Source: Ylistrum balloti
Taxonomy: Eukaryota
Length of the DNA: 64,000 nt
NCBI RefSeq assembly: GCF_031769215.1
Contig: NW_026782084.1
Location: 62,001 to 126,000, forward strand
Reading direction: 5' to 3'
Shown: piece after piece, positions 1-64,000 of the stretch
Layout of the letters: every line of letters starts with the position of its first letter
Numbering within the stretch: position 1 is the stretch's first letter
The notes under the pieces: generated by a model
What the model saw: the letters and a program-made list of their open reading frames with translations, nothing else
Database searches by the model: none
Told to the model about the DNA's origin: nothing
Position numbers and translations under genes: made by a program

Positions 1-1444
1 TATTTCCTATTTGATTGAATTATAATTGCAAAATTACGAGGCGACACATCACATATGACTATAATGTAGAGCATTTTATCTTCTCCTTCTGATCACCATT
101 CTATTAATTGTAAATGGTCAGTCATGAAAGCTAGTTATAATCATCATTGTGCCATAGAAATGTCTTTAACATAGCTAATGTTTTAGATATCTAAGCTAAA
201 ATGAAGTAAGATAATCGGGTTTTACACGTCATGTGAACTAAACACACCCGAGTTTAAGTACTCATGTCTCGTCGTAAGCAGAAATTGTACCTCTGAACGA
301 GTAGAGAAGAATGTAGCCTTTCTTACATTGTCTCGTGTTCCTAATTTACGTCTAATCCAATGAATGTTTATAGAGACCAGTGTGATTTGACATTTAGGAT
401 TTGATGTTTAATGATTATCATCTATACGAAAAAGATATTTTATACCATCAAACGATATTTATTATAGAATTAATGTGATAGAATAAAAGGATTATTTTGT
501 AAACACTTTATTTGCGGATTTAACGATCAACATGATTCAAGGACACGATACATGAATAATCAGCACAAACTTCCGTAAAAATCTAATCTGACTTAATTAC
601 GTTAACCTTTTCCTTAATACGTAATAATTAGTACGTTCAATGTTACCATTTGAATATTTTTGACCAGTCTGACAAACGCTTTACTTAATGTACACTGTCT
701 ATGTTCCCCTCACAAATCTACAGTAAACACCTATTTCAGGGTGTCTTAAAGTATGGCTGGTGGTGAAAAACACAAAAACACCAACAAACTAGAAAAATCT
801 TAATTCAAATTTGAAATAGATCAAATGAGGACAAAACAAGCCAAGAAGAAATATTCACATGGACACATATTAAGCTAAGAAATTAAGATCAAATGCTTGG
901 GAAAGGAAAGTGTCTTCAGCTTCATCAACGACATGGGCTTTATAAATCTGAGTCTGTAATTTGATTATATCAAATCAAATGGAAACACAAGCATGATTAG
1001 CCACAAAAGAGCCCAGCAGTTATTATAATAAGTATCTAACACATCTTATTTCACACGGGGTGTTATTATTTAGAAATAGAAAATTTACAATACGGAAAAC
1101 GAAATCATCATTTTTATCCTACAGCTTGGAATATAGTTCATGTTGATTGAGTTGGAAAAGAAAAAGAAATAGGACAAATGTGGAAGAGTCTGTTGTATCC
1201 TTGAATTCCAATTCTTGTGGGTATACATGTAGACACGGCCAATGAATCTATTGGAAAAAAATGCTTTTTACTTAATCGAATGTTTACATGAGATTGAAGT
1301 TAAATGATGCTGGTATGATCATGGCTAAACCCAGAAAAAGGGGAGATAGTAGATTTTATTTATTACAATGTCATTTTTTCGGTTTTGGTGATAATCCGAA
1401 AATTGTACAATATGTGTGAGAGAACAGATCGAGGCACTGACAAG

Positions 1445-1864
1445 CCCTTGATCTGTCCTCTGTCACACATATTGGCCTTGATCTGTCCTCTCTCACACAT
1501 ATTGGCCTTGATCTGTCCTGTCTCACAAATATTGACCTTGATATGTCCTCTGTCTCACATATTGGCCTTGATCTGTCCTCTGTCACACATATTGGCCTCG
1601 ATCTGTCCTCTTTCACACATATTGGCCTTGATCTGTCCTGTCTCACAAATATTGACCTTGATATGTCCTCTGTCACACATATTGGCCTCGATCTGTCCTC
1701 TCTCACACATATTGGCCTTGATCTGTCCTCTCTCACACATATTGGCCTTGATCTGTCCTGTCTCACAAATATTGACCTTGATATGTCCTCTGTCACACAT
1801 ATTGGCCTCGATCTGTCCTCTCTCACACATATTGGCCTTGATCTGTCCTCTCTCACACATATTG
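1445..1864. repeat. 30-bp minisatellite, ~14 copies, with recurring unit variants
   Basis: Unit atattggccttgatctgtcctctctcacac repeated head-to-tail; variants (..ctgtctcacaa; ..gaccttgatatg..; ..cctcgatc..) recur in 90-120 bp blocks. The four overlapping ORFs here are by-products of a unit length divisible by 3. Confidence 0.95.
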
Positions 1865-2464
1865 ATTTTGATACCAATATACCAATAGTCTGTTTTAGAC
1901 GTAAGTATTACGAAATACGCTTCAGTATAGTTCACAACCATACATTTATACCATAGTTCACATTTCTTTGAAAAGAAAGCTCTTATAACAAGGGAACGAA
2001 GGCGTTTTTTTGTTCCAATCAGGGTATGGTAGTGAACATGGTGGTGAACATGGTGGAAAAATCAAATGTTCTTATAGAAGAAACGTGTTTTAGAAGAGGG
2101 TGTTGTATATTGGCCAAAAGCTAATTCAAGTGCTTCAAAATCCACATACTATTAATTCCACTTCCTGAGTAAACGATATGATAGAAAGACTGTAACCCGA
2201 ATTTGATAGTACTTAGAATGGTAGTTAGTAATTTAGACAAAGCTTTGTTGACGATTAAGTAATAAAACGTTGTGTATATGGATTCTTTTGAAGTTAAGGG
2301 ATCCAGTATAAATGGGAGAGGTCCGTATCCCTATCACTAATAAGTAATCTAAATGATTGTAATATGAAAGCATGATAAGCTAGTATTTCGTCTTTTGAGA
2401 GCTTGCATAATGTGTAGATGGGGTTTCATTCGTTATTAAACAACCCGGTTATTTTTTAATACAG

Positions 2465-2543
2465 GTAATGCAATACCGTTTGCAGACAAGGATCAAGTTA
2501 CTGGACACCCTATCTTCAGCAGTCACAATAACAAACCTGCCAT
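2465..2543 (+). other. Possible orphan internal exon
   Basis: Acceptor ttattttttaatacag and donor at|gtaagt flank 79 nt with two open frames; no partner exons identified. Confidence 0.2.
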
Positions 2544-2599
2544 GTAAGTCTTGACGTGTGTATTTAACATCAGGATCGAGGAAAGCTGACTTGTGTTTT

Positions 2600-3550
2600 G
2601 TTTTCATTTTCGATTTCAAGCTGCAAAGTCTTTTACCAATGATGGACCGAATGGGTTTAACCCACTCAGAAAATTAATCCAACATGTTCTCCTGTCGTCC
2701 ATTCTCTGGCATAGTTTTCAACAGAATTCATAAGTATCTGGAAATTCACATTGTAATTAACGGACGGGATTTCACGATATTTGGGATTCTTCATGAAAAG
2801 ATCTCGTAGCTTAACATTTTGAATAATGCTTAAATCACTAGTTGTTATATGCCTAGTTGTAACATAGTTATCAGTAGAGATAGAATAAGTTGACGGAGTA
2901 CTAGTTCTGAGGTCAACTACATTCACTTGCTGCAGCATTTGTTTGGTTGAAAGGTTTGTATGCATTGGTCTTGGAGAAATTGTTGGAAATTACAGGGGTG
3001 TTTCTACATTAATAGTATGGTGGAATGTCAGCCTGAACAGACTTCTGGTGCAAAATATTGCTGATGTTCATAGCATCAACTCCCTTATTTACAAACTAAG
3101 TTGTTGGAGGATCGCGGCCATCTGTACTTTTAACCTTTTTAGGTCTAAAGAGCCTGATTTGTGTCACATCATCAATAATTTTGTGAAGTCTCCAAGCTAG
3201 TTTCCTTAGGTCACGAACAGAAGTTTTAGCTGAATCCACTTGAAGCTTTTGTAGCACGTGGAGATGAAGCGAATATAACGTAGTTCGAACATGATGGACA
3301 CCTAATGCTTGCTGTAAAGTATCCAGAAGACAAAATGTGAAGTGAAATGTATTCATTCTCTCCAGTATACCTGTTTACTTGCTGGTCTCGTTGACATAAT
3401 CTGTCTTATAGTTTTCAGAAGGTGCATGATTAACATTGCAGGTGTAGTCCGTGATAGAGAAAACGCTCAAGAATCTGGTCATTCTCGTAGATTTTTCAGT
3501 AAACTAAAAATTCCTTTCTTGATATTTGAACCTATTTTTATTGAAAATTA
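2600..3550 (-). mobile_element. Degenerate Penelope-like retroelement fragment (region N-terminal to RT)
   Basis: ORF 2666-2965 reads HITTSDLSIIQNVKLRDLFMKNPKYREIPSVNY, resembling the GHVITGDLxIIxNxKLRxLxxKGPKYREP motif I recall from molluscan Penelope-like elements; frame broken on both sides; boundaries approximate. Confidence 0.55.
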
Positions 3551-4476
3551 GTCTGATTTACGATTTTGCTCACATTTTTTAGATCAGATTATGTAACAGC
3601 TTTAAAAAAATTTAAATGTTTTATAATCATAAAAAGACGCCTATAACAGTTACATTGGTTTCATTAATAAAGCCATATGCTATTAAAATAATGTAGATTA
3701 TCTAATTATCTTAAAGTTTTTGAAATTTTTCAAGCTCCTCCATAAAAGTATGTATTCTATCAATATTTGTAAGCAGAACATCAATTTTGAATTTGAATAA
3801 AAAATCTGTTGATATATCGAAATCTGTTTTGCAAATCGACGAAATCTCAATGTCGAAAATGATTTTTGCAACTGTGTGTTGCTAACATAGCATGTACGTT
3901 TTCTTTGGTTGAAAACTAAGTATAGCTACGGTATTAAACCAATTAACCAATACAATTTCCGGAATACTTTTTACATTTTAATTTGATTCTAATTGCGGTT
4001 TCCATCTTTAATGTAGTCACAGTATTACAGGTTGTTTGGTAAAAAGTCTAGGTAGCTCTGATTTCCTTATATTTATATAATTATAATGACTGTGTATGAC
4101 ATCATGTCCCCGATGATACAAAAAGGATACTTTACTGAGGGTTACTGTTGCTTTCAATGCAGTGTTTGGTACTCTGTCGTTAAGTATGGGAGTAAGATAT
4201 ATATATTTGAAAAAAAGGCTTCCGAGTAAGCGAACAACATATCATTTCCATAAATGTATTCAAATAATGTTCTGTTGTATCTTACGATTAGATAGGCTGC
4301 CATGTCAACATTGGTAAAAACACAATGTTTTTTTTTATTCCAGTTATCAATGAAGATGTCCATTTTTGGATAAAGGTAAGGAAATAAAAAAGAAAGAAAA
4401 ATATTTGTGGTTTCATTTCAATTTATTGGAATGTTTAAATCAACAATACATAACCGTTTGTTCCCGTTGTCCCTCC

Positions 4477-6057
4477 TTAGTATTTGGCACCTAAAAAGGA
4501 TACATATCTATTAATAATTGACGTCAGCATAGTAACTGTTAGTTACTGTGTTTTCAGTATTGTGCTTCTTATCGCGAACAAAGCAATGGTTTTCTGACCT
4601 GTTTGAGAAATTTTTATTTGATTATTTTATAAATTTTGGTTTATAGATGCATTTTTAGTTGAAATTACTTCGCATACTCAGTGTGCTAAATAACCTACCT
4701 TCTTGTCCACCGAATCCTCCACTTCCACCAAAGCCTCCACTACCTCCGAATCCGCCACCATTGCTTCCTCCAAATCCACCGCTTCCTCCGCCGCTCATTC
4801 CTCCGAATCCACCTTTTCCTCCAAATCCACCATTACCTCCAAATCCACTGCTACCACCAAATCCACCACTTCCTCCAAGGCCGCCACCGTTCATTCCTCC
4901 GAATCCACCTTTTCCTCCAAATCCACCATTACCTCCAAATCCACCATTACCTCCAAATCCACTGCTACCACCAAGTCCACCACTTCCTCCAAGGCCGCCA
5001 CCGTTCATTCCTCCGAATCCACCTTTTCCACCCAATCCTCCAAATCCGCTGCTACCCATACCTCCGAATCCTCCACTACCACTTCCTCCAAATCCACCAC
5101 TTCCACCGCTGCTCATTCCTTCGAATCCACCTTTGCCTCCAAATCCACCACTACCTCCAAATCCACCGCTACCTCCAAATCCACCGCTACCTCCAAATCC
5201 ACCGCTTCCTCCCAATCCGCCATCGCTCATTCCTCCGAATCCACCACTTCCCCCAACGCTTCCTCCTTTGCCACCAAAACCACCTGCATTTCCACCGAAT
5301 CCTCCACTACCTCCGAGACCAGCAGCTCCTCCAAGTCGTCCACTACCTGCTCCGCTCATACCACCAAATCCTCCTTTTCCTCCAAGTCCACCACTACCAC
5401 CGAGTCCACCACTTCCTCCAAACCCTCCACTGCTTCCGAAACCTCCACTTCCTGCGCTTCCCCCGCTGCCTCCTCCAAAACCACCACTTCCTCCGCCATA
5501 TTTCCCTAAATCGATACATAACTTTCATTTAATGTATGGACGTAGAAACGCTTATTATTTATCGCTCAATTCTACAGGCTTCAGTGCTGAAATAATATTA
5601 GTTTTTATTCACCAAAAGTGAATGTATTGTATGTGAAAGGTAAAGGTAATTTCATGATCGATAGCTTATTTATGCAGGTTTGTACTGTTTCATTTACCGT
5701 CTCTTCCTAATTAAACATCCATGTTTACTTATAATCCTTTTAACTAATACTCGTATATGTAGCACATTCCATCTTACAATGATGGCAATTGTGTTGATTT
5801 AGAGTGTTGTTTGTTTTTTAATATTATTAATTTCATACTCTATCTTTGATAAACAGCGATCATAACATACCTTGCAAGTTTATATTTGGTAATTTATCTT
5901 GTTTAGATGTATGTTGATATTAAGATTAATGATAAATGACAGAAACAAGTGTGGTCATTCAGGATCATGTTGATGTTTTACGTCAATGTAATGTAAACCT
6001 ACCTGCAGCGTTGACGCTGACCAGTAAGAGAGCGGTTAAACAGATGTAGGTATTCAT
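4477..6057 (-). CDS. Abductin-like Gly-rich secreted protein, copy A1 (~291 aa)
   Basis: CDS exons 6057-6003 (MNTYICLTALLLVSVNAA G|gt), 5505-4699 (ag|GKYGGGSGGF...GGFGGN/S/K and GGM repeats...GGQE G|gtaggt; 807 nt = 2+804+1), 4490-4477 (ag|GAKY*). Non-coding exon ends 6447; AATAAA at 4422-4427. Signal peptide and GGFGGMGGG-type repeats resemble scallop abductin as I recall it. Confidence 0.88.
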
Positions 6058-6519
6058 GTCGCTGAATCTGAATGAAAGAGTAAGTAATGTATTAGGAATA
6101 TACCACTAAAGACACACGTTTTGTTTAAAACATACATAAAATATTTGAAGAAAAATGAAGCAAAAGAATGGAAAACTGAAGTAAGAAAAAACTTTACAGA
6201 TTATGAAAACGAAAAATTTCTTTTATCAGACTTGATATAAACATTTTGTATCAGTGTTTAAAAGCAATGTCAAAAATACACATGGTTTTACCTTGATTTA
6301 CAGCTAAATATACATGTTAATTCTGTATATTTGAAAATGTAGTCTTTTCCTCGGAAAATCAATACACTTCAACGGAAATGTGATAAACGATAAAGTGGTT
6401 GCCTCAGCTTAAAGATATGGATATAAAAACGGTATAAGGTATTTACCTGTATTCACTTGCGTGCGTCTGTCCTTGGAAATGCAGAGGAGATTTGGCCTGC
6501 ACACCATTGAACACGCAGA

Positions 6520-6551
6520 CTATTTATGCTGGAGAAATGGAAATGACGTCA
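6520..6551 (-). promoter_or_regulatory. A1 core promoter: TATA-like CATAAATAG plus CRE/ATF site TGACGTCA
   Basis: Plus strand ctatttatg 6520-6528 and tgacgtca 6544-6551, upstream of the short first exon whose donor is cag|gtaaat at 6447. Confidence 0.65.
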
Positions 6552-7363
6552 CATGGTCACAAAGAAAAGCCTACGTAATCAAGATTTTTTTTGTGGTCAG
6601 AGATTTTCTGTACAGGAAACCACAGCATTAAACTGCCATTGCGTAACATCGCGTCGTTTGTAACTTTCCTTTCTATCAACTATTGTATAAGTAATCATTG
6701 TCCTTTAATTCTACTGATTGCTTTGTTGATTACAAGACAAACGTATGTACCCTTTACTGCAGTCTTATGTTAATTGCTCTGTTGCAATGAAAGGTGAATG
6801 TTAGGTTGAGGTTCCAAGGCAGGAAATGTACACGACAACGATGGGTTTATTTTCAAAGTAACGTAAGTCGCTCCTGTCTCCTATCTTAAAATTGTTGCAT
6901 CACGCGATTGAAGTCTGAAGGAAAGCAAACGCATAGCACACAAGAAAAACATAAATTGATAAATTCAAGGAAGTCATTTGATATAATATACATGCATATG
7001 TAATATTTCATTTTGAAGTTTGGATTGCATTTCTATCCGTAGCAATTTGATTAATATTTGCTAAAGTAAAACGAAATATGCTAATTTTGCTGTCAACGAT
7101 AAATAAAAACACATTTGTTAAAACATATTGAATTTATAAAAGGATTGAACAACAAGCCTAAAGTCTATCAAAGTTATCTTTGTTGCTTTCGGATATATAA
7201 TATAAAATATACCTACAAAAATAACACAAAGGTTCATCTTTAGGCTTTAAACTCATCTCTCGACACATAAGGTATATGGATAGAACATAAATAAATCAAT
7301 CAATAAAGAGTAAAAAAATACACGAATAAAAGAATATATCGATAAGTTTATGCAAAACTCATA

Positions 7364-7539
7364 NNNNNNNNNNNNNNNNNNNNNNNNNNNNNNNNNNNNN
7401 NNNNNNNNNNNNNNNNNNNNNNNNNNNNNNNNNNNNNNNNNNNNNNNNNNNNNNNNNNNNNNNNNNNNNNNNNNNNNNNNNNNNNNNNNNNNNNNNNNNN
7501 NNNNNNNNNNNNNNNNNNNNNNNNNNNNNNNNNNNNNNN
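7364..7539. other. Assembly gap (176 N)
   Basis: Run of n. Confidence 1.
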
Positions 7540-10500
7540 ACATAAATAATAATGATAAAATAACCTATAAAAGACATTATAGATTTATAACTTATCACAA
7601 AAACAGGTATACGGTATCCACAGAGAAGAGCTGGACATAGACAATATCCGTATTATTGATAGGGGTATAAATTGGCATGTCATTACTGGGCTGTGGAACA
7701 AGAGGGTTTCTTGGTATGACTATTTTATCTTAAATTTGACAGATAGTAGCTTGCATTTTTCTCTCTCTTCGACAGGTTTGAAGCAACAATAAATGCTAAT
7801 CTTTAAACCTTCAGGCCTTATGGTTAAACCACGAAAGAAAATTTCTTGCATTTCGTGAAAAATAAGTCAAAAATCGAAATAAAACATACTAAGAAGGATG
7901 AGATTAACAAGATCAAGGGAATAATATAACGGATTCTTAGGATGGCAAGCAAGGTACTTAGATGAAGTGAATGCAGAAGGAACGAATTGCTATACCAATA
8001 TGTGATATTTTTCGTGAAAAAAAAATCTACACAAAGTGTCCGGAGAGAAAGCATTTAAGTAAATATATTTAGAATGGTTACGTATATGGGTTCATTGGAA
8101 AGACCATTGCATGTTTTGAACGTGCAAAACAAGTGATATGTACAGATGTCTGTGTTCGCCAAGCCTTCGGTTAGACTTCTATAGCCATTTCCAGGCCGTC
8201 AACTTAAAGATAGTCATGTCCTGGATTGTGTTAGCTTGCGGAGATTTTGTACCTGTAGCGATTGTCATTCTATTAATGTGACATTTTCTGTGAGCTAGAT
8301 TCAGAGTGAGCTTGTCGGTAAGTCCCTGAGGAAAATACAAATCTTAGGATCTTCTAAAACTTTATTTCCAATTGTACTAGCGGCTGTCCGTGAGACACTC
8401 AAAGGTACTGCAAGGTCACTACCAACGTTGTTGGTTTCATCGATCGTGAGGATTCTGGCGCGGGTAGGAGAGATATATTACGACACCTCTGACTCCTTAA
8501 TTTGTGCTATATCAGCGCGACTATATGTGCAGAGTTGGTCATTGGAAAAATCTCAACTGTCCAAATTATAGCCACCCTAAAACTTGAAGTTAAGTATTTC
8601 TTTATATGTTTGATCGAAATCTATGTGATAAAAAAACTCTTAAGTTATAATACCATTAGTGTGTCAGGGTTCAAAAGCATTAACTTCAATTCGTTATTTC
8701 TATATTGCTATTGTTAGCCATCAAAATACAGCCACGTAAATGTACATGTTATTGTGTTAATCAAGTTGAACTGAATTGAATCAACCCAACAGTTTGGGCA
8801 TAAGAAATTAACTGACTTATCATATTAAATTCGGTGATTGGAAGAATTGTCACGCAGGGTGACGCTACCATATATCAGTCAATTTAGGTTAGACTCGGAA
8901 GTTCATGTCGTTTTCAGGAGTGTTAATGTCGTTCATAAGCAGCTGCCACTTAAAATGTTTTCAACGGTCAGACCATTGTTTTAATTACCTAACACGTGGG
9001 TTTTGTTTTCTTGCCGTTTTGAAAGCGAAACGCCTTTATTTTCATTTTCGATTGCCATTGGTTTTATGCATCTTAAATGGGCAGGAAAATGTTCTACTAA
9101 GTTTTGTCAAGTTTTAGTTTTACGAATAGTCAATAGTATTCTCCGCATTGAAGTTGACACCAATGTTGTTCCACATCAAGCTTGATTCCCTTCCATATCT
9201 TCCATTTCCATTCAAGATTTTTCATAAAATTCCAAGATATCATTGTTTCACTCGCTTAATGTGTTCCTCAAGAGGTCGTATATATTCCTTTCAGATTTAG
9301 TTTGCAATACATACATGTTCTATTAGTATGCATAGATGTACGTAACAAATTGTGGGTGTGGAAAGATATATAATAGGCTTTCAATGAATTAGATAAACTG
9401 ATTGAAATCTATCCTATCGTCCTGATATTTTTCACACATTTGATGCCCTCGTTGTTAAAGATGTTTTGTTTTGTTTAGTAATTTTATGTGAAATTCAGCT
9501 TGGTGACTAAGCAATATTTCTTTCTATGTGGAGTAAACAGATTGTCGTGAAAGTACGGCCATAAACAGACCAGCGTCCTGATTGGCATTTTATGAGTGTA
9601 GTGACTTGGAATGGAAGAGTCCAATAGATAGGTAGACTTCCTAACTTTCTGATTAGTATTGGGTTAAGATCTGCTTCTCGACATCAATGTGGCAGTCAGA
9701 GCTTGAGCTGGCGATCTAATAACTCAATATATTTGCACTTGGTCTGTACAAATCCGTTAAGGAATAATGATAAACTATTTGTAATATATAAATGTGTTAT
9801 ATTTGTTAAACATATTAAATAAAATATGTTAAAAATAAAAGAAATGAATCCTTAGAGATTTTTTCTTGCCTCTTAGCACTGGGCGTAATATACGCGCAAG
9901 CTCCTTGCTAACGTTTTGGTCTGATGGAACCTCACGCTCATATATATGTACATACGCACTACTCTGTAATTGCATAATTGTTCACAAATGTGTATAATCC
10001 CATGACACGTGTTACGGTTGTGTATTTCGTTGTAAATTAATATATATGCTCGGGTGCACTAGTCTTTCTGAAGATGTTCTTACTTATAACATATATAACG
10101 AGGTCATCTGGCCTTTCCAAGGCGACCTACATGTTATTCGATGGGTATTTAAGATGTTTACATAATCACGTGTAAGTGACCATTATTTGCTACTAAATCA
10201 AAATGAATAATATTAAATTAAATAAAGGAGTTAACTTGGTGAGTGAATAGAATTAATTTTGTTTTGTTATCGAAAGCAATACATTTACGATTGGTTAAAA
10301 AACAAGAAAACAGTTGAGGTATTCGATATGCAATACATAATTATATCACATACAGGAGATATGAAAATCTCATCTATTTCCATAGGCCACAAATATATAT
10401 CGACAAATAAGTCTATACAAGGTGAACTCTGGTTATCATATTGTACTGTTAGTATTATATTGCTTTTGATGAGCTTGTTGGTGTAAAGTAACGGAGTTTC

Positions 10501-12494
10501 TGATAAGTTCATTGATATCAAATCAAGATCACTTTATATGTATAGTGTTACTGAGATTTTGATGAGGTTTGTTGATAGACCTTGTGAAATTAATGTCCGA
10601 AAGTGAATCCGATGCCTGCCGTCGTTTCACTCACTCCCTAATCAAACAGTTTTTATTTCCTTGCAATTATCCTGATTTACGTTATGATGAATTAGTTTAA
10701 CGATATTTAGACCCATTCATGGAATGCTCTCTTGCGTTATATTTTAGAGATTTTGTAAATTCTAAGGCCAGTGATTCTATTTCAAGCTTGTCAATATTTG
10801 TAATGATTATCAGAACAAGAACATTTCCGAAAGAGAAGTTGTCAGAAGGTCTTAATTCTATAGTTGCAGTCTCTGACTGTTATTTTCTATCAGAACTGTT
10901 GACTGCAATATAGTTGAGCTAACTGAAAGGAATGACAGGGTATTACCGTTGTGAAAATATAATGAAATGTTAGCTTAGATGGACTTTTGGTGAACAATTC
11001 ATGTATAATAGTTTTAAAATGTCATATGTTGCAACCAATTTTCCAAACATATCTTGATAGCATACTGAACATTAAATTGGAGGAAGACTTCTTAAACATA
11101 CGTCAGATAATCCTACCTATTTTGAACTACTCTGAAATATTTTCCTTTCAATGTAACTTTTGCTTATATGTTCAGTGTGACGATTTCCTTGACATGTTAA
11201 ACTTTATGAAGGCAATAAGTGATTGTTCTCACTTGCCTTTTATGAGTCAACACTTTATACCCGCTGCATAATCCAAAACCGGACAAAAAAGGTTGATAAT
11301 GCAGTTAAATTAATCATTTGGCTATGCTGCATTTAATTATTAGTTCATATTGAAAAAAAATTGTTCATTTCTGCGTCTTTGGTAAATCAGTTACGGGCGC
11401 CATCATGATGCTGTTTTTTTATTGATAATATTGTATAATATGAAGTTACATGTGTTCGATGCTCATTAGTGTACATGCTTTCCTGTGGGTTAGTTATTGT
11501 AATCTGTCTTCTAGTTTTGAGATTGTGCCATTACTCTGACGTTTTAATATGTGCAGTTTTAACAATTGCCAGTATACGCCCAAAGTGTCGATGACACTGT
11601 ATATTTTTTTTCTCGAAAACAATAAGTTAAAAAAATTCCTTACTGGTGTTGTCCATGAAAGAGAAAACACTCATGAATCTGCCATTGACATCTCATAGAT
11701 TTTTTCAGTGTGACCTTAAATATTTCCTTTCTTGTTATTTTGTCCTGTTTTTGTTGATCATGACACCGACTTACTGTTTTTGTTTACTTCTTGCTATTCA
11801 GATACTTCGATTTTGTAATAGGTCAGTACATTCAGAAGGTTTCATGACCCATTTTGTTTTTTAAAAGACGACAAGAAATGTTACATCTTCTTGAACAAAG
11901 ACACATGTCATGGTAATGATGTAGTTCATACACCAGTACACAAACGTTTCAAGCATATCATTCATATCAATATTCTTGCCGCCGTTACATCAATTTTGAA
12001 TATAAATTAAAAATCTGTTGACATATGGGTATTTGTTTCCAAATTGAACGAAACGCCAATAAAAAAAAATGAAACTATTTTTGATTTTCTTTTTCAATTT
12101 CTCTCCTGTCCCTCTCTGTTTTACTAATTCTGTCACTGTTTGTAACCCACTTTTGATTTGCATTTTCTTCAGTTTTAATACACCCATGTTTAAGCAATAA
12201 ATCACAACGATTTTCGAAATATGTCTTTAAGTGTAATTTGAATCTGACTTTATACAGATACACAAATAACTGACTCGGGTTGTCGTCTTGAAGATGTCAT
12301 AGTGCTGCAGGTAGAGTGGTAACAGTTCGGGTGTCTTTGATTAACTTAATGATAATCATTGTAAATAAGATTATGCCCAAATAATTCCAATGGGATAATT
12401 TGCCTATGTTTACTTATGTTTTCAACGTGCTAGGCGTTTGAGACTTTGTCCTTTACCACCATAACAACACCATAACAACATAAGTGACTTTATA

Positions 12495-12495
<1 letters not shown>

Positions 12496-12542
<47 letters not shown>
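12496..12542 (+). repeat. Poly(A) tract (~47 nt)
   Basis: Uninterrupted A run; possibly the tail of a retroposed insertion; no TSD recognised. Confidence 0.9.
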
Positions 12543-12544
<2 letters not shown>

Positions 12545-12824
12545 TTTTAAGGTTAGAAATCATCATATTCAAAACTATTTTTAGAAATAATGTTCTGTTG
12601 TGTCCTGCTATTAAGAAAGTCACCAGGGAAATATTGCTCAAAGCATAGCCTCCAAATGCTGTATACCGTCATCTTTGATTCTTGTAATCTCAGATACGAA
12701 GTTGATTTCACTTCTTTGATAAAGATAATTAAATAATAAAGAAAGAAACAAAATTTAGTTTTCTTTTCAATTTATTAAACTATTTATTCAAGAACCAATT
12801 ATTAGTCGTTCCCGTTGTTTCTCT

Positions 12825-14420
12825 TTAGTATTTGGCACCTAAAATAGAAAACACACACATCAATAATTGATCTCAATGCGTTAAGTGTTACCTTCTCCGC
12901 TCTATTATTAGTGTATCTCTTATCTCGAAAGCAATAATAGTTACTAGCGATATTTGGAGAATATCGTTTTATATCAACTTTTATATATTGCATTTATAGA
13001 TCTAATTTCAATTGAAACTTCTAAATATCTTACCTCCTTGTCCACCGAATCCTCCATTTCCACCAAAGCCTCCATTACCTCCGAATCCGCCACCATTGCT
13101 TCCTCCAAATCCACCGCTTCCTCCGCCGCTCATTCCTCCGAATCCACCTTTGCCTCCAAATCCACCATTACCTCCAAATCCACCATTACCTCCAAATCCA
13201 CCATTACCTCCAAATCCACCATTACCTCCAAATCCACCACTTCCTCCAAGGCCGCCACCGCTCATTCCCCCGAATCCACCTTTTCCGCCCATTCCTCCAA
13301 ATCCACCGCTACCCATTCCCCCGAATCCACCTTTTCCTGCCAAGCCACCACCACTCATTCCTCCGAATCCACTGCTTCCTCCAAATCCACCGCTTCCTCC
13401 CAATCCACCTCCGTTCATTCCACCGAATCCACCATTTCCTCCAAAGCTTCCACCTTTTCCACCAAAACCACCTGCATTTCCACCAAATCCTCCACTACCT
13501 CCGAGTCCAGCAGCTCCTCCAAATCCTCCATTACCTGCTCCGCTCATACCACCAAATCCTCCTTTCCCTCCAAATCCACTACCACCGAGTCCACCACTTC
13601 CTCCAAACCCTCCACTGCTTCCGAAACCTCCACTTCCAGCGCTTCCCCCGCTACCTCCACCAAATCCACCACTTCCTCCGCCATATTTCCCTGAATCGAT
13701 AAATAACTTTACTTGAATATATGAATACAGAAATGCTAATAATTCATCAATTCACTTGAAGAACAATTCCAAAGTCTTTAATATTTAAACAATGTCAATT
13801 TTCAACCACAAAAGTGGAACGTTTGAAGCCATAGTCTCGATTTGTTCGAAGTTAAAGATATAGTTGACACAAAGGGTGTTTTCATGATCGATATATTATC
13901 AATTCTGTAGAATGAAGGTTTATTTAAAATCCTGATGAGTATCGCTCACATATATAACACATTTTGGCTGATAAGGATGCCGGTTACATTAAGTTTGCTT
14001 GTTTTTAAATATTATTAATTCGATAATTGATACTTGATAATTTAAAGACAGCGATCAAAACATGTTTTACTCTCTCATACTCGACACTCGCCATATAAAT
14101 CTTAGTCAGTGCAAATAAGGAACATCAGGTTTTCAAATGAGAACAGAGTATACAGCAAGGAAACGAATAAGCAAACTAATGAGCATCAAACACACCCAGT
14201 TTCATATATGAAAAAAGAATATTTATCAAGGAGATCACTAGGACGACCGAAAAAACTTCCCTATGATTTGTAACAACCTGCATCTTTTGAAACCCCGTGT
14301 TACGAGTTTGACCGTTAGTTGACGACAAAAATCAGGATAATGGGAACATGACCTTGTAAACCTACCTGCAGCGTTGACGCTGACTAGTAAGAGAGCGGTT
14401 AAACAGATGTAGGTATTCAT
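12825..14420 (-). CDS. Abductin-like Gly-rich secreted protein, copy A2 (~241 aa)
   Basis: CDS exons 14420-14366 (MNTYICLTALLLVSVNAA G|gt), 13690-13034 (ag|GKYGGG...GGQG G|gtaaga; 657 nt = 2+654+1), 12838-12825 (ag|GAKY*). Non-coding exon ends 14838; AATAAA at 12783-12788 and 12771-12776. Confidence 0.88.
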
Positions 14421-14910
14421 GTCGCTGAATCTGAATGAAAGAGTAAGTAATATATCACAATACATCTTATGGTGATTATCCGTGATATTACAGCAATAAT
14501 CAAAAATTTAGATTTAATAACTACATATATAAATTTTGATTTAGTTTTGGTCTCTACTTTACACATCACAGAATATTTAGAAATTTAACTTAGTGCAGAA
14601 AAAAATCTTAAAGATTATGATAACGAAACAATTCTTTACTCATGCCTTCACAATAATTTACAGCTAAAAGTATTTTTGGATACTGTACATTTCAAAATGA
14701 AATCTTAACTTCTGAAAATAAATGCAACTAAAACAATTAGTTTCCTTAAACTGTAATATTATAAACGATAAAATTGTGACTTTAGCAAAAGGGAATTAAT
14801 GTATTGATATTATATAAAAAGATCCTAAATTAATTACCTGTGTTCACTTGGGTGCTTCTGTCCTTCGAAATGCAGAGGAGATTTGGCCTGAAAACCATTG
14901 AACAGGCAGA

Positions 14911-14942
14911 CTATTTATACTGGTCAAATGGAAATGACGTCA
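14911..14942 (-). promoter_or_regulatory. A2 core promoter: TATAAATAG plus CRE/ATF site TGACGTCA
   Basis: ctatttata 14911-14919 and tgacgtca 14935-14942, same spacing as in A1. Confidence 0.7.
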
Positions 14943-15624
14943 CATGGGCAGAAAGATAAAGCCTAATAATGAATCTTTTTTGTGGTCAGAGATTTGCTGT
15001 ACAGGAAACCACAACTTTAAAAGTGCCATTACGTAACATCGCGCCGTCTTGTATTTAGCCTTTCTGACAAAAATTGTATCAGTAATCATGGTCATTTAAT
15101 TCCAGAGAAGGCTTTGTTGATTACAAGACAAACGTATGTACCCTTTACTGCAGTCTTATGTTAATTGCTCTGTTGCAATGAAAGGTGAATGTTAGGTTGA
15201 GGTTCCAAGGCAGGAAATGCACATGACAACAACTGATGTCTGGTTTATTTTGTTTTCCATGTCTCCTTTCTCCAGATTGTTGCATCATTTTATTGAAATC
15301 TGTATGAAAGCAAATACTCGGACCGCATTAACTCCCAGCACTACTATTAGTTATTTGGTAAGAGTATTGATAAACTTATTTAATTTCATATACATATATG
15401 TGTAATATTTTATAATGAAGTTTTTATTGTCTTGCTATCCGTAGTTACGTATTCACATTTGCAAAACAATGAACTGAACAGGTGGGTCAATGATGAAAAT
15501 AAAGTACAGAAGGCAATATAAATTAATAATCAATTGCACAACTCAAAATAGACATATTTTTACTATATGGAAGATGTCGATATAGAATGTACTATTATTC
15601 CTTTGCACCTGATCTTATAATCCT

Positions 15625-15700
15625 TGTACGTACTAGGAGTCTCCGCGTAAATCATTCTTTTGTACATATTCTGCCCTAGTTTTATTTTAATTTCTTGTTG
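15625..15700 (+). mobile_element. Short dispersed repeat fragment (other copies ~17590-17660, ~29535-29600, ~38260-38350)
   Basis: Shared ggagtctccgcgtaaatcattcttttgtacatattctgccctagttttatt-like text; the 29535 copy directly follows a Penelope-like RT remnant, suggesting it is that element's terminal region. Confidence 0.5.
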
Positions 15701-18700
15701 CTTCATAGAGGGAGTATGGATTGACATGTTAAAGATGTATCATGCGAGGTTTTCTTGCACAGGTTTTCTACTTATTGACAAGTATAAGCTAGACAGGTTT
15801 AACTTTTGATTTGACAAATGGTAGTTAGAAACTTTTTTCTCTTTGACAGGTTAGACTATCCATTGACAGGTACAAACGAAGATATTTACTTTCGAACTTG
15901 TTGGACTTCGTAATTACTACCTGAAGAGATATATTTTATCTGGCTAGTTTGACTACTTAATGAGATGGAAACTAATACTAGTTTATGCGGTTTTGTGCAG
16001 GGTTCTCTTGCGCAGGAAAACATAGAACAAAACTACATTTGGAGTGTTCTTAGACGCAGGAAAGCATCGGGCAAAACTATATTCCTTGATCTCGATATCA
16101 AAAGCAGACTTAATTTTAACAGAAAATATGTAATTGATTGAAGCATGTTATAACTGTATTCTTGTCACAATATAAAGAAGGTTTCATGCTCGTGCAGTTG
16201 TTCAACCAAACGCTTATTCAAGCTTCATGCTGCCATATAATATAAATATATAATTTAAAAATCTCGTTTTACGGCTGTAGGTAATGAAATAGAAGGGGAG
16301 GCTTTCAGATAATTTTTTGTTGGCTACGAATAATCAACGAAATGGTCCGGAGAGAAAGCAAAGGAAAGAAGTGGAAACAAATTGCCGGTAAGACTAATGC
16401 ATTGCACAGGATAGTCTACACAATAGGTCGACGAATATCATATTTCCATCTTATTCAATCTAGATTTGCATTTAATGATTTTGATAAAAGTTTTCATGTT
16501 TTAATATTATATGGTATCGTCAGTGTCAACAAACAGTCGCGGGATTTAAACCTTCTGTGCATACTTGATGATATAAACTATAAGACTAATTTTCCATTGG
16601 AAAAGAGAATACATTTAACAAAGTCTTTTATGTCTATAATAACATAGATATATTAACGGTGAAATTATACATTGTTGCCTCAATCAAATTAAATTCTATT
16701 TCATAAATGTTTTCAACAATTAACTGTTTCAAAGTAGCGCTCGTTTATATACTCCGGATATTAGTCATCGCCGATGCGCATAATCAGTCATATTTGTACT
16801 GCGAACCCTTTGCGTTTTAACAGGAGTGGCCATGTTGTTTTGTCACGTGACATATTGTAAACATGTTAATTTTCCCTTAAAATTTTTCGTTACTCTTGTG
16901 TTTGATATTGAAGTGTCGTCATTGTCGTGGATCTGGTATATTGCGTATTAGTCAATTGAGAGAACAACATATCCATGCATTAGCTGTTATAAAATCAGCA
17001 ATGCAGAAGACCATCCACATGTTCCAAGCCTTCGGACATTTTAATCGTAAGTACCTGCACTAATATAATAATTAATACATTATAACCATTTATTGATTAA
17101 TGCTAATCAACATATCGATTACTATTTTGTGGGAATTTTTTTTCAAAATTAATGTTTATAAATGTATGATATAACGCCTTTGAATCCATATAATTTGCTT
17201 TAACTATACATTTGTTTGATGTGGTATAAACTTGATAGTCAAAGAAATTGATTTCTGAGGGAACGGTCTACTGTATGTAATGGAAAGATGCATTTAATCT
17301 GTGTGTCTTCTGTACAGTCTTCGAGATTGCAGACGGTAGACACTGTTGGTGGACTTTCAGTCCATGGTGAGCTTCGAAGAGGTTATCAAAACTGGTCACC
17401 AGCACATTTGGAAGTTTTTCAATTTCACTTTAACATCCGATTACTATATAGAAGAGGTTGATATAGAATGTACGTTTCTATGAAGATGGACGTTTTTCTG
17501 GCGGTTTGTATACCTGTCTGTTTCGTTGTTGTTTTCCGTTTACTCATTTGCGAACTTATTTTGACTTACCAAGATTAGAATGGCGGATGTCGTCCTAGTG
17601 CTTTTGCAGGAGTCTCCGAGTATTTTTGTCATATTTTGCCTTAGCGTTATTGCATTTTAATGTGGAATTACATTCTCTTGACAAATATACATTTTCTTCG
17701 TTGCTTTTTTTTATCAAAAGGTATCTACCATGTTTTAATTGATTTGACAATACCGACCTTTAAAATCACCGACGAGTCCCAGGAGGATTATGCATAATTA
17801 TTTGGCTCCACTGTATCCGATTTTTAGATAAATATTGAAAGTTGCCATTTACTTGTGTTTGACATAAAATGGGTCAATTACTTATCAAGAATATTCATTA
17901 CTAATTCTGAAAAGCAGTCAAGATGGTACAAATATCGATTTTCGGTATACTCAGAGATACAACTCGATAAAATCCTTTCACATTTATTAAACAAAACTGA
18001 AAGAAAATGTCAATAGCTTAAAAAACTTGAAGCTGTAAAAGACATGAACACATCAAATGAAAATTGGGATGGGAGTAATAAGTGTGAGTTTTAGATCTGC
18101 AGAGAAATCAGTTATTTCTGTAAATAGAGTTTTCATGAATGGTTTTCATTCGTTTAACATGGGGGCTCTTTAAAGACTTTGACAAAAACGCATTTGCCTT
18201 CCTTGGGGCCATTGATACAAAATGGTTCTGTCGTGTTAAACATATGGGATAAGGTTGATAGGTAATGAAATATAAACAAAAGAAATAAATCCCACAACTG
18301 TAGCTGCATGAATAGCAATATCTTTATTATCAACAATAAATAAAACTTAAGTTATCAAATATACCTGAGCACTTCACCACCAGATACATATTATAACAAA
18401 GGTAAGATCGACCACAAGAACAATTGCGTAGGCATACAGAGATATTAATTTCTTTACTTGTAGTAAAACATTGCAGAGACCATGAAGTTATATTTGCCTA
18501 TTTCTTCAAAGGAAATATCACTACCGTCACCGCCACTACATCTGTAGCTAATAAATATGTTCTACATTGCTTTTTTTGTTAATTTTCTGTTTGATTAATT
18601 TCTTTCATAATATAGATAAGACAGATTATATATCTTTGTCTTCTATATATGGATATCATTTCGTATCACATTTCAAACTCATGTCCTTTATATCACTTGA

Positions 18701-18732
18701 AATAGACACGAGCATCCTTTAACAAGAGTTTC

Positions 18733-18894
18733 TACGGAGCCCGTTAACTGACATGCTCCATACTTATTTTATTTCGATAAAACGAACGAAATAATATTTC
18801 CAAAAAACGAATTAATATTTCGTTTAAACGAATTATTATTTCGAAAAAACGAAATTAAAATAAGTATGGAGCATGTCAGTAAACGGGCTCCGTA
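18733..18894. mobile_element. 162-bp MITE with ~40-bp TIRs and 6-bp TSD (IS3EU-like termini)
   Basis: Left tacggagcccgttaactgacatgctccatacttatttta; right taaaataagtatggagcatgtcagtaaacgggctccgta; direct repeat agtttc at 18727-18732 and 18895-18900; ends TAC..GTA. Confidence 0.9.
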
Positions 18895-19720
18895 AGTTTC
18901 TCTATTCTTTTAGAAGTTCTAATTGTTTTTTCTTTTCTTTATATTCTGGTAAATATAATTGGAACATTTCCAAAATATATAATATTTTGCTTTTTTCAAA
19001 ATTGTACAAAATCCTTCCAAGTGAAAGGACATTACAATGTGAATTTCGAATTAGATAGAGTCAAATAATGAATTAAATTGCATCATACAGCTACTCCTTT
19101 CTTCAATGACTCGTCATTAATGCTAAGAACCCAAACTGTAAAATCTATGACTAAGGAAAAGCAAAGTTGCACGAAAAAATATCAATACCTGGATTAGGAG
19201 TATCACTGGCCCTAAAATCTCATATTATTCCATGCCTCTTTATAATAGCATTGTCCGTTTTTGACTGACTGGTAAATTATCAAGAATTTGTTTTTTATGA
19301 ACGTTTTGATATAGAGGTTTGCTGTAGAACACATAGCTTTAACTTTGTGGTAGTTTCGTACAATATATCCGGTAGAGTATACATATTTATATCATATATC
19401 GAAATAACGTGTGAGCAAAACAATGTTTTCAACGGTTTGGTGTATACCCCGTGCATTGAAATAAAATCAAATTTCAATCTGTGAAGGATTCGAGATAAGT
19501 TTTTTTCCCGACCGTAATATTTAGAACAGCGCATGCTAACAATTTCATTACCGAACATTTAAAGAGTCACTGATGCAGTATCTGAAGGGAAACGTGACAT
19601 GCTTTGTTATGGACATTTCAGTTGAAACAGTTCTGGTTTATTCTATTGATTTACAATTTTATTTCTTATTCATTGATTTTAGTTCGATTAATTAACCTAA
19701 AAAATCTAAAATTATTTTTG

Positions 19721-19758
19721 CATCATATAGTTGTATCGTCTCGGACTCGTCGTTGATG
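19721..19758 (-). ncRNA. Degenerate solo minimal hammerhead copy
   Basis: Minus strand CAUCA ACGACGA GUC CGA GAC GAUA C AACU AUA UGAUG: helix I (CAUCA/UGAUG) intact, core mutated. Confidence 0.55.
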
Positions 19759-20621
19759 TCAAGAGCTCAAAGCGGCTGAGAAGGAAGGCTATAGCTCGGA
19801 AGAGTAAGTGATGCCTTTCTTGAGAATTTGTTGTGCTGAATAGTGTTTGGTTTGCTAGTTTTCAATCTCAGGCCTGGTAAATATTACCTCCATGTTGAGC
19901 GATCGTATTAATAATTAATAACAAACCTACATTAAAATGAATTGTAACTTTTGGTAGGATGGATTTTTTGAAGTTCCATTACAACATTGCTTTGAATTAT
20001 AACTTGAAGAAATATCTTTCCATCAACGACTACTGCGCTGAATTTGCTATTAGGTTAAGCTTTTCTGATGTTGCAGAAAGAGTGTTTTTGAAAGTGATTT
20101 CTTTGATAAGAGCACAAAAGGTGGGTACTACCAAGACATTGTATAAATCAGAATCAATACGACAAATAAAGGGAGTGCAGGTGTCTAAAATATCTATGTC
20201 ACTGTGCTCTGACAGAAAAAAAGATGAAAATGAAACCAATGAAAACAAACAAATAAGCACACATTAATCTAACATTGCTCTTTTATTAGCTACATGTACC
20301 AAAAAAGTGGATGTAATCGAACTGCCGTCAAATTAATATCCTCCACCTGAAAAAATTAAATAGAGCATACAGGCATTTCAAACTTTATGGATTCTAAGTA
20401 CATTATTTTTCATACCGAAGATGCAGTGTAATATTATGTAATCAATGAAAAATACAAAATCAAATACAAGATAAATACAACATGTTAATAAGATAAGGTA
20501 TATACCTTATGGATCTGAAATATATACATCATCTTTCTTCTCCTTGACATATCAGTAAATGTATGTGACCTCTACAGCAAATCTAGTAATATAATCATTC
20601 TCGTATTTTATTAAATGGGAA

Positions 20622-22951
20622 TTAAATAAACATACCGATTCTGCCGTTTCCACCTCCCATTCCTCCAAAAGGTCTATCGCCCATTCCTCCGGATGGTCCA
20701 CCTCCCATTCCTCCGCCCATTCCTCCTTTTCCACCGCCCATTCCACCGAATGGTCCTCCTCCCATTCCTCCAAAAGGTCCACTGCCCATTCCTCCGAAGG
20801 GACCACCTCCCATTCCACTTCCCATTCCTCCTTTTCCACTTCCCGATCCACCGAAGGGTCCTCCTCCCATTCCACCGAAGGGTCCACCTCCCATTCCTCC
20901 GAAGGGACCACCTCCCATTCCACCTCCCATTCCTCCTTTTCCGCCGCCCATTCCACCGAAGGGTCCTCCTCCCATTCCTCCGAAGGGTCCACTTCCCATT
21001 CCACCTCCCATTCCTCCTTTTCCGCCGCCCATTCCTCCGAAGGGTCCACTTCCCATTCCTCCTTTTCCACCACCCATTCCACCGAAGGGTCCTCCTCCCA
21101 TTCCTCCACCCATTCCTCCTTTTCCACCTCCCATTCCACCAAAGGGTCCTCCTCCCATTCCTCCGAAGGGGCTACCTCCCATTCCTCCACCCATTCCTCC
21201 TTTTCCACCTCCCATTCCACCGAAGGGTCCGCCTCCCATTCCACCGAAGGGTCCGCCTCCCATTCCTCCGAAGGGGCTACCTCCCATTTCTCCACCCATT
21301 CCTCCTTTTCCACCTCCCATTCCTCCGAAGGGACCACCGCCCATACCGCTCATTCCTCCTTTTCCACCGCCCATTCCACCGAAGGGTCCGCCTCCTGTTC
21401 CACCTCCACCCATACTTCCTCCCACACCACCGGACCCACCTCCATATGTACCTGTTCAAATAAATATTCACCCATAGTGATTTAGAATATACAATCTAGG
21501 TTTTCATCTTTCAATACCAATTGCTTACTAATTCACCAAAACGGATTTTCACCAAACGGATATCATCAAAGGTTTCCGTGAAAATTGAAATATTTTGCAC
21601 TCTCTTGTTTCATCGATTTTGAGTTTGAACTAAGAAGCTGTTTCGGGTTTCCTTGTTGCTTTTATATAATTATAACCCAATTCTGATAATAGTAACATAT
21701 TTGACCAATTATCCTTTAACTAACTCATTCGTCTCTTGTGAGCCTTTTAGCATATTTATTTTATATTACTGTTAATATCAATTATGATGAGGTAAGTATA
21801 CAGATAATTAAGTAGTTATTAACATGTTTTTACTACATATTCGGTCAAATAACAAATTCAAGAAGCCAATGGTTTGAAAAAATGATCTTGATGATATGCA
21901 AGCGTTCCGCATTCGATACCAATAATTCAATCATATCAATCCTTAAAATTCTACTAATTTGGCATCAAGTGAGCAAAAAAATCATATCAAAGAAATATAT
22001 CACTCACTGAAAAGTTTACTAAAATTTTAAGCATGTAGGGTTCTCACCAAAAAACAGTGATAAAGGTTAGTCAGAAAGTAGCTACATGTATGCAAAATAG
22101 GAAAGGATTCGGACCAACTTGCCGGATCTGTATCATTTTCTGAATATATATTTCACAGTAAACACGAAAACTCAAATATCATGGACCATTGGATCTAGAT
22201 TAAAACATTTTGAATTTTATGAAATAATCTATTTCATTGATTTTTTCCCTTTTTCTTACATTTTAACGAAATGACAGCTTAAAATTTCATGATATATCTA
22301 ATATTATTTCTGCCTTATTCCAATTAAACAATTTTTTCCAGAAGCATCGTATTTGGAAAAACATATCCTTGCTAACAACCAAACAGATAATCGTAAATGT
22401 TAATGTCTATTGTATTATGTGAGTTCAATTAATACTGAGAATTTAAATCAAAGAATTCAAACTTGATTCTTACTTGTGAAAAAGCAGATATTTTTTCATT
22501 GTTATAATATAGTAAAGTATGCACTTAATCAATTTATAGTTATCTGGAAGTATTGAAAAAATACACATTAATCAATGTTTCCTTTGTGACAAAGGTCGTC
22601 ACGCCCAAGGTATGGGGGCTAGTCAACAATGTTGTTCACGCGCTTTGCTCCCCCGAATTGGCAGACATGATTACAGTTTTCATAGCTAAACTAGAAAAAT
22701 GTAAAATAACAATTTTCATTCTGTTTGCATTTTATTCTCTATCCTCTACACAAAAATGTGCATTTATTCGACTTTCAGTAATGTTTTACCCGCAAGATTT
22801 CATATTCGATAATTTAAAGTGTGAAAGAATCGCCTTCATGCCCGTAAAATTAATAGTGTCCTGATATAAATCCTATTGGAATGAAATCAAACTTACCTGC
22901 TGAACTAACAGCCACAATAAGGCAGAAAGCTAGACAGATGAAGGCATTCAT
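20622..22951 (-). CDS. Abductin-like Gly/Met/Phe/Pro secreted protein A3 (~290 aa); C-terminus uncertain
   Basis: Exon 22951-22897 MNAFICLAFCLIVAVSSA G|gtaagt; exon from 21451 ag|GTYGGGSGG...(GGPFGGM, GGGKGGMGGGM repeats). End either unspliced ..RIGMFI* at 20622 with AATAAA at 20607-20612, or spliced at 20636 (G|gtatgt, frame fits) to EVTYIY* (20571-20552) or DP* (20514-20507). Non-coding exon ends 23738. Confidence 0.85.
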
Positions 22952-23816
22952 TTTAGTTAACTGAAATATAAGAAGGTTAATAAAAGTTAAAACTAATATT
23001 TAATTCAAAATTATAAGTTAAACTATATAATCGTACAGTAGTTTCTAATCCACATGGGTTTTTTTATGAAACAAATAAAAAAAAACAGAAAATTAAATTA
23101 AAAAATGAGTATTTTCGTGACGAGTATCATCACTCTCATATGAATACTTCATGTATAATTTTGTAAATCACATAACTTAATACTTCGCAATTGCAACATT
23201 GTTATACATCATAATAAAGTTATTATGTAATTAAAACAAACCTCCATCAATCCTTTTCTTAATGCTTTATATCAACAAATTAGAAATAGGCTTATCAATC
23301 TCTAATTGATTGTACTGTAAAAACGATTTTATTTATTTAAAATGATACATAGGGAACGGTTGTTAACCATTTTAATGACGAGTTAATGATAAATTTGTAT
23401 TATATCAAATAAGTCGTAATGCTTAAAACATGAAACATGTCATTGAATGACTGCGGGAAATCATTTTTATATGAACTAAATAAATGTAACCTGAAGAGAA
23501 TGCTCTCTGGGGATGTAATCGCTTCATGCTATCAAATTCTATTTCACCTACTTACTCTGATGGTAACGTTTATTACAAATTTAGGAAAGAGTAATTAAAT
23601 TGTGTAGACCATTAACTTAAAATTATAGATGTTATGCATTAATATTCTTACAATTTGATCAAAAATCAAAACTGTTTACATTATGTAAAATATTGTATCA
23701 TATCGTTGATATCTTATTACATGTTTAATTCTCTTACCAGTTCTCGTACTAGTGGAGACAAATCGGAGTCGATGTGGTGAGGAGAATGACACATTGGGAG
23801 GATACAATCAAGTATT

Positions 23817-23838
23817 ATTTATACCGTGCATGACGTAA
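23817..23838 (-). promoter_or_regulatory. A3 core promoter: TATAAAT plus CRE-like TTACGTCA
   Basis: atttata 23817-23823, tgacgtaa 23831-23838; first-exon donor ctg|gtaaga at 23738. Confidence 0.65.
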
Positions 23839-25244
23839 GTCTATACAATTGTTAAGGAAAAGATCAGCTTGTTAAGGTCAATTTACCATGTACTTGTTGT
23901 TATTTATTGACGCCGGTGTAAACAAGGACCACATTTCAGCGCAAAGGCTGTACCATTATTGTAAACAAAACACAGAATTTGCACTTTTTGTGTCAGACAC
24001 ATTCCGGGAAGCATTTCCCTAGTGACATTATCAGCGCGAGGCACGTAAGAGCCGTTAAGAGATATATTTTATCTCTGATAGATGAACAGGTTGTGTTCTA
24101 CATAACATGCTGAAGTTGCATATTCATCCAATCATTACATGTAATTAAATCCAAGACCTTTTTATCATTGTAAATGTTCAACTTAAAACATCAGGGCGTA
24201 CAAATTATATTGTCTTGTTTAGTCAAACCTGAAAGATGTTTTGTATTCAATAATAAATTATCAATGTTTTAAAGAAGTTTTCCTTTCTATAATAGCAAAA
24301 CAAGGTTTAAACAAAACGTGCTATGTAGCTCAGGTTGACATGAAACTCCCACGTACATGTACATGCTCTGAAATTTTTAAAAAGATAATGAAAACGATCA
24401 TTTGTGATGGGACAGAACATACGTAAGTATCTTATTTGTTTTGTTTATTAAACTGAATATCTAATGAGATGTTTATTTCATCTCAATATAAATAGATGAA
24501 TACAGAAAATGTTTTCTTGACTGAAAACTTTCTTTAACAGTTCAAAGTGACATTATGATGCTATAATCTTGTGGCTTCAACAGTTTCAATTTTTTCGATC
24601 TTTTTACATTCTGGGATTGGGAAAAACAAGAAAATACCATCATGTCAACATAATTGTAATCCAAACACAAATTAATTGAGTCTTATGCAAAATATAAACA
24701 AAGAAAAGGTCTACTCAACGTCTCCTGAAAAGATAAAAGGATGAGATCAGGTGTTTCGGAAGAGTAGGTGTCTTTAGCTTCATCGACGACACCCTCCATG
24801 TAAACATTGGTCAATCCAAGTAAGTTGAATAAAACCCTAGTGTGCGTTCACATTATGTTTCTTCCTTGTTTTATACGCGATGCAACAGTGAACAAGTTCA
24901 TATGTCGCATTCTACCCATTTTTATTAATATTTCCAAGAAACGGACATGTGATTCTTATCATTTGTCAGTTGGCTGTTGGCATTTTTTACAACAAATATA
25001 ACAAAGAACAATGACACTTTTGAAAAGTAATTTTATTCAACGAGAAAACATCTAGAAATACAGAAAGTTGAAGCTTGAAAACATCGTGATAGATATAAGA
25101 ACTTTTGATTACAATAAATTATATTCTAGGGGAGTTTAACCGCATCTTCAGAACCTTCGTCCATCTATGGCCCTTTGAAATATATAGAAATATGGTTTTC
25201 TTATTTGCAACCTAACGATTCAATAAGTGTTATCTTTAAAATCC

Positions 25245-25945
25245 TTAATGATACATTCCCCCCATCATTATACTGCCGAACGGAAAATAGCCTCGGCCCA
25301 TTCCACTCATGCTGGTGTCGTCACCTTTGTAGTTAAACTGCCATTCTCCTAGAAAAGAATGAAACAAAACATAAGGTATGAAAAATCTAATCAAAGGAAT
25401 ACATTTTCGTCCAAAAACAAGAAGCGGAAATTTGTTACACTTATATAACTTTTCAATATAATCCTGAGATGGCAAGATGAAGATGAGACTAATAATTGGT
25501 GCGAAAACAACATGAGGTGAGAATATCCCGGTTTATGGTATCTGCTAAACAAATCAGTGTAAAATATTGAAAGTAGACTAGGTTATAGATTAGTGCAAAT
25601 CCTCAAACATATATCGACACTTGTTCGGCCAAGTTCGCTTTTCCTGGTTTCCACACCTTAGGCACACAGCATCACACCCAAAGTATGAAGGAACGAAATG
25701 CAATTTATTTGTGTATTGATGTGTTACATGCATATATATCTGTTGTACATCACTCGTTACATTCTCCAATAATTAATGCCCTTAAATCAACATTATAAAG
25801 ACTAATGAATAACGTTGGCCGCGATAGATACAACTGCAAGCACTGAAAACCACATACCTCCATCCCCTCTCCACATATCCTGTGACAATACTGTAGAAGC
25901 TGTCAGAGTGACAATAAAAACCACAGCAAAACAGAACAGTTTCAT
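25245..25945 (-). CDS. Small secreted peptide, 63 aa (MKLFCFAVVFIVTLTASTVLS-QDMWRGDGGEWQFNYKGDDTSMSGMGRGYFPFGSIMMGGMYH)
   Basis: Exon 25945-25858 (88 nt, G|gtatgt) and exon 25348-25245 (tttctag|GA.., 104 nt) join in phase 1; hydrophobic 21-aa leader; acceptor tttgtttacag just 5' of the ATG. Confidence 0.72.
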
Positions 25946-28900
25946 TACAATCTTCTGTAAACAAACAACAAAATAAAAATGAATAAATAAATATATATGT
26001 ATAGAAACAGCCGATGATATAGACGTATTTGGTATGGTAACCACCGCCGTTATAGTTGTATGTATTTGGTTTAGTTTCAGCCTCTGCTATAATTGTATTT
26101 CTTCAAAGGATGGTAGTCTTAAATTAAATTCTAAATGCTGCTATAAGCAAACAAATTCATAACAGAACTCTGGTTATATTATGTCAATGTATGATTTTGA
26201 GAAAGATAAATTGTACAGGTGTATTAAATTAAAAACGTTGTTTTACTTACTAATAGAAGGACGTTAAAGCTAATCATGACATAGAAGTTCAGATATTCGT
26301 TTCTTAATTCCAATTAAACATGGAAACTTATCTAGGATCACCAATGAAGATGTTTTACAATAAATACAATAAATGTTTGTAAATCAATATACTATTCTAC
26401 AAACTAAAAAGGAAAGACAATATATATATATATATTGGCGATATTTTGTTGGGAATATTTCTAAGAATGCTGGTTTGATAGTAGTATGCTATAGTTGATA
26501 CTTGATAACAACAAGGCAAGCTAAATCATGTTTTTTAAACATATTTTGTATTAACAGAATTTTATATTCTAAACTTAACTCACTCCTTAAATACGGATTC
26601 TGTTTCCTACAAATTAACATTTATCAAATATTTCCTCGTCAATAGTGTTAGTTATAATTAAATACCCTTATTGCATTATCTTAGTTAATCATGAATAAAC
26701 ATATGAATAACCGTTTTGTAATATATAAATATATATATATGTGTGTGTTGTTAAATCATTCTTTCAAATATACCATACTTACCATGATAACGATGATTTT
26801 ACGCCTTGACACAGATGTACGGGCCAGTATGGAGGGTTTCTTTAACTACTGGACAGTGGTCAAGGTTTTTATAGCCTGTGTAGCAGTATATTTATTGTCC
26901 TGTTTTCTTTTTAATGTGACAAAATCGTGATTTAAAATATTAAAAGGAATTTGTTTTTGCTGTGTATAATCAAATTTTCTTTTATGTATTTACAGTGGAC
27001 ACACTTCGGACATGTCCTGTAATTAACATGAGACCGGGTTATTCGTTTGTGCTGACCACAAATACATATGTTACGTTGTATAACAAGCAAGTAAAAGGAA
27101 AAACGGACAGGGGTGACTTAAAGGCTAACATCACACTTGGCAGTGTCCATTTGTATGTAGGTTCATACCGTCATTCCACTAAAGGAAACAATAAAAAAAA
27201 ATACAGCAATTCTTAATATGAAGGTATTCGGTATATCAATCATCCTTGTAAATATCTGTACAAGATGAAATAAAGGTAAACAGAAGTCATGTTGATATAT
27301 CTGAACATTTCTCGGATAGTAATTATATAAAAATATACAGGAGCAAAATGAATTCGCCATGATCTGAATAAGATGGTGCATTACTGCACTACTTTCACTG
27401 ATCGAGTGTAATAACTTGTTAAAAATAAAAAGTAAATTACGATTACGTTGATAAGAGACCCTGGAAATTGTAATATTTATTATGGATGTAGCTAAGTGTT
27501 TTGAAAACAGATGTCTACTTAGACGGCTACAAACAACTGAACATGAAGGATACTGGTTCCCCTCGGTATTTGGATTTCCTCTTGCTTCTATTAACAGGAT
27601 ACCATTTGGAGTATATTAAAGTAATGAGATAAATCCTTCACATAATTTCTTTAGTAACCTTAAGCATTTAAAGATTAATCAAGTTCCCCTTTTCACGACA
27701 GTTCAGTCATAAACGGATTTTTTCCTCCTTTCAAGCAATATGAGCTTAATTTCATATACAAAACGCGTTTAATAAATCTAACTTTTATTTATGACATTTT
27801 CATTAATTTTTTGTTCAGTGATTCCTCGCAAAACATGTTTACATTAATATGTTTGCTCACTCGTGTTACTATTGGAATGAATTAAAACGTGACATGCAGG
27901 TTAAGTATGAAATTAATTGAATTATGAAACCAGTGCACTAACCAACACGGATTTTGTCATTATCTATCGATATTTTGTGTGAAATCGGAATAGTCTACGG
28001 CACCATCGACCCTACAATAAGGTACAAATAAAACCTAGTACCACATTATCTAAGGTAGGACTCGATTGTAGGAAAACGCGAGATTTAGCGGGTATGGGAA
28101 TAGGCAACAAAAGGAATTCTTTAGACAATTCGTGTATGTTTATAAATATGAAAAAGAAAAATGATAAGGAGTATAAAAATGTACAAATGTTAGCGTAAAA
28201 GGGCATTAAAAGTTTATTTAAAAACTTATTTCACTGTGAATGTTGATTATGTGACGGATCGATTGTTTTGTTCTTTTCAATATCCTATCTTAATCTTCAA
28301 TATCACATGTTATACACACTTCCGTTGGACCATTAGTCCTCGAGGTTTGCTGTTTCCTGTTCGCCACATTTTCGTGCAATAGTGGCACGGCTCAGAGTTA
28401 CAAAAATATACTTAACATTGTTCTAATATTATCATATATATGAAAATCATGAAATTTATTGAATTGTAAATCTGGTGCACCTCTCGTCTAGATATTGACT
28501 TTTTTTTCGATCACATTAGGAATTCATAAGTCGGCTCCTTGGCTTCAAAATTTTGTCCCTGGGGAGTCTTTAAATGACGAAACAGCTGTATTATGCAGTT
28601 CAATTCATTGTCTGGATCTTCTCTATCTAGCTCTAAATTTGTATTAAAAATGCTATTCACTTTTCTTTTGCACAATTTTCTGACAATATGGAGAAGGACG
28701 TACCGCACTCAAGAAAATTTGATGCAAATTTCACATATCAAAACTAAATGAATTGTGTCGTGTAAACTTTAATCCATGATTTATGTTTATTGACGGACAT
28801 AAGTGCAACGACGACAGATTTTGATGCCAAATAAATACGTAAACATGAAAATAAATATGGAATTAATTTGAATCACCTGGACGATTTCTGGAAAAGAAAT

Positions 28901-28999
28901 TGATAATCATGTGTGAACTTCGCCATTATATTGGACAGAAACAATGAAGCATTTAATTATGAATAGTACATGTTGTAATTAATTCATTGAATTATCTAG

Positions 29000-29520
29000 T
29001 TGACAACATATTCGACAAGTTTGGTGCTTAGATCTTCTTAAAGACTTTTGGCATATTTATGGGAACAAACTCTGCCAACCCGTTGGCTGACTTATTTTTG
29101 TTTTCATACTAAATTGAATTTATTTCATTTCACTTTCAGATATATTGATGACGTCTTTGCGTTAAATATCAGGAGATTTATTGACCAGGTCCATCGTATA
29201 CACCCATCAGAGTTAGAAACCAAGGACACGATTGACTCTTCTACGCCAGTCTCTTGATCTCGATCTTTTCCTACAACGAAACCAGCATAGACAGCTTTCC
29301 AACAAGTTGTATGATAAGCCTGATGAGTTCAATTCACTATTGTGAATTTTCCATTTTTCGATAGCAACATGACATGCATCTCCAACCTATGGTATTTACA
29401 TGTCGCAGTTGATTCGATATGGTCCTGTTCCCAATACCACGATGTTCGTGCAACTGTTCTGCAACTGGACATACTCATAACACAGGGTTTCGAAAATTTC
29501 TGGAACATCTGGCCGTATTC
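29000..29520 (+). mobile_element. Penelope-like reverse transcriptase remnant
   Basis: Broken frames give FMGTNSANPLADLF, FRYIDDVFALN, IHPSELETKDT, KLYDKPDEFNSLIVNFPFFDSN; multiple frameshifts and stops. Confidence 0.8.
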
Positions 29521-31820
29521 TCCTTTTATTTTTTAATTAGTCTCTGTGTAAATCATTCGCTTTTTCATATTTTGCCCTAGTTTTATTGCGTCTTAGTTCG
29601 TATAATGATTATGATCATTTTGTGTTTTCTTGTTGTATATATATGTTTAATGAAATGAGTCGATGTTTTTGGCTTAATATTGTTTTTGATGTAATACTTT
29701 ACCATGGTCCCAGACATCATGCTACACGAAATGTTGATATGAAACCTCACAGGAAACATGTTAGGTTAAAGTTATTTCAACTGTCACATTGGTTTAACCA
29801 TAAAGAAATAGTATGTTTTGAATTAAAAATATATATAAGTGATTTGTCTTTTTCATATTTTAAGTGATGTTAGAGGCAAAACTTTTATAAATTCGAATAG
29901 CAAACTTCGGATTTAATAGGTATATAGTATATTGAAAAATGCTTAAATTTAATTTGTTTTCAAAGATTAAAAACAAAACAGGAAAATTGATATTATGTTA
30001 TATTCGTTTTGAGACTAAGTAGTAAGTGATTTGTGTGTAGTGTATGTTTTAACTATCCCTTGCATATTTGTGTATTACATATATAATTTTATGTTAATTT
30101 TGACCTTTTGAATGATATATAAACATGCTTTGTATGATAATAAATATGGAGTATGTTGTTTAGTCGTTTTGTAACTTTATGAGGCAAATCGACATTGGCT
30201 ATGTTTGACGACTACAGTAAAGTATTGTGGAGCGTGGTCAGTAATTTAATGAGTGACGTATCGGCGTATCTTCTCGAAAACGGGACTTGTGAAGGGTGTC
30301 AGTCTAAATATCACAGCGGACATCATGATTATTCATATGTCGCTCAGATTTTATTCATATCGACAATAAATGCAACCTGACAACCATTTAATAGTTGTAT
30401 TCATCTATAGATATTATCGTCTCTATTTGATCAAGTTTGTTGTATGGATACTTGATAAAGAACATTCCGATAATCCTAATCATATAAGTGATTGATTGAA
30501 AAGTGTAATGTGTGTTATCTGAGGCGATTAGAATGCACTGACATAACACAGAAAACACAAAATGTCATATCATTGATGTGTTATCTATTTCTATATTCCT
30601 GTAAGTATAATCCAGATTAAAAGTTAATTTCAAGCTGCATTGTAAAGGATAAAGAGGTAATACCACTTAGGGATTGGTTGCAACCACGAAAAGGGGATTG
30701 CGATGTCAGGAAATTAAATTAAAAGATAAGGAGCTAGTGAAATTTCTGTTGAAAGGCTCTATTATCTCGTGTCTTTTGTACAATTCTGGCAAAACCATCG
30801 ATGAATCGAATTTATGACCAGGAGGATAAAGTATGTGTTACTCTTATTCGATACCTTGATACACCTTAATAAATTACATGATTTCAATTCCATTTATGCC
30901 AAATACTACTCTAATGAGAATATAAAACACACCCTGATTCGTAAAGATAAGGAAAGTTTGATAATTTGTCTCATTATTAGTTTCTGTTTACCCATCTTTT
31001 ATTATGCATATAAGGCATAAACATCACTCTGCTTTATAATCCCGTTACAACCAATGTATCAAGCTACAATATGTAGTGCTGCTGATACCCTCTTTAACGT
31101 GTTACTCTACTTCATTACCATGACTATACTTTCAACATTACGTCCATAATTATGAATCATGATATCAATGTGAAAGATAGAGTTTAGCCCTAACTTGTAA
31201 ACAGGATAAAACCTCCAGTACCAAGCCCATTTCGGTAACCTCAAACCTAGAAAAATTCTTTTTTACCGAAAGTCTTGAAAATAATTCATTTCTTTGATTT
31301 TTCTCAGTCGCCTTCTAAAGTTTCAAACCTAAAACACTCAGCATCATTGTTGTGTCCTAGAAGGAGGAAATAATTGCATTATGCAATTTGATTAATCATT
31401 TAGCTCTACTGTATCCAATTCTAAAGTTGGATTGAAAGGTGCTATTCACTTGTGTATCTTTTACACAATTGTCATGTAATCTAAAAGCGTCACCAGAATA
31501 ATCTGTCGATGAGTTAAGGATAAGAAAATGTTAATATCACGCATTCTGTTCTCGGTTTGTGTTTTATTTAAATCTGTGAGCAGCATATGTTATAAAGCTC
31601 GGACTCACGAAAACAAAACAATAATCAAAGTAGTACAAAATTTATTTCTGTGGGTACAATTTATACATAGGTATAACAGGTCACTAATATTACTTTAACC
31701 ATTTTGCATTTTTTCATCTAAATATATTTATTGCTTTGAAAGAATATTTTGAAAATATTTACTATTCGATATTCAAGGACGCACATTTGTCAAAGGAGTT
31801 GACTTTCTGCTCTCATGTGT

Positions 31821-33268
31821 TCACTTCCTATCGTCAAATGGTGTGGCCCCCTTAGGACCTTTCCCCGCTGACGCTTCAGTGCTTGATTGAATTCCACCAC
31901 GTCCGATAAACCCATTCCCAAATCCATGTCCTGTAACCATAGGAAACCGTTGCATGTTGATAGGATTCCAATGCATCATCATATTCTGTAACATTGCATT
32001 GTGTAACATACGTGGGGACTGCCAATGCATATTCGTGTTTGGAAAGCTATGGTCTGGTCTCCGAGGAAACATATAAAATGGCAATCGACCCAAATGAATG
32101 AAGGCTTGTTGGAAAGGTTGCCGTTGAGAGAATGACCTGCCGACGTTGTGCATTGAAGGTGTGTTAAACGGAACGGTATATATATGAGGAATCCAAGAAC
32201 GAAGAGTCTGCATGGACTGCATGTTGTTATTATTACCACGGATGAATGCCGGTCGCCAGTGTCGAGCTGTTGAGTTAAACAATACAATTTCAGGTCACAA
32301 TTTTTATTTTCACATATCTATGAATTTTTGTCAATCGCATATAATTCTGTTTAATTAAAATTGCGTTTTTTCCGGCACAGAATACTTTGAAGTTGTCTTT
32401 ATTCAAATAAATAAAATAATATATGTAATTGTAAACCGCATCCTTTCAGTTTTTGAGTGAGTGATGTGTAATAGATTAATAAAAACTAATTGATAAAAAT
32501 GACAAATTGATCAATAAGTGAACAAATAGAGCGAACACTCCCCAAAACAAACACGTTTTAGAGAATTAGGCATACTTTACATACAGTCAAATCTCATTAT
32601 TTTGAACTCTTATAACTCGAAGTCCCAGAATAATTCGACGTATTTCCATCGGTTCTAGCCAAATTTTACACTTAACTCATAAATAATTTAAATCGCAAAA
32701 TATGTTCGACTGTATTATATATCTTTAAGTAATTATTGTTGACTCTTTCTAATCGATGTTTTTATTCGAAGCATTTATGTAGTCACACTGAATAACACAG
32801 AACATACTAACCTCGAACGTTATTCATCATGTGGTTAATAGCCATTGGACTAGCCATCCCTGCATTAGGCCCCCATTGACTTACACTGCGTGTAATTCGA
32901 TGAGAAAGCGTCTCTGGTTCCAACAAATAACCATCTGCAAACAGAAATTTATATCGATACCCACGTGCCTAGAAAGCTCTTTACAACATAATAATTGATA
33001 AAATTATGCATCATCATAATCACTGATGTGTTGTTTTTACGTATTTTAATGACATTTAAAAAAAATTGGTAATCAAAAACTTGTCTAACGCCTATAGATG
33101 TTGTATTATAAATGCTAAGCTTATATTTCTATTTTGTTGGTATTTCTTTACTCCAGTCAGTAAAATCAACAAATCCTACCTAATATAGCACGCAATTGTT
33201 TACTCACCTGCAATGTTGTAACGCAAAACCGTCGCCAGTCCAAGGATGAAGATAGATGGCAATAACAT
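31821..33268 (-). CDS. Secreted Met/Asn/His/Pro/Arg-rich proprotein (~209 aa) with RITR|S furin-type site
   Basis: Exons 33268-33208 (MLLPSIFILGLATVLRYNIA G|gtgagt), 32934-32812 (tttgcag|DGYLLEPETLSHRITRSVSQWGPNAGMASPMAINHMMNNVR G|gttagt; 123 nt), 32266-31821 (cag|ARHWRPAF...ATPFDDRK*). Non-coding exon ends 33508; AATAAA at 31727-31732. Confidence 0.78.
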
Positions 33269-33507
33269 TGTCTCTCGTACTTTTTTTCCCTTGTATAAAA
33301 AACATGAGATATATTACAAATGAAAGAAATATAAATTATGATAATACATAAACAACCAACGTAAAGACAGATTTCAGAATTATCCACATTAGTGCTATGA
33401 TGAATAATGTATGAATATAATTCAACTTAAAACTTTAAAGTATGTTAATGGTATAAAGTTGTATATTGCAGTTAGATATTGATATATCTTAATCAAGTAT
33501 CACTTAC

Positions 33508-33552
33508 CTCCTTAGCGGTCAGACACGTTGATTCGTCTACAAGCCTTTTATG
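33508..33552 (-). promoter_or_regulatory. TATA-like CATAAAAG and short non-coding first exon of the proprotein gene
   Basis: cttttatg 33545-33552; donor gag|gtaagt at 33508. Confidence 0.5.
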
Positions 33553-34824
33553 AGTAAGTTAATCTTACATACCATTAAAACCTGCCCATTTCACCTTTGT
33601 CATTGTAACTGACCAATGCAGGCGTGGCGTATATCCTGTCAGTACAAAACAAACATAACCCTAACTTTTAACTTGATTTCCATTTACTTACAGTAGCTCT
33701 TTCGGACTTCAGCTGTGACAGGTAAGAATACCAATGATAAACATGCAGTAATGTATTTCAATGATTTATTGTTGTCCATATTCACATTGATAATTTTTCA
33801 GTTTTTGTTTTTTTTTTATTTAAACATTTTTTTTCTGATGATGAAACATAGTAAATTAACTGTCAAACATCGGTAAATAAGATTTATAGCCTACTGAATA
33901 ATAATCCATATGAATGCAAAATTTCAGATTATGTAATACTCGAAAAACTCGTGCACCAAGGTAGATAACTCTTGTTAGTTCACTCTCATTAGTTTTTGAA
34001 TTATTTTATGATATCTTTCTATAGATTCTTCTACATCGAGTGCTGAAAACAATGAAGTACACCATTAACTGTATACTAGAACTTTTCTACTTAAGCATCG
34101 TCTATTTTGACATGCTTCAATTTTTTTTCTATTTTCAAGTCATTCATTTTCAAATATATACATTTCTGTAAATGAAACCGAGGCTTTTCTGTTTTACTTG
34201 CTGATTGTCAGACTTATCAGAAAAGAACTTCAATTAAGAGTTTATCAAAATACTTATTGGGTATAATAAAAATATGATTAGACTAACAAAACACAATTTA
34301 ATTTTTTGAAGTTACATGGTATCTTTTGTCGAATATTGGAGATTCTTGACTTCTGTTTCATTTCTTTTTGTTCTTCTGCAATATTGAAGCATATTACTCT
34401 ATATTCGGTCTGATTTCGTCTAATTTTGCACTAAAATAATAATACAAATTATTTAAATTATGTCTCATTATATTCTGTTTAATAGTTGATTTTTTTACAA
34501 TAAATATATCACAAATATTGATTACTGCAGTTCAGGAATGAACTGTACATTGCTATTACAGATACTATCATAGGCTAGGTCTAGAAGACACATGATTAAG
34601 ATGATATAAACAAATATCTGAATTACCCATCAATTTTATAATATAATGGTAAGCCGAGACACACATGTGAACAAACGTGAAGTAAAAGTGATTATTCAAG
34701 GTATACTGATAAATGTTTACTTCATTGCATGATGTCAACATATTTTTCTTGAGCGATACAAACCTCGTATGATTTAAGAAAACAATCATCTCTGTAGCGG
34801 AGTCTTCGACATATTGAAGTTTAG

Positions 34825-35227
34825 TATCACTGACGGGCCCTAGAAGGGTGAAACAGTTGTATGATGAAACGCCACTGATGAGTCCTAGAAAGACGAAACG
34901 ACTGTATGATGTAGCATCACTGACGAGCCCTAGAAGGGAAAATCAGCTGTATGATGCAACACCACTGATGAGTCCTAGAAGGACGAAACGACTGTATGAT
35001 GTAGCATCACTGACGAGTCCTAGAAGGGCGAAACAGTTGTATGATGAAACACCACTGATGAGTCCTAGAAGGACGAAACGACTGTATGATGTATCATCAC
35101 TGACGAGCCCTAGAAGGGCAAAACAGCTGTATGATGCAACACCACTGATGAGTCCTAGAAGGACGAAACGACTGTATGATATAGCATCACTGACGAGTCC
35201 TAGAAGGGCGAAACAGTTGTATGATGC
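34825..35227 (+). ncRNA. Tandem array of nine 45-nt minimal hammerhead ribozymes (alternating A/B units, 180-bp higher-order repeat)
   Basis: Each unit: 5-nt helix I strand, CUGANGA, helix II (GUCC/GCCC-UAGAA-GGAC/GGGC), GAAA, C-NNNN-G, UA, UGAUG, 3-nt spacer. CUGA cores start at 34830+45n. Units 2,4,5,6,8,9 have intact core nucleotides; 1,3,7 carry core mutations. Confidence 0.88.
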
Positions 35228-36225
35228 AGATCAATTCATTGTTTGGCTCTACCTACTGTATCAAACATTATTTTCGTTTGAAAGGTGAAATCGTTTGTGC
35301 CTTTTGTACAATCTTATGAGAGCAATGAAGTAATAAGTAAAATTTCGTATAATTATCCTCAGCTCATATAACTGATATTTTCTATTTGATTGGGTTCCCA
35401 CAGATGCCTCCGCCATTATCCAAGCAAATTGTACACGTCTTATTACCTGTTTCTATTGGGTTTATCATATTTTCTGTAGACTTTTTTATTCTATGATTTC
35501 AATTCAAGTGCCAACATTTTAATAGAATTAATGTGATTTTTTGCTTCAAATTTCTCCTCTGGACTTCTGCAGTCTGAACATTGCTGAAGAGTCCTAAAGA
35601 TGGTAAACGAGTGAACAGTACCTTTTGATTTAAATAGAGAAAAGGATACAGAGATATATTATGAATTAAACTGCATCATAAACCGTAATTCAATAATTTT
35701 CATTATTTTCATTTGTCCGATAATTTCAAAAGAAATGTCAGGTATATGTGCATATTCTGACCCGTGTCACTATTTCAATGAGTTAGAACGTGGTATACAG
35801 GTTACGGCTAACCTAATGGACTAGAACTCCATCAGCAATACCTATCACCCACAATCTTAAAGATTATACAAAAGACACATATACTATATATATAGTATAC
35901 GTTAGTTTATACAGTATCGATGAATGATTCGTTCATTATTTGTATATATGTTATACAATATCTTCAATAAATGTAATGTTTATGAATTAATCAGATGAAG
36001 TCTTTCCTCAAGGAAGCCGTTCCCCAATTTTTAAAGTGACTTCATCACAGATAGGAAGACCAATTAAACTATTTGAAATTGAATTTGATGAATAATAAGA
36101 CAACCAAGCAAAAGATATAACACTCATTCTAAGCGTATTGTGAATTATTTTCAAACAAGATTTGTTTTATCTATTTTACTTTGATTTGAAGTTTGCCTCC
36201 TAGGTTTCGAGATGCGGGTCCTAAG

Positions 36226-36268
36226 TATCACTGACGACGAGTCCTAGTAGCACGAGACGGCTACATAT
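36226..36268 (+). ncRNA. Degenerate solo hammerhead copy
   Basis: tatca ctgacgacga gtcc tagta gcac gagac: same family as the array with a duplicated CGA and altered GAAA. Confidence 0.45.
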
Positions 36269-37764
36269 AAATCTCAGAATATGTCGCCTTGTTAATTACA
36301 CATTACCTGTGAAAAGATTAGCTTACTATTTGTTTTTCTTGTTAGTAATTGTTTTGAATGCCAGTATATGTAAATTTTAAACTTTCTTTTGTGATTTCGA
36401 CTATAGTATATTAGTATACATTTTAGTACATCTATTCGGTATATATTTAGTACATTAGTATATGAGAATATATGGATGGCGTATCATAAGTTTAATTATA
36501 AAGATGAGCCAATATTATCCATCATTTACTAGAGCTTCTTTTAAATTGATGAAAATAAAAGTAATAGAAAAATTGTTATGTAGGCAGAGCAACTAACTTG
36601 AAACTGACGAGATGAGAGCTACACATAAATTAATACAAGAATAATATTTTATGTTTGATGTTTCATCGATGCAAAAATATCGCCATATCATGAAAGTGGT
36701 ATCATTTTCTTAAAACGAGTACATATGTAATGATTAAGAACGAAGTTCATAATACTATAGCTTGATGAGTAACAAGGAGCAAATCTAGACACTACACATT
36801 TTGATGTAACAGTAACAATGTAAAATTAGTATTTTGAAAATATTTATTGCATTATCTATACAGATTCTATTGTTCTGTTACCGATATTACCTTTCATTCC
36901 TGTAGACAGTCTTAAGATTTAAGCTTCTTGACGTCTTGGATTTTGACTCTAGCATCCTTGAAATCAGTTCCGAGTTGTGGACGAAGATCAAACTAAAGAT
37001 ATTATGAGTTATCCATTTATACGAATCGATATTAAATGGATTCAGGTATACAGATGTAAGTACGAAGTATTTTAATATCAGTTATAATGAGGGATGAAAC
37101 TGTTCCTGAATTAGCATAAAAATGTTTATAAATAGACATCAATATAGATCCAACGATAATTAAACTGCATAAAAAAGACCAGGCCCGCTCGTGCAAAGGT
37201 TGGTCAAAGTTAACCAGAAGTTAGTGAAAATTGAAATTGGTTCCACTGATGAAACAGGCATTTCAACGCAAAACTGATAATGCAAAATATCAATATGATC
37301 TTTTGCAACAAATATACATGTATGAAACGATAAAATATGTTAAACGTTTTGGTTAATTAATATTTGTAATTTACATTAATAATTACTTATTTCTAACCAC
37401 GCTTTGAGCAACTGGGGCAAGGTTGTACAGATGACATAACTGAAAATAGAATGAGTTCAAAATAATAATCGTGTGTTCATGCATAAATCATGTCATGTTG
37501 ATATCATGTTAACCCATCATTTATTCACTCTTGTGTGACCTCACCATCCGCTAACAGAACTAGAAACGTTTGTTGAGTGTATCTGACTCTTGCTTTTGAC
37601 AAACCATTTTATCACGACATGTCAATTTCTGGCTTTGAACAAGGTGTACATAGCAGAGCTGAATATGAAATCTGTGATGCTGGGATGACCCCGTGCAGCT
37701 TACAACACTTGGTTCCAGGATGAGATATATGTCAATCCGATGACAAGTTCCTGTTGTTGGAGGG

Positions 37765-37833
37765 TATAAATGGAAGATAAGGACCTCTTTACGGTGCCAA
37801 GAGCCATTTCATATCAAGCCAGTAGCTGTTCAG
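37765..37833 (+). promoter_or_regulatory. TATA box and probable non-coding first exon of the Met-rich gene at 40188
   Basis: tataaat 37765-37771; donor cag|gtaagt at 37833; a matching acceptor ctcttttttcag lies at 40162. Linkage inferred from the shared architecture. Confidence 0.55.
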
Positions 37834-40187
37834 GTAAGTTACGAATATGAATAACTATAACCCATTAGAGGCTAATTTTTAGATAGAGTAGAATTTTACC
37901 TTCAGATTGTTTCAGTTTCCATGTATTTTGTCAGTACTAGCGATGAATGACTCGTGAATACTAATCATTTCTTCTTTTTAAAAGAGCAATATTCATATGG
38001 TTGAAAAGTAAATACATCAAAAGTCAATATTTCGAAAGCTATGTATTACAGGGATTATAATGATGATAAAATAATAAATTTTCGAGATGTCAAAAGTGCC
38101 GAGATCATAAGATGATCGATACCTTATGCATTCATAGAGTAATGAATGTTGATAATTTCGATAGAGCTTTCGAAATAGTTGGAGTTTAGTAGATAAATTG
38201 GAATCCAGCATATATACAACCTTTTTTTTGGCCATATATTTTGTCTATCTTTTACTCTTCCGGAACACCTGGTCTTAATCTTCTTTTGCTTTTTCAGGAG
38301 TTTCCGTGTAAAACTTTCTTTTGTTCATATGTTGCTATAGTTTCATTGAATTTGAGTTTTGATCATGATTATGTGTACATGTTAGTATTTTGACGCTCAA
38401 TATTGTGTATTTAAACGAAATAATATTTGAAAGAATACGATATAAAAGATAAAACAATATTCTGTATAAACAAATGACAATAGTTAAGTATTACTTTTAG
38501 GGTTTCACATATCTGGTCGATGACAATTATTATGAAATTTCAAGGTAAAGTGTTTTCATATCATTGTGTTGACAATGGCATATGAAACTTTCCCGATGAG
38601 CAACTGCATATTACGTAATTTAATGAAGAAAAGTTTCATATTTGTTTACAAAATGTATATTCTAGAAAAAAAAACATTCAAAAAATACTATATATCAAAT
38701 ATATTGGACATTAAAGATATTCCAAGGTTATTTGTTACCAGTTGTGTATTTGCTAACAATACTGAAATATATTACGATAAGGTGTTTCATAGTTCATATA
38801 AAAGAATCTCGCAAAAGTAAATTCGTATTGACCCCCTTTAGAAATATATATTCAAATGCTCTGTGGTATACATTTTGCATAAAAACTTGGATTTCGAAAT
38901 TAAAAAATGATATTTGTTTTTACATGTTTGATTTGAAATTGTAACTGTGACGTTTCACAAGTTGATGCTCTGTTAAACTGTCATGGTTTTAGAGACAAAA
39001 CCTCGATTTATATTCAAGAATTTGCTGAATATTTAATATGGTCTTTGTTAGCTTTCAGGAAAAACAGAAAAAAAAACTATAAAGCAAAACCAAATTTATC
39101 TACCTAAGAGACAACGGACTTAATTTCAAGCTAGACATAATTTTGAGGTCGGCTTGATTTTGAGTTTTAGGGTGACATCTTCATATCGTCTATAAGATAC
39201 ATTTGTAAAAGTATATTAACTATTTTTTAAACTTAGATAATTCATCATATCATATATCATATCTACATATAACATTAGTGATGTTAATACCATACCTGGT
39301 TATGATCGGGAAGAGTGCAATAAAGTTCAATATATAACTTGTCGGCATAACAATATGTCTTTTTAACATTAAGTATCATTAACTCCCGAGAAAAACATAT
39401 TGCAGTTATATGATTCAATTTATTACCTTTTAATTATTTATTATGGATATAATAACCATAAATTTTCGCTACCAGACATTCTAACTTTATAAAAATGTGT
39501 CGCTATTGTTGGTATTTGTCTGGAAATATTTTAGCATGAATATGTCACAGAATGGAAATCGAGGTGATGTATAATGATGCATTATGCACAGCGCATAACA
39601 AAGCTGTATCAAAATGTATATACAAGGCACACAGACTGGACTAGAAAATGCAAGACGCAAATGTGATCATTCCTTCCATAGCCACCCAACCAACATGTTA
39701 GAGAAAACTATCAAACATTTAATTATGAGATCTATCTTGTTGCTTAAGATAGCCTCAACCTAGCGAATGCATGATTATAACAAAATAATAACATTTTAGA
39801 TTTATTTTCATCGGTTCGCTTGTTATCTAGTTTTTATGGTATAATGTATAAATGTTGATGACCAGGTCTTATATACATATAAATACATGGAGTTTCGAAA
39901 TTTCAATTTTTTAAAAAGTTTTTTATTTTGTTGTATTTTTACAGGTTTTTTAATTAAAACTATTGAAAACAAAATCAAATAGAAGCAGTCAATTTTTGTG
40001 CATTTTCAATTCATAACGTAATACATGGCCCATGTTATACTATAACATCATTATCGACTCCTGACTGACGCAGCTAATAGAAAATGCTCCAGGGTGTAGA
40101 GAACTTACTGATATATGAAAAATATGCATGGTCAAATTACGTGATTAAACCTCTTTTTTCAGAAAAGCATCAATCCCGAGTTAAAAG

Positions 40188-42889
40188 ATGAAGATGAATA
40201 CGTTTTTCAACAAATCCTTTCTCCTACTTTGCCATGTAATCTTGTTAGTGTCTGCTGGAGGAAGTTCTGAAATGATGAAGAAAATGATGGGAGGTATGTA
40301 AATACTGTCAGATTTGCATTTTAGTATTTAACTATAATATCATTTCTATTTTTCCATTTAATGTTCATTCCTTATTAAAACATTTTTGCGACTACTTTTA
40401 TATTTCTATTCATCAAGCTAATCAACAGTATAGACGATTTTACTTGAATGTACATTTGAACTAATCATTCTGTTTAAGTTGTTGATATTGGATAATAACT
40501 ATGTATTCCATTCATAAACGTATGCTTGGAAATAGCATAGAATGGTCGATGCAAAATATGATTTTATTCCAGGAAAAATGATGGGAATGCCAGCAATGCC
40601 GAAATCTATGGAAGGTATGTCTGCTGGTATGATGATGTCCATGTCTAATCCAATGATGCCAATGGGAGCAATGCCAATGGGTAGTATGCCGGTGAGCATG
40701 GGAATGAAGCCAATGGGCGGTATGGGAGGAATGCCTGCTGGTGGAAATCCTTCTGGAATGAAACCTGCAGGTCCGGCTCCTGACGAAATGGAAGGAATGG
40801 GTGCAGGCGAAGAGGCTGGAGCAGCAGCTAGTGCCCAGAAAGGAGGCAGCATGACGAACAATGTCATGATGATGATGGCTCCAATGGGCGGCGGCATGGG
40901 TGGAATGGGCATGATGCCAGGGGCAATGTCTCCGATGATGAAATACATGATGAAAAATAGGATGATGATGATGGGCGGTATGGCAATGAGACCCATGGGA
41001 AGTATGTCCATGGGTGGCATGAAACCGATGTACATGAAACCTACCGGAGGTATGCCAATGGGAGGTATGATGTCAGGTATGCCAATGGGTGGCATGAAAC
41101 CGATGGGCATGAAACCTACCGGAGGTATGCCAATGGGAGGTATGCCAATGGGTGGCATGAAACCGATGTACATGAAACCTACCGGAGATATGCCAATGGG
41201 AGGTATGCCAATGGGAGGTATGCCGAAGGGAGGTATGCCAATGGGTGGCATGAAATCGATGGGAGGTATGCCAATGGGAGGTATGCCAATGGGTGGCATG
41301 AAGTCGATGGGAGGTATGCCAATGGGTGGCATGAAACCGATGGGCATGAAACCTATGGGAGGTATGTCAGGTATGCCTATGGGTGGAATGAAACCGATGG
41401 GTATGAAACCTATGGAAGGTATGATGTCAGGTATGCCTAGTGGTGGAATGAAACCAATGGGCATGAAACCTATGGGAGGTATGATGGGTGGTATGCCAAT
41501 GGAAGGAATGATGGGTGGTATGCCAATGGGAGGAATGATGGGTGGTATGCCTATGGAAGGAATGAAACCTATGGGTATGAAACCTATGGGAGGTATGATG
41601 TCAGGTATGCCTATGGGTGGAATGGAACCAATGGGCATGAAACCTATGGGAGGTATGATGTCAGTTATGCCTATGGGTGGCATGAAACCGATGGGCATGA
41701 AACCTATGGGAGGTATGATGTCAGGTATGCCTATGGGTGGAATGAAGCCGATGGGCATGAAACCTATGGAAGGTATGATGGGTGGTATGCCTATGGAAGG
41801 AATGAAACCGATGGGTATGAAACCTATGGGAGGTATGATGGGTGGAATGCCAATGGAAGGAATGATGGGTGGTATGCCAATGGGAGGAATGATGGGTGGT
41901 ATGCCTATGGGTGGAATGAAACCGATGGGTATGAAACCTATGGGAGGTATGATGGGTGGTATGCCAATGGAAGGAATGATGGGTGGTATGCCGATGGGAG
42001 GAATGATGGGTGGTATGCCTATGGAAGGAATGATGGGTGGTATGCCTATGGAAGGTATGCCTATGGGAGGTATGAAATCAAGTGGTATGGAACCTATGAA
42101 AGGCATGATGGGTGGTATGCCTAAGGAAGGTATGAAACCTATGTCACCCATGCCGTCGAATTCGAAACGTAAGTAAAACAATTTGAATCACACGCTTTAG
42201 TTGTGAATATAATGAATCTTTGAGATATCTTCCTTTTCCCATTTATGAATTTATGAATCAAACATGATATTCTAAAATGGAAATGTGTTCTTGTTCTAAA
42301 CGGAGATGAATACGGGTTGCTTCGGGAGGTCAAGGTCGAGCCCATATTAAACGGGAAATATTTTATTCCATTTTTAGCTTAAATTCTCAAATCAATAACA
42401 ATGAAACATGACATGTTTATGTTAGCAATCTTTAAAGGCTATCAATTTAGGTCAAATGTCAAATAGTTAGAACGCATGTTATTTGCATATGAGAGGATAC
42501 AAGTAATAATCTACAATCGTACAATCGGTGGCCAATTGAAAAGATAATTATCTTATTTACTCTTTGGTTCAAACACAGATGATTTGTTTCTTTGGGGCCT
42601 CCCTTAAAACTATTTTATTACTATTTGTTTTCATCATCGAACGCGATTGATATCGCCTGATCACTTTCTGCTATCACTTGTTCAAACTATTCCACTGTAT
42701 TTCACCTGTATCTTGATTAAGTTACAGGTGCAAGTTTGTATAAATAAGAAAAAATCATATGTATTCAGATCAATGAAGATAATAATACTAATATATATAT
42801 ATACATTTATCTTAAATATTTATATTTATGAATTTTACTGGCACTTCTGTAATGAAGAATATTTTTTTCTTTCAGGAGGATCATACTAA
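40188..42889 (+). CDS. Secreted Met/Gly/Pro/Lys-rich repeat protein (~571 aa; MPMGG, MKPMG, GMMGG repeats)
   Basis: Exons 40188-40293 (MKMNTFFNKSFLLLCHVILLVSAGGSSEMMKKMMG G|gtatgt), 40573-42168 (ttccag|..1596 nt..SNSK C|gtaagt), 42876-42889 (tttcag|RGSY*); AATAAA at 42968-42973. Frames all close. Confidence 0.88.
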
Positions 42890-43569
42890 CGCCTCGGCAA
42901 ATACCAAACATTCTGTTCATCAACTTCATGTCATACTCAGTCTTTCGTGATTTCTTACATATGGAGCAATAAATCTTAATTACAAATGCAGATTTTTATC
43001 ATTTTGTGTTTTTATTTTCGACAGTGCAGCATACACATAATAATACCGAAAAATGATTTGATGCAGAAAGGTTTAATCGATATGACGTCATTTTGTGTAT
43101 ATATTGAAGTATAAAAATGTTTTTCTATGATATCCTTAAACGTGAATGTATTAATAACACTGGAATGATAAACTTCACGTGCAATAATAGATTAATTGGG
43201 AAATTAAACAGCAGAGATTAATTGAAACTTCAAAATGAACAGATGAAGCATAAACCATATCGCAACACCATTGACTTCCTAGATAAATACCGAGACTATT
43301 TCATATCATCCGATCATCAACTCACATTAATCACAATGGAAATATCTTTTTGATTTTTAACCGAAACATCTGCGGACAAGCTTATCTTCAATGAGTTTGG
43401 TGTAGACTATTCTCTTATTTGTGGGAACAGACTGTATACCTCTCCTGGATGATTTGTTTTTGTTTTTTAACAATGCTTATTTTCATCAAATCAGGTCACA
43501 AAAACCTTGTCAAGTCCTTCAGTTCACTTTAAGATATATTGATTGATAATGTTTTATAATAACACGAAA

Positions 43570-43910
43570 GGAATTTATGAAACATGTCATTCACATATAC
43601 ATATCAAAACTGGAAAGCAAGGACAAGACCATTCTTCTACATCAGCCATTTACTTCGATCTTTTCTCTTCAAAAAAGCGAACATAGGGAACTATCAACAA
43701 AACTGTATGATAAGCGTGATGACTTCAATCTTACTTTTTCAAATTGTAAATTTTCTATTTCCTGATAGCAACGTACCTGCCTTCCAAAACTTTTGTTTTT
43801 ACATGTCGCAGTTGATTCGATATTCAAGGGCTTTTACCCAATATCATTATGCAAGCTGCCGACAGCTGACAAATAAAATCATAGGAGAGGGTTTCGAGGA
43901 ATAAAGGTTA
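43570..43910 (+). mobile_element. Penelope-like RT C-terminal remnant
   Basis: LSTKLYDKRDDFN and SNVPA...YMSQLIRYSRA...LTNKIIGEGF in two frames; same family as 29000-29520. Confidence 0.8.
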
Positions 43911-44599
43911 AAGAAGTTTTGCGATCTTTACCATTATCACGTGTGGAAATGTTTGATTTATTTCTGGTCTTTGTGCGATATGAAGTTGGACGCGTTTAAT
44001 GTTTGTTAGAATGGATTGTAGTTCCGTTGTTGCCGATCTTTTTGAATGTGACATCAATAACTGGAATTGATCAAGATTTTGAACAGGAGTGTCATTGAGG
44101 AAGCTGAAGATGCTTTCAGGGGTCTCCTTGTTAATCTTTCTTCCGTTCATGTATACATGGCCATACGTTTAGGACCATCCATATCTTAGATTGGGTTTCT
44201 TTTATTCGCCGTATTACAAATATTCAAGGACAACTCAATAGAATGTATAAGAATGTTTTATGCATCTAGCTAAGTTATACACAGTCTGAAAGAAGACATT
44301 TACAGAACGGGAAGAGTTGTATCATTTTAAAAAGATGTCCTCAAATAGGCATTTCCGAAGTCTTGAAAAAACTGTTACTTTAACAGTCTCTTATTAAGAA
44401 ACACATCATCAAATCGCCAAAACATGTTACTAGATCAAGACGAATTATGAATCAATGACTTCAATTGGGTATTGAAATATCAACATCGGGTATAGCCAAC
44501 ACGCTTTCTTGCTGGTATAATTCTTGTGTCTGTTTCCTTATAACATTGATCAGACGCTAAAGCTTAATCTGAGGAAACGTTTGTCACTCTTAAATCAAT

Positions 44600-45500
44600 G
44601 CAACCGGTTAATTCTCCATTTGTTTTGACATTTTGGATCCCATGCATTGACGTTTTGCCCCACTCATGCTCAAATGGGGTCATGTATGTCGAAATTGCAG
44701 ACCTTGGGAGTGTCACTATCACTTCTTGTTAAAGATAGCCCGATCTGTCAAGGATGGGCATCGGAATGCAGAACAACTGAGGGTCGCAAAATCTTATAAC
44801 GGTACTCCTGCTCATTTACAGTTCCACCAAGGACATGAAAGAGAAGTTTATAGTTTAGACAATAGCTCCTCGAAAGAGTAACACAGCCACCAACAAATAT
44901 TTGTGTCAGGAACGTGATTCTGATAGTATACTGTCCTTCTAGTCTCAAAAAAAAGGACATCGCCATCTGTCAAACTAAGTAAAAAGTGGAATCCATCAGA
45001 CTTGTACACTCTTTGCCAAGACCTATTACTCCACGCCCGACGATCACGTGCCCATGACAATGCCGCTTGTTTGACCCTTCAAGTCAACACAGGACGTTTT
45101 ACTGGTCAGTGCTTCTGTCGGTCACCGCCTAACACGAACCTTAACGATCTACTGTCCTCTACCCTGTTGGCAGTTGTGAATGATGCTCGCCTTGCCTGTC
45201 TAAACAGAAGAATTTGACAGACCTGGGACTCGTCAACATGCCTTTTTTTAGTTCAGCTACTGCAATAAGCGGAAAATAACAAAATGGTTGACATTAAAAC
45301 GTGCGGCATCTTGTTTGCATATTGTACCACCTTGAACCATTCTAGAAAATTTCCATTTTCAACATTTGCCAATTTTCGAATTGCATGTGTATAGCCTATC
45401 GGCAATGCACATGCAAACGTCACTTCAGGTGGTGAGGCAAACTCATGTTTTGTTAAAGTACGGGGTGTGTTCAGTTATCTTTAAAACGGGCGTATCGTTT
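44600..45500 (-). mobile_element. Degenerate Tc1-like transposase
   Basis: Fragments WARDRRAWSNRSWQRVYKSD..F.L..TDG, VGGCV, GTVNEQEYRYKILRP and MTPFEHEW match the Tc1 DD34E layout (WARxHxxWxxxxWxxVxFSDES..GGGSV..Y..IL..PIEHxW); broken by frameshifts. Confidence 0.8.
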
Positions 45501-46574
45501 GGTGGCATACGGTACCAAACACGGGAGGCACTGCAAGGAGACGACTAAGTTTATCTTATATAAGGCAAAGTTCAAGTTTTATCCAAATTTTGGTGCCATA
45601 GGGTTTCAGTTGGGATCGAGATTCTTTTTATTTTATTTGTTTATTTATTTATTTAATTTTTTTTAAATATTGGTATTTTTTCTTTGTTATTATTGGATTA
45701 AGGACAGCAACTTCATTTCTTGAGTAGGTAATACCAATTTGTATTGCTTTTCGGTTCCAGACGTTTATGCGTATCAAAGCATTAATTGCGAAAGTTTCTT
45801 GATGTAAATTCATCTAAAAGGAACAAAAAGAGCTATATTTACCATCAAATGACATCACAAATAATGGTTTTGTCCGCTACGTAAAGGTAAACACGTAATC
45901 ATTGCTTTCTTACAAGTAAGTCTTCAGTCAGATCACCACTTTGTATTTTGGATTATGCTTAACTGTCTCCAACGTCAAAATGTTCATATTGTTTTTGTTG
46001 TTAATTAGTAACTACTTTAAATTTCTCCGATATTTAAATCAAACTGACATCACCATTTATTGAACATATATTATCCTGAACTAAATTCTACTATCAAAAA
46101 TTGATAAATGTAAATATAAAAATTGTAAAAGGACCCCTTATACGTAAACAATGTCTCTATATGGAAATAGCTGTTAGGTGAATCATATTTACGTCGATAA
46201 ATCGAAAGACACACAGGTAAATAGCACTTTACAGAGCTAATTTAGAACTAGAGGCAAATTGAGTATCTACATATATATATATTTTTGTTCATCGATAATA
46301 GCTGAAATTATACTTTCCTGTGTACACGCTTTGTAAATATTAAGTCAATTAGTGAAAGGGGGCATTTATGTGTCCGACCTGAACAAATATAGATCAATAG
46401 AAAAGATACCATCATAAAAACAAACAACAAAAACAAGATTTGTTTATGTAACAGTATACCCTCGGTTGCAACAAAATTCTAAAGAGGAGCATTAAAACTG
46501 TACTTTGTAAGGCATGTGCTAACTTAATGCACACTTTGTGAAACACTTAATTGTGATAAAGCGGTTTTTTTTTT

Positions 46575-47020
46575 ACTTTCAAATGTAGGTCATAGGTCAA
46601 AGGTCTCATGGTCACACCAGAAAAGTCGTGTGACAAGGAACAAGCATGCCAAATATAGTGCAACAGTTATGTCCAGGGTTAAAAAAATCAAATTCAAAGG
46701 TGAGGATCAAGGTCACACGGTCAAAAAACTTGATACCACCAAAACGCTCTTGTAAGAAGTAACATACATGCCAAATATGAAAATTCACGCATTATGGAGC
46801 AAAGTTAATGCAAATGTTTAATAAAAAAAAAAAAAAAGATATGTTAAGTCATAGGTCACGATGAAGATCACATGGTGAAAACATTTTGGTTCCACCGGGA
46901 AGGTATTGTCACTAGACACATACATGCCAAATATGAAAGCCCTACCTCTTACGGTGCAAAAGTCATAGGCAAGGTTCAACACACAACACAAAAAAAATCT
47001 TTCGATCCGGGAGTATTAAA
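46575..47020. repeat. Dispersed repeat with three diverged subunits (family unassigned)
   Basis: Three aggtca..catgccaaatat(g)a subunits followed by ttcgatccgggag; resembles abundant bivalve non-autonomous elements I have seen. Confidence 0.55.
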
Positions 47021-47159
47021 ACAAAAAGATTAGAGACTCAACAAAACCGGTCTGATAACCGAGGTGAGAAGGTGATTCAGTCAGAATCTCTGATGACCAC
47101 CTTTTTATGTAATCAGACTCATCAACTTAATTTGATCGATTGTATGATAATAAATACGT

Positions 47160-48105
47160 TGCAGCATAATATGACTGATACAACACCTCGCATACAACAG
47201 AATCATCTATATACACATTAACATAACATGACTGATACAACACCTCGCATACAACAGAATCATCTATATACACATTAACACAATATGACTGATACAACAC
47301 CTCGCATACAACAGAATCATCTATATACACATTAACATAACATGACTGATACAACACCTCGCATACAACAGAATCATCTATATACACATTAACACAATAT
47401 GACTGATACAACACCTCGCATACAACAGAATCATCTATATACACATTAACATAACATGACTGATACAACACCTCGCATACAACAGAATCATCTATATACA
47501 CATTAACACAATATGACTGATACAACACCTCACATACAACAGAATCATCTATATACACATTAACATAATATGACTGATACAACACCTCACATACAACAGA
47601 ATCATCTTGATACACATTAACATAACATGACTGATACAACACCTCACATACAACAGAATCATCTTGATACACATTAACATAACATGACTGATACAACACC
47701 TCACATACAACAGAATCATCTATATACACATTAACATAATATGACTGATACAACACCTCACATACAACAGAATCATCTTGATACACATTAACATAACATG
47801 ACTGATACAACACCTCACATACAACAGAATCATCTATATACACATTAACATGATATGACTGATACAACACCTCACATACAACAGAATCATCTATATACAC
47901 ATTAACATAATATGACTGATACAACACCTCACATACAACAGAATCATCTTTATACACATTAACATAATATGACTGATACAACACCTCACATACAACAGAA
48001 TCATCTATATACACATTAACATAATATGACTGATACAACACCTCACATACAACAAATTTATCTACATCCACATTAACATAATTTCACTGATACAACACCT
48101 CGTAT
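47160..48105. repeat. 57-bp minisatellite, ~17 copies
   Basis: Unit tgactgatacaacacctc(g/a)catacaacagaatcatctatatacacattaacataa(t/c)a; the 314-aa minus-strand ORF is its by-product. Confidence 0.95.
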
Positions 48106-48150
48106 ACTACAACCTATGCCGTTTTCTGCGCTTAACAGTTTAAGCCTTAA

Positions 48151-48190
48151 TCACTGACGAGTCCCAGAAGGACTAAACACTTGTCAGTGT
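48151..48190 (+). ncRNA. Degenerate solo hammerhead copy (G12 to U)
   Basis: tca ctgacga gtcc cagaa ggac taaa cacttgtc; downstream flank resembles the flank of the array (35230-35330). Confidence 0.55.
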
Positions 48191-48828
48191 TATTCATAAT
48201 TTGACTCCTTCTAATTCAAACTTTGTATTGAAGGTACTATTGTGTGTCCTCTTTACAATCTCATTAAGGGATTCATTTGTGACCGTAAAATAAAACTTAT
48301 TTGTGAGATAGTGTTAATAGTGAATAATACAACGACATGGGGGAAAACAATATTGATAAGAGGTATTAGTCTTAGTTCCGGTATAAATTTTTAATGTAAT
48401 CTTATTCTGATGAAAACTTAAAGCAGATGAAAATATCTGATAATGTAGATTTCAGTAAACAGAACTGTGTCACTCTGGTGAATCAGCAATGAAATGAATC
48501 ACGGCTGAACAGATATTATACAGGAACATGGACATATAAAACATGCAATTTCTTCACAAGCAAGAAAAATCGTACGGTTGTAATTACTTCGTGTTAATTC
48601 AATGTTAAGCCATAGTTGTGGTTGTTGATGCGTTAACGCGCACGTGTATCTCTATTTTACCTGTAGCCTTCCTTTGATTTGCGACAATTTACCTGTACTT
48701 GTAACGATTTCCGGAAGTATTTTCAACTACAACAAACAGGTCGGTGGCCCCGAAGATGTTACTTGTCTTTAATGAAGATGTTTTGTGGTTCAATTAACTT
48801 TTAAAATAAATTCTCTATGTTCAGTATC

Positions 48829-48942
48829 TATAAATTGCCTGTCGTTCACCTCTGGTTTGGTACTGCTTATTCGTGTCTCCGTTTGCCCACAAGCCCACTT
48901 CACGGACAGAAATATATAACAGCAGACATCTGTGCACTCAAA
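48829..48942 (+). promoter_or_regulatory. TATA box and probable non-coding first exon of the gene at 50077
   Basis: tataaat 48829-48835; donor aaa|gtgagt at 48942; acceptor cacgtttcag at 50064. Confidence 0.5.
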
Positions 48943-50076
48943 GTGAGTAAAACGGATTATCATTACGTTAAGTATTGTGCTAAGTAATATCAACTTTCTG
49001 CTTGTCTTTTTAATCAGAATATCATTATTTATTTTTTTTTTAATATCCTTATTCTAATTATCAGTCTAAACTTCATCGTGGAATAAGGTGCGCTGTCTTT
49101 ATAGAATAGATTTAGTTTTTATGTAATTAATTGATATCGTCAAGATTAAAAGTCTATAGCGGTATATCTAAACGTTTCTATATCAATTAAGTAAGATTGT
49201 TTCAGTTTCAAAACCTGTGAGATAAGAAATGTATCTCATATATTGATTTGGTTATTTACAACAGATAAAACAATTGTTGAATGGGATTCAGGATGTTTTA
49301 ATTTAGTATTTAAGTGTTGTGTTTACTAATATATTTAATATTATATATCATATACATTTTTATTTTAGTATTTTAGTATAATTGTACTTTAACGTTTCGT
49401 CTTAAAAATGCATTCGTCTGCGATTGGTTATAAATTTACATTTTAATATTAATACAAATTTGTATGATTTCATTTTTATGGTTTATTGTCTAATTATACT
49501 TTAAAAATTCCTATGACGTCAGCTTGAAAGTTTTGTATGATTATGCTTATTTTGAATGTTAAGATTAAGTATTTGTGTTTAAAAAAACTATCTAAGTATC
49601 GTGTGAGGTACGATTGGTTTAAATCTGTTAGATTCCATGTTTAGATAGTAAAATTAAAGTATAATCATACATCTTATCCCTAGTGTTATGCAAGAAATAG
49701 TCATCATTTAATATGCTTAAAGTTTTTGGAAATGGATATCAAGTGTTTGTATTATAATAATTTTCTCGTTCGTTTTCAATAAGACATATTTCCTGTATAA
49801 TTAAATACAGCTAATACTGATTTGGGCGAGATCATGTTAAAATGTCTATCTACGCTTAATTTTGTTGTTTAAATTCCTTGTAGTCAAAAATGTTAAACAA
49901 ATATTTGTCAAAATTCGATAACAGTATTTTGCTGACTAAAATATATGCTTCAAAAGCGTGAAAATTCAAACATTGTTTAAACAATTATTCTATATAAATA
50001 ACCAAACAATAAACCTTAATTTATGAGATATTTCTCTTTAACACTGCTATTTTTCACGTTTCAGACCTGAAACAAG

Positions 50077-53000
50077 ATGCTGTCTATAACACTATTCCTG
50101 AAACCGTTTCTTTTGCTGGGACTTGTGTTTGGCTACAGTGCGGGTGGTACTGGAGGTGCCGGAGGTAAAGGAGGTAAGACATGTCTATACACCACACTTG
50201 TTTACTGTCCTGTAATATAAAATGCATTTATGTTCCTATGAATACATCCAGAATAACACGAGTTAATGGTAGCCATGACAGGAAATAAAATTAAATAGCG
50301 GTATGTTTAACAAAACCTACATGATTTGTCAGATCCGTTCTTTCTGTGAAGAATTATTATTGAGTAAATGTTTAAGGGACTAAATGATAAGATTTTGTTA
50401 TTTTTCCCGTGCGTTTATTTTCGGGCAAGCATTGAAATGCTTAAAATTGGACTCTTCACAAAATTATAACACTCTCTGAGGAAAATTGATAAAGATTATC
50501 AGCATCAAACCAACGCTAGTCGACACTCGCTATTGTGTCTATCAATCATCGCTGTTTTGACGTTGTTAATAAAATGGTTATCCAAACTTTACAATATCAT
50601 AATTATCAGAGAGTACAAAAATTTTAACATATATTTAAATTTTGTAATATTTTTATCAGTTATGATATTTATACCTAACCATTTAGTCCCTTTGAATAAA
50701 AAGGTTGTATTGCTTTCAGATAAACTCTCTTTGCATAATATTTTACAAAATGTTCAAGATGTTGTAATATTTTTCAATGATAAAAGAAGATTAATCGGGA
50801 AAACTACTAGAAGATATCGTACGTAATTTATAGAAGACATTTTGTGTGTACATTGTGGACAGGGGTTTAACTTTAAAATCTGAATGGATGTTCATGTACC
50901 ATTAATTGGCTAGACTAGCAAACGGCTCCTATATCAATATCAGGATATAATTATTCCTAGACCAAGATTAATGATATATTTGGTAGTTCGCTAGTACACT
51001 GGCTATGTATCGCTAGCTTTATTATGTCTAATTAAACATTGAAAAACAACAGGTTTTATAACTGATCTCATGTGCATCATAAAGAAATATTCTCTGTATG
51101 ACATGTTTGTGTTGTGTATATAAGATTAGGGTCCTCTCTATATGACATTTTTGTGTTGTTGTGTATATAAGATTAGGGTCCTCTCTGTATGACATTTTTG
51201 TGTTGTTGTGTATATAAGATTAGGGTCCTCGCTGTATGACATGTTTGTGTTGTTGTGTATATAAGATTAGGGTCCTCTCTATATGACATGTTTGTGTTGT
51301 TGTGTATATAAGATTAGGGTCCTCTCTATATGACATGTTTGTGTTGTTGTGTATATAAGATTAGGGTCCTGTCTATATGACATGTTTGTGTTGTGTATAT
51401 AAGATTAGGGTCCTCTCTATATGACATTTTTGTGTTGTTGTGTATATAAGATTAGGGTCCTCGCTGTATGACATGTTTGTGTTGTTGTGTATATAAGATT
51501 AGGGTCCTGTCTATATGACATGTTTGTGTTGTTGTGTATATAAGATTAGGGTCCTGTCTATATGACATGTTTGTGTTGTTGTGTATATAAGATTAGGGTC
51601 CTCGCTGTATGACATGTTTGTGTTGTTGTGTATATAAGATTAGGGTCCTCGCTGTATGACATGTTTGTGTTGTTGTGTATATAAGATTAGGGTCCTGTCT
51701 GTATGACATGTTTGTGTTGTTGTGTATATAAGATTAGGGTCCTCTCTATATGACATGTTTGTGTTGTTGTGTATATAAGATTAGGGTCCTCTCTATATGA
51801 CATGTTTGTGTTGTGTATATAAGATTAGGGTCCTCTCTATATGACATGTTTGTGTTGTTGTGTATATAAGATTAGGGTCCTCTCTATATGACATGTTTGT
51901 GTTGTTGTGTATATAAGATTAGGGTCCTCGCTGTATGACATGTTTGTGTTGTTGTGTATATAAGATTAGGGTCCTCTCTATATGACATGTTTGTGTTGTG
52001 TATATAAGATTAGGGTCCTGTCTATATGACATGTTTGTGTTGTTGTGTATATAAGATTAGGGTCCTCGCTGTATGACATGTTTGTGTTGTTGTGTATATA
52101 AGATTAGGGTCCTCGCTGTATGACATGTTTGTGTTGTTGTGTATATAAGATTAGGGTCCTGTCTGTATGACATGTTTGTGTTGTTGTGTATATAAGATTA
52201 GGGTCCTCTCTATATGACATGTTTGTGTTGTTGTGTATATAAGATTAGGGTCCTGTCTATATGACATTTTTGTGTTGTTGTGTATATAAGATTAGGGTCC
52301 TCTCTATATGACATTTTTGTGTTGTTGTGTATATAAGATTAGGGTCCTCTCTATATGACATGTTTGTGTTGTGTATATAAGATTAGGGTCCTCTCTATAT
52401 GACATTTTTGTGTTGTTGTGTATATAAGATTAGGGTCCTCTCTATATGACATGTTTGTGTTGTTGTGTATATAAGATTAGGGTCCTCTCTATATGACATT
52501 TTTGTGTTGTTGTGTATATAAGATTAGGGTCCTCTCTATATGACATTTTTGTGTTGTTGTGTATATAAGATTAGGGTCCTCGCTGTATGACATGTTTGTG
52601 TTGTTGTGTATATAAGATTAGGGTCCTCTCTATATGACATTTTTGTGTTGTGTATATAAGATTAGGGTCCTGTCTGTATGACATATTTGTGTTGTTGTGT
52701 ATATAAGATTAGGGTCCTCTCTGTATGACATGTTTGTGTTGTGTACAGAAGATTCAAAGAATTTATTTATTTTTTTTTTTATTTTTTGAAGGCGCTAACG
52801 GTGGAGGAAAAGATGGAGGTACAGGAAAGTCTGGTATGGGAGGCGAAGCAGGAGGAGCCATGATGATGCCATCTGGTAATCTTTGTTTCCGACATCCCTC
52901 TGTAATAACAATCAGATAAGATGAATTATGAGATACGTGTTAAGCTGTTTTAGATCCGAAATCATATACAAGAAATTCTGGACAGCGTCCATCACTTTAA

Positions 53001-55963
53001 GATTCATGCCAATTCTTTTCCTTTTTTCTGTTCTCAGCCTCTTGGTGATAAATCTCTTCCTGACACCACATGTATATATGTAGTTATGATGCTACCTATG
53101 ATCACCAAAGACAAGTTCTTACAAAATACCTATAAATAGAAACAAAATGAAAAAGTTACCTACTTGGATTAAAGTTCATCTCATCAGATATTTCATCTCT
53201 CAATTTTAAATTGTCCATTCTGAATATGGCCCCAATTGGCTTCTCTTTTATCTGCAATCTCTTTTTTACATGACTATAAGTGGTATAGACTGGCAAACAT
53301 CGTATGCCTAAACAACATTGATAAACTAGTTAACGAGAACCTTCGGCGCTTTCTCTTAACATAAACGCATTGTTAAAAAATTGAAGGAATTTCTCCATGA
53401 TGTTGCGATTGACATTTTCTCGTTGACGGAAAGTGACGAAGGTTTCCGATTGACTTAACCAAAATTAGGTGAACATTGATTAAGCTTTCATACAATAAAC
53501 GCTTTTTTTTTTTTTTTGGTCAATGTTTGAATAAGAAACCTTTGTCGTTTTATTGCAGGTGGTATGGGAGGTATGATGGGCGGTATGCCTGGCATGGGAG
53601 GTATGATGGGCGGTATGCCTAGCATGGGAGGTATGATGGGCGGTATGCCTAGCATGGGAGGTATGATGGGCGGTATGGGAGGTATGATGGGCGGAGGAAA
53701 AGGCGGAATGGGCGAAGGAATGGGCAGTATGGGAGGTATGATGGGCGGTATGCCTGGCATGGGAAGTATGATGGGCGGTATGCCTAGCATGGGAGGTATG
53801 ATGGGCGGCAAAGGAGGAATGGGCGGAGGAAAAGGTGGAATGGGCGAAGGAATGGGCGGTATGGGAGGTATGATGGGCGGTATGCCTGGCATGGGAGGTA
53901 TGATGGGCGGCAAAGGAGGAATGGGCGGAGGAAAAGGTGGAATGGGCGAAGGAATGGGCGGTATGGGAGGTATGATGGGCGGTATGCCTGGCATGGGAGG
54001 TATGATGGGCGGCAAAGGAGGAATGGGCGGAGGAAAAGGTGGAATGGGCGAAGGAATGGGAGGTATGATGGGCGGTATGCCTGGCATGGGAGGTATGATG
54101 GGCGGCAAAGGAGGAATGGGCGGCAAAGGAGGAATGGGCGGAGGAAAAGGTGGAATGGGCGAAGGAATGGGAGGTATGATGGGCGGTAAAGGAGGAATGG
54201 GCGGAGGAAAAGGTGGAATGGGCGAAGGAATGGGAGGTATGATGGGCGGTATGCCTGGCATGGGAGGTATGATGGGCGGCAAAGGAGGAATGGGCGGAGG
54301 AAAAGGTGGAATGGGCGAAGGAATGGGAGGTATGATGGGCGGTATGCCTGGCATGGGAAGTATGATGGGCGGTAAAGGAGGAATGGGCGGGGGAAAAGGT
54401 GGAATGGGCGAAGGAATGGGAGGTATGATGGGCGGTATGCCTAGTATGGGAGGTATGATGGGCGGTATGCCTGGCATGGGAGGTATGATGGGCGGTATGC
54501 CTAGCATGGGAGGTATGATGGGCGGCAAAGGAGGAATGGGCGGAGGAAAAGGTGGAATGGGCGAAGGAATGGGAGGTATGATGGGCGGTATGCCTGGCAT
54601 GGGAGGTATGATGGGCGGTATGCCTAGCATGGGAGGTATGATGGGCGGCAAAGGAGGAATGGGCGGAGGAAAAGGTGGAATGGGCGAAGGAATGGGAGGT
54701 ATGATGGGCGGTATGCCTGGCATGGGAAGTATGATGGGCGGTAAAGGTGGAATGGCCGAAGGAATGGGCGTTATGGGAGGTATGATGGGCGGTATGCCTG
54801 GCATGGGAGGTATGATGGGCGGTATGCCTGGCATGGGAGGTATGATGGGCGGTATGCCTAGCATGGGAGGTATGATGGGCGGTATGCCTAGCATGGGAGG
54901 TATGATGGGCGGTAAAGGAGGAATGGGCGGAGGAAAAGGTGGAATGGGCGAAGGAATGGGCGGTATGGGAGGTATGATGGGCGGAAAAGGAGGAATGGGT
55001 GGAGGAATGGGCGGTATGCCAGGTATGGGAATGGGAGGTATGGGCGGAGGAATGGACGGCATGGGCGGTATGATGGGCGGTAAAGGAGGAATGGGTGGAG
55101 GTATGGGCGGTATGCCTGGTATGGGAGGTATGGGCGGTATGCCTGGTATGGGAGGTATGGGCAGTATGATGGGCGGAAAAGGAGCCATGGGCGGAGGTAT
55201 GGGCGGTATGCCAGGTATGATGAATGGAGGCGGATCTGGAAGCGGCGGGAACGCTATGGGTAAGTTAATTACTAAATTACTAGGAATTAAGTTTAAGTTT
55301 CCGTTTATTAATTTTCTAAACACTTAAATTGATAATATCCATTCACTCTTACCCTGTTCATATAAATCAGAATTATGGACTGGTTCGATATTTACTTCCG
55401 TAAACAAAATTATCTGGATATAATCAACACGGCAAATGTATTCCGCTAACGTTTTCAGACCTAACGCCCATATATATATATATGCACGTGCAAGAAAACT
55501 ATATAACTACAGATTAAATCATCAATGATGATAACAATTATTTCCAAATCACTTCCCGTGTAACTATTTATTTAGAGGATATTAACAATAAATCAACAGT
55601 TTAGAATGAAAAATAAAATCTTTCGTCTGTCTGTCGCTTCTTGTGTAATATCTCAGACCATCACGCCACCTAGTGGCGACGTATAACATAGAAGAAATAA
55701 TTTCCACCTAATTCCAAGTGATCATACGATTGATTTTTTTTATATGTATATAATAGATACTCAAGTGATTTCAGACAAGAAATCAGCAATTTTAAACACC
55801 TGTAACATTATTTTCCAGTTCAAGATGATTATCGTGTCTGCCATGGTTTTTTTTCCCAAGATTTTGCCGTTTTCAAAATGACATTCTCAATACTTGCTAG
55901 TAAGATCCGGCATATGTCCTAATAACACATTTGCACATTCCAGGTGGTGGAAAGAGCTACTAA
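50077..55963 (+). CDS. Secreted Gly/Met-rich repeat protein (~633 aa; GGMMGGMPGM and GGKGGMGGGKGGMGEGM repeats)
   Basis: Exons 50077-50173 (MLSITLFLKPFLLLGLVFGYSAGGTGGAGGKG G|gtaaga), 52792-52875 (gaag|ANGGGKDGG..MMMPS G|gtaat), 53559-55259 (tgcag|..1701 nt..GNAM G|gtaagt), 55944-55963 (ccag|GGGKSY*); AATAAA at 56212-56217. Confidence 0.88.
51092..52745. repeat. 47-bp (44-bp variant) intronic minisatellite, ~35 copies
   Basis: Unit tatgacatgtttgtgttgttgtgtatataagattagggtcctctcta; some units lack one gtt; lies between the 50173 and 52792 exons. Confidence 0.97.
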
Positions 55964-56685
55964 GCTGCCGTCGGTTTTGATATCGTCTAGCTGACTGGGT
56001 ATAACCCATTTCATCTACACTACTAGCGGTCTTTCCTCTCATCGCCCTATGTACCGGCGAGGACAATTCACGTGTACACGGCGGACGAAGCTGTAGAATA
56101 CTTAAACTGTATATAGATTGTACTGAAATGCAAATCGAAGTCTTATCCTATTAGGGGACATATACGTTACATATATTACTGTTTGTTCAATCATTATATA
56201 TTTTTTCTTGAAATAAAAAAAATGCACTGTATTGACTTTTGTTCGCGTTTTGAAACAAGATATATATGTATTCATTCATCACTTCGCAGTCTGAAATTCC
56301 CCAGCTAGGTGATTTGGTGCCGTAGATCCTGAGTTCGAGACCCGGACAGGGCACGAGTCAAACTTGTCTTCCTTTGTTAATTGTGTTACAATTGATATAT
56401 ATAATTTTATCGTATTTATGAACTGAACAAAGAAGTTTTTAATTATCTTACTAAATTCCTAGTTAAATAACCTATGTCTATTTGCAGGTAAGTACATGGG
56501 GGTTGAGCTCACTGTTTTAACAGGTCTATTTATGAATTAACCGTTGTTATATAACTTTTGTAATGAACAGTTTTATCTAATTTACCCCCATTTAATACAA
56601 TCTAATATAGAATAAATAGTATTTACATTCATTTTCAATAGCAATTTAGAATTAAATACAACAGATTAAAAAAATGAATTAAACT

Positions 56686-56734
56686 GCATCAATTGATACA
56701 GCTGTTTCGTCATTCCAGGACTCGTCAGTTATGC
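56686..56734 (-). ncRNA. Solo hammerhead copy with intact core but disrupted helix I
   Basis: Minus strand GCAUAA CUGACGA GUCC UGGAA UGAC GAAA C AGCU GUA UCAAU UGAUGC: palindromic ACAGCUGU; 5-nt insertion after the cleavage triplet. Confidence 0.65.
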
Positions 56735-58805
56735 CAAGAGTCCGAAGTAACGAGAAAGAATCTAAGTAAATCAAGATTGGTCAAATGAAATACGCTCGCC
56801 CTAAACTCAATCTATTTAATCAATTTCAAATTTCAGATAACTTCAAAAGGGCGTTTCATGTCTATTCAAACCTCTATGTTGAAAGACAGTCTTGTGTATC
56901 TGTTAAAACGTGGAATGCCGGTTAATGAATTCGTCCATGTAATATTTTGATATGTGTAAATACCTTCGTATTGATAGTAAAACACAGACGCATGCATGTA
57001 GTGGTTAAGAAAGAACAGCCTTCCCTTATTTGTTCATACAGAAACAAGAAACACCGATATGTATTTTGTCTGATGTTGGGCACATAGTTTACATTACTGC
57101 ATGTATGATAGGGGGGGGGGCTGGTGGTTTATACCAAGGTATGATTAAGGAATATGACTAGGTTTTCTTATTACTGTGTCTTGTTCTACAGTATTCCATT
57201 GCTGTGATTTTTTTTTTAATTTTTGAGGGTGTGTGTTGTTTGTTTGGTTTTTTATCACCTTATAGCCGAAGTTGCTGGAATATACTAACCTTAACAATTT
57301 GATATCACATGCAAAACATATAAAATGCATAAATAATTATATATATATGTAACACTATTAAGTTTTGTTACAGGCTGTTTACTGCACTGATTAATCAAAT
57401 AGGCGTGGTCCTTGATCTAGTATACAGTAATAAACAAAGTCACAAACATGGTTTATGTCTACTTTCATTCATCTGAACTTCAAGTGACCTGATAATAAAG
57501 GAAAATCTTCAGAAGTCACACAGCATAGATGTTCTGACACAGATTGTGATATTCCGTGTGATAAACATTTAATAAACAAACACATATGCAATTCCTTGAC
57601 AAACCTGACGTATTGGTATAAAACAATTCCTGAATCAGTATGAGCAGTGTCAAAAACTTTCTCTGCCCCCTCCCCCCTCAAAAAAAATACCCCAAAACCA
57701 AACCAAACCAAAAAAAAAAGAAAGAAAGAAAAGGTCCCTCGCTATTTACCCTCTATCTATTTTCGGGTAGAATCACACATATTAGTTGTTTTTATCTTTA
57801 GGTCTTTTAACTTACAAGCAAAACACTGTGGGCCTGTGACAAGGCTTACAACATCACAGAGCTCACACTGTAACAAACACATATATCCTAAAACTAACAC
57901 AGAATATACCGTCATGTCAGCAGAATTATAATCCAAACCCTAATTGAAAAAAGTATTCAAAATATGAACAAAAGAAAGATTTACACAGAGAATCCTGATG
58001 TTATACAAAGAAGACATGACCAGGTGTGACAGAAGTGTAGACATCTACGGCTTTATCAATAACACTCGCAAGTAAATAAAACATAGCAGAATGAAAACAC
58101 CAGGCAAACAATGGAAATATTCACAATAGGGAAAAGAAGAAAACCTCACACTTATTCAGCTTGGTGGAAAGCTTTTCTTGTTGGTTTCATCATAGGAAAA
58201 GATGGAAGTAAAGGGCTGATGTAGAAGAGACTGTCATGGAAATTATGTGATTTAATTCTGTCTCTGGTTATTGCACTCAGTCATTCAGACACACAAAAGT
58301 CTGTACATTACTTCTTTTCAACATATTTATTATACATCATCATCAATTACATTTAATTCTAGATTTACAAATGCACATTTTATGTGACATACTTAGACTA
58401 ATTAACATGTACATGTACACCTCATTTGTTCAACTTTTAGATACGAACTACGACTTATAATTGTACAAAATTGTTAAAATTACAGATTAACATATTGAGA
58501 TTTACTTCAATTTTCCAGTCTGAGTTACATACAACGATTCTTAAAGTGTCGCCATTCTCAAGCATACATATATGTCATTAAATTTAACTTTTACTCTAAC
58601 CTGAATAATACCATAGTATTGTACTTGGATAAGTAAACTCTGTATCCGAGATGTGTTTGCAAAATTCAAAAGCAAAACAACAGCAAATTTCTTGAATATA
58701 TCACCTATCTCCAGTGTAGAAATACATAACAACCGAAGCTTGCAATCATTCAGCCTGTAACCATTTTGTTCTATTATAAAGCTTTAGAGTTGAAATGAAG
58801 GTTTA

Positions 58806-60554
58806 TCAGTCTTCTTCAGAGAAAAGCATTTTTACCAAATCATCATTAGCGCACTGCTCCTCTTCAAGTTTATTCGGCTGAAATTAAAAGAGTATAAAAT
58901 CAGGTACAGTCATCATCAAGTAAACATAGTTTTTATACTCGTAAATTATCAATAAATATTTAAAGATAAATTGAATATTTAAAAGAATATTGTATTGGTT
59001 TTACCATCATGGGTTTATTTACATGTCTATATGTGTAAGTCTTCTATACCTTTCCCAATATCATCAAGGTAGGAACACACTTCAGTCCCAACTTGGTTCT
59101 AAAATCATTTTTCTGGTCTTTCCAACTGAAACAAAATATAAATTTATGATTTTAGTCTGACAGTTAAACACAAATTTTCTCTAAATTCATATCAAGAAGC
59201 ATCAGTATATATTTCTGAAGTTAGAAGCACAGGAAGTTTCTTGTTATACAGGTATGTTGTAATACCATTGACTCATTGTAAGCAAGATATGTATTTCTTT
59301 TTTTCATTTTACACTGCAAGTAGGTGTACATTGTATTTTCACCCTTATTAATGCATGAATTTTGTTTTCAGATTTTATTATGAAAGAGAGTTTTAAAAAT
59401 GGAAAAAAATTGTGTTGATATAAAAGAAGATTACCAGAATTCAAACAATTCTAGACTGATGAAATATATTTTTCACCTTGTGATTTAAATCAATAAATTT
59501 AACAGACATTTACTTACTAGTCTCTGCCACCAACTCCACAATGAATGAATACAGCATCATTTGGGGCACTCGCCACATTTCTCGACACTACAGGATCAGC
59601 TACAAATAGTGCATAAGAATACTATTATACATGTTTTATGGAAATGCTAACAGGTTCAAAATCTTCTTAAGTTTTGAAATGTTATTAGACACACTTGTTA
59701 TTTCCTTTAATTTCAATAAAGAATTGTATTTTTTTTATTTCTCATACAAAATATCAAAAACATCAGGACATGATGTGATGTCTTCATAGCTCCTTGAATA
59801 TAAATGCACTAATGTACACAATAATAGACCATTATATAATTCATAAGTAAATAGCAATTAGTAACAGGGATAATGCTCGAGAAACATTTGAGTATGAATA
59901 GAAGAAGAGGGAAAAACTAGTTGTTCTATAGTAATATTTTGCTTTGTGTTTGTTTTTTTTATTCGTTTTTTTTTTCTCTTTTTTCCCCATGCCTATAAGG
60001 ACAATTTTACAACTTCTACCTCATACATTTTCCCTTATTATGACCCTTTTCATTACTACATCCTTCTCTCTCTTTTCTTTTTTTCTCTCTCTTTGGTAGC
60101 AGTTATTTTTTACTAATCATAATTAGGGTTCTATGTTCTGTTTGTTATGTCTCTCAGTGTAAAAGTGTTTTATTAAAGTAATCAAGTGATGATATGTGCA
60201 TACGATGATGCTGATGATGACGTCATCCACGTGACGAATGTGTATGTAAGGGTATGTGAGTGTATGTTACTATCCTGTGCTGTGTAGTTATACATTACTA
60301 AAAATCTCAAAAGAAACAAAAAACCTAGAAAAAAAAGATTTCTAGGCAAACCGAAAGTACAGGAAGTTTATGTTTCAATTAGAGTAGCCTCCCCTACACA
60401 ACATCTGTTACCTACCAGCCACACAGTCGGGGCACCAGTTTTTACCCTCGTCATTCACGGAACCTGAAAAGAGTGCAAATATCGTCTTGCCCTTGTGTTC
60501 CTCTGCCACCTCTTCAAACTTTGTGATACCCTCAACATGTACCTGTATCACCAT
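58806..60554 (-). CDS. TXNDC17: Thioredoxin domain-containing protein 17 (TRP14), 122 aa
   Basis: Exons 60554-60416 (..EGKNWCPDCVA), 59599-59518 (ADPVV..FIHCGVGGRDY), 59125-59050 (WKDQKNDFRTKLGLKCVPTL), 58877-58806 (PNKLEEEQCANDDLVKMLFSEED*); diagnostic WCPDC motif; all GT-AG and in frame. Confidence 0.95.
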
Positions 60555-61111
60555 GCTGAAATGTGATTCTGCTAATCGTCCGCAGGTAAGTGTAGAGACT
60601 CCCACCGTGTTATCTTTGCATCTACTTCCGGTCTGTCTAAATATTTTATGAAAGCACGGAAAATGGATATCCGGTTTTTTTAAAAAACAAAATGGTAACG
60701 ACATATGTTAAATAAGGTTTTCTCGTTGAAAGTAGAGTTAGTATTAATTAGTCAAATTTCAGAAGTAGAAAATCGACCTTGAATAAAGGGATCAAACAAA
60801 TTGATACATACATATGTGTGAACATGAGACCACGATTTAATATACATTACATGATTGAGACACATCAGCACGACGATATAACAGTGTTATTAATTTGTAG
60901 TTTAAATTTAAATTATAATCCTCCCACTAAACTAATTCTACAAGATCTTGTAATGAAACAACTTAAATATATGTATATATTTGACACTGGAAAACAACAT
61001 AGGGATTCTGGATGTATGAGGAAATCAAAGGCAAAGCATATGACATTTTTGACGTTCGCTGCCTTTGATAGTGCAGTGAGTGTTAGCAAGGGAACTGGAT
61101 TCTGTCTCACA

Positions 61112-61303
61112 NNNNNNNNNNNNNNNNNNNNNNNNNNNNNNNNNNNNNNNNNNNNNNNNNNNNNNNNNNNNNNNNNNNNNNNNNNNNNNNNNNNNNNNNN
61201 NNNNNNNNNNNNNNNNNNNNNNNNNNNNNNNNNNNNNNNNNNNNNNNNNNNNNNNNNNNNNNNNNNNNNNNNNNNNNNNNNNNNNNNNNNNNNNNNNNNN
61301 NNN
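61112..61303. other. Assembly gap (192 N)
   Basis: Run of n. Confidence 1.
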
Positions 61304-61999
61304 NACATTAGAAATACGTTTGAAAGTCACAAGTGTAGCTTATGAAGATCCCTGACTACCCACTGCTTTACCGCTCAGGGGCCTAGCAAGCCCAGCAGAA
61401 ATGTGTAAGTCAAGGTGAGGGGTCTGAATTTCATGATTTCAAAGACGTTTTGAATGGTTTTCTGAGAGTTTTTTTTTATTTATTTAACAACAAACTTCAA
61501 CCCCTGATATCTGATAGCTGCAAAGATGGTATGATATCTATTTTCAACCTTAGTTTTGTAATTTTGTCCGACATACTCTATGCACGGACTTTTTATATTT
61601 GTAAGCCCGTGCTTTCTATGGAAGCTACGCCCCTGCCGCTGTACAGTATAAGTTCTGAATTATATGATCCATGGCATGGGTCATAATTGATAACACAAAT
61701 AAATATTGAAAATACTGTGACTGTTCAGTATATCTGTCCACTGATAAAAGGGCTATCAGCAATATTGTGTACATAAAATTGCCTGACATCATAAATTCAA
61801 TGTCTCTGGCACGATCAAAGCACACATTAGCAACCCGGACTGCTATGTCTTAATACGTGACTCCCTACTTTTGGAACCACTTTCTTTGATTTTTCAGACC
61901 CGAAATTAATATTTCAGCTCGTTACTTGACCTTAGAAATATATTTTATTATTTCAATATCAAAGTAATTGAAATAAATTCAAGGAAATTGAATCTAAAT

Positions 62000-63340
62000 G
62001 TCAATGATTTTATACTTCTGGAAACACTAAAACGTTAATCACAACCAACCGAACTTAAAATTAGTAACTGAAAAAAAAACTGCATTCACGGTATACTGCA
62101 TTATTTGACGCGGCAGTGCTCACACCAACAAATTTAGCCCTTTTGGCGTTCACATTTTGAACTAATGGTGAGGTCGACATTTCTTCAGAGAGGGGATGTT
62201 TGTTCTCCTTGCTTTCCTCAAATGGAGGAGGGTTCAGAATGGAAGACACTTTAGCAGTGATGTCATCATTTGACCGTTTATATTTACGCATTGCAGTTTG
62301 TGACCTGTGACCAGTACGGTTCATTATCTCCTGTTCATCAACCCCTGATGCCAACAGTTGAGTAGCGCGTTTGCCGCTATGAGTGAAATTGGATCGCCAC
62401 AAATCACTTTAACAATAAAACTCCTCAGTTTATTTCTTCCAACTGTTTGACTGCCAAACCGAATCTGTGTTTCTCGGGGGAACCTGGTAATGGTTGTCTA
62501 TAAAACGGTCCTTTTTCTCCCATAGCGAGGAGGTAAGCACTAAAATAGTCGGCGATGCACCGGCTACCTGTATATAAATAGAATGAGTCAGTATTTAATG
62601 TTAATGTCTTATCGACAGCTAAGGTGACTCAAGTACAGCGTAAAGTGTGACAGTAATACCGAATAATCTTCAAATACTTGAAACCAAAGAGAGGTATTTT
62701 TAGCGACAAAAAATAATCAACTTTTAAAATGCGAAATGAAGTTTCCCAATGCATTTGCAACACTTCTTATCAATTATTAATTACATTTGTGCAGATCTGC
62801 TGAAATCACAGCATTAACTTACATACATTTTCACTGCACATCTTCTCTTCATCGCTTACGGTTAATGGGATCCGCTTGCCCCACAGCACAGCCGATTCCT
62901 TGGTCTATCAAAAGTTTTGTGCGTCCATCAAGGACTAGCCTAAAAACGACGAATTCTTTATTCTTTTCCTCCTGAAAATTCTTGTCAAATATGTTGTTAT
63001 CGCGCGAGTGTCTGTATAGCTCACAGGCGATCAGGTACATGCTCTTTTGGGATACTCCGTCCTGTCGTCGGGTTTCTGCTATGAATCGCTGTAGATGATA
63101 TTCCATGCTGATAGCATCCATGTCCAGAATACTATCACTTATACCTCCTTCCTTTCGCCATTTCTCGGATACGTTTGGTATTTGTCTTGGTATTAACATT
63201 TTCTTGTGCATTATCAGATCAATCAAATCTTCATCAGATACCGCAGACGCAAACCTATTGCTGTCTGCTTCTGGTTTAGACATGGCAATTTCCTGCTCTT
63301 CATATATATTTAATAAATCTGTAGGTAATTCCAACAAAAA
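62000..63340 (-). mobile_element. Degenerate Crypton-type (tyrosine recombinase / DUF3504-like) DNA transposon
   Basis: C-terminal NFTHSGKRATQLLASGVDEQEIMNRTGHRSQTAMRKYKR (YR box II H..R..TGH..Y), upstream GPFYRQPL, and N-terminal RFASAVSDED..LQRFIAETRRQDG..FRLVLDGRTKLLIDQGIG; interrupted by frameshifts. Confidence 0.82.
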
Positions 63341-64000
63341 TTACCCATTTCTACTTATTTGCCTCCTGCTTCATGTTCGTCCGTTTCATATTTTGATACA
63401 GTTTGAGACACCAACAGAGACTGTAAACGTTCAAATATATTATCTCATTTTCGATGTTCTCGCATGCGTGAGAGAGCATTAAATCGTCTAAATCCTCTTT
63501 CTCTTTCTCAAAGCCATTTTTTGCAAATTACCTTGCAATCTGACCTCAAGTCCATCTTCCCACGCGTTCCGGTACTGATGCAATCAACATGTGAATCATT
63601 CTATCTTGACTGGTAAAAAGGAGGACATGATTAGATGACCAAATGCGTACCAAGTGGGCGTATTATGTTACATAACATTTATTGCAATTTCGGTATCTGA
63701 TTGGACAGGATGATCGAAATTTAGCTATGGCTGACGCTACTCGTCATTCCACACCCTTCCTGTCTATTTCAAATACCAAAATTGTAAAACAGTAAAGAAT
63801 GAAACAAATATTACACAGAAAATATTTCTGCAATAACATTGTCCATTTATTACATTTTTATGAGATATTTTAGTTATGATCAGTTAAATTTACATAAAAT
63901 ATTTTTATACAAGATAAATTCACAAAATGCAAAAAAATTGAACAAACGCATAAATGAATTATTACTGCAAGTGTTAAAAGGTCTCCCTTCGCACCAGACA

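Follow-up and report, generated by a model that had tools for sequence, protein, structure and literature searches.

Seven spliced genes (G1 to G7) were modeled between 4.4 and 56 kb of the window, the 64,000-nt stretch of Ylistrum balloti DNA analyzed here, and each opens with a predicted signal-peptide exon ending in phase 1 (Table 1). All exon boundaries of these models are predictions from the DNA, and the signal peptides were called by eye from a hydrophobic core and small residues ahead of the cut; the introns are of the GT..AG type and in phase 1 throughout, and the translations contain no internal stops. The original prediction, that every gene of this interval other than transposable elements encodes a signal peptide, holds for all seven models. 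The three leaders it quoted are present as exact matches at 6057(-) and 14420(-), both beginning MNTYICL..., and at 22951(-), beginning MNAFICL..., and all five large Gly- or Gly/Met-rich repeat frames lie where it had placed them. The other two genes, which it took to be Met-containing secreted peptides, indeed have predicted signal peptides and contain 11% (G4) and 8% (G5) Met. The predicted products comprise 291 (G1), 241 (G2), 294 (G3), 63 (G4), 209 (G5), 571 (G6), and 633 (G7) residues, with Gly accounting for 56, 57, 58, 27, and 52% and Met for 3, 3, 13, 35, and 29% of G1, G2, G3, G6, and G7, respectively.

Position 4477 is the first base of the last exon of G1 and 55963 lies at the stop codon of G7, and no other recognizable gene was found within this 51-kb cluster. 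Nine other open reading frames of at least 90 aa, seven within the interval and two in its flanks, contained no Pfam family, and the remaining sequence of the interval is accounted for by satellites. The assembly gap between the G1 promoter and the 3' end of G2 lies ~0.8 kb upstream of the G1 TATA box and 4.5 kb from the last exon of G2; no modeled exon borders it, and it therefore raises no reading-frame issue.

Table 1. Predicted features of the gene cluster (positions in the window)
Feature	Position	Strand	Remarks
G1 candidate promoter and non-coding first exon	6440..6600	-	TGACGTCA, CATAAATAG, then CAG/GTAAAT donor; CRE at 6544
G1 signal-peptide exon	6003..6057	-	MNTYICLTALLLVSVNAAG; donor GTAGGT, phase 1
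G1 repeat exon	4699..5505	-	GGFGG units; KGGFGGM at 32-45-residue intervals
G1 last exon, 14 nt	4477..4490	-	..G-A-K-Y-stop; AATAAA 49 nt beyond
Assembly gap	7364-7539		AT-rich intergenic DNA
G2 candidate promoter and non-coding first exon	14831..14990	-	TGACGTCA, TATAAATA, GTAA donor
G2 signal-peptide exon	14366..14420	-	coding part identical to that of G1
G2 repeat exon	13034..13690	-
G2 last exon, 14 nt	12825..12838	-	..G-A-K-Y-stop
G3 candidate promoter and first exon	23715..23890	-	TTACGTCA, TATAAATA, GTAA donor ~85 nt on
G3 signal-peptide exon	22897..22951	-	MNAFICLAFCLIVAVSSAG; Cys6 and Cys10
G3 repeat exon	20636..21451	-	GPFGGMGGG and GGGKGGMGGG units; FGGMGGG 16 times
G3 last exon, 14 nt	20333..20346	-	..G-G-G-Y-stop
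G4 exon 1	25858..25945	-	signal peptide, then QDMWRGDG
G4 exon 2	25245..25348	-	product tail ..MMGGMYH
G5 signal-peptide exon	33208..33268	-
G5 exon 2	32812..32934	-
G5 exon 3	31821..32266	-	non-repetitive
G6 signal-peptide exon	40188..40293	+	MKMNTFFNKSFLLLCHVILLVSA, then GGSSEMMKKMMG
G6 repeat exon	40573..42168	+	GGMPMGG and MKPMGMKPM units
G6 last exon, 14 nt	42876..42889	+	..R-G-S-Y-stop; AATAAA 78 nt beyond
G7 signal-peptide exon	50077..50173	+
G7 small Gly-rich exon	52792..52875	+	phase 1 at either side
G7 repeat exon	53559..55259	+	GGMMGGMPGMGG and MGGKGGMGGG units
G7 last exon, 20 nt	55944..55963	+	..G-G-G-K-S-Y-stop
Repeat open reading frame	4658-5524	-
Repeat open reading frame	13011-13751	-
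Repeat open reading frame	20625-21455	-
Repeat open reading frame	40536-42173	+
Repeat open reading frame	53531-55324	+

Shared gene plan and tandem duplication

Five of the seven genes, G1 to G3, G6, and G7, follow a common plan of a phase-1 signal-peptide exon, one large repeat exon, and a tiny last exon, and a non-coding first exon is probably part of this plan as well. In each of the five, a phase-1 consensus donor stands just ahead of the read-through stop and is followed by a polypyrimidine-AG acceptor, and the last exon beyond it (14 to 20 nt) contributes a few residues ending in Tyr-stop, reads TAY-TAA at its end, and is followed by an AATAAA signal. There are four copies of AGGWGNNNNNTAYTAA in the 64 kb, all of them at Tyr-stop last-exon sites, against an expectation of 0.14. 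Because both of its boundaries are in phase 1, the small Gly-rich exon of G7 could be skipped.

G1 and G2 arose by a recent tandem duplication. Their leader coding sequences are identical and their introns 35 to 65% identical, the differences in the coding sequence are distributed 10/10/30 over the three codon positions, with a dN/dS of 0.26, and the spliced tails are the same in both (AKY), whereas the read-through tails differ. The block of promoter and first exon is 86% identical between the two, compared with 43 to 60% for the stretch between this block and the leader exon. The candidate promoter of G3 has a similar layout with weak sequence likeness. All three of G1 to G3 have a CRE-like site and TATAAATA, and their first exon is short. 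No promoter motif in common with G1 to G3 was found for G4 to G7, and the layout of a CRE-like site plus a TATA box was seen only in the former three genes.

Relation to abductin and to other methionine-rich proteins

Reviews describe the abductin of the bay scallop Argopecten as a protein of 136 aa with a 19-aa signal, a GGFGGMGGGX decapeptide, and a composition of ~58% Gly, ~12% Met, and ~1% Pro, and one review places tyrosines at both extremities of the chain; an N-terminal region of ~19 to 20 residues with Tyr4, Cys6, Cys10, and Tyr20 has been described (PMC13052691). Compared by the features given in these reviews rather than by sequence alignment, G1 to G3 bear out the proposed resemblance in the positions of their leader residues, in their repeat motif and Gly content, and in the Tyr found at either chain end. 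Their leaders have 19 residues, end A-G or A-A-G, and follow the abductin layout with one position differing in each and Tyr20 shifted to Y21 (Y4, C6, L10, and Y21 in G1 and G2; F4, C6, C10, and Y21 in G3). Gly at ~58%, F-G-G-M-G-G-G repeats in G3, interspersed Lys and Met, and the predicted disorder of the G3 repeat exon add to the likeness. The exact sequence GGFGGMGGG does not occur in G1 to G3; instead, G3 carries GPFGGMGGG, and G1 and G2 carry GGFGG variants, with GGFGG itself present 21 to 23 times and GGFGGM[SN]GG three times, while the 13 G[GP]FGGM[GSN]GG units of G3 have Pro standing for Gly before Phe; the repeats are close variants of the abductin consensus and do not reproduce it. 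The composition departs in part from that of abductin, with 6% Pro in G3 and none in G1 and G2, which are rich in Ser and Asn and poor in Met, and the products are about twice as long as abductin. Judged from these features, the placement of G1 to G3 in the abductin family, with a probable role in the hinge, is well grounded. We found no description of the genomic organization of abductin genes in the open-access literature searched, within which both the Tyr-stop last-exon gene structure and the tandem cluster of abductin genes are new.

The remaining genes differ in kind. G4 and G5 are small Met-containing orphans with predicted secretion: the whole G4 product would give an acidic mature peptide of ~42 aa (pI 4.8) that begins with Gln at the predicted cleavage site, and G5 is basic (pI 11.7), with no relatives found in protein collections. 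No relatives of G6 and G7 were detected in these collections either, and at the DNA level G7 resembles G3 and G6 hardly more than codon-shuffled controls do. Both are basic and poor in acidic residues (D+E 3.5% and pI 10.0 for G6; 2.4% and 9.9 for G7); G6 contains MKPM 22 times and GGMPMGG 12 times, and KGGMGGG is common to G3 (5 copies) and G7 (12 copies). In a second DNA sample (run X1), the last exon of G6 was unchanged and the intron preceding it had 11 differences. G6 and G7 are Met-rich genes built on the plan of G1 to G3, and we regard the locus, as predicted from its DNA, as a genuine abductin cluster that includes new Met-rich members.

The ligament methionine-rich protein (LMP) of Pinctada fucata, 303 aa in length, is made up of ~30 MMMKPD units, each of which contains Asp (PMC7591529). 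In common with LMP, G6 is predicted to be secreted, is basic and very Met-rich, and has a Met-Lys-Pro motif, an N-terminal Met-rich stretch of the GKMM.M.P type, and no acid-rich domain; it differs in its Gly content, its GGMPMGG and MKPMG units, its spliced-on terminal Tyr, and the absence of MMMKPD. The window contains no MMMKPD, MKPD, or KPDMM in any of its frames, and no sequence homology between G6 and LMP is demonstrable; by analogy, we propose a similar scaffold role for G6. A second P. fucata protein, pfu_aug1.0_1662.1_66071.t1, which was detected in the ligament by mass spectrometry (PMC7591529), has a Met-rich C-terminal part ending ..ASIY, and therefore a C-terminal Tyr as in the five genes, but its N-terminal two thirds consist of Asn/Gly/Trp repeats that are absent from them.

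It is unlikely, though of the alternatives this has the most to be said for it, that only G1 to G3 encode hinge proteins and that G4 to G7 encode proteins that the mantle secretes for other structures (shell-matrix, periostracum, or a similar scaffold), being either neighbors or diverged offshoots of the abductin genes. Pearl-oyster nacre and prism, like the ligament, contain insoluble Met-rich proteins (PMC7591529), and the secreted protein P0013 of the abalone Haliotis rufescens ('translation initiation factor IF-2-like') carries, behind its signal peptide, GGMPMGGMPSNGG repeats (GGMPMGG) that resemble the units of G6, in a gastropod without a hinge; Met-richness alone is therefore no pointer to the hinge. 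The promoter motifs seen only in G1 to G3 and the lack of relatives that could lend G5 and G6 a functional label fit this alternative as well. The match of G6 to P0013 is one of low complexity only (E = 0.2), and P0013 differs in that its C-terminal domain contains Cys and an exon for a terminal Tyr is absent. Against this alternative, G6 and G7 have the rare Tyr-stop last exon and phase-1 plan of G1 to G3, and G7 shares its KGGMGGG unit with G3. The Met-rich scaffold proteins of nacre and prism (NU-5 type) combine a Met-rich region with Asp/Glu-rich or Gln-rich regions (PMC7591529), and none of these are found in G1 to G3, G6, and G7; the pearl-oyster ligament proteins, like G6 and G7, have no acid-rich regions. 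The absence of an unrelated gene interrupting the cluster also speaks against separate functions.

We consider it quite improbable that some of the models are not working genes and represent frames that open readily in simple-sequence DNA rich in GGN, copies in decay, or Pro-rich genes of the opposite strand. Antisense frames are open in every repeat exon, and the comparison of G1 with G2 in the antisense Pro frame gives a dN/dS of 0.33, almost as good a fit as in the Gly frame; the protein collections also returned no self-match, which suggests that the genes are unannotated. Yet the repeat frames, 0.65 to 1.7 kb long, are intact in the assembly, that of G6 being kept in the second DNA sample, where a 15-nt deletion at 40656 leaves it in frame. 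They are joined in phase to signal-peptide exons by consensus splice sites, and the last exon and AATAAA lie downstream of them without a change of strand. G1 to G3 also have a TATA box and CRE on the coding strand and leaders that fit the published abductin positions. A cluster for some other Gly-rich secretion, such as byssus, egg coat, or defense peptides, with a convergent low-complexity likeness to abductin, is the least probable of the alternatives. Gly-rich repeats do arise repeatedly in evolution and make uninformative search queries, but the leader with abductin's Tyr4, Cys6, Cys10, and Tyr20/21 is non-repetitive and not of low complexity, and mature proteins of 18 to 56 kDa with a terminal Tyr are unlike short defense peptides.

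A proposed hinge-rubber mechanism

Taken as a whole, the locus is probably a scallop abductin gene cluster enlarged by relatives, the hinge-rubber mechanism outlined here included. Mature G1, G2, and G3 contain exactly two Tyr each, one as residue 2 and the other as the final residue, similar to the extremities of abductin, and this placement suggests end-cross-linked chains; G6 and G7 likewise end in Tyr. Lys recurs in fixed contexts at intervals of 32 to 45 residues (17 to 45 in G2). For hinge function, the hinge-forming mantle epithelium would secrete Gly-rich chains that are basic (pI about 10) and disordered, and the single Tyr at each chain end would permit end-to-end or network joining via tyrosine cross-links, with the evenly spaced Lys-Met modules (KGGFGGM and KGGMGGG) as potential further sites of cross-linking or oxidation. 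The cross-linked product would act as an entropic rubber and open the shell again, and paralogs ranging from 3 to 35% Met could suit different ligament layers. The sole job of the last exon would be to add a few residues with the C-terminal tyrosine.

Resilin and elastin are also entropic protein rubbers, and resilin is cross-linked between tyrosines. With the cross-linking proposed for G1 to G3, all of these would be disordered Gly-rich chains covalently linked into a rubber, although resilin and elastin belong to families unrelated to the abductin-type genes, and resilin has many internal Tyr, whereas Tyr only at the two ends, as in G1 to G3, would give end-linked chains. From linkage and analogy, we infer that the genes may be co-regulated and that G4 to G7 may have a role in the hinge ligament. 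Going further, we tentatively suggest, as a possibility that is somewhat doubtful in its full extent, that G1 to G3, G6, and G7 constitute one end-functionalized rubber family, in which the last exon installs the C-terminal Tyr to give one cross-linkable Tyr per end, with G6 and G7 as a new Met-rich structural class for different hinge layers or oxidation states in a fast-swimming scallop and G4 and G5 as accessory ligament peptides.

No natural protein rubber other than abductin is known to work in compression, and what is known of abductin comes essentially from cDNAs of 1997. Three abductin paralogs at one locus provide concrete test sequences, and the terminal-only Tyr of mature G1 to G3, together with the regularly spaced Lys-Met modules, makes the question of cross-linking directly testable. 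G6 and G7 add two candidate structural proteins without detectable relatives, and, if they are present in the ligament, they would provide a link between scallop abductin and the Met-rich proteins of the pearl-oyster ligament, as well as new designs for recombinant elastomers.

Gene models, promoters, and surrounding sequence

The window consists of AT-rich animal DNA (GC ~33%) and contains two assembly gaps. Reading the flanks and then translating yielded seven gene models (G1 to G7), all with consensus GT..AG introns, phase 1 throughout, and no internal stops; the seven-gene observation of the original prediction is confirmed, with exon borders that are predicted in every model. The five long Gly- or Gly/Met-rich frames were found again at the places it had assigned to them (three on the minus strand and two on the plus), and the leaders it quoted match exactly (MNTYICLTALLLVSVNAAG at 6057(-) and 14420(-), MNAFICLAFCLIVAVSSAG at 22951(-)). 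In line with its claim that the products are secreted, all seven models begin with a hydrophobic leader that, by eye, is of the signal-peptide type. Pfam returned no family for any repeat exon, nor for nine other ORFs of >=90 aa (seven within the interval and two in the flanks), and the remainder of the G1-G7 interval is composed of satellites and decayed repeats.

Predicted genes of the cluster and other features of the window
Feature	Strand	Coordinates (coding exons for genes)	Long Gly or Gly/Met-rich frame	Product (aa)	Repeat-exon donor	Last exon adds
G1	minus	6003-6057 / 4699-5505 / 4477-4490	4658-5524	291	GTAGGT	G-A-K-Y, stop
G2	minus	14366-14420 / 13034-13690 / 12825-12838	13011-13751	241	GTAAGA	G-A-K-Y, stop
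G3	minus	22897-22951 / 20636-21451 / 20333-20346	20625-21455	294	GTATGT	G-G-G-Y, stop
G4	minus	25858-25945 / 25245-25348		63
G5	minus	33208-33268 / 32812-32934 / 31821-32266		209
G6	plus	40188-40293 / 40573-42168 / 42876-42889	40536-42173	571	GTAAGT	R-G-S-Y, stop
G7	plus	50077-50173 / 52792-52875 / 53559-55259 / 55944-55963	53531-55324	633	GTAAGT	G-G-G-K-S-Y, stop
30/120-bp satellite		1446-1864
First assembly gap		7364-7539
45/90-bp satellite		34822-35228
Orphan CRE/TATA site	plus	43083-43115
57-bp satellite		47165-48101
47-bp satellite		51091-52742
TXNDC17 thioredoxin-domain exon (Pfam PF06110, E = 5e-9)	minus	60408-60704
Second assembly gap		61112-61304
Recombinase-like ORFs	minus	62061-63337

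The 47-bp satellite (35 copies, 94% alike) occupies most of the first intron of G7 and stops ~50 nt short of the acceptor that precedes the small 52792-52875 exon. Two further satellites carry long spurious ORFs in several frames, and the units of the 45/90-bp satellite had been taken for hammerhead ribozymes; Rfam at the gathering threshold gave zero matches across the whole window, this satellite included. The TXNDC17 exon lies just outside the cluster, and the second assembly gap, 0.4 kb from it, is possibly within that gene. The minus-strand ORFs with weak likeness to the C-terminus of a tyrosine recombinase (phage integrase) and to a QRICH1 domain probably represent relics of a Crypton-like mobile element. 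The first gap is surrounded by AT-rich non-coding DNA, ~0.8 kb upstream of the G1 TATA box and 4.5 kb from the last exon of G2, and the ORFs seemingly spanning it are runs of X. Frame continuity across this gap is not an issue because modelled exons nowhere adjoin it, and a small exon may be hidden within it.

An acceptor-like tract is present 9-25 nt ahead of the ATG in six of the seven genes, which predicts a non-coding first exon; for G1, G2, and G3, this predicted exon falls near 6.5, 14.9, and 23.8 kb. At 0.4 kb upstream, G1 and G2 share a block of 86% identity that contains TGACGTCA together with a TATA box and a GTAA donor. In G3, TTACGTCA and TATAAATA are arranged in much the same way with a donor. 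No promoter motif was found that all seven genes share; the layout of CRE plus TATA occurs only at G1-G3 and at the orphan site at 43.1 kb. There, ~200 nt beyond the G6 poly(A) signal, a full CRE (TGACGTCA) is followed by TATAAA. The site belongs to none of the gene models and might be a distant promoter of G7, whose leader exon follows an acceptor-like tract.

Abductin-type genes and their duplication

Judged by sequence, the locus is a genuine cluster of abductin genes, joined by two new Met-rich members (G6 and G7) that share their gene plan. According to two reviews, bay-scallop abductin is made as a 136-aa precursor. Residues 1-19 are probably the signal and lead into a Gly/Met-rich domain whose consensus unit is GGFGGMGGGX; Gly makes up 58% and Pro ~1%, and the chain has Tyr at its extremities. 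Near the N-terminus, Tyr occupies positions 4 and 20, and Cys positions 6 and 10 (PMC13052691). Set against these published features rather than against an aligned abductin sequence, G1-G3 fit by leader positions and terminal Tyr and come close in repeats and Gly content, in line with the likeness originally proposed. G3 has C6, C10, and Y21 (with F4 instead of Tyr4), 58% Gly, 13% Met, and 16 copies of FGGMGGG, mostly as GPFGGMGGG, while G1 and G2 have Y4, C6, and Y21, 56-57% Gly, and 21-23 copies of GGFGG, with a KGGFGGM(S/N)GGG unit each 32-45 residues (17-45 in G2). The leader match carries weight because the leader is not low-complexity sequence. There are also differences: the exact decapeptide is missing from all three proteins, which are about twice the published 136 aa in length, Met is only 3% in G1 and G2, and G3 has 6% Pro compared with the published ~1%. 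A protein search with the G3 repeat exon gave no significant match among 8000 low-complexity candidates, an uninformative result in a length range that left out the 136-aa abductin. Neither the structure nor the clustering of abductin genes is described in the open-access literature searched.

G1 and G2 arose by tandem duplication: their leader coding sequences are identical, their repeat exons are ~90% identical with indels of whole repeats, and their introns are 35-65% identical. Differences between them fall 10/10/30 by codon position, with a dN/dS of 0.26 and a dS of 0.17. As a strand discriminator, dN/dS was rejected, as the antisense Pro frame (0.33) does not separate from the Gly frame (0.26); the antisense value is also low because the wobble base is shared with the Gly frame. 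Strand was therefore assigned from leader, splice, promoter, and poly(A) signals. Further evidence that these genes are working ones comes from a second DNA sample compared with G6 (run X1), the only run that a 10-kb query over G2 and G3 returned; it is DNA-like and shows 1-2% divergence from the assembly, introns included. The G6 repeat frame is open in this run, with two synonymous and five replacement changes, and 15 nt (five codons) are missing in-frame at 40656 in the repeat exon; the run is a second individual or haplotype carrying a repeat-length variant. Searches with parts of G3, G5, and G6 found no self-match in protein collections, which suggests that the cluster genes lack annotation there.

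A common last exon and the placement of tyrosine and lysine

In G1, G2, G3, G6, and G7, the repeat exon closes at a consensus phase 1 donor a few codons short of the read-through stop, and a polypyrimidine-AG acceptor 200-700 nt downstream precedes an exon of only 14 nt (20 nt in G7). The stop codon is TAA in all five, with AATAAA 36-78 nt further on (248 nt in G7). The window contains four matches to AGGWGNNNNNTAYTAA, against 0.14 expected, all at last-exon sites and on the correct strand. Given the G1/G2 duplication, this count represents about three independent cases, and the pattern was itself derived from these sites. G1 and G2 have the same tail after splicing but unlike read-through tails, and in run X1 the G6 last exon is unaltered, with 11 differences in the preceding intron.

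As a result of this Tyr-stop exon, mature G1, G2, and G3 carry Tyr at both ends, with exactly two each, at residue 2 and at the last residue. The C-terminal residue of G6 and G7 is also Tyr, and G6 has three additional internal Tyr. Lys is evenly spaced in fixed contexts, namely GGKGGFGGM in G1/G2, GGGKGGMGGG (five copies) in G3, and MGGKGGMGGG (12 copies) in G7.

Methionine-rich and small genes and the proposed ligament function

Both Met-rich products are basic (pI ~10) with few acidic residues, G6 having 35% Met, 27% Gly, 13% Pro, and 7% Lys and G7 having 52% Gly and 29% Met. The main ligament scaffold protein of the pearl oyster, LMP, is secreted and has ~30 MMMKPD units (PMC7591529). G6 resembles it in its Met-Lys-Pro theme and, by eye, in a Met-rich N-terminal stretch, but it contains zero MMMKPD units and was placed outside the LMP family because of this; neither LICP nor LMP motifs turned up when searched for. 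Pearl-oyster ligament proteins are without the acid-rich or Gln-rich regions typical of nacre/prism Met-rich proteins, and a second one ends in ..ASIY (PMC7591529); as to such regions, G6 and G7 match the ligament type. Met-rich proteins also occur beyond ligaments, and the secreted 478-aa Haliotis rufescens protein P0013, with its GGMPMGG repeats, counts against a ligament-only reading of Met-richness. P0013, which its source mislabels as a translation initiation factor, combines about 20 copies of GGMPMGGMPSNGG with a C-terminal domain that contains Cys, and is a candidate Met-rich matrix protein from a gastropod. The protein search with the G6 repeat exon returned only low-complexity look-alikes (FliN linkers, P0013), the ESM Atlas had no usable match for G6, and an exact-product look-up of its ORF had nothing recorded. 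Common ancestry of G3, G6, and G7 was rejected as a conclusion from DNA alignment, since those of G7 with G6 (650 nt, 68%) and with G3 (445 nt, 68%) barely exceed synonymous-codon shuffles.

The product of G4 is an acidic peptide of ~42 residues with Gln at the N-terminus after the predicted cut, and that of G5 is a basic, mostly disordered chain of 189 residues. No relatives of either were found: G5 has no Pfam family, a word search with its exon 3 gave one candidate, not significant, and a full HMMER scan with the same exon against 1.84 billion representatives returned one spurious repeat protein.

It is clear from these results that the locus encodes a family of predicted-secreted, basic, disordered Gly-rich chains with Tyr at the ends and evenly spaced Lys-Met modules. 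AlphaFold modelled G3 with a pLDDT of 43 and without secondary structure; a polyproline-II bundle considered for this protein is absent from the model, which gave no confident fold. From sequence, the hinge-ligament reading is well grounded for G1-G3; by analogy, it is plausible for G6 and G7 and weak for G4 and G5. Under this reading, the hinge mantle would secrete the cluster proteins, and the chains would be end-linked via tyrosine, a type of linking long suspected for abductin (review), to which Lys-Met or Met-oxidation chemistry may add. The product would be an entropic rubber, and the differing Met contents of the members may serve differing layers of the ligament.

Follow-up and report, generated by a model that had tools for sequence, protein, structure and literature searches.

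Minimal type I hammerhead ribozymes with a palindromic helix III are an established class (PMC6765202; PMC7229834), and those carried by Penelope-like elements act as dimers (PMC4209133); minimal Penelope-type hammerheads as dimers are also the subject of Lunse, Weinberg & Breaker 2017, as cited in PMC6765202. Published minimal hammerheads of this type show little activity in vitro, even when dimeric (PMC4209133). The dimeric 'double hammerhead' is attributed to Forster 1988 in PMC4209133, and those of newt satellite 2, ASBVd and satRPV RNA are referred in PMC4209133 and PMC6765202 to Forster et al. 1988 and Song et al. 1999. Hammerheads are found in tandem DNA repeats as well: in metazoan non-LTR retrozymes the monomer measures about 150-400 nt and includes a structured spacer (PMC7229834, PMC7761336), and those of Mytilus galloprovincialis are repeats of 350-390 nt (Cervera & de la Pena 2020, PMC7229834). 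Short tandem arrays are also carried inside bivalve mobile elements, such as the DTC84 MITE of Donax (PMC3879986) and the Helentron-borne tandem arrays of Crassostrea gigas (PMC7492417).

The locus described here lies in a stretch of 64,000 nucleotides from Ylistrum balloti, which is called the window and whose own numbering is used throughout. It consists of minimal hammerhead units that follow one another with only a 3-nt linker between them.

Layout and unit structure of the array

The array occupies 407 bases of the plus strand, from 34822 to 35228, and is made of nine head-to-tail units of 45 nt, each comprising a 42-nt minimal hammerhead and a 3-nt linker. Tandem Repeats Finder gives a period of 45 (8.9 copies, 78% matches) and, over 34822-35228, a period of 90 (4.5 copies, 92% matches); the CUGANGA motif starts at 34830+45k, with k from 0 to 8. 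Together with the helix table, these data agree with the preliminary description of the locus, which had recognized nine 45-nt units each holding a 42-nt minimal hammerhead. The pattern CTGANGA-N(8-20)-GAAAC has seven occurrences in the window, where shuffles would lead one to expect 0.38; six of them fall inside the array and the remaining one at 56704-56728 on the minus strand.

The 5' half of a unit is formed by the helix-I 5' strand (CAUCA or CACCA), CUGAYGA and a 4-bp helix II with the loop UAGAA; the 3' half by GAAA, a 7-nt helix-III strand, A17, the helix-I 3' strand UGAUG and the 3-nt linker. Units are distinguished by their helix-III strand, which is ACAGUUGU in the A units (1, 5 and 9), ACGACUGU in the B units (2, 4, 6 and 8), and, in the A' units, ACAGCUGU (unit 7) or UCAGCUGU (unit 3). 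Alternation of A and B has a period of 90 nt, and the order A-B-A'-B makes a higher-order repeat of 180 nt. The features are the following:

34822-35228, plus strand: whole array, with 90-nt A/B alternation and 180-nt A-B-A'-B order (Tandem Repeats Finder, unit parsing, difference matrix)
34817-34861, plus strand: unit 1, A, with the dead core CUGACGG (A9 to G); its first bases are flank, not repeat
34862-34906, plus strand: unit 2, B, with an intact core and a C x A mismatch that weakens helix II
34907-34951, plus strand: unit 3, A', dead, GGGCGAAA being changed to GGGAAAAT with loss of G12 and A15.1
34952-34996, plus strand: unit 4, B, core and helix II intact
34997-35041, plus strand: unit 5, A, core intact, one U·G pair in helix II
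35042-35086, plus strand: unit 6, B, intact
35087-35131, plus strand: unit 7, A', with the palindromic strand ACAGCUGU, dead (G12 to A)
35132-35176, plus strand: unit 8, B, intact and identical to unit 4
35177-35221, plus strand: unit 9, A, intact, continuing into the 3' part of the parent element

The invariant core, scored as C3 U4 G5 A6 N7 G8 A9, G12 A13 A14, the A15.1-U16.1 pair and H17, is complete in six of the nine units (2, 4, 5, 6, 8 and 9), and the cleavage triplet is GUA. All four B-unit cores are intact. Loss of G12 in units 3 and 7 had been noticed earlier and stands; the list of dead cores has to be extended by unit 1, where A9 is replaced by G. Unit 3, whose dead core reads GGGAAAAU, carries further damage, namely a G x A mismatch that closes helix II and the change of A15.1 to U.

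Pairwise differences between units bear on the history of the array. Units 4 and 8 have the same sequence; one position distinguishes unit 5 from unit 9, two distinguish unit 2 from unit 6, and three unit 3 from unit 7; thus, the array corresponds to about 2.25 copies of the 180-nt A-B-A'-B repeat. The G12-to-A defect of A' would accordingly be older than the duplication of the 180-nt block. The most diverged unit is unit 1, at the edge, and a diverged edge unit appears to be the usual picture for unequal exchange at the DNA level. The A and B consensus sequences differ at 8 to 9 of 45 positions (18-20%): three differences lie in loop 1, one at N7, one in helix I, where it weakens the helix in B, one in helix II and three in the helix-III strands, with none at the invariant core bases. 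In helix II the pair covaries, being U-A in B, C-G in A' and U·G in the A units 5 and 9; this suggests a compensatory change from U-A to C-G with U·G as the intermediate.

Near-identical units are very abundant, as DNA or RNA, in the sample of one public run of unrecorded kind, available as assembled contigs. Summed word depth, which was taken over 33800-36200 and is not a copy number nor able to distinguish DNA from RNA, rises to about 4.7e5 in the array, versus about 8 in the adjacent flank; about 5,100 contigs align over the same interval, and many of them have loose ends with other flanks. A pattern scan of metagenome and viral contigs returned four single, unrelated hammerhead-like motifs and no array. 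The B-specific 20-mer has no match in the viral contigs; its single match, in a rumen Clostridiales assembly, is without a hammerhead core and was set aside as a chance match.

Folding across unit junctions

Pairing between neighbouring units follows from the helix table. Helix III formed between an A and a B strand pairs at 8 of 8 positions with one G·U, while B with itself reaches 6 of 8 with two central mismatches, which bears out the A/B complementarity reported in the preliminary description; A with itself also pairs at 8 of 8 positions, with two G·U. At B-to-A junctions the stretch UGAUG-UAG-CAUCA closes helix I as a hairpin, with 5 of 5 base pairs at units 4/5. The hairpin had been proposed for both B-to-A segments with 5 bp; it is retained in both, with 4 bp rather than 5 at 35168-35220. 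Helix I at A-to-B junctions has 4 of 5 base pairs and an A x C mismatch. Three helices meet at the core: the 4-bp helix II, the helix-I hairpin and the 8-bp helix III shared between units. The candidate ribozymes of this kind are listed below:

34988-35040, plus strand: best type III-like hammerhead, units 4/5 (B-to-A), predicted cut after 34996
35168-35220, plus strand: second B-to-A type III-like hammerhead, units 8/9, predicted cut after 35176
35033-35085, plus strand: A-to-B type III-like hammerhead, units 5/6, predicted cut after 35041
34943-34995, plus strand: A'-to-B candidate, units 3/4, helix III internally mismatched, predicted cut after 34951
35123-35175, plus strand: twin A'-to-B candidate, Hammerhead_3 match

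The minimum-energy structure computed by RNAfold for 34988-35040 is the canonical three-helix type III hammerhead, at -14.2 kcal/mol and with 34% of the ensemble; when isolated as 34986-35041, this segment scores 43.0 bits against Rfam Hammerhead_3, over the full length and with every pair standard. The canonical type III structure is also the minimum-energy fold of 35168-35220, at -12.1 kcal/mol. Both segments can therefore be kept as candidate type III-like hammerheads, as they had first been described, and the cuts predicted after 34996 and 35176 agree with the helix table. The isolated A-to-B junction of units 5/6 matches Hammerhead_3 over the full length with 42.5 bits; in the minimum-energy fold of 35033-35085 helices II and III form, and the mismatched helix I does not. 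Lower scores are obtained at the A'-to-B junctions, with 37.7 bits at 34944-34994 and at 35124-35174, segments in which the hammerhead fold is not the minimum-energy structure, and at the junction of units 1/2, with 34.9 bits. Single units match Rfam Hammerhead_1 with 28.3, 27.3 and 22.5 bits.

The Hammerhead_3 matches of the array are full length, with E-values from 4e-9 to 1e-5 in the stretches searched, and, when E-value thresholds are applied, all lie on the plus strand. Such thresholds are needed for the array to be matched: at the Rfam gathering thresholds, which are 48.5 bits for RF00008 Hammerhead_3 and 34 bits for RF00163 Hammerhead_1, the whole window gives no match. Folding z-scores against shuffles are modest, from -1.3 to -1.9.

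Two adjacent units can also be drawn as a nested double hammerhead, a dimer of 90-95 nt in which an outer helix I, two helix II hairpins, a shared 8-bp helix III and an inner helix-I hairpin are combined. In its 95-nt form, this structure has -16.5 kcal/mol for units 4+5 and -16.0 kcal/mol for units 5+6, compared with minima of -20.7 and -20.2 kcal/mol; for dimers containing A', alternative folds are more stable than the double hammerhead by more than 10 kcal/mol.

These results do not favor a restriction of cutting to B-to-A junctions, with a spacing of 180 nt. The two B-to-A sites appear to be the best-supported candidates among several; since the A5-to-B6 junction scores 42.5 bits and the four B cores are intact, a 90-nt register stays plausible, and a cut spacing of 90 nt is predicted to be as plausible as one of 180 nt.

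Relation to a dispersed repeat and competing readings

The sequence that follows the array is not unique in the window, where blastn and alignment identified the following related segments:

35222-35310, plus strand: flank on the 3' side of the array, UGAUGCAGAUCAAUUCAUUG..., which shares homology with a dispersed hammerhead-bearing repeat over the 3' part of the latter (blastn, alignment)
28540-28700, plus strand: solo copy with decayed core CTGGGGAG; its helix III is the palindrome ACAGCTGT
56590-56760, minus strand: solo copy in which CUGACGAG...GAAACAGCUGUA are present; a 5-nt insertion interrupts helix I
31335-31475, plus strand: decayed solo copy of the dispersed repeat (blastn, alignment)
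19000-19130 (approximate), minus strand: decayed solo copy of the dispersed repeat (blastn, alignment)
48150-48184: fragment of the dispersed repeat (blastn, alignment)

At least four solo hammerhead copies within the window share homology with the 3' flank, as far as about 35310, so that the locus, first taken for a free-standing satellite, belongs on this side to a dispersed repeat that bears hammerheads. As the array continues into the 3' part of this repeat, it may be regarded as a mobile-element module that has expanded. The palindromic helix III ACAGCUGU is found in the better-preserved solo copies (28540-28700, 56590-56760 and about 19000-19130), with the palindrome located at 28579 and 56708 in the first two; the consensus helix I of the dispersed family is GCAUCA/UGAUGC. 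By analogy with published elements (PMC4209133, PMC6765202), this architecture would be that of a classic minimal type I hammerhead working as a dimer. The solo copy at 56590-56760 gave no Rfam match at E-values up to 1. Comparison of the array's 5' flank with the solo copies gave no significant blastn similarity, only about 10 nt being alignable; the expansion inside a dispersed element thus appears documented on the 3' side only.

In the wider surroundings, the array sits between minus-strand and plus-strand clusters of Met/Gly-rich repeat-protein genes, with no plus-strand gene evident around it. The window has no ORFs of 130 aa or more besides those for low-complexity repeat proteins, and a Pfam search of six of its ORFs revealed no reverse transcriptase and no endonuclease. 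A nearby Penelope-like ORF was sought in the ORF listing and in the Pfam results for the six ORFs, and none lies within the window, which is compatible with a non-autonomous derivative.

A possible course of events can be outlined. The source module would have been a 42-nt minimal type I hammerhead with a 3-nt linker, derived from a retrozyme- or Penelope-like dispersed repeat; head-to-tail duplication would have raised it to nine copies, and unequal exchange may then have reshaped the array into the 180-nt higher-order A-B-A'-B arrangement. Such copying would turn the UGAUG of the 3' helix-I strand and the CAUCA of the next unit into a hairpin, and the short, originally palindromic helix-III strands of neighbours would become able to pair together. 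Owing to these two features, two-unit folds would be possible in any plus-strand transcript, where neighbouring units could combine into a type III-like hammerhead or a nested double one. Each fold is predicted to be cut after the GUA of the upstream unit, with the best sites after 34996 and 35176 and weaker ones after 35041, 34861, 34951 and 35131. The B units would have drifted, so as to pair poorly with themselves and with the palindrome and fully with A by means of one compensating C-to-U change. The junction fold had at first been seen as a special design; what lies at B-to-A junctions, UAG as linker followed by the strand CAUCA, is, instead, the parent sequence upstream of its hammerhead, and when a type I hammerhead with a 3-nt linker is copied head to tail, both the hairpin and the permutation arise automatically. 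Thus, the helix-I hairpin and the type III permutation need no special selection.

On balance, we consider it likely that the array is an expanded ribozyme module of a mobile element, in which neighbouring units form type III-like or double hammerheads that would probably cleave if transcribed. Cleavage and the history of the array are what we infer from its computed anatomy, from the in silico folds and from the homology with the solo copies. With three dead cores the locus is decaying, and no host function is assigned to it.

The compensation between A and B appears to be the only feature of the junction design that needs an explanation, and its statistics at this locus are weak. The G-to-A change at position 4 of B would mismatch C5 of the palindrome and pairs with U5 of A. 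Enumeration of random changes, two on one strand and one on its partner, leaves 8 of 8 positions paired in 2.8% of cases, a share that becomes 27% when the changes are limited to transitions; with B as observed, a single one of the 18 possible partner changes restores 8/8 pairing, and A carries exactly that change. The compensation is therefore suggestive of a constraint on the inter-unit helix; it is not compelling, since units within one array are not independent. Of the heterodimer that had been proposed, A/B complementarity is upheld, while selection for it rests on one compensatory pair in an array that has undergone a recent 180-nt duplication.

A stronger reading of the same compensation would make A/B, or A-B-A'-B, a functional replicating module, that is, a selected heterodimeric mini-retrozyme: plus-strand transcripts would cleave themselves to RNAs of 90 or 180 nt, a host ligase would circularize them, and rolling-circle copying by the reverse transcriptase of a retroelement would generate dispersed spacer-less arrays. 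The junction of such a circle would be identical in sequence to that between genomic units, so that back-splice reads would be no proof of circles. Published work models metazoan retrozymes as products of rolling-circle copying (PMC7229834; bioRxiv 10.64898/2026.07.22.740005), and the best predicted cuts, after 34996 and 35176, would free exactly one 180-nt higher-order unit; the presence in A of the one change in 18 that restores full pairing with B, the identity of the invariant core bases in the two consensus sequences and the summed depth in the run of unrecorded kind (about 4.7e5 in the array, about 8 in the flank, be it DNA or RNA) are in line with it as well. We regard such a module as unlikely, however, for the array continues into the non-repeated 3' part of the dispersed element and has a degenerate edge unit and three dead cores, features that are typical of satellite dynamics at the DNA level. 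In addition, the compensation statistic is weak, as the 2.8% obtained with random changes becomes 27% with transitions only, and the units of one array are not independent observations. The more general claim that A/B alternation is the selected design of a genome-wide family, the smallest retrozyme, with a 90- or 180-nt monomer of two to four mutually completing hammerheads, is in our opinion distinctly doubtful.

At the opposite extreme, the array could be an inert relic, descended from a hammerhead and lacking loop-loop contacts, prone to misfolding and placed in an untranscribed intergenic stretch, with the A/B complementarity as a chance variant fixed by amplification. Scores under the Rfam thresholds, competing folds, the loss of three cores out of nine, the 27% chance of kept pairing under transitions only and the lack of an evident plus-strand gene around the array are what such a relic would display, and minimal hammerheads are reported to be poorly active in vitro (PMC4209133). 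We nonetheless judge it decidedly improbable, given that six cores keep every invariant base despite the 18-20% divergence between A and B, that compensatory change is seen both in helix II and in the inter-unit helix III, and that two junctions have the canonical fold as their minimum-energy structure. Hardly credible is a repeat unrelated to ribozymes, either coding (a 146-aa ORF spans 34848-35288, and on each strand one frame is open or nearly open through the array) or composed of units resembling C/D-box snoRNAs, with UGAUGA similar to box C, CUGA similar to box D and weak matches to C/D-box models, such as Afu_190 (23.2 bits, E 0.019). Indeed, a search of 5.8 billion proteins with the translated frame of each strand gave no relative, the snoRNA matches fall well short of thresholds of 35 or more and stem from the hammerhead core string CUGAUGA itself, and hammerhead models match over their full length with E-values of 1e-6 or better; both the coding and the snoRNA readings were rejected on these grounds. 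The low Rfam scores, the modest z-scores, the more stable alternative folds of dimers with A', the poor in vitro cleavage of published minimal hammerheads and the dissimilarity of the 5' flank count, in turn, against the expanded mobile-element module that we prefer.

Comparison with known hammerheads and retrozymes

No description of a spacer-less hammerhead array, or of the ribozyme sequence of this one, was found in open-access text, in keeping with the preliminary description, which knew of no account of a spacer-less A/B array; the layout thus appears undescribed. It may provide a natural example of how tandem duplication turns a type I hammerhead into a type III. If the A/B compensation recurred in independent arrays, it would provide direct evidence, from evolution, for the use of minimal hammerheads as dimers in vivo, a question raised since the minimal motifs were found to cleave poorly in vitro. 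If the compensation were not general, the array would be a satellite seeded by a ribozyme module, an outcome still useful for the annotation of bivalve repeats and for reducing the over-counting of 'ribozymes' in genome scans.

With the hammerheads of Penelope-like elements, the array shares the minimal core, the predicted need for a second copy, the tie to a dispersed repeat and a short palindromic helix III, which is ACAGCUGU in the A' unit 7 as well as in the solo copies; A is self-complementary with two G·U pairs, and B is not. Differently from those hammerheads, the partner in the array is the adjacent unit, 45 nt away and with no spacer, A and B pair as a heterodimer instead of a palindromic homodimer, and the window holds no reverse transcriptase or GIY-YIG endonuclease ORF and no pseudo-LTR.

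Metazoan retrozymes resemble the array in being tandem DNA repeats that each carry a type I hammerhead in an AT-rich invertebrate genome. However, the monomer measures 45 nt here (90 or 180 nt for the higher-order unit) against about 150-400 nt in retrozymes, and with a linker of 3 nt the array is without a non-ribozyme body that could form a rod-like circle. Its hammerhead sequence also differs from that of the cloned Mytilus ribozyme (GCGUCA...GCGC-GUC). Metazoan non-LTR retrozymes are further characterized by monomer RNAs in linear and circular form.

Topology and dimensions are similar to those of the type III hammerheads of RF00008, known from viroids, plant satellite RNAs and plant LTR retrozymes: helix III is open, helix I has 5 bp and a 3-nt loop, and helix II has 4 bp. 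In contrast to them, the array remains below the 48.5-bit threshold, its host is an animal, and its topology arises by permutation across a repeat junction rather than in a stand-alone motif.

As for genomic behaviour, DTC84 and the Helentron arrays likewise present a short satellite-like array embedded in a dispersed element and, by analogy, may offer a mundane frame for the locus; these elements have many short arrays scattered over the genome, and their repeated unit is not a ribozyme.

The closest structural parallel is with newt satellite 2, ASBVd and satRPV RNA, in which, as far as the citing articles relate, two units with a weak helix III share one extended helix III and have two active sites. 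In silico, an equivalent nested structure with two junctions is obtained for the A+B dimer of 90 nt. In those systems, according to the same articles, the units are identical and lie hundreds of nucleotides apart on multimers, or are on separate molecules, whereas the units of the array are adjacent and non-identical. Tandem and dimeric hammerheads are known, and the ribozyme repeats described carry spacers of 150 to 400 nt or more; a spacer-less array, whose neighbours supply each other's helix III and helix I, would represent the limiting case of this organization.

Dispersed motif and inverted pair

Besides the tandem array of minimal hammerhead units (34822-35228, plus strand), the window contains single, dispersed hammerhead-bearing copies, one of which (56590-56760, minus strand) includes the first of the following features:

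56690-56733, minus strand: solo hammerhead-like motif, intact core CUGACGAG...GAAACAGCUGUA
35687-35777 versus 28375-28465: inverted pair of about 90 nt, 76% identity

In the solo motif helix II consists of 3 bp, and a 5-nt insertion, CAAUU, separates the helix-I strand from the predicted cleavage site; an Rfam search of this motif with E up to 1 gave no match. As for the inverted pair, the member at 35687-35777 lies some 460 nt past the downstream end of the array, and the solo copy at 28.5 kb is preceded, about 100 nt upstream, by the member at 28375-28465; the two members, placed in opposite orientation, may belong to the same composite mobile element.

Other tandem arrays and open reading frames

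Further tandem repeats are found in the window, the first two being well-preserved arrays:

51091-52742: 47-nt unit, 35.5 copies, 94% matches, higher-order period 279 nt
47165-48101: 57-nt unit, 16.4 copies, 95% matches
1446-1864: 30-nt unit, 14 copies, higher-order period 120 nt (97% matches)

Hammerhead features are absent from both the 47-nt and the 57-nt array. The latter is traversed by a minus-strand ORF of 314 aa, for which Pfam gives no credible match. Other coding segments are:

4655-5621, minus strand: long Gly/Met- or Gly/Phe-rich repeat ORF
12954-13716, minus strand: same type
20552-21463, minus strand: same type
40542-42176, plus strand: same type
53564-55327, plus strand: same type
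60408-60704, minus strand: ORF fragment with a 36.3-bit match to Pfam PF06110, the TXNDC17-like thioredoxin domain

The five long ORFs are clustered, with one minus-strand and one plus-strand group, and are built from short repeats such as MPMGGMKPMG, GGMMGGMPGMGG and PFGGMGGG; they look like mollusc structural proteins of the shell-matrix or byssus type, and the one tested against Pfam had no family match. The TXNDC17-like fragment, which adjoins a stretch of Ns (roughly 60.9-61.1 kb), is probably a host-gene exon.

Resemblance of array sequences to other RNAs

The C/D-box snoRNA model Afu_190 matches the array weakly and below threshold at 35039-35149 and 34859-34969 (plus strand; 23.2 and 22.5 bits). 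These matches stem from the resemblance of CUGAUGA, the hammerhead core, to box C and of the GUAUGAUGA junction to box D, taken together; false snoRNA calls could possibly originate from such mimicry in hammerhead arrays of this kind. An identical 25-nt stretch, CUGAUGAGUCCUAGAAGGACGAAAC, is present in environmental and viral contigs (L001, 758-782; L003, 11262-11286; L002 and L004) as single motifs in unrelated context, showing independent recurrence of this sequence of helix II and its loop; the contig motifs are presumably phage-type hammerheads.
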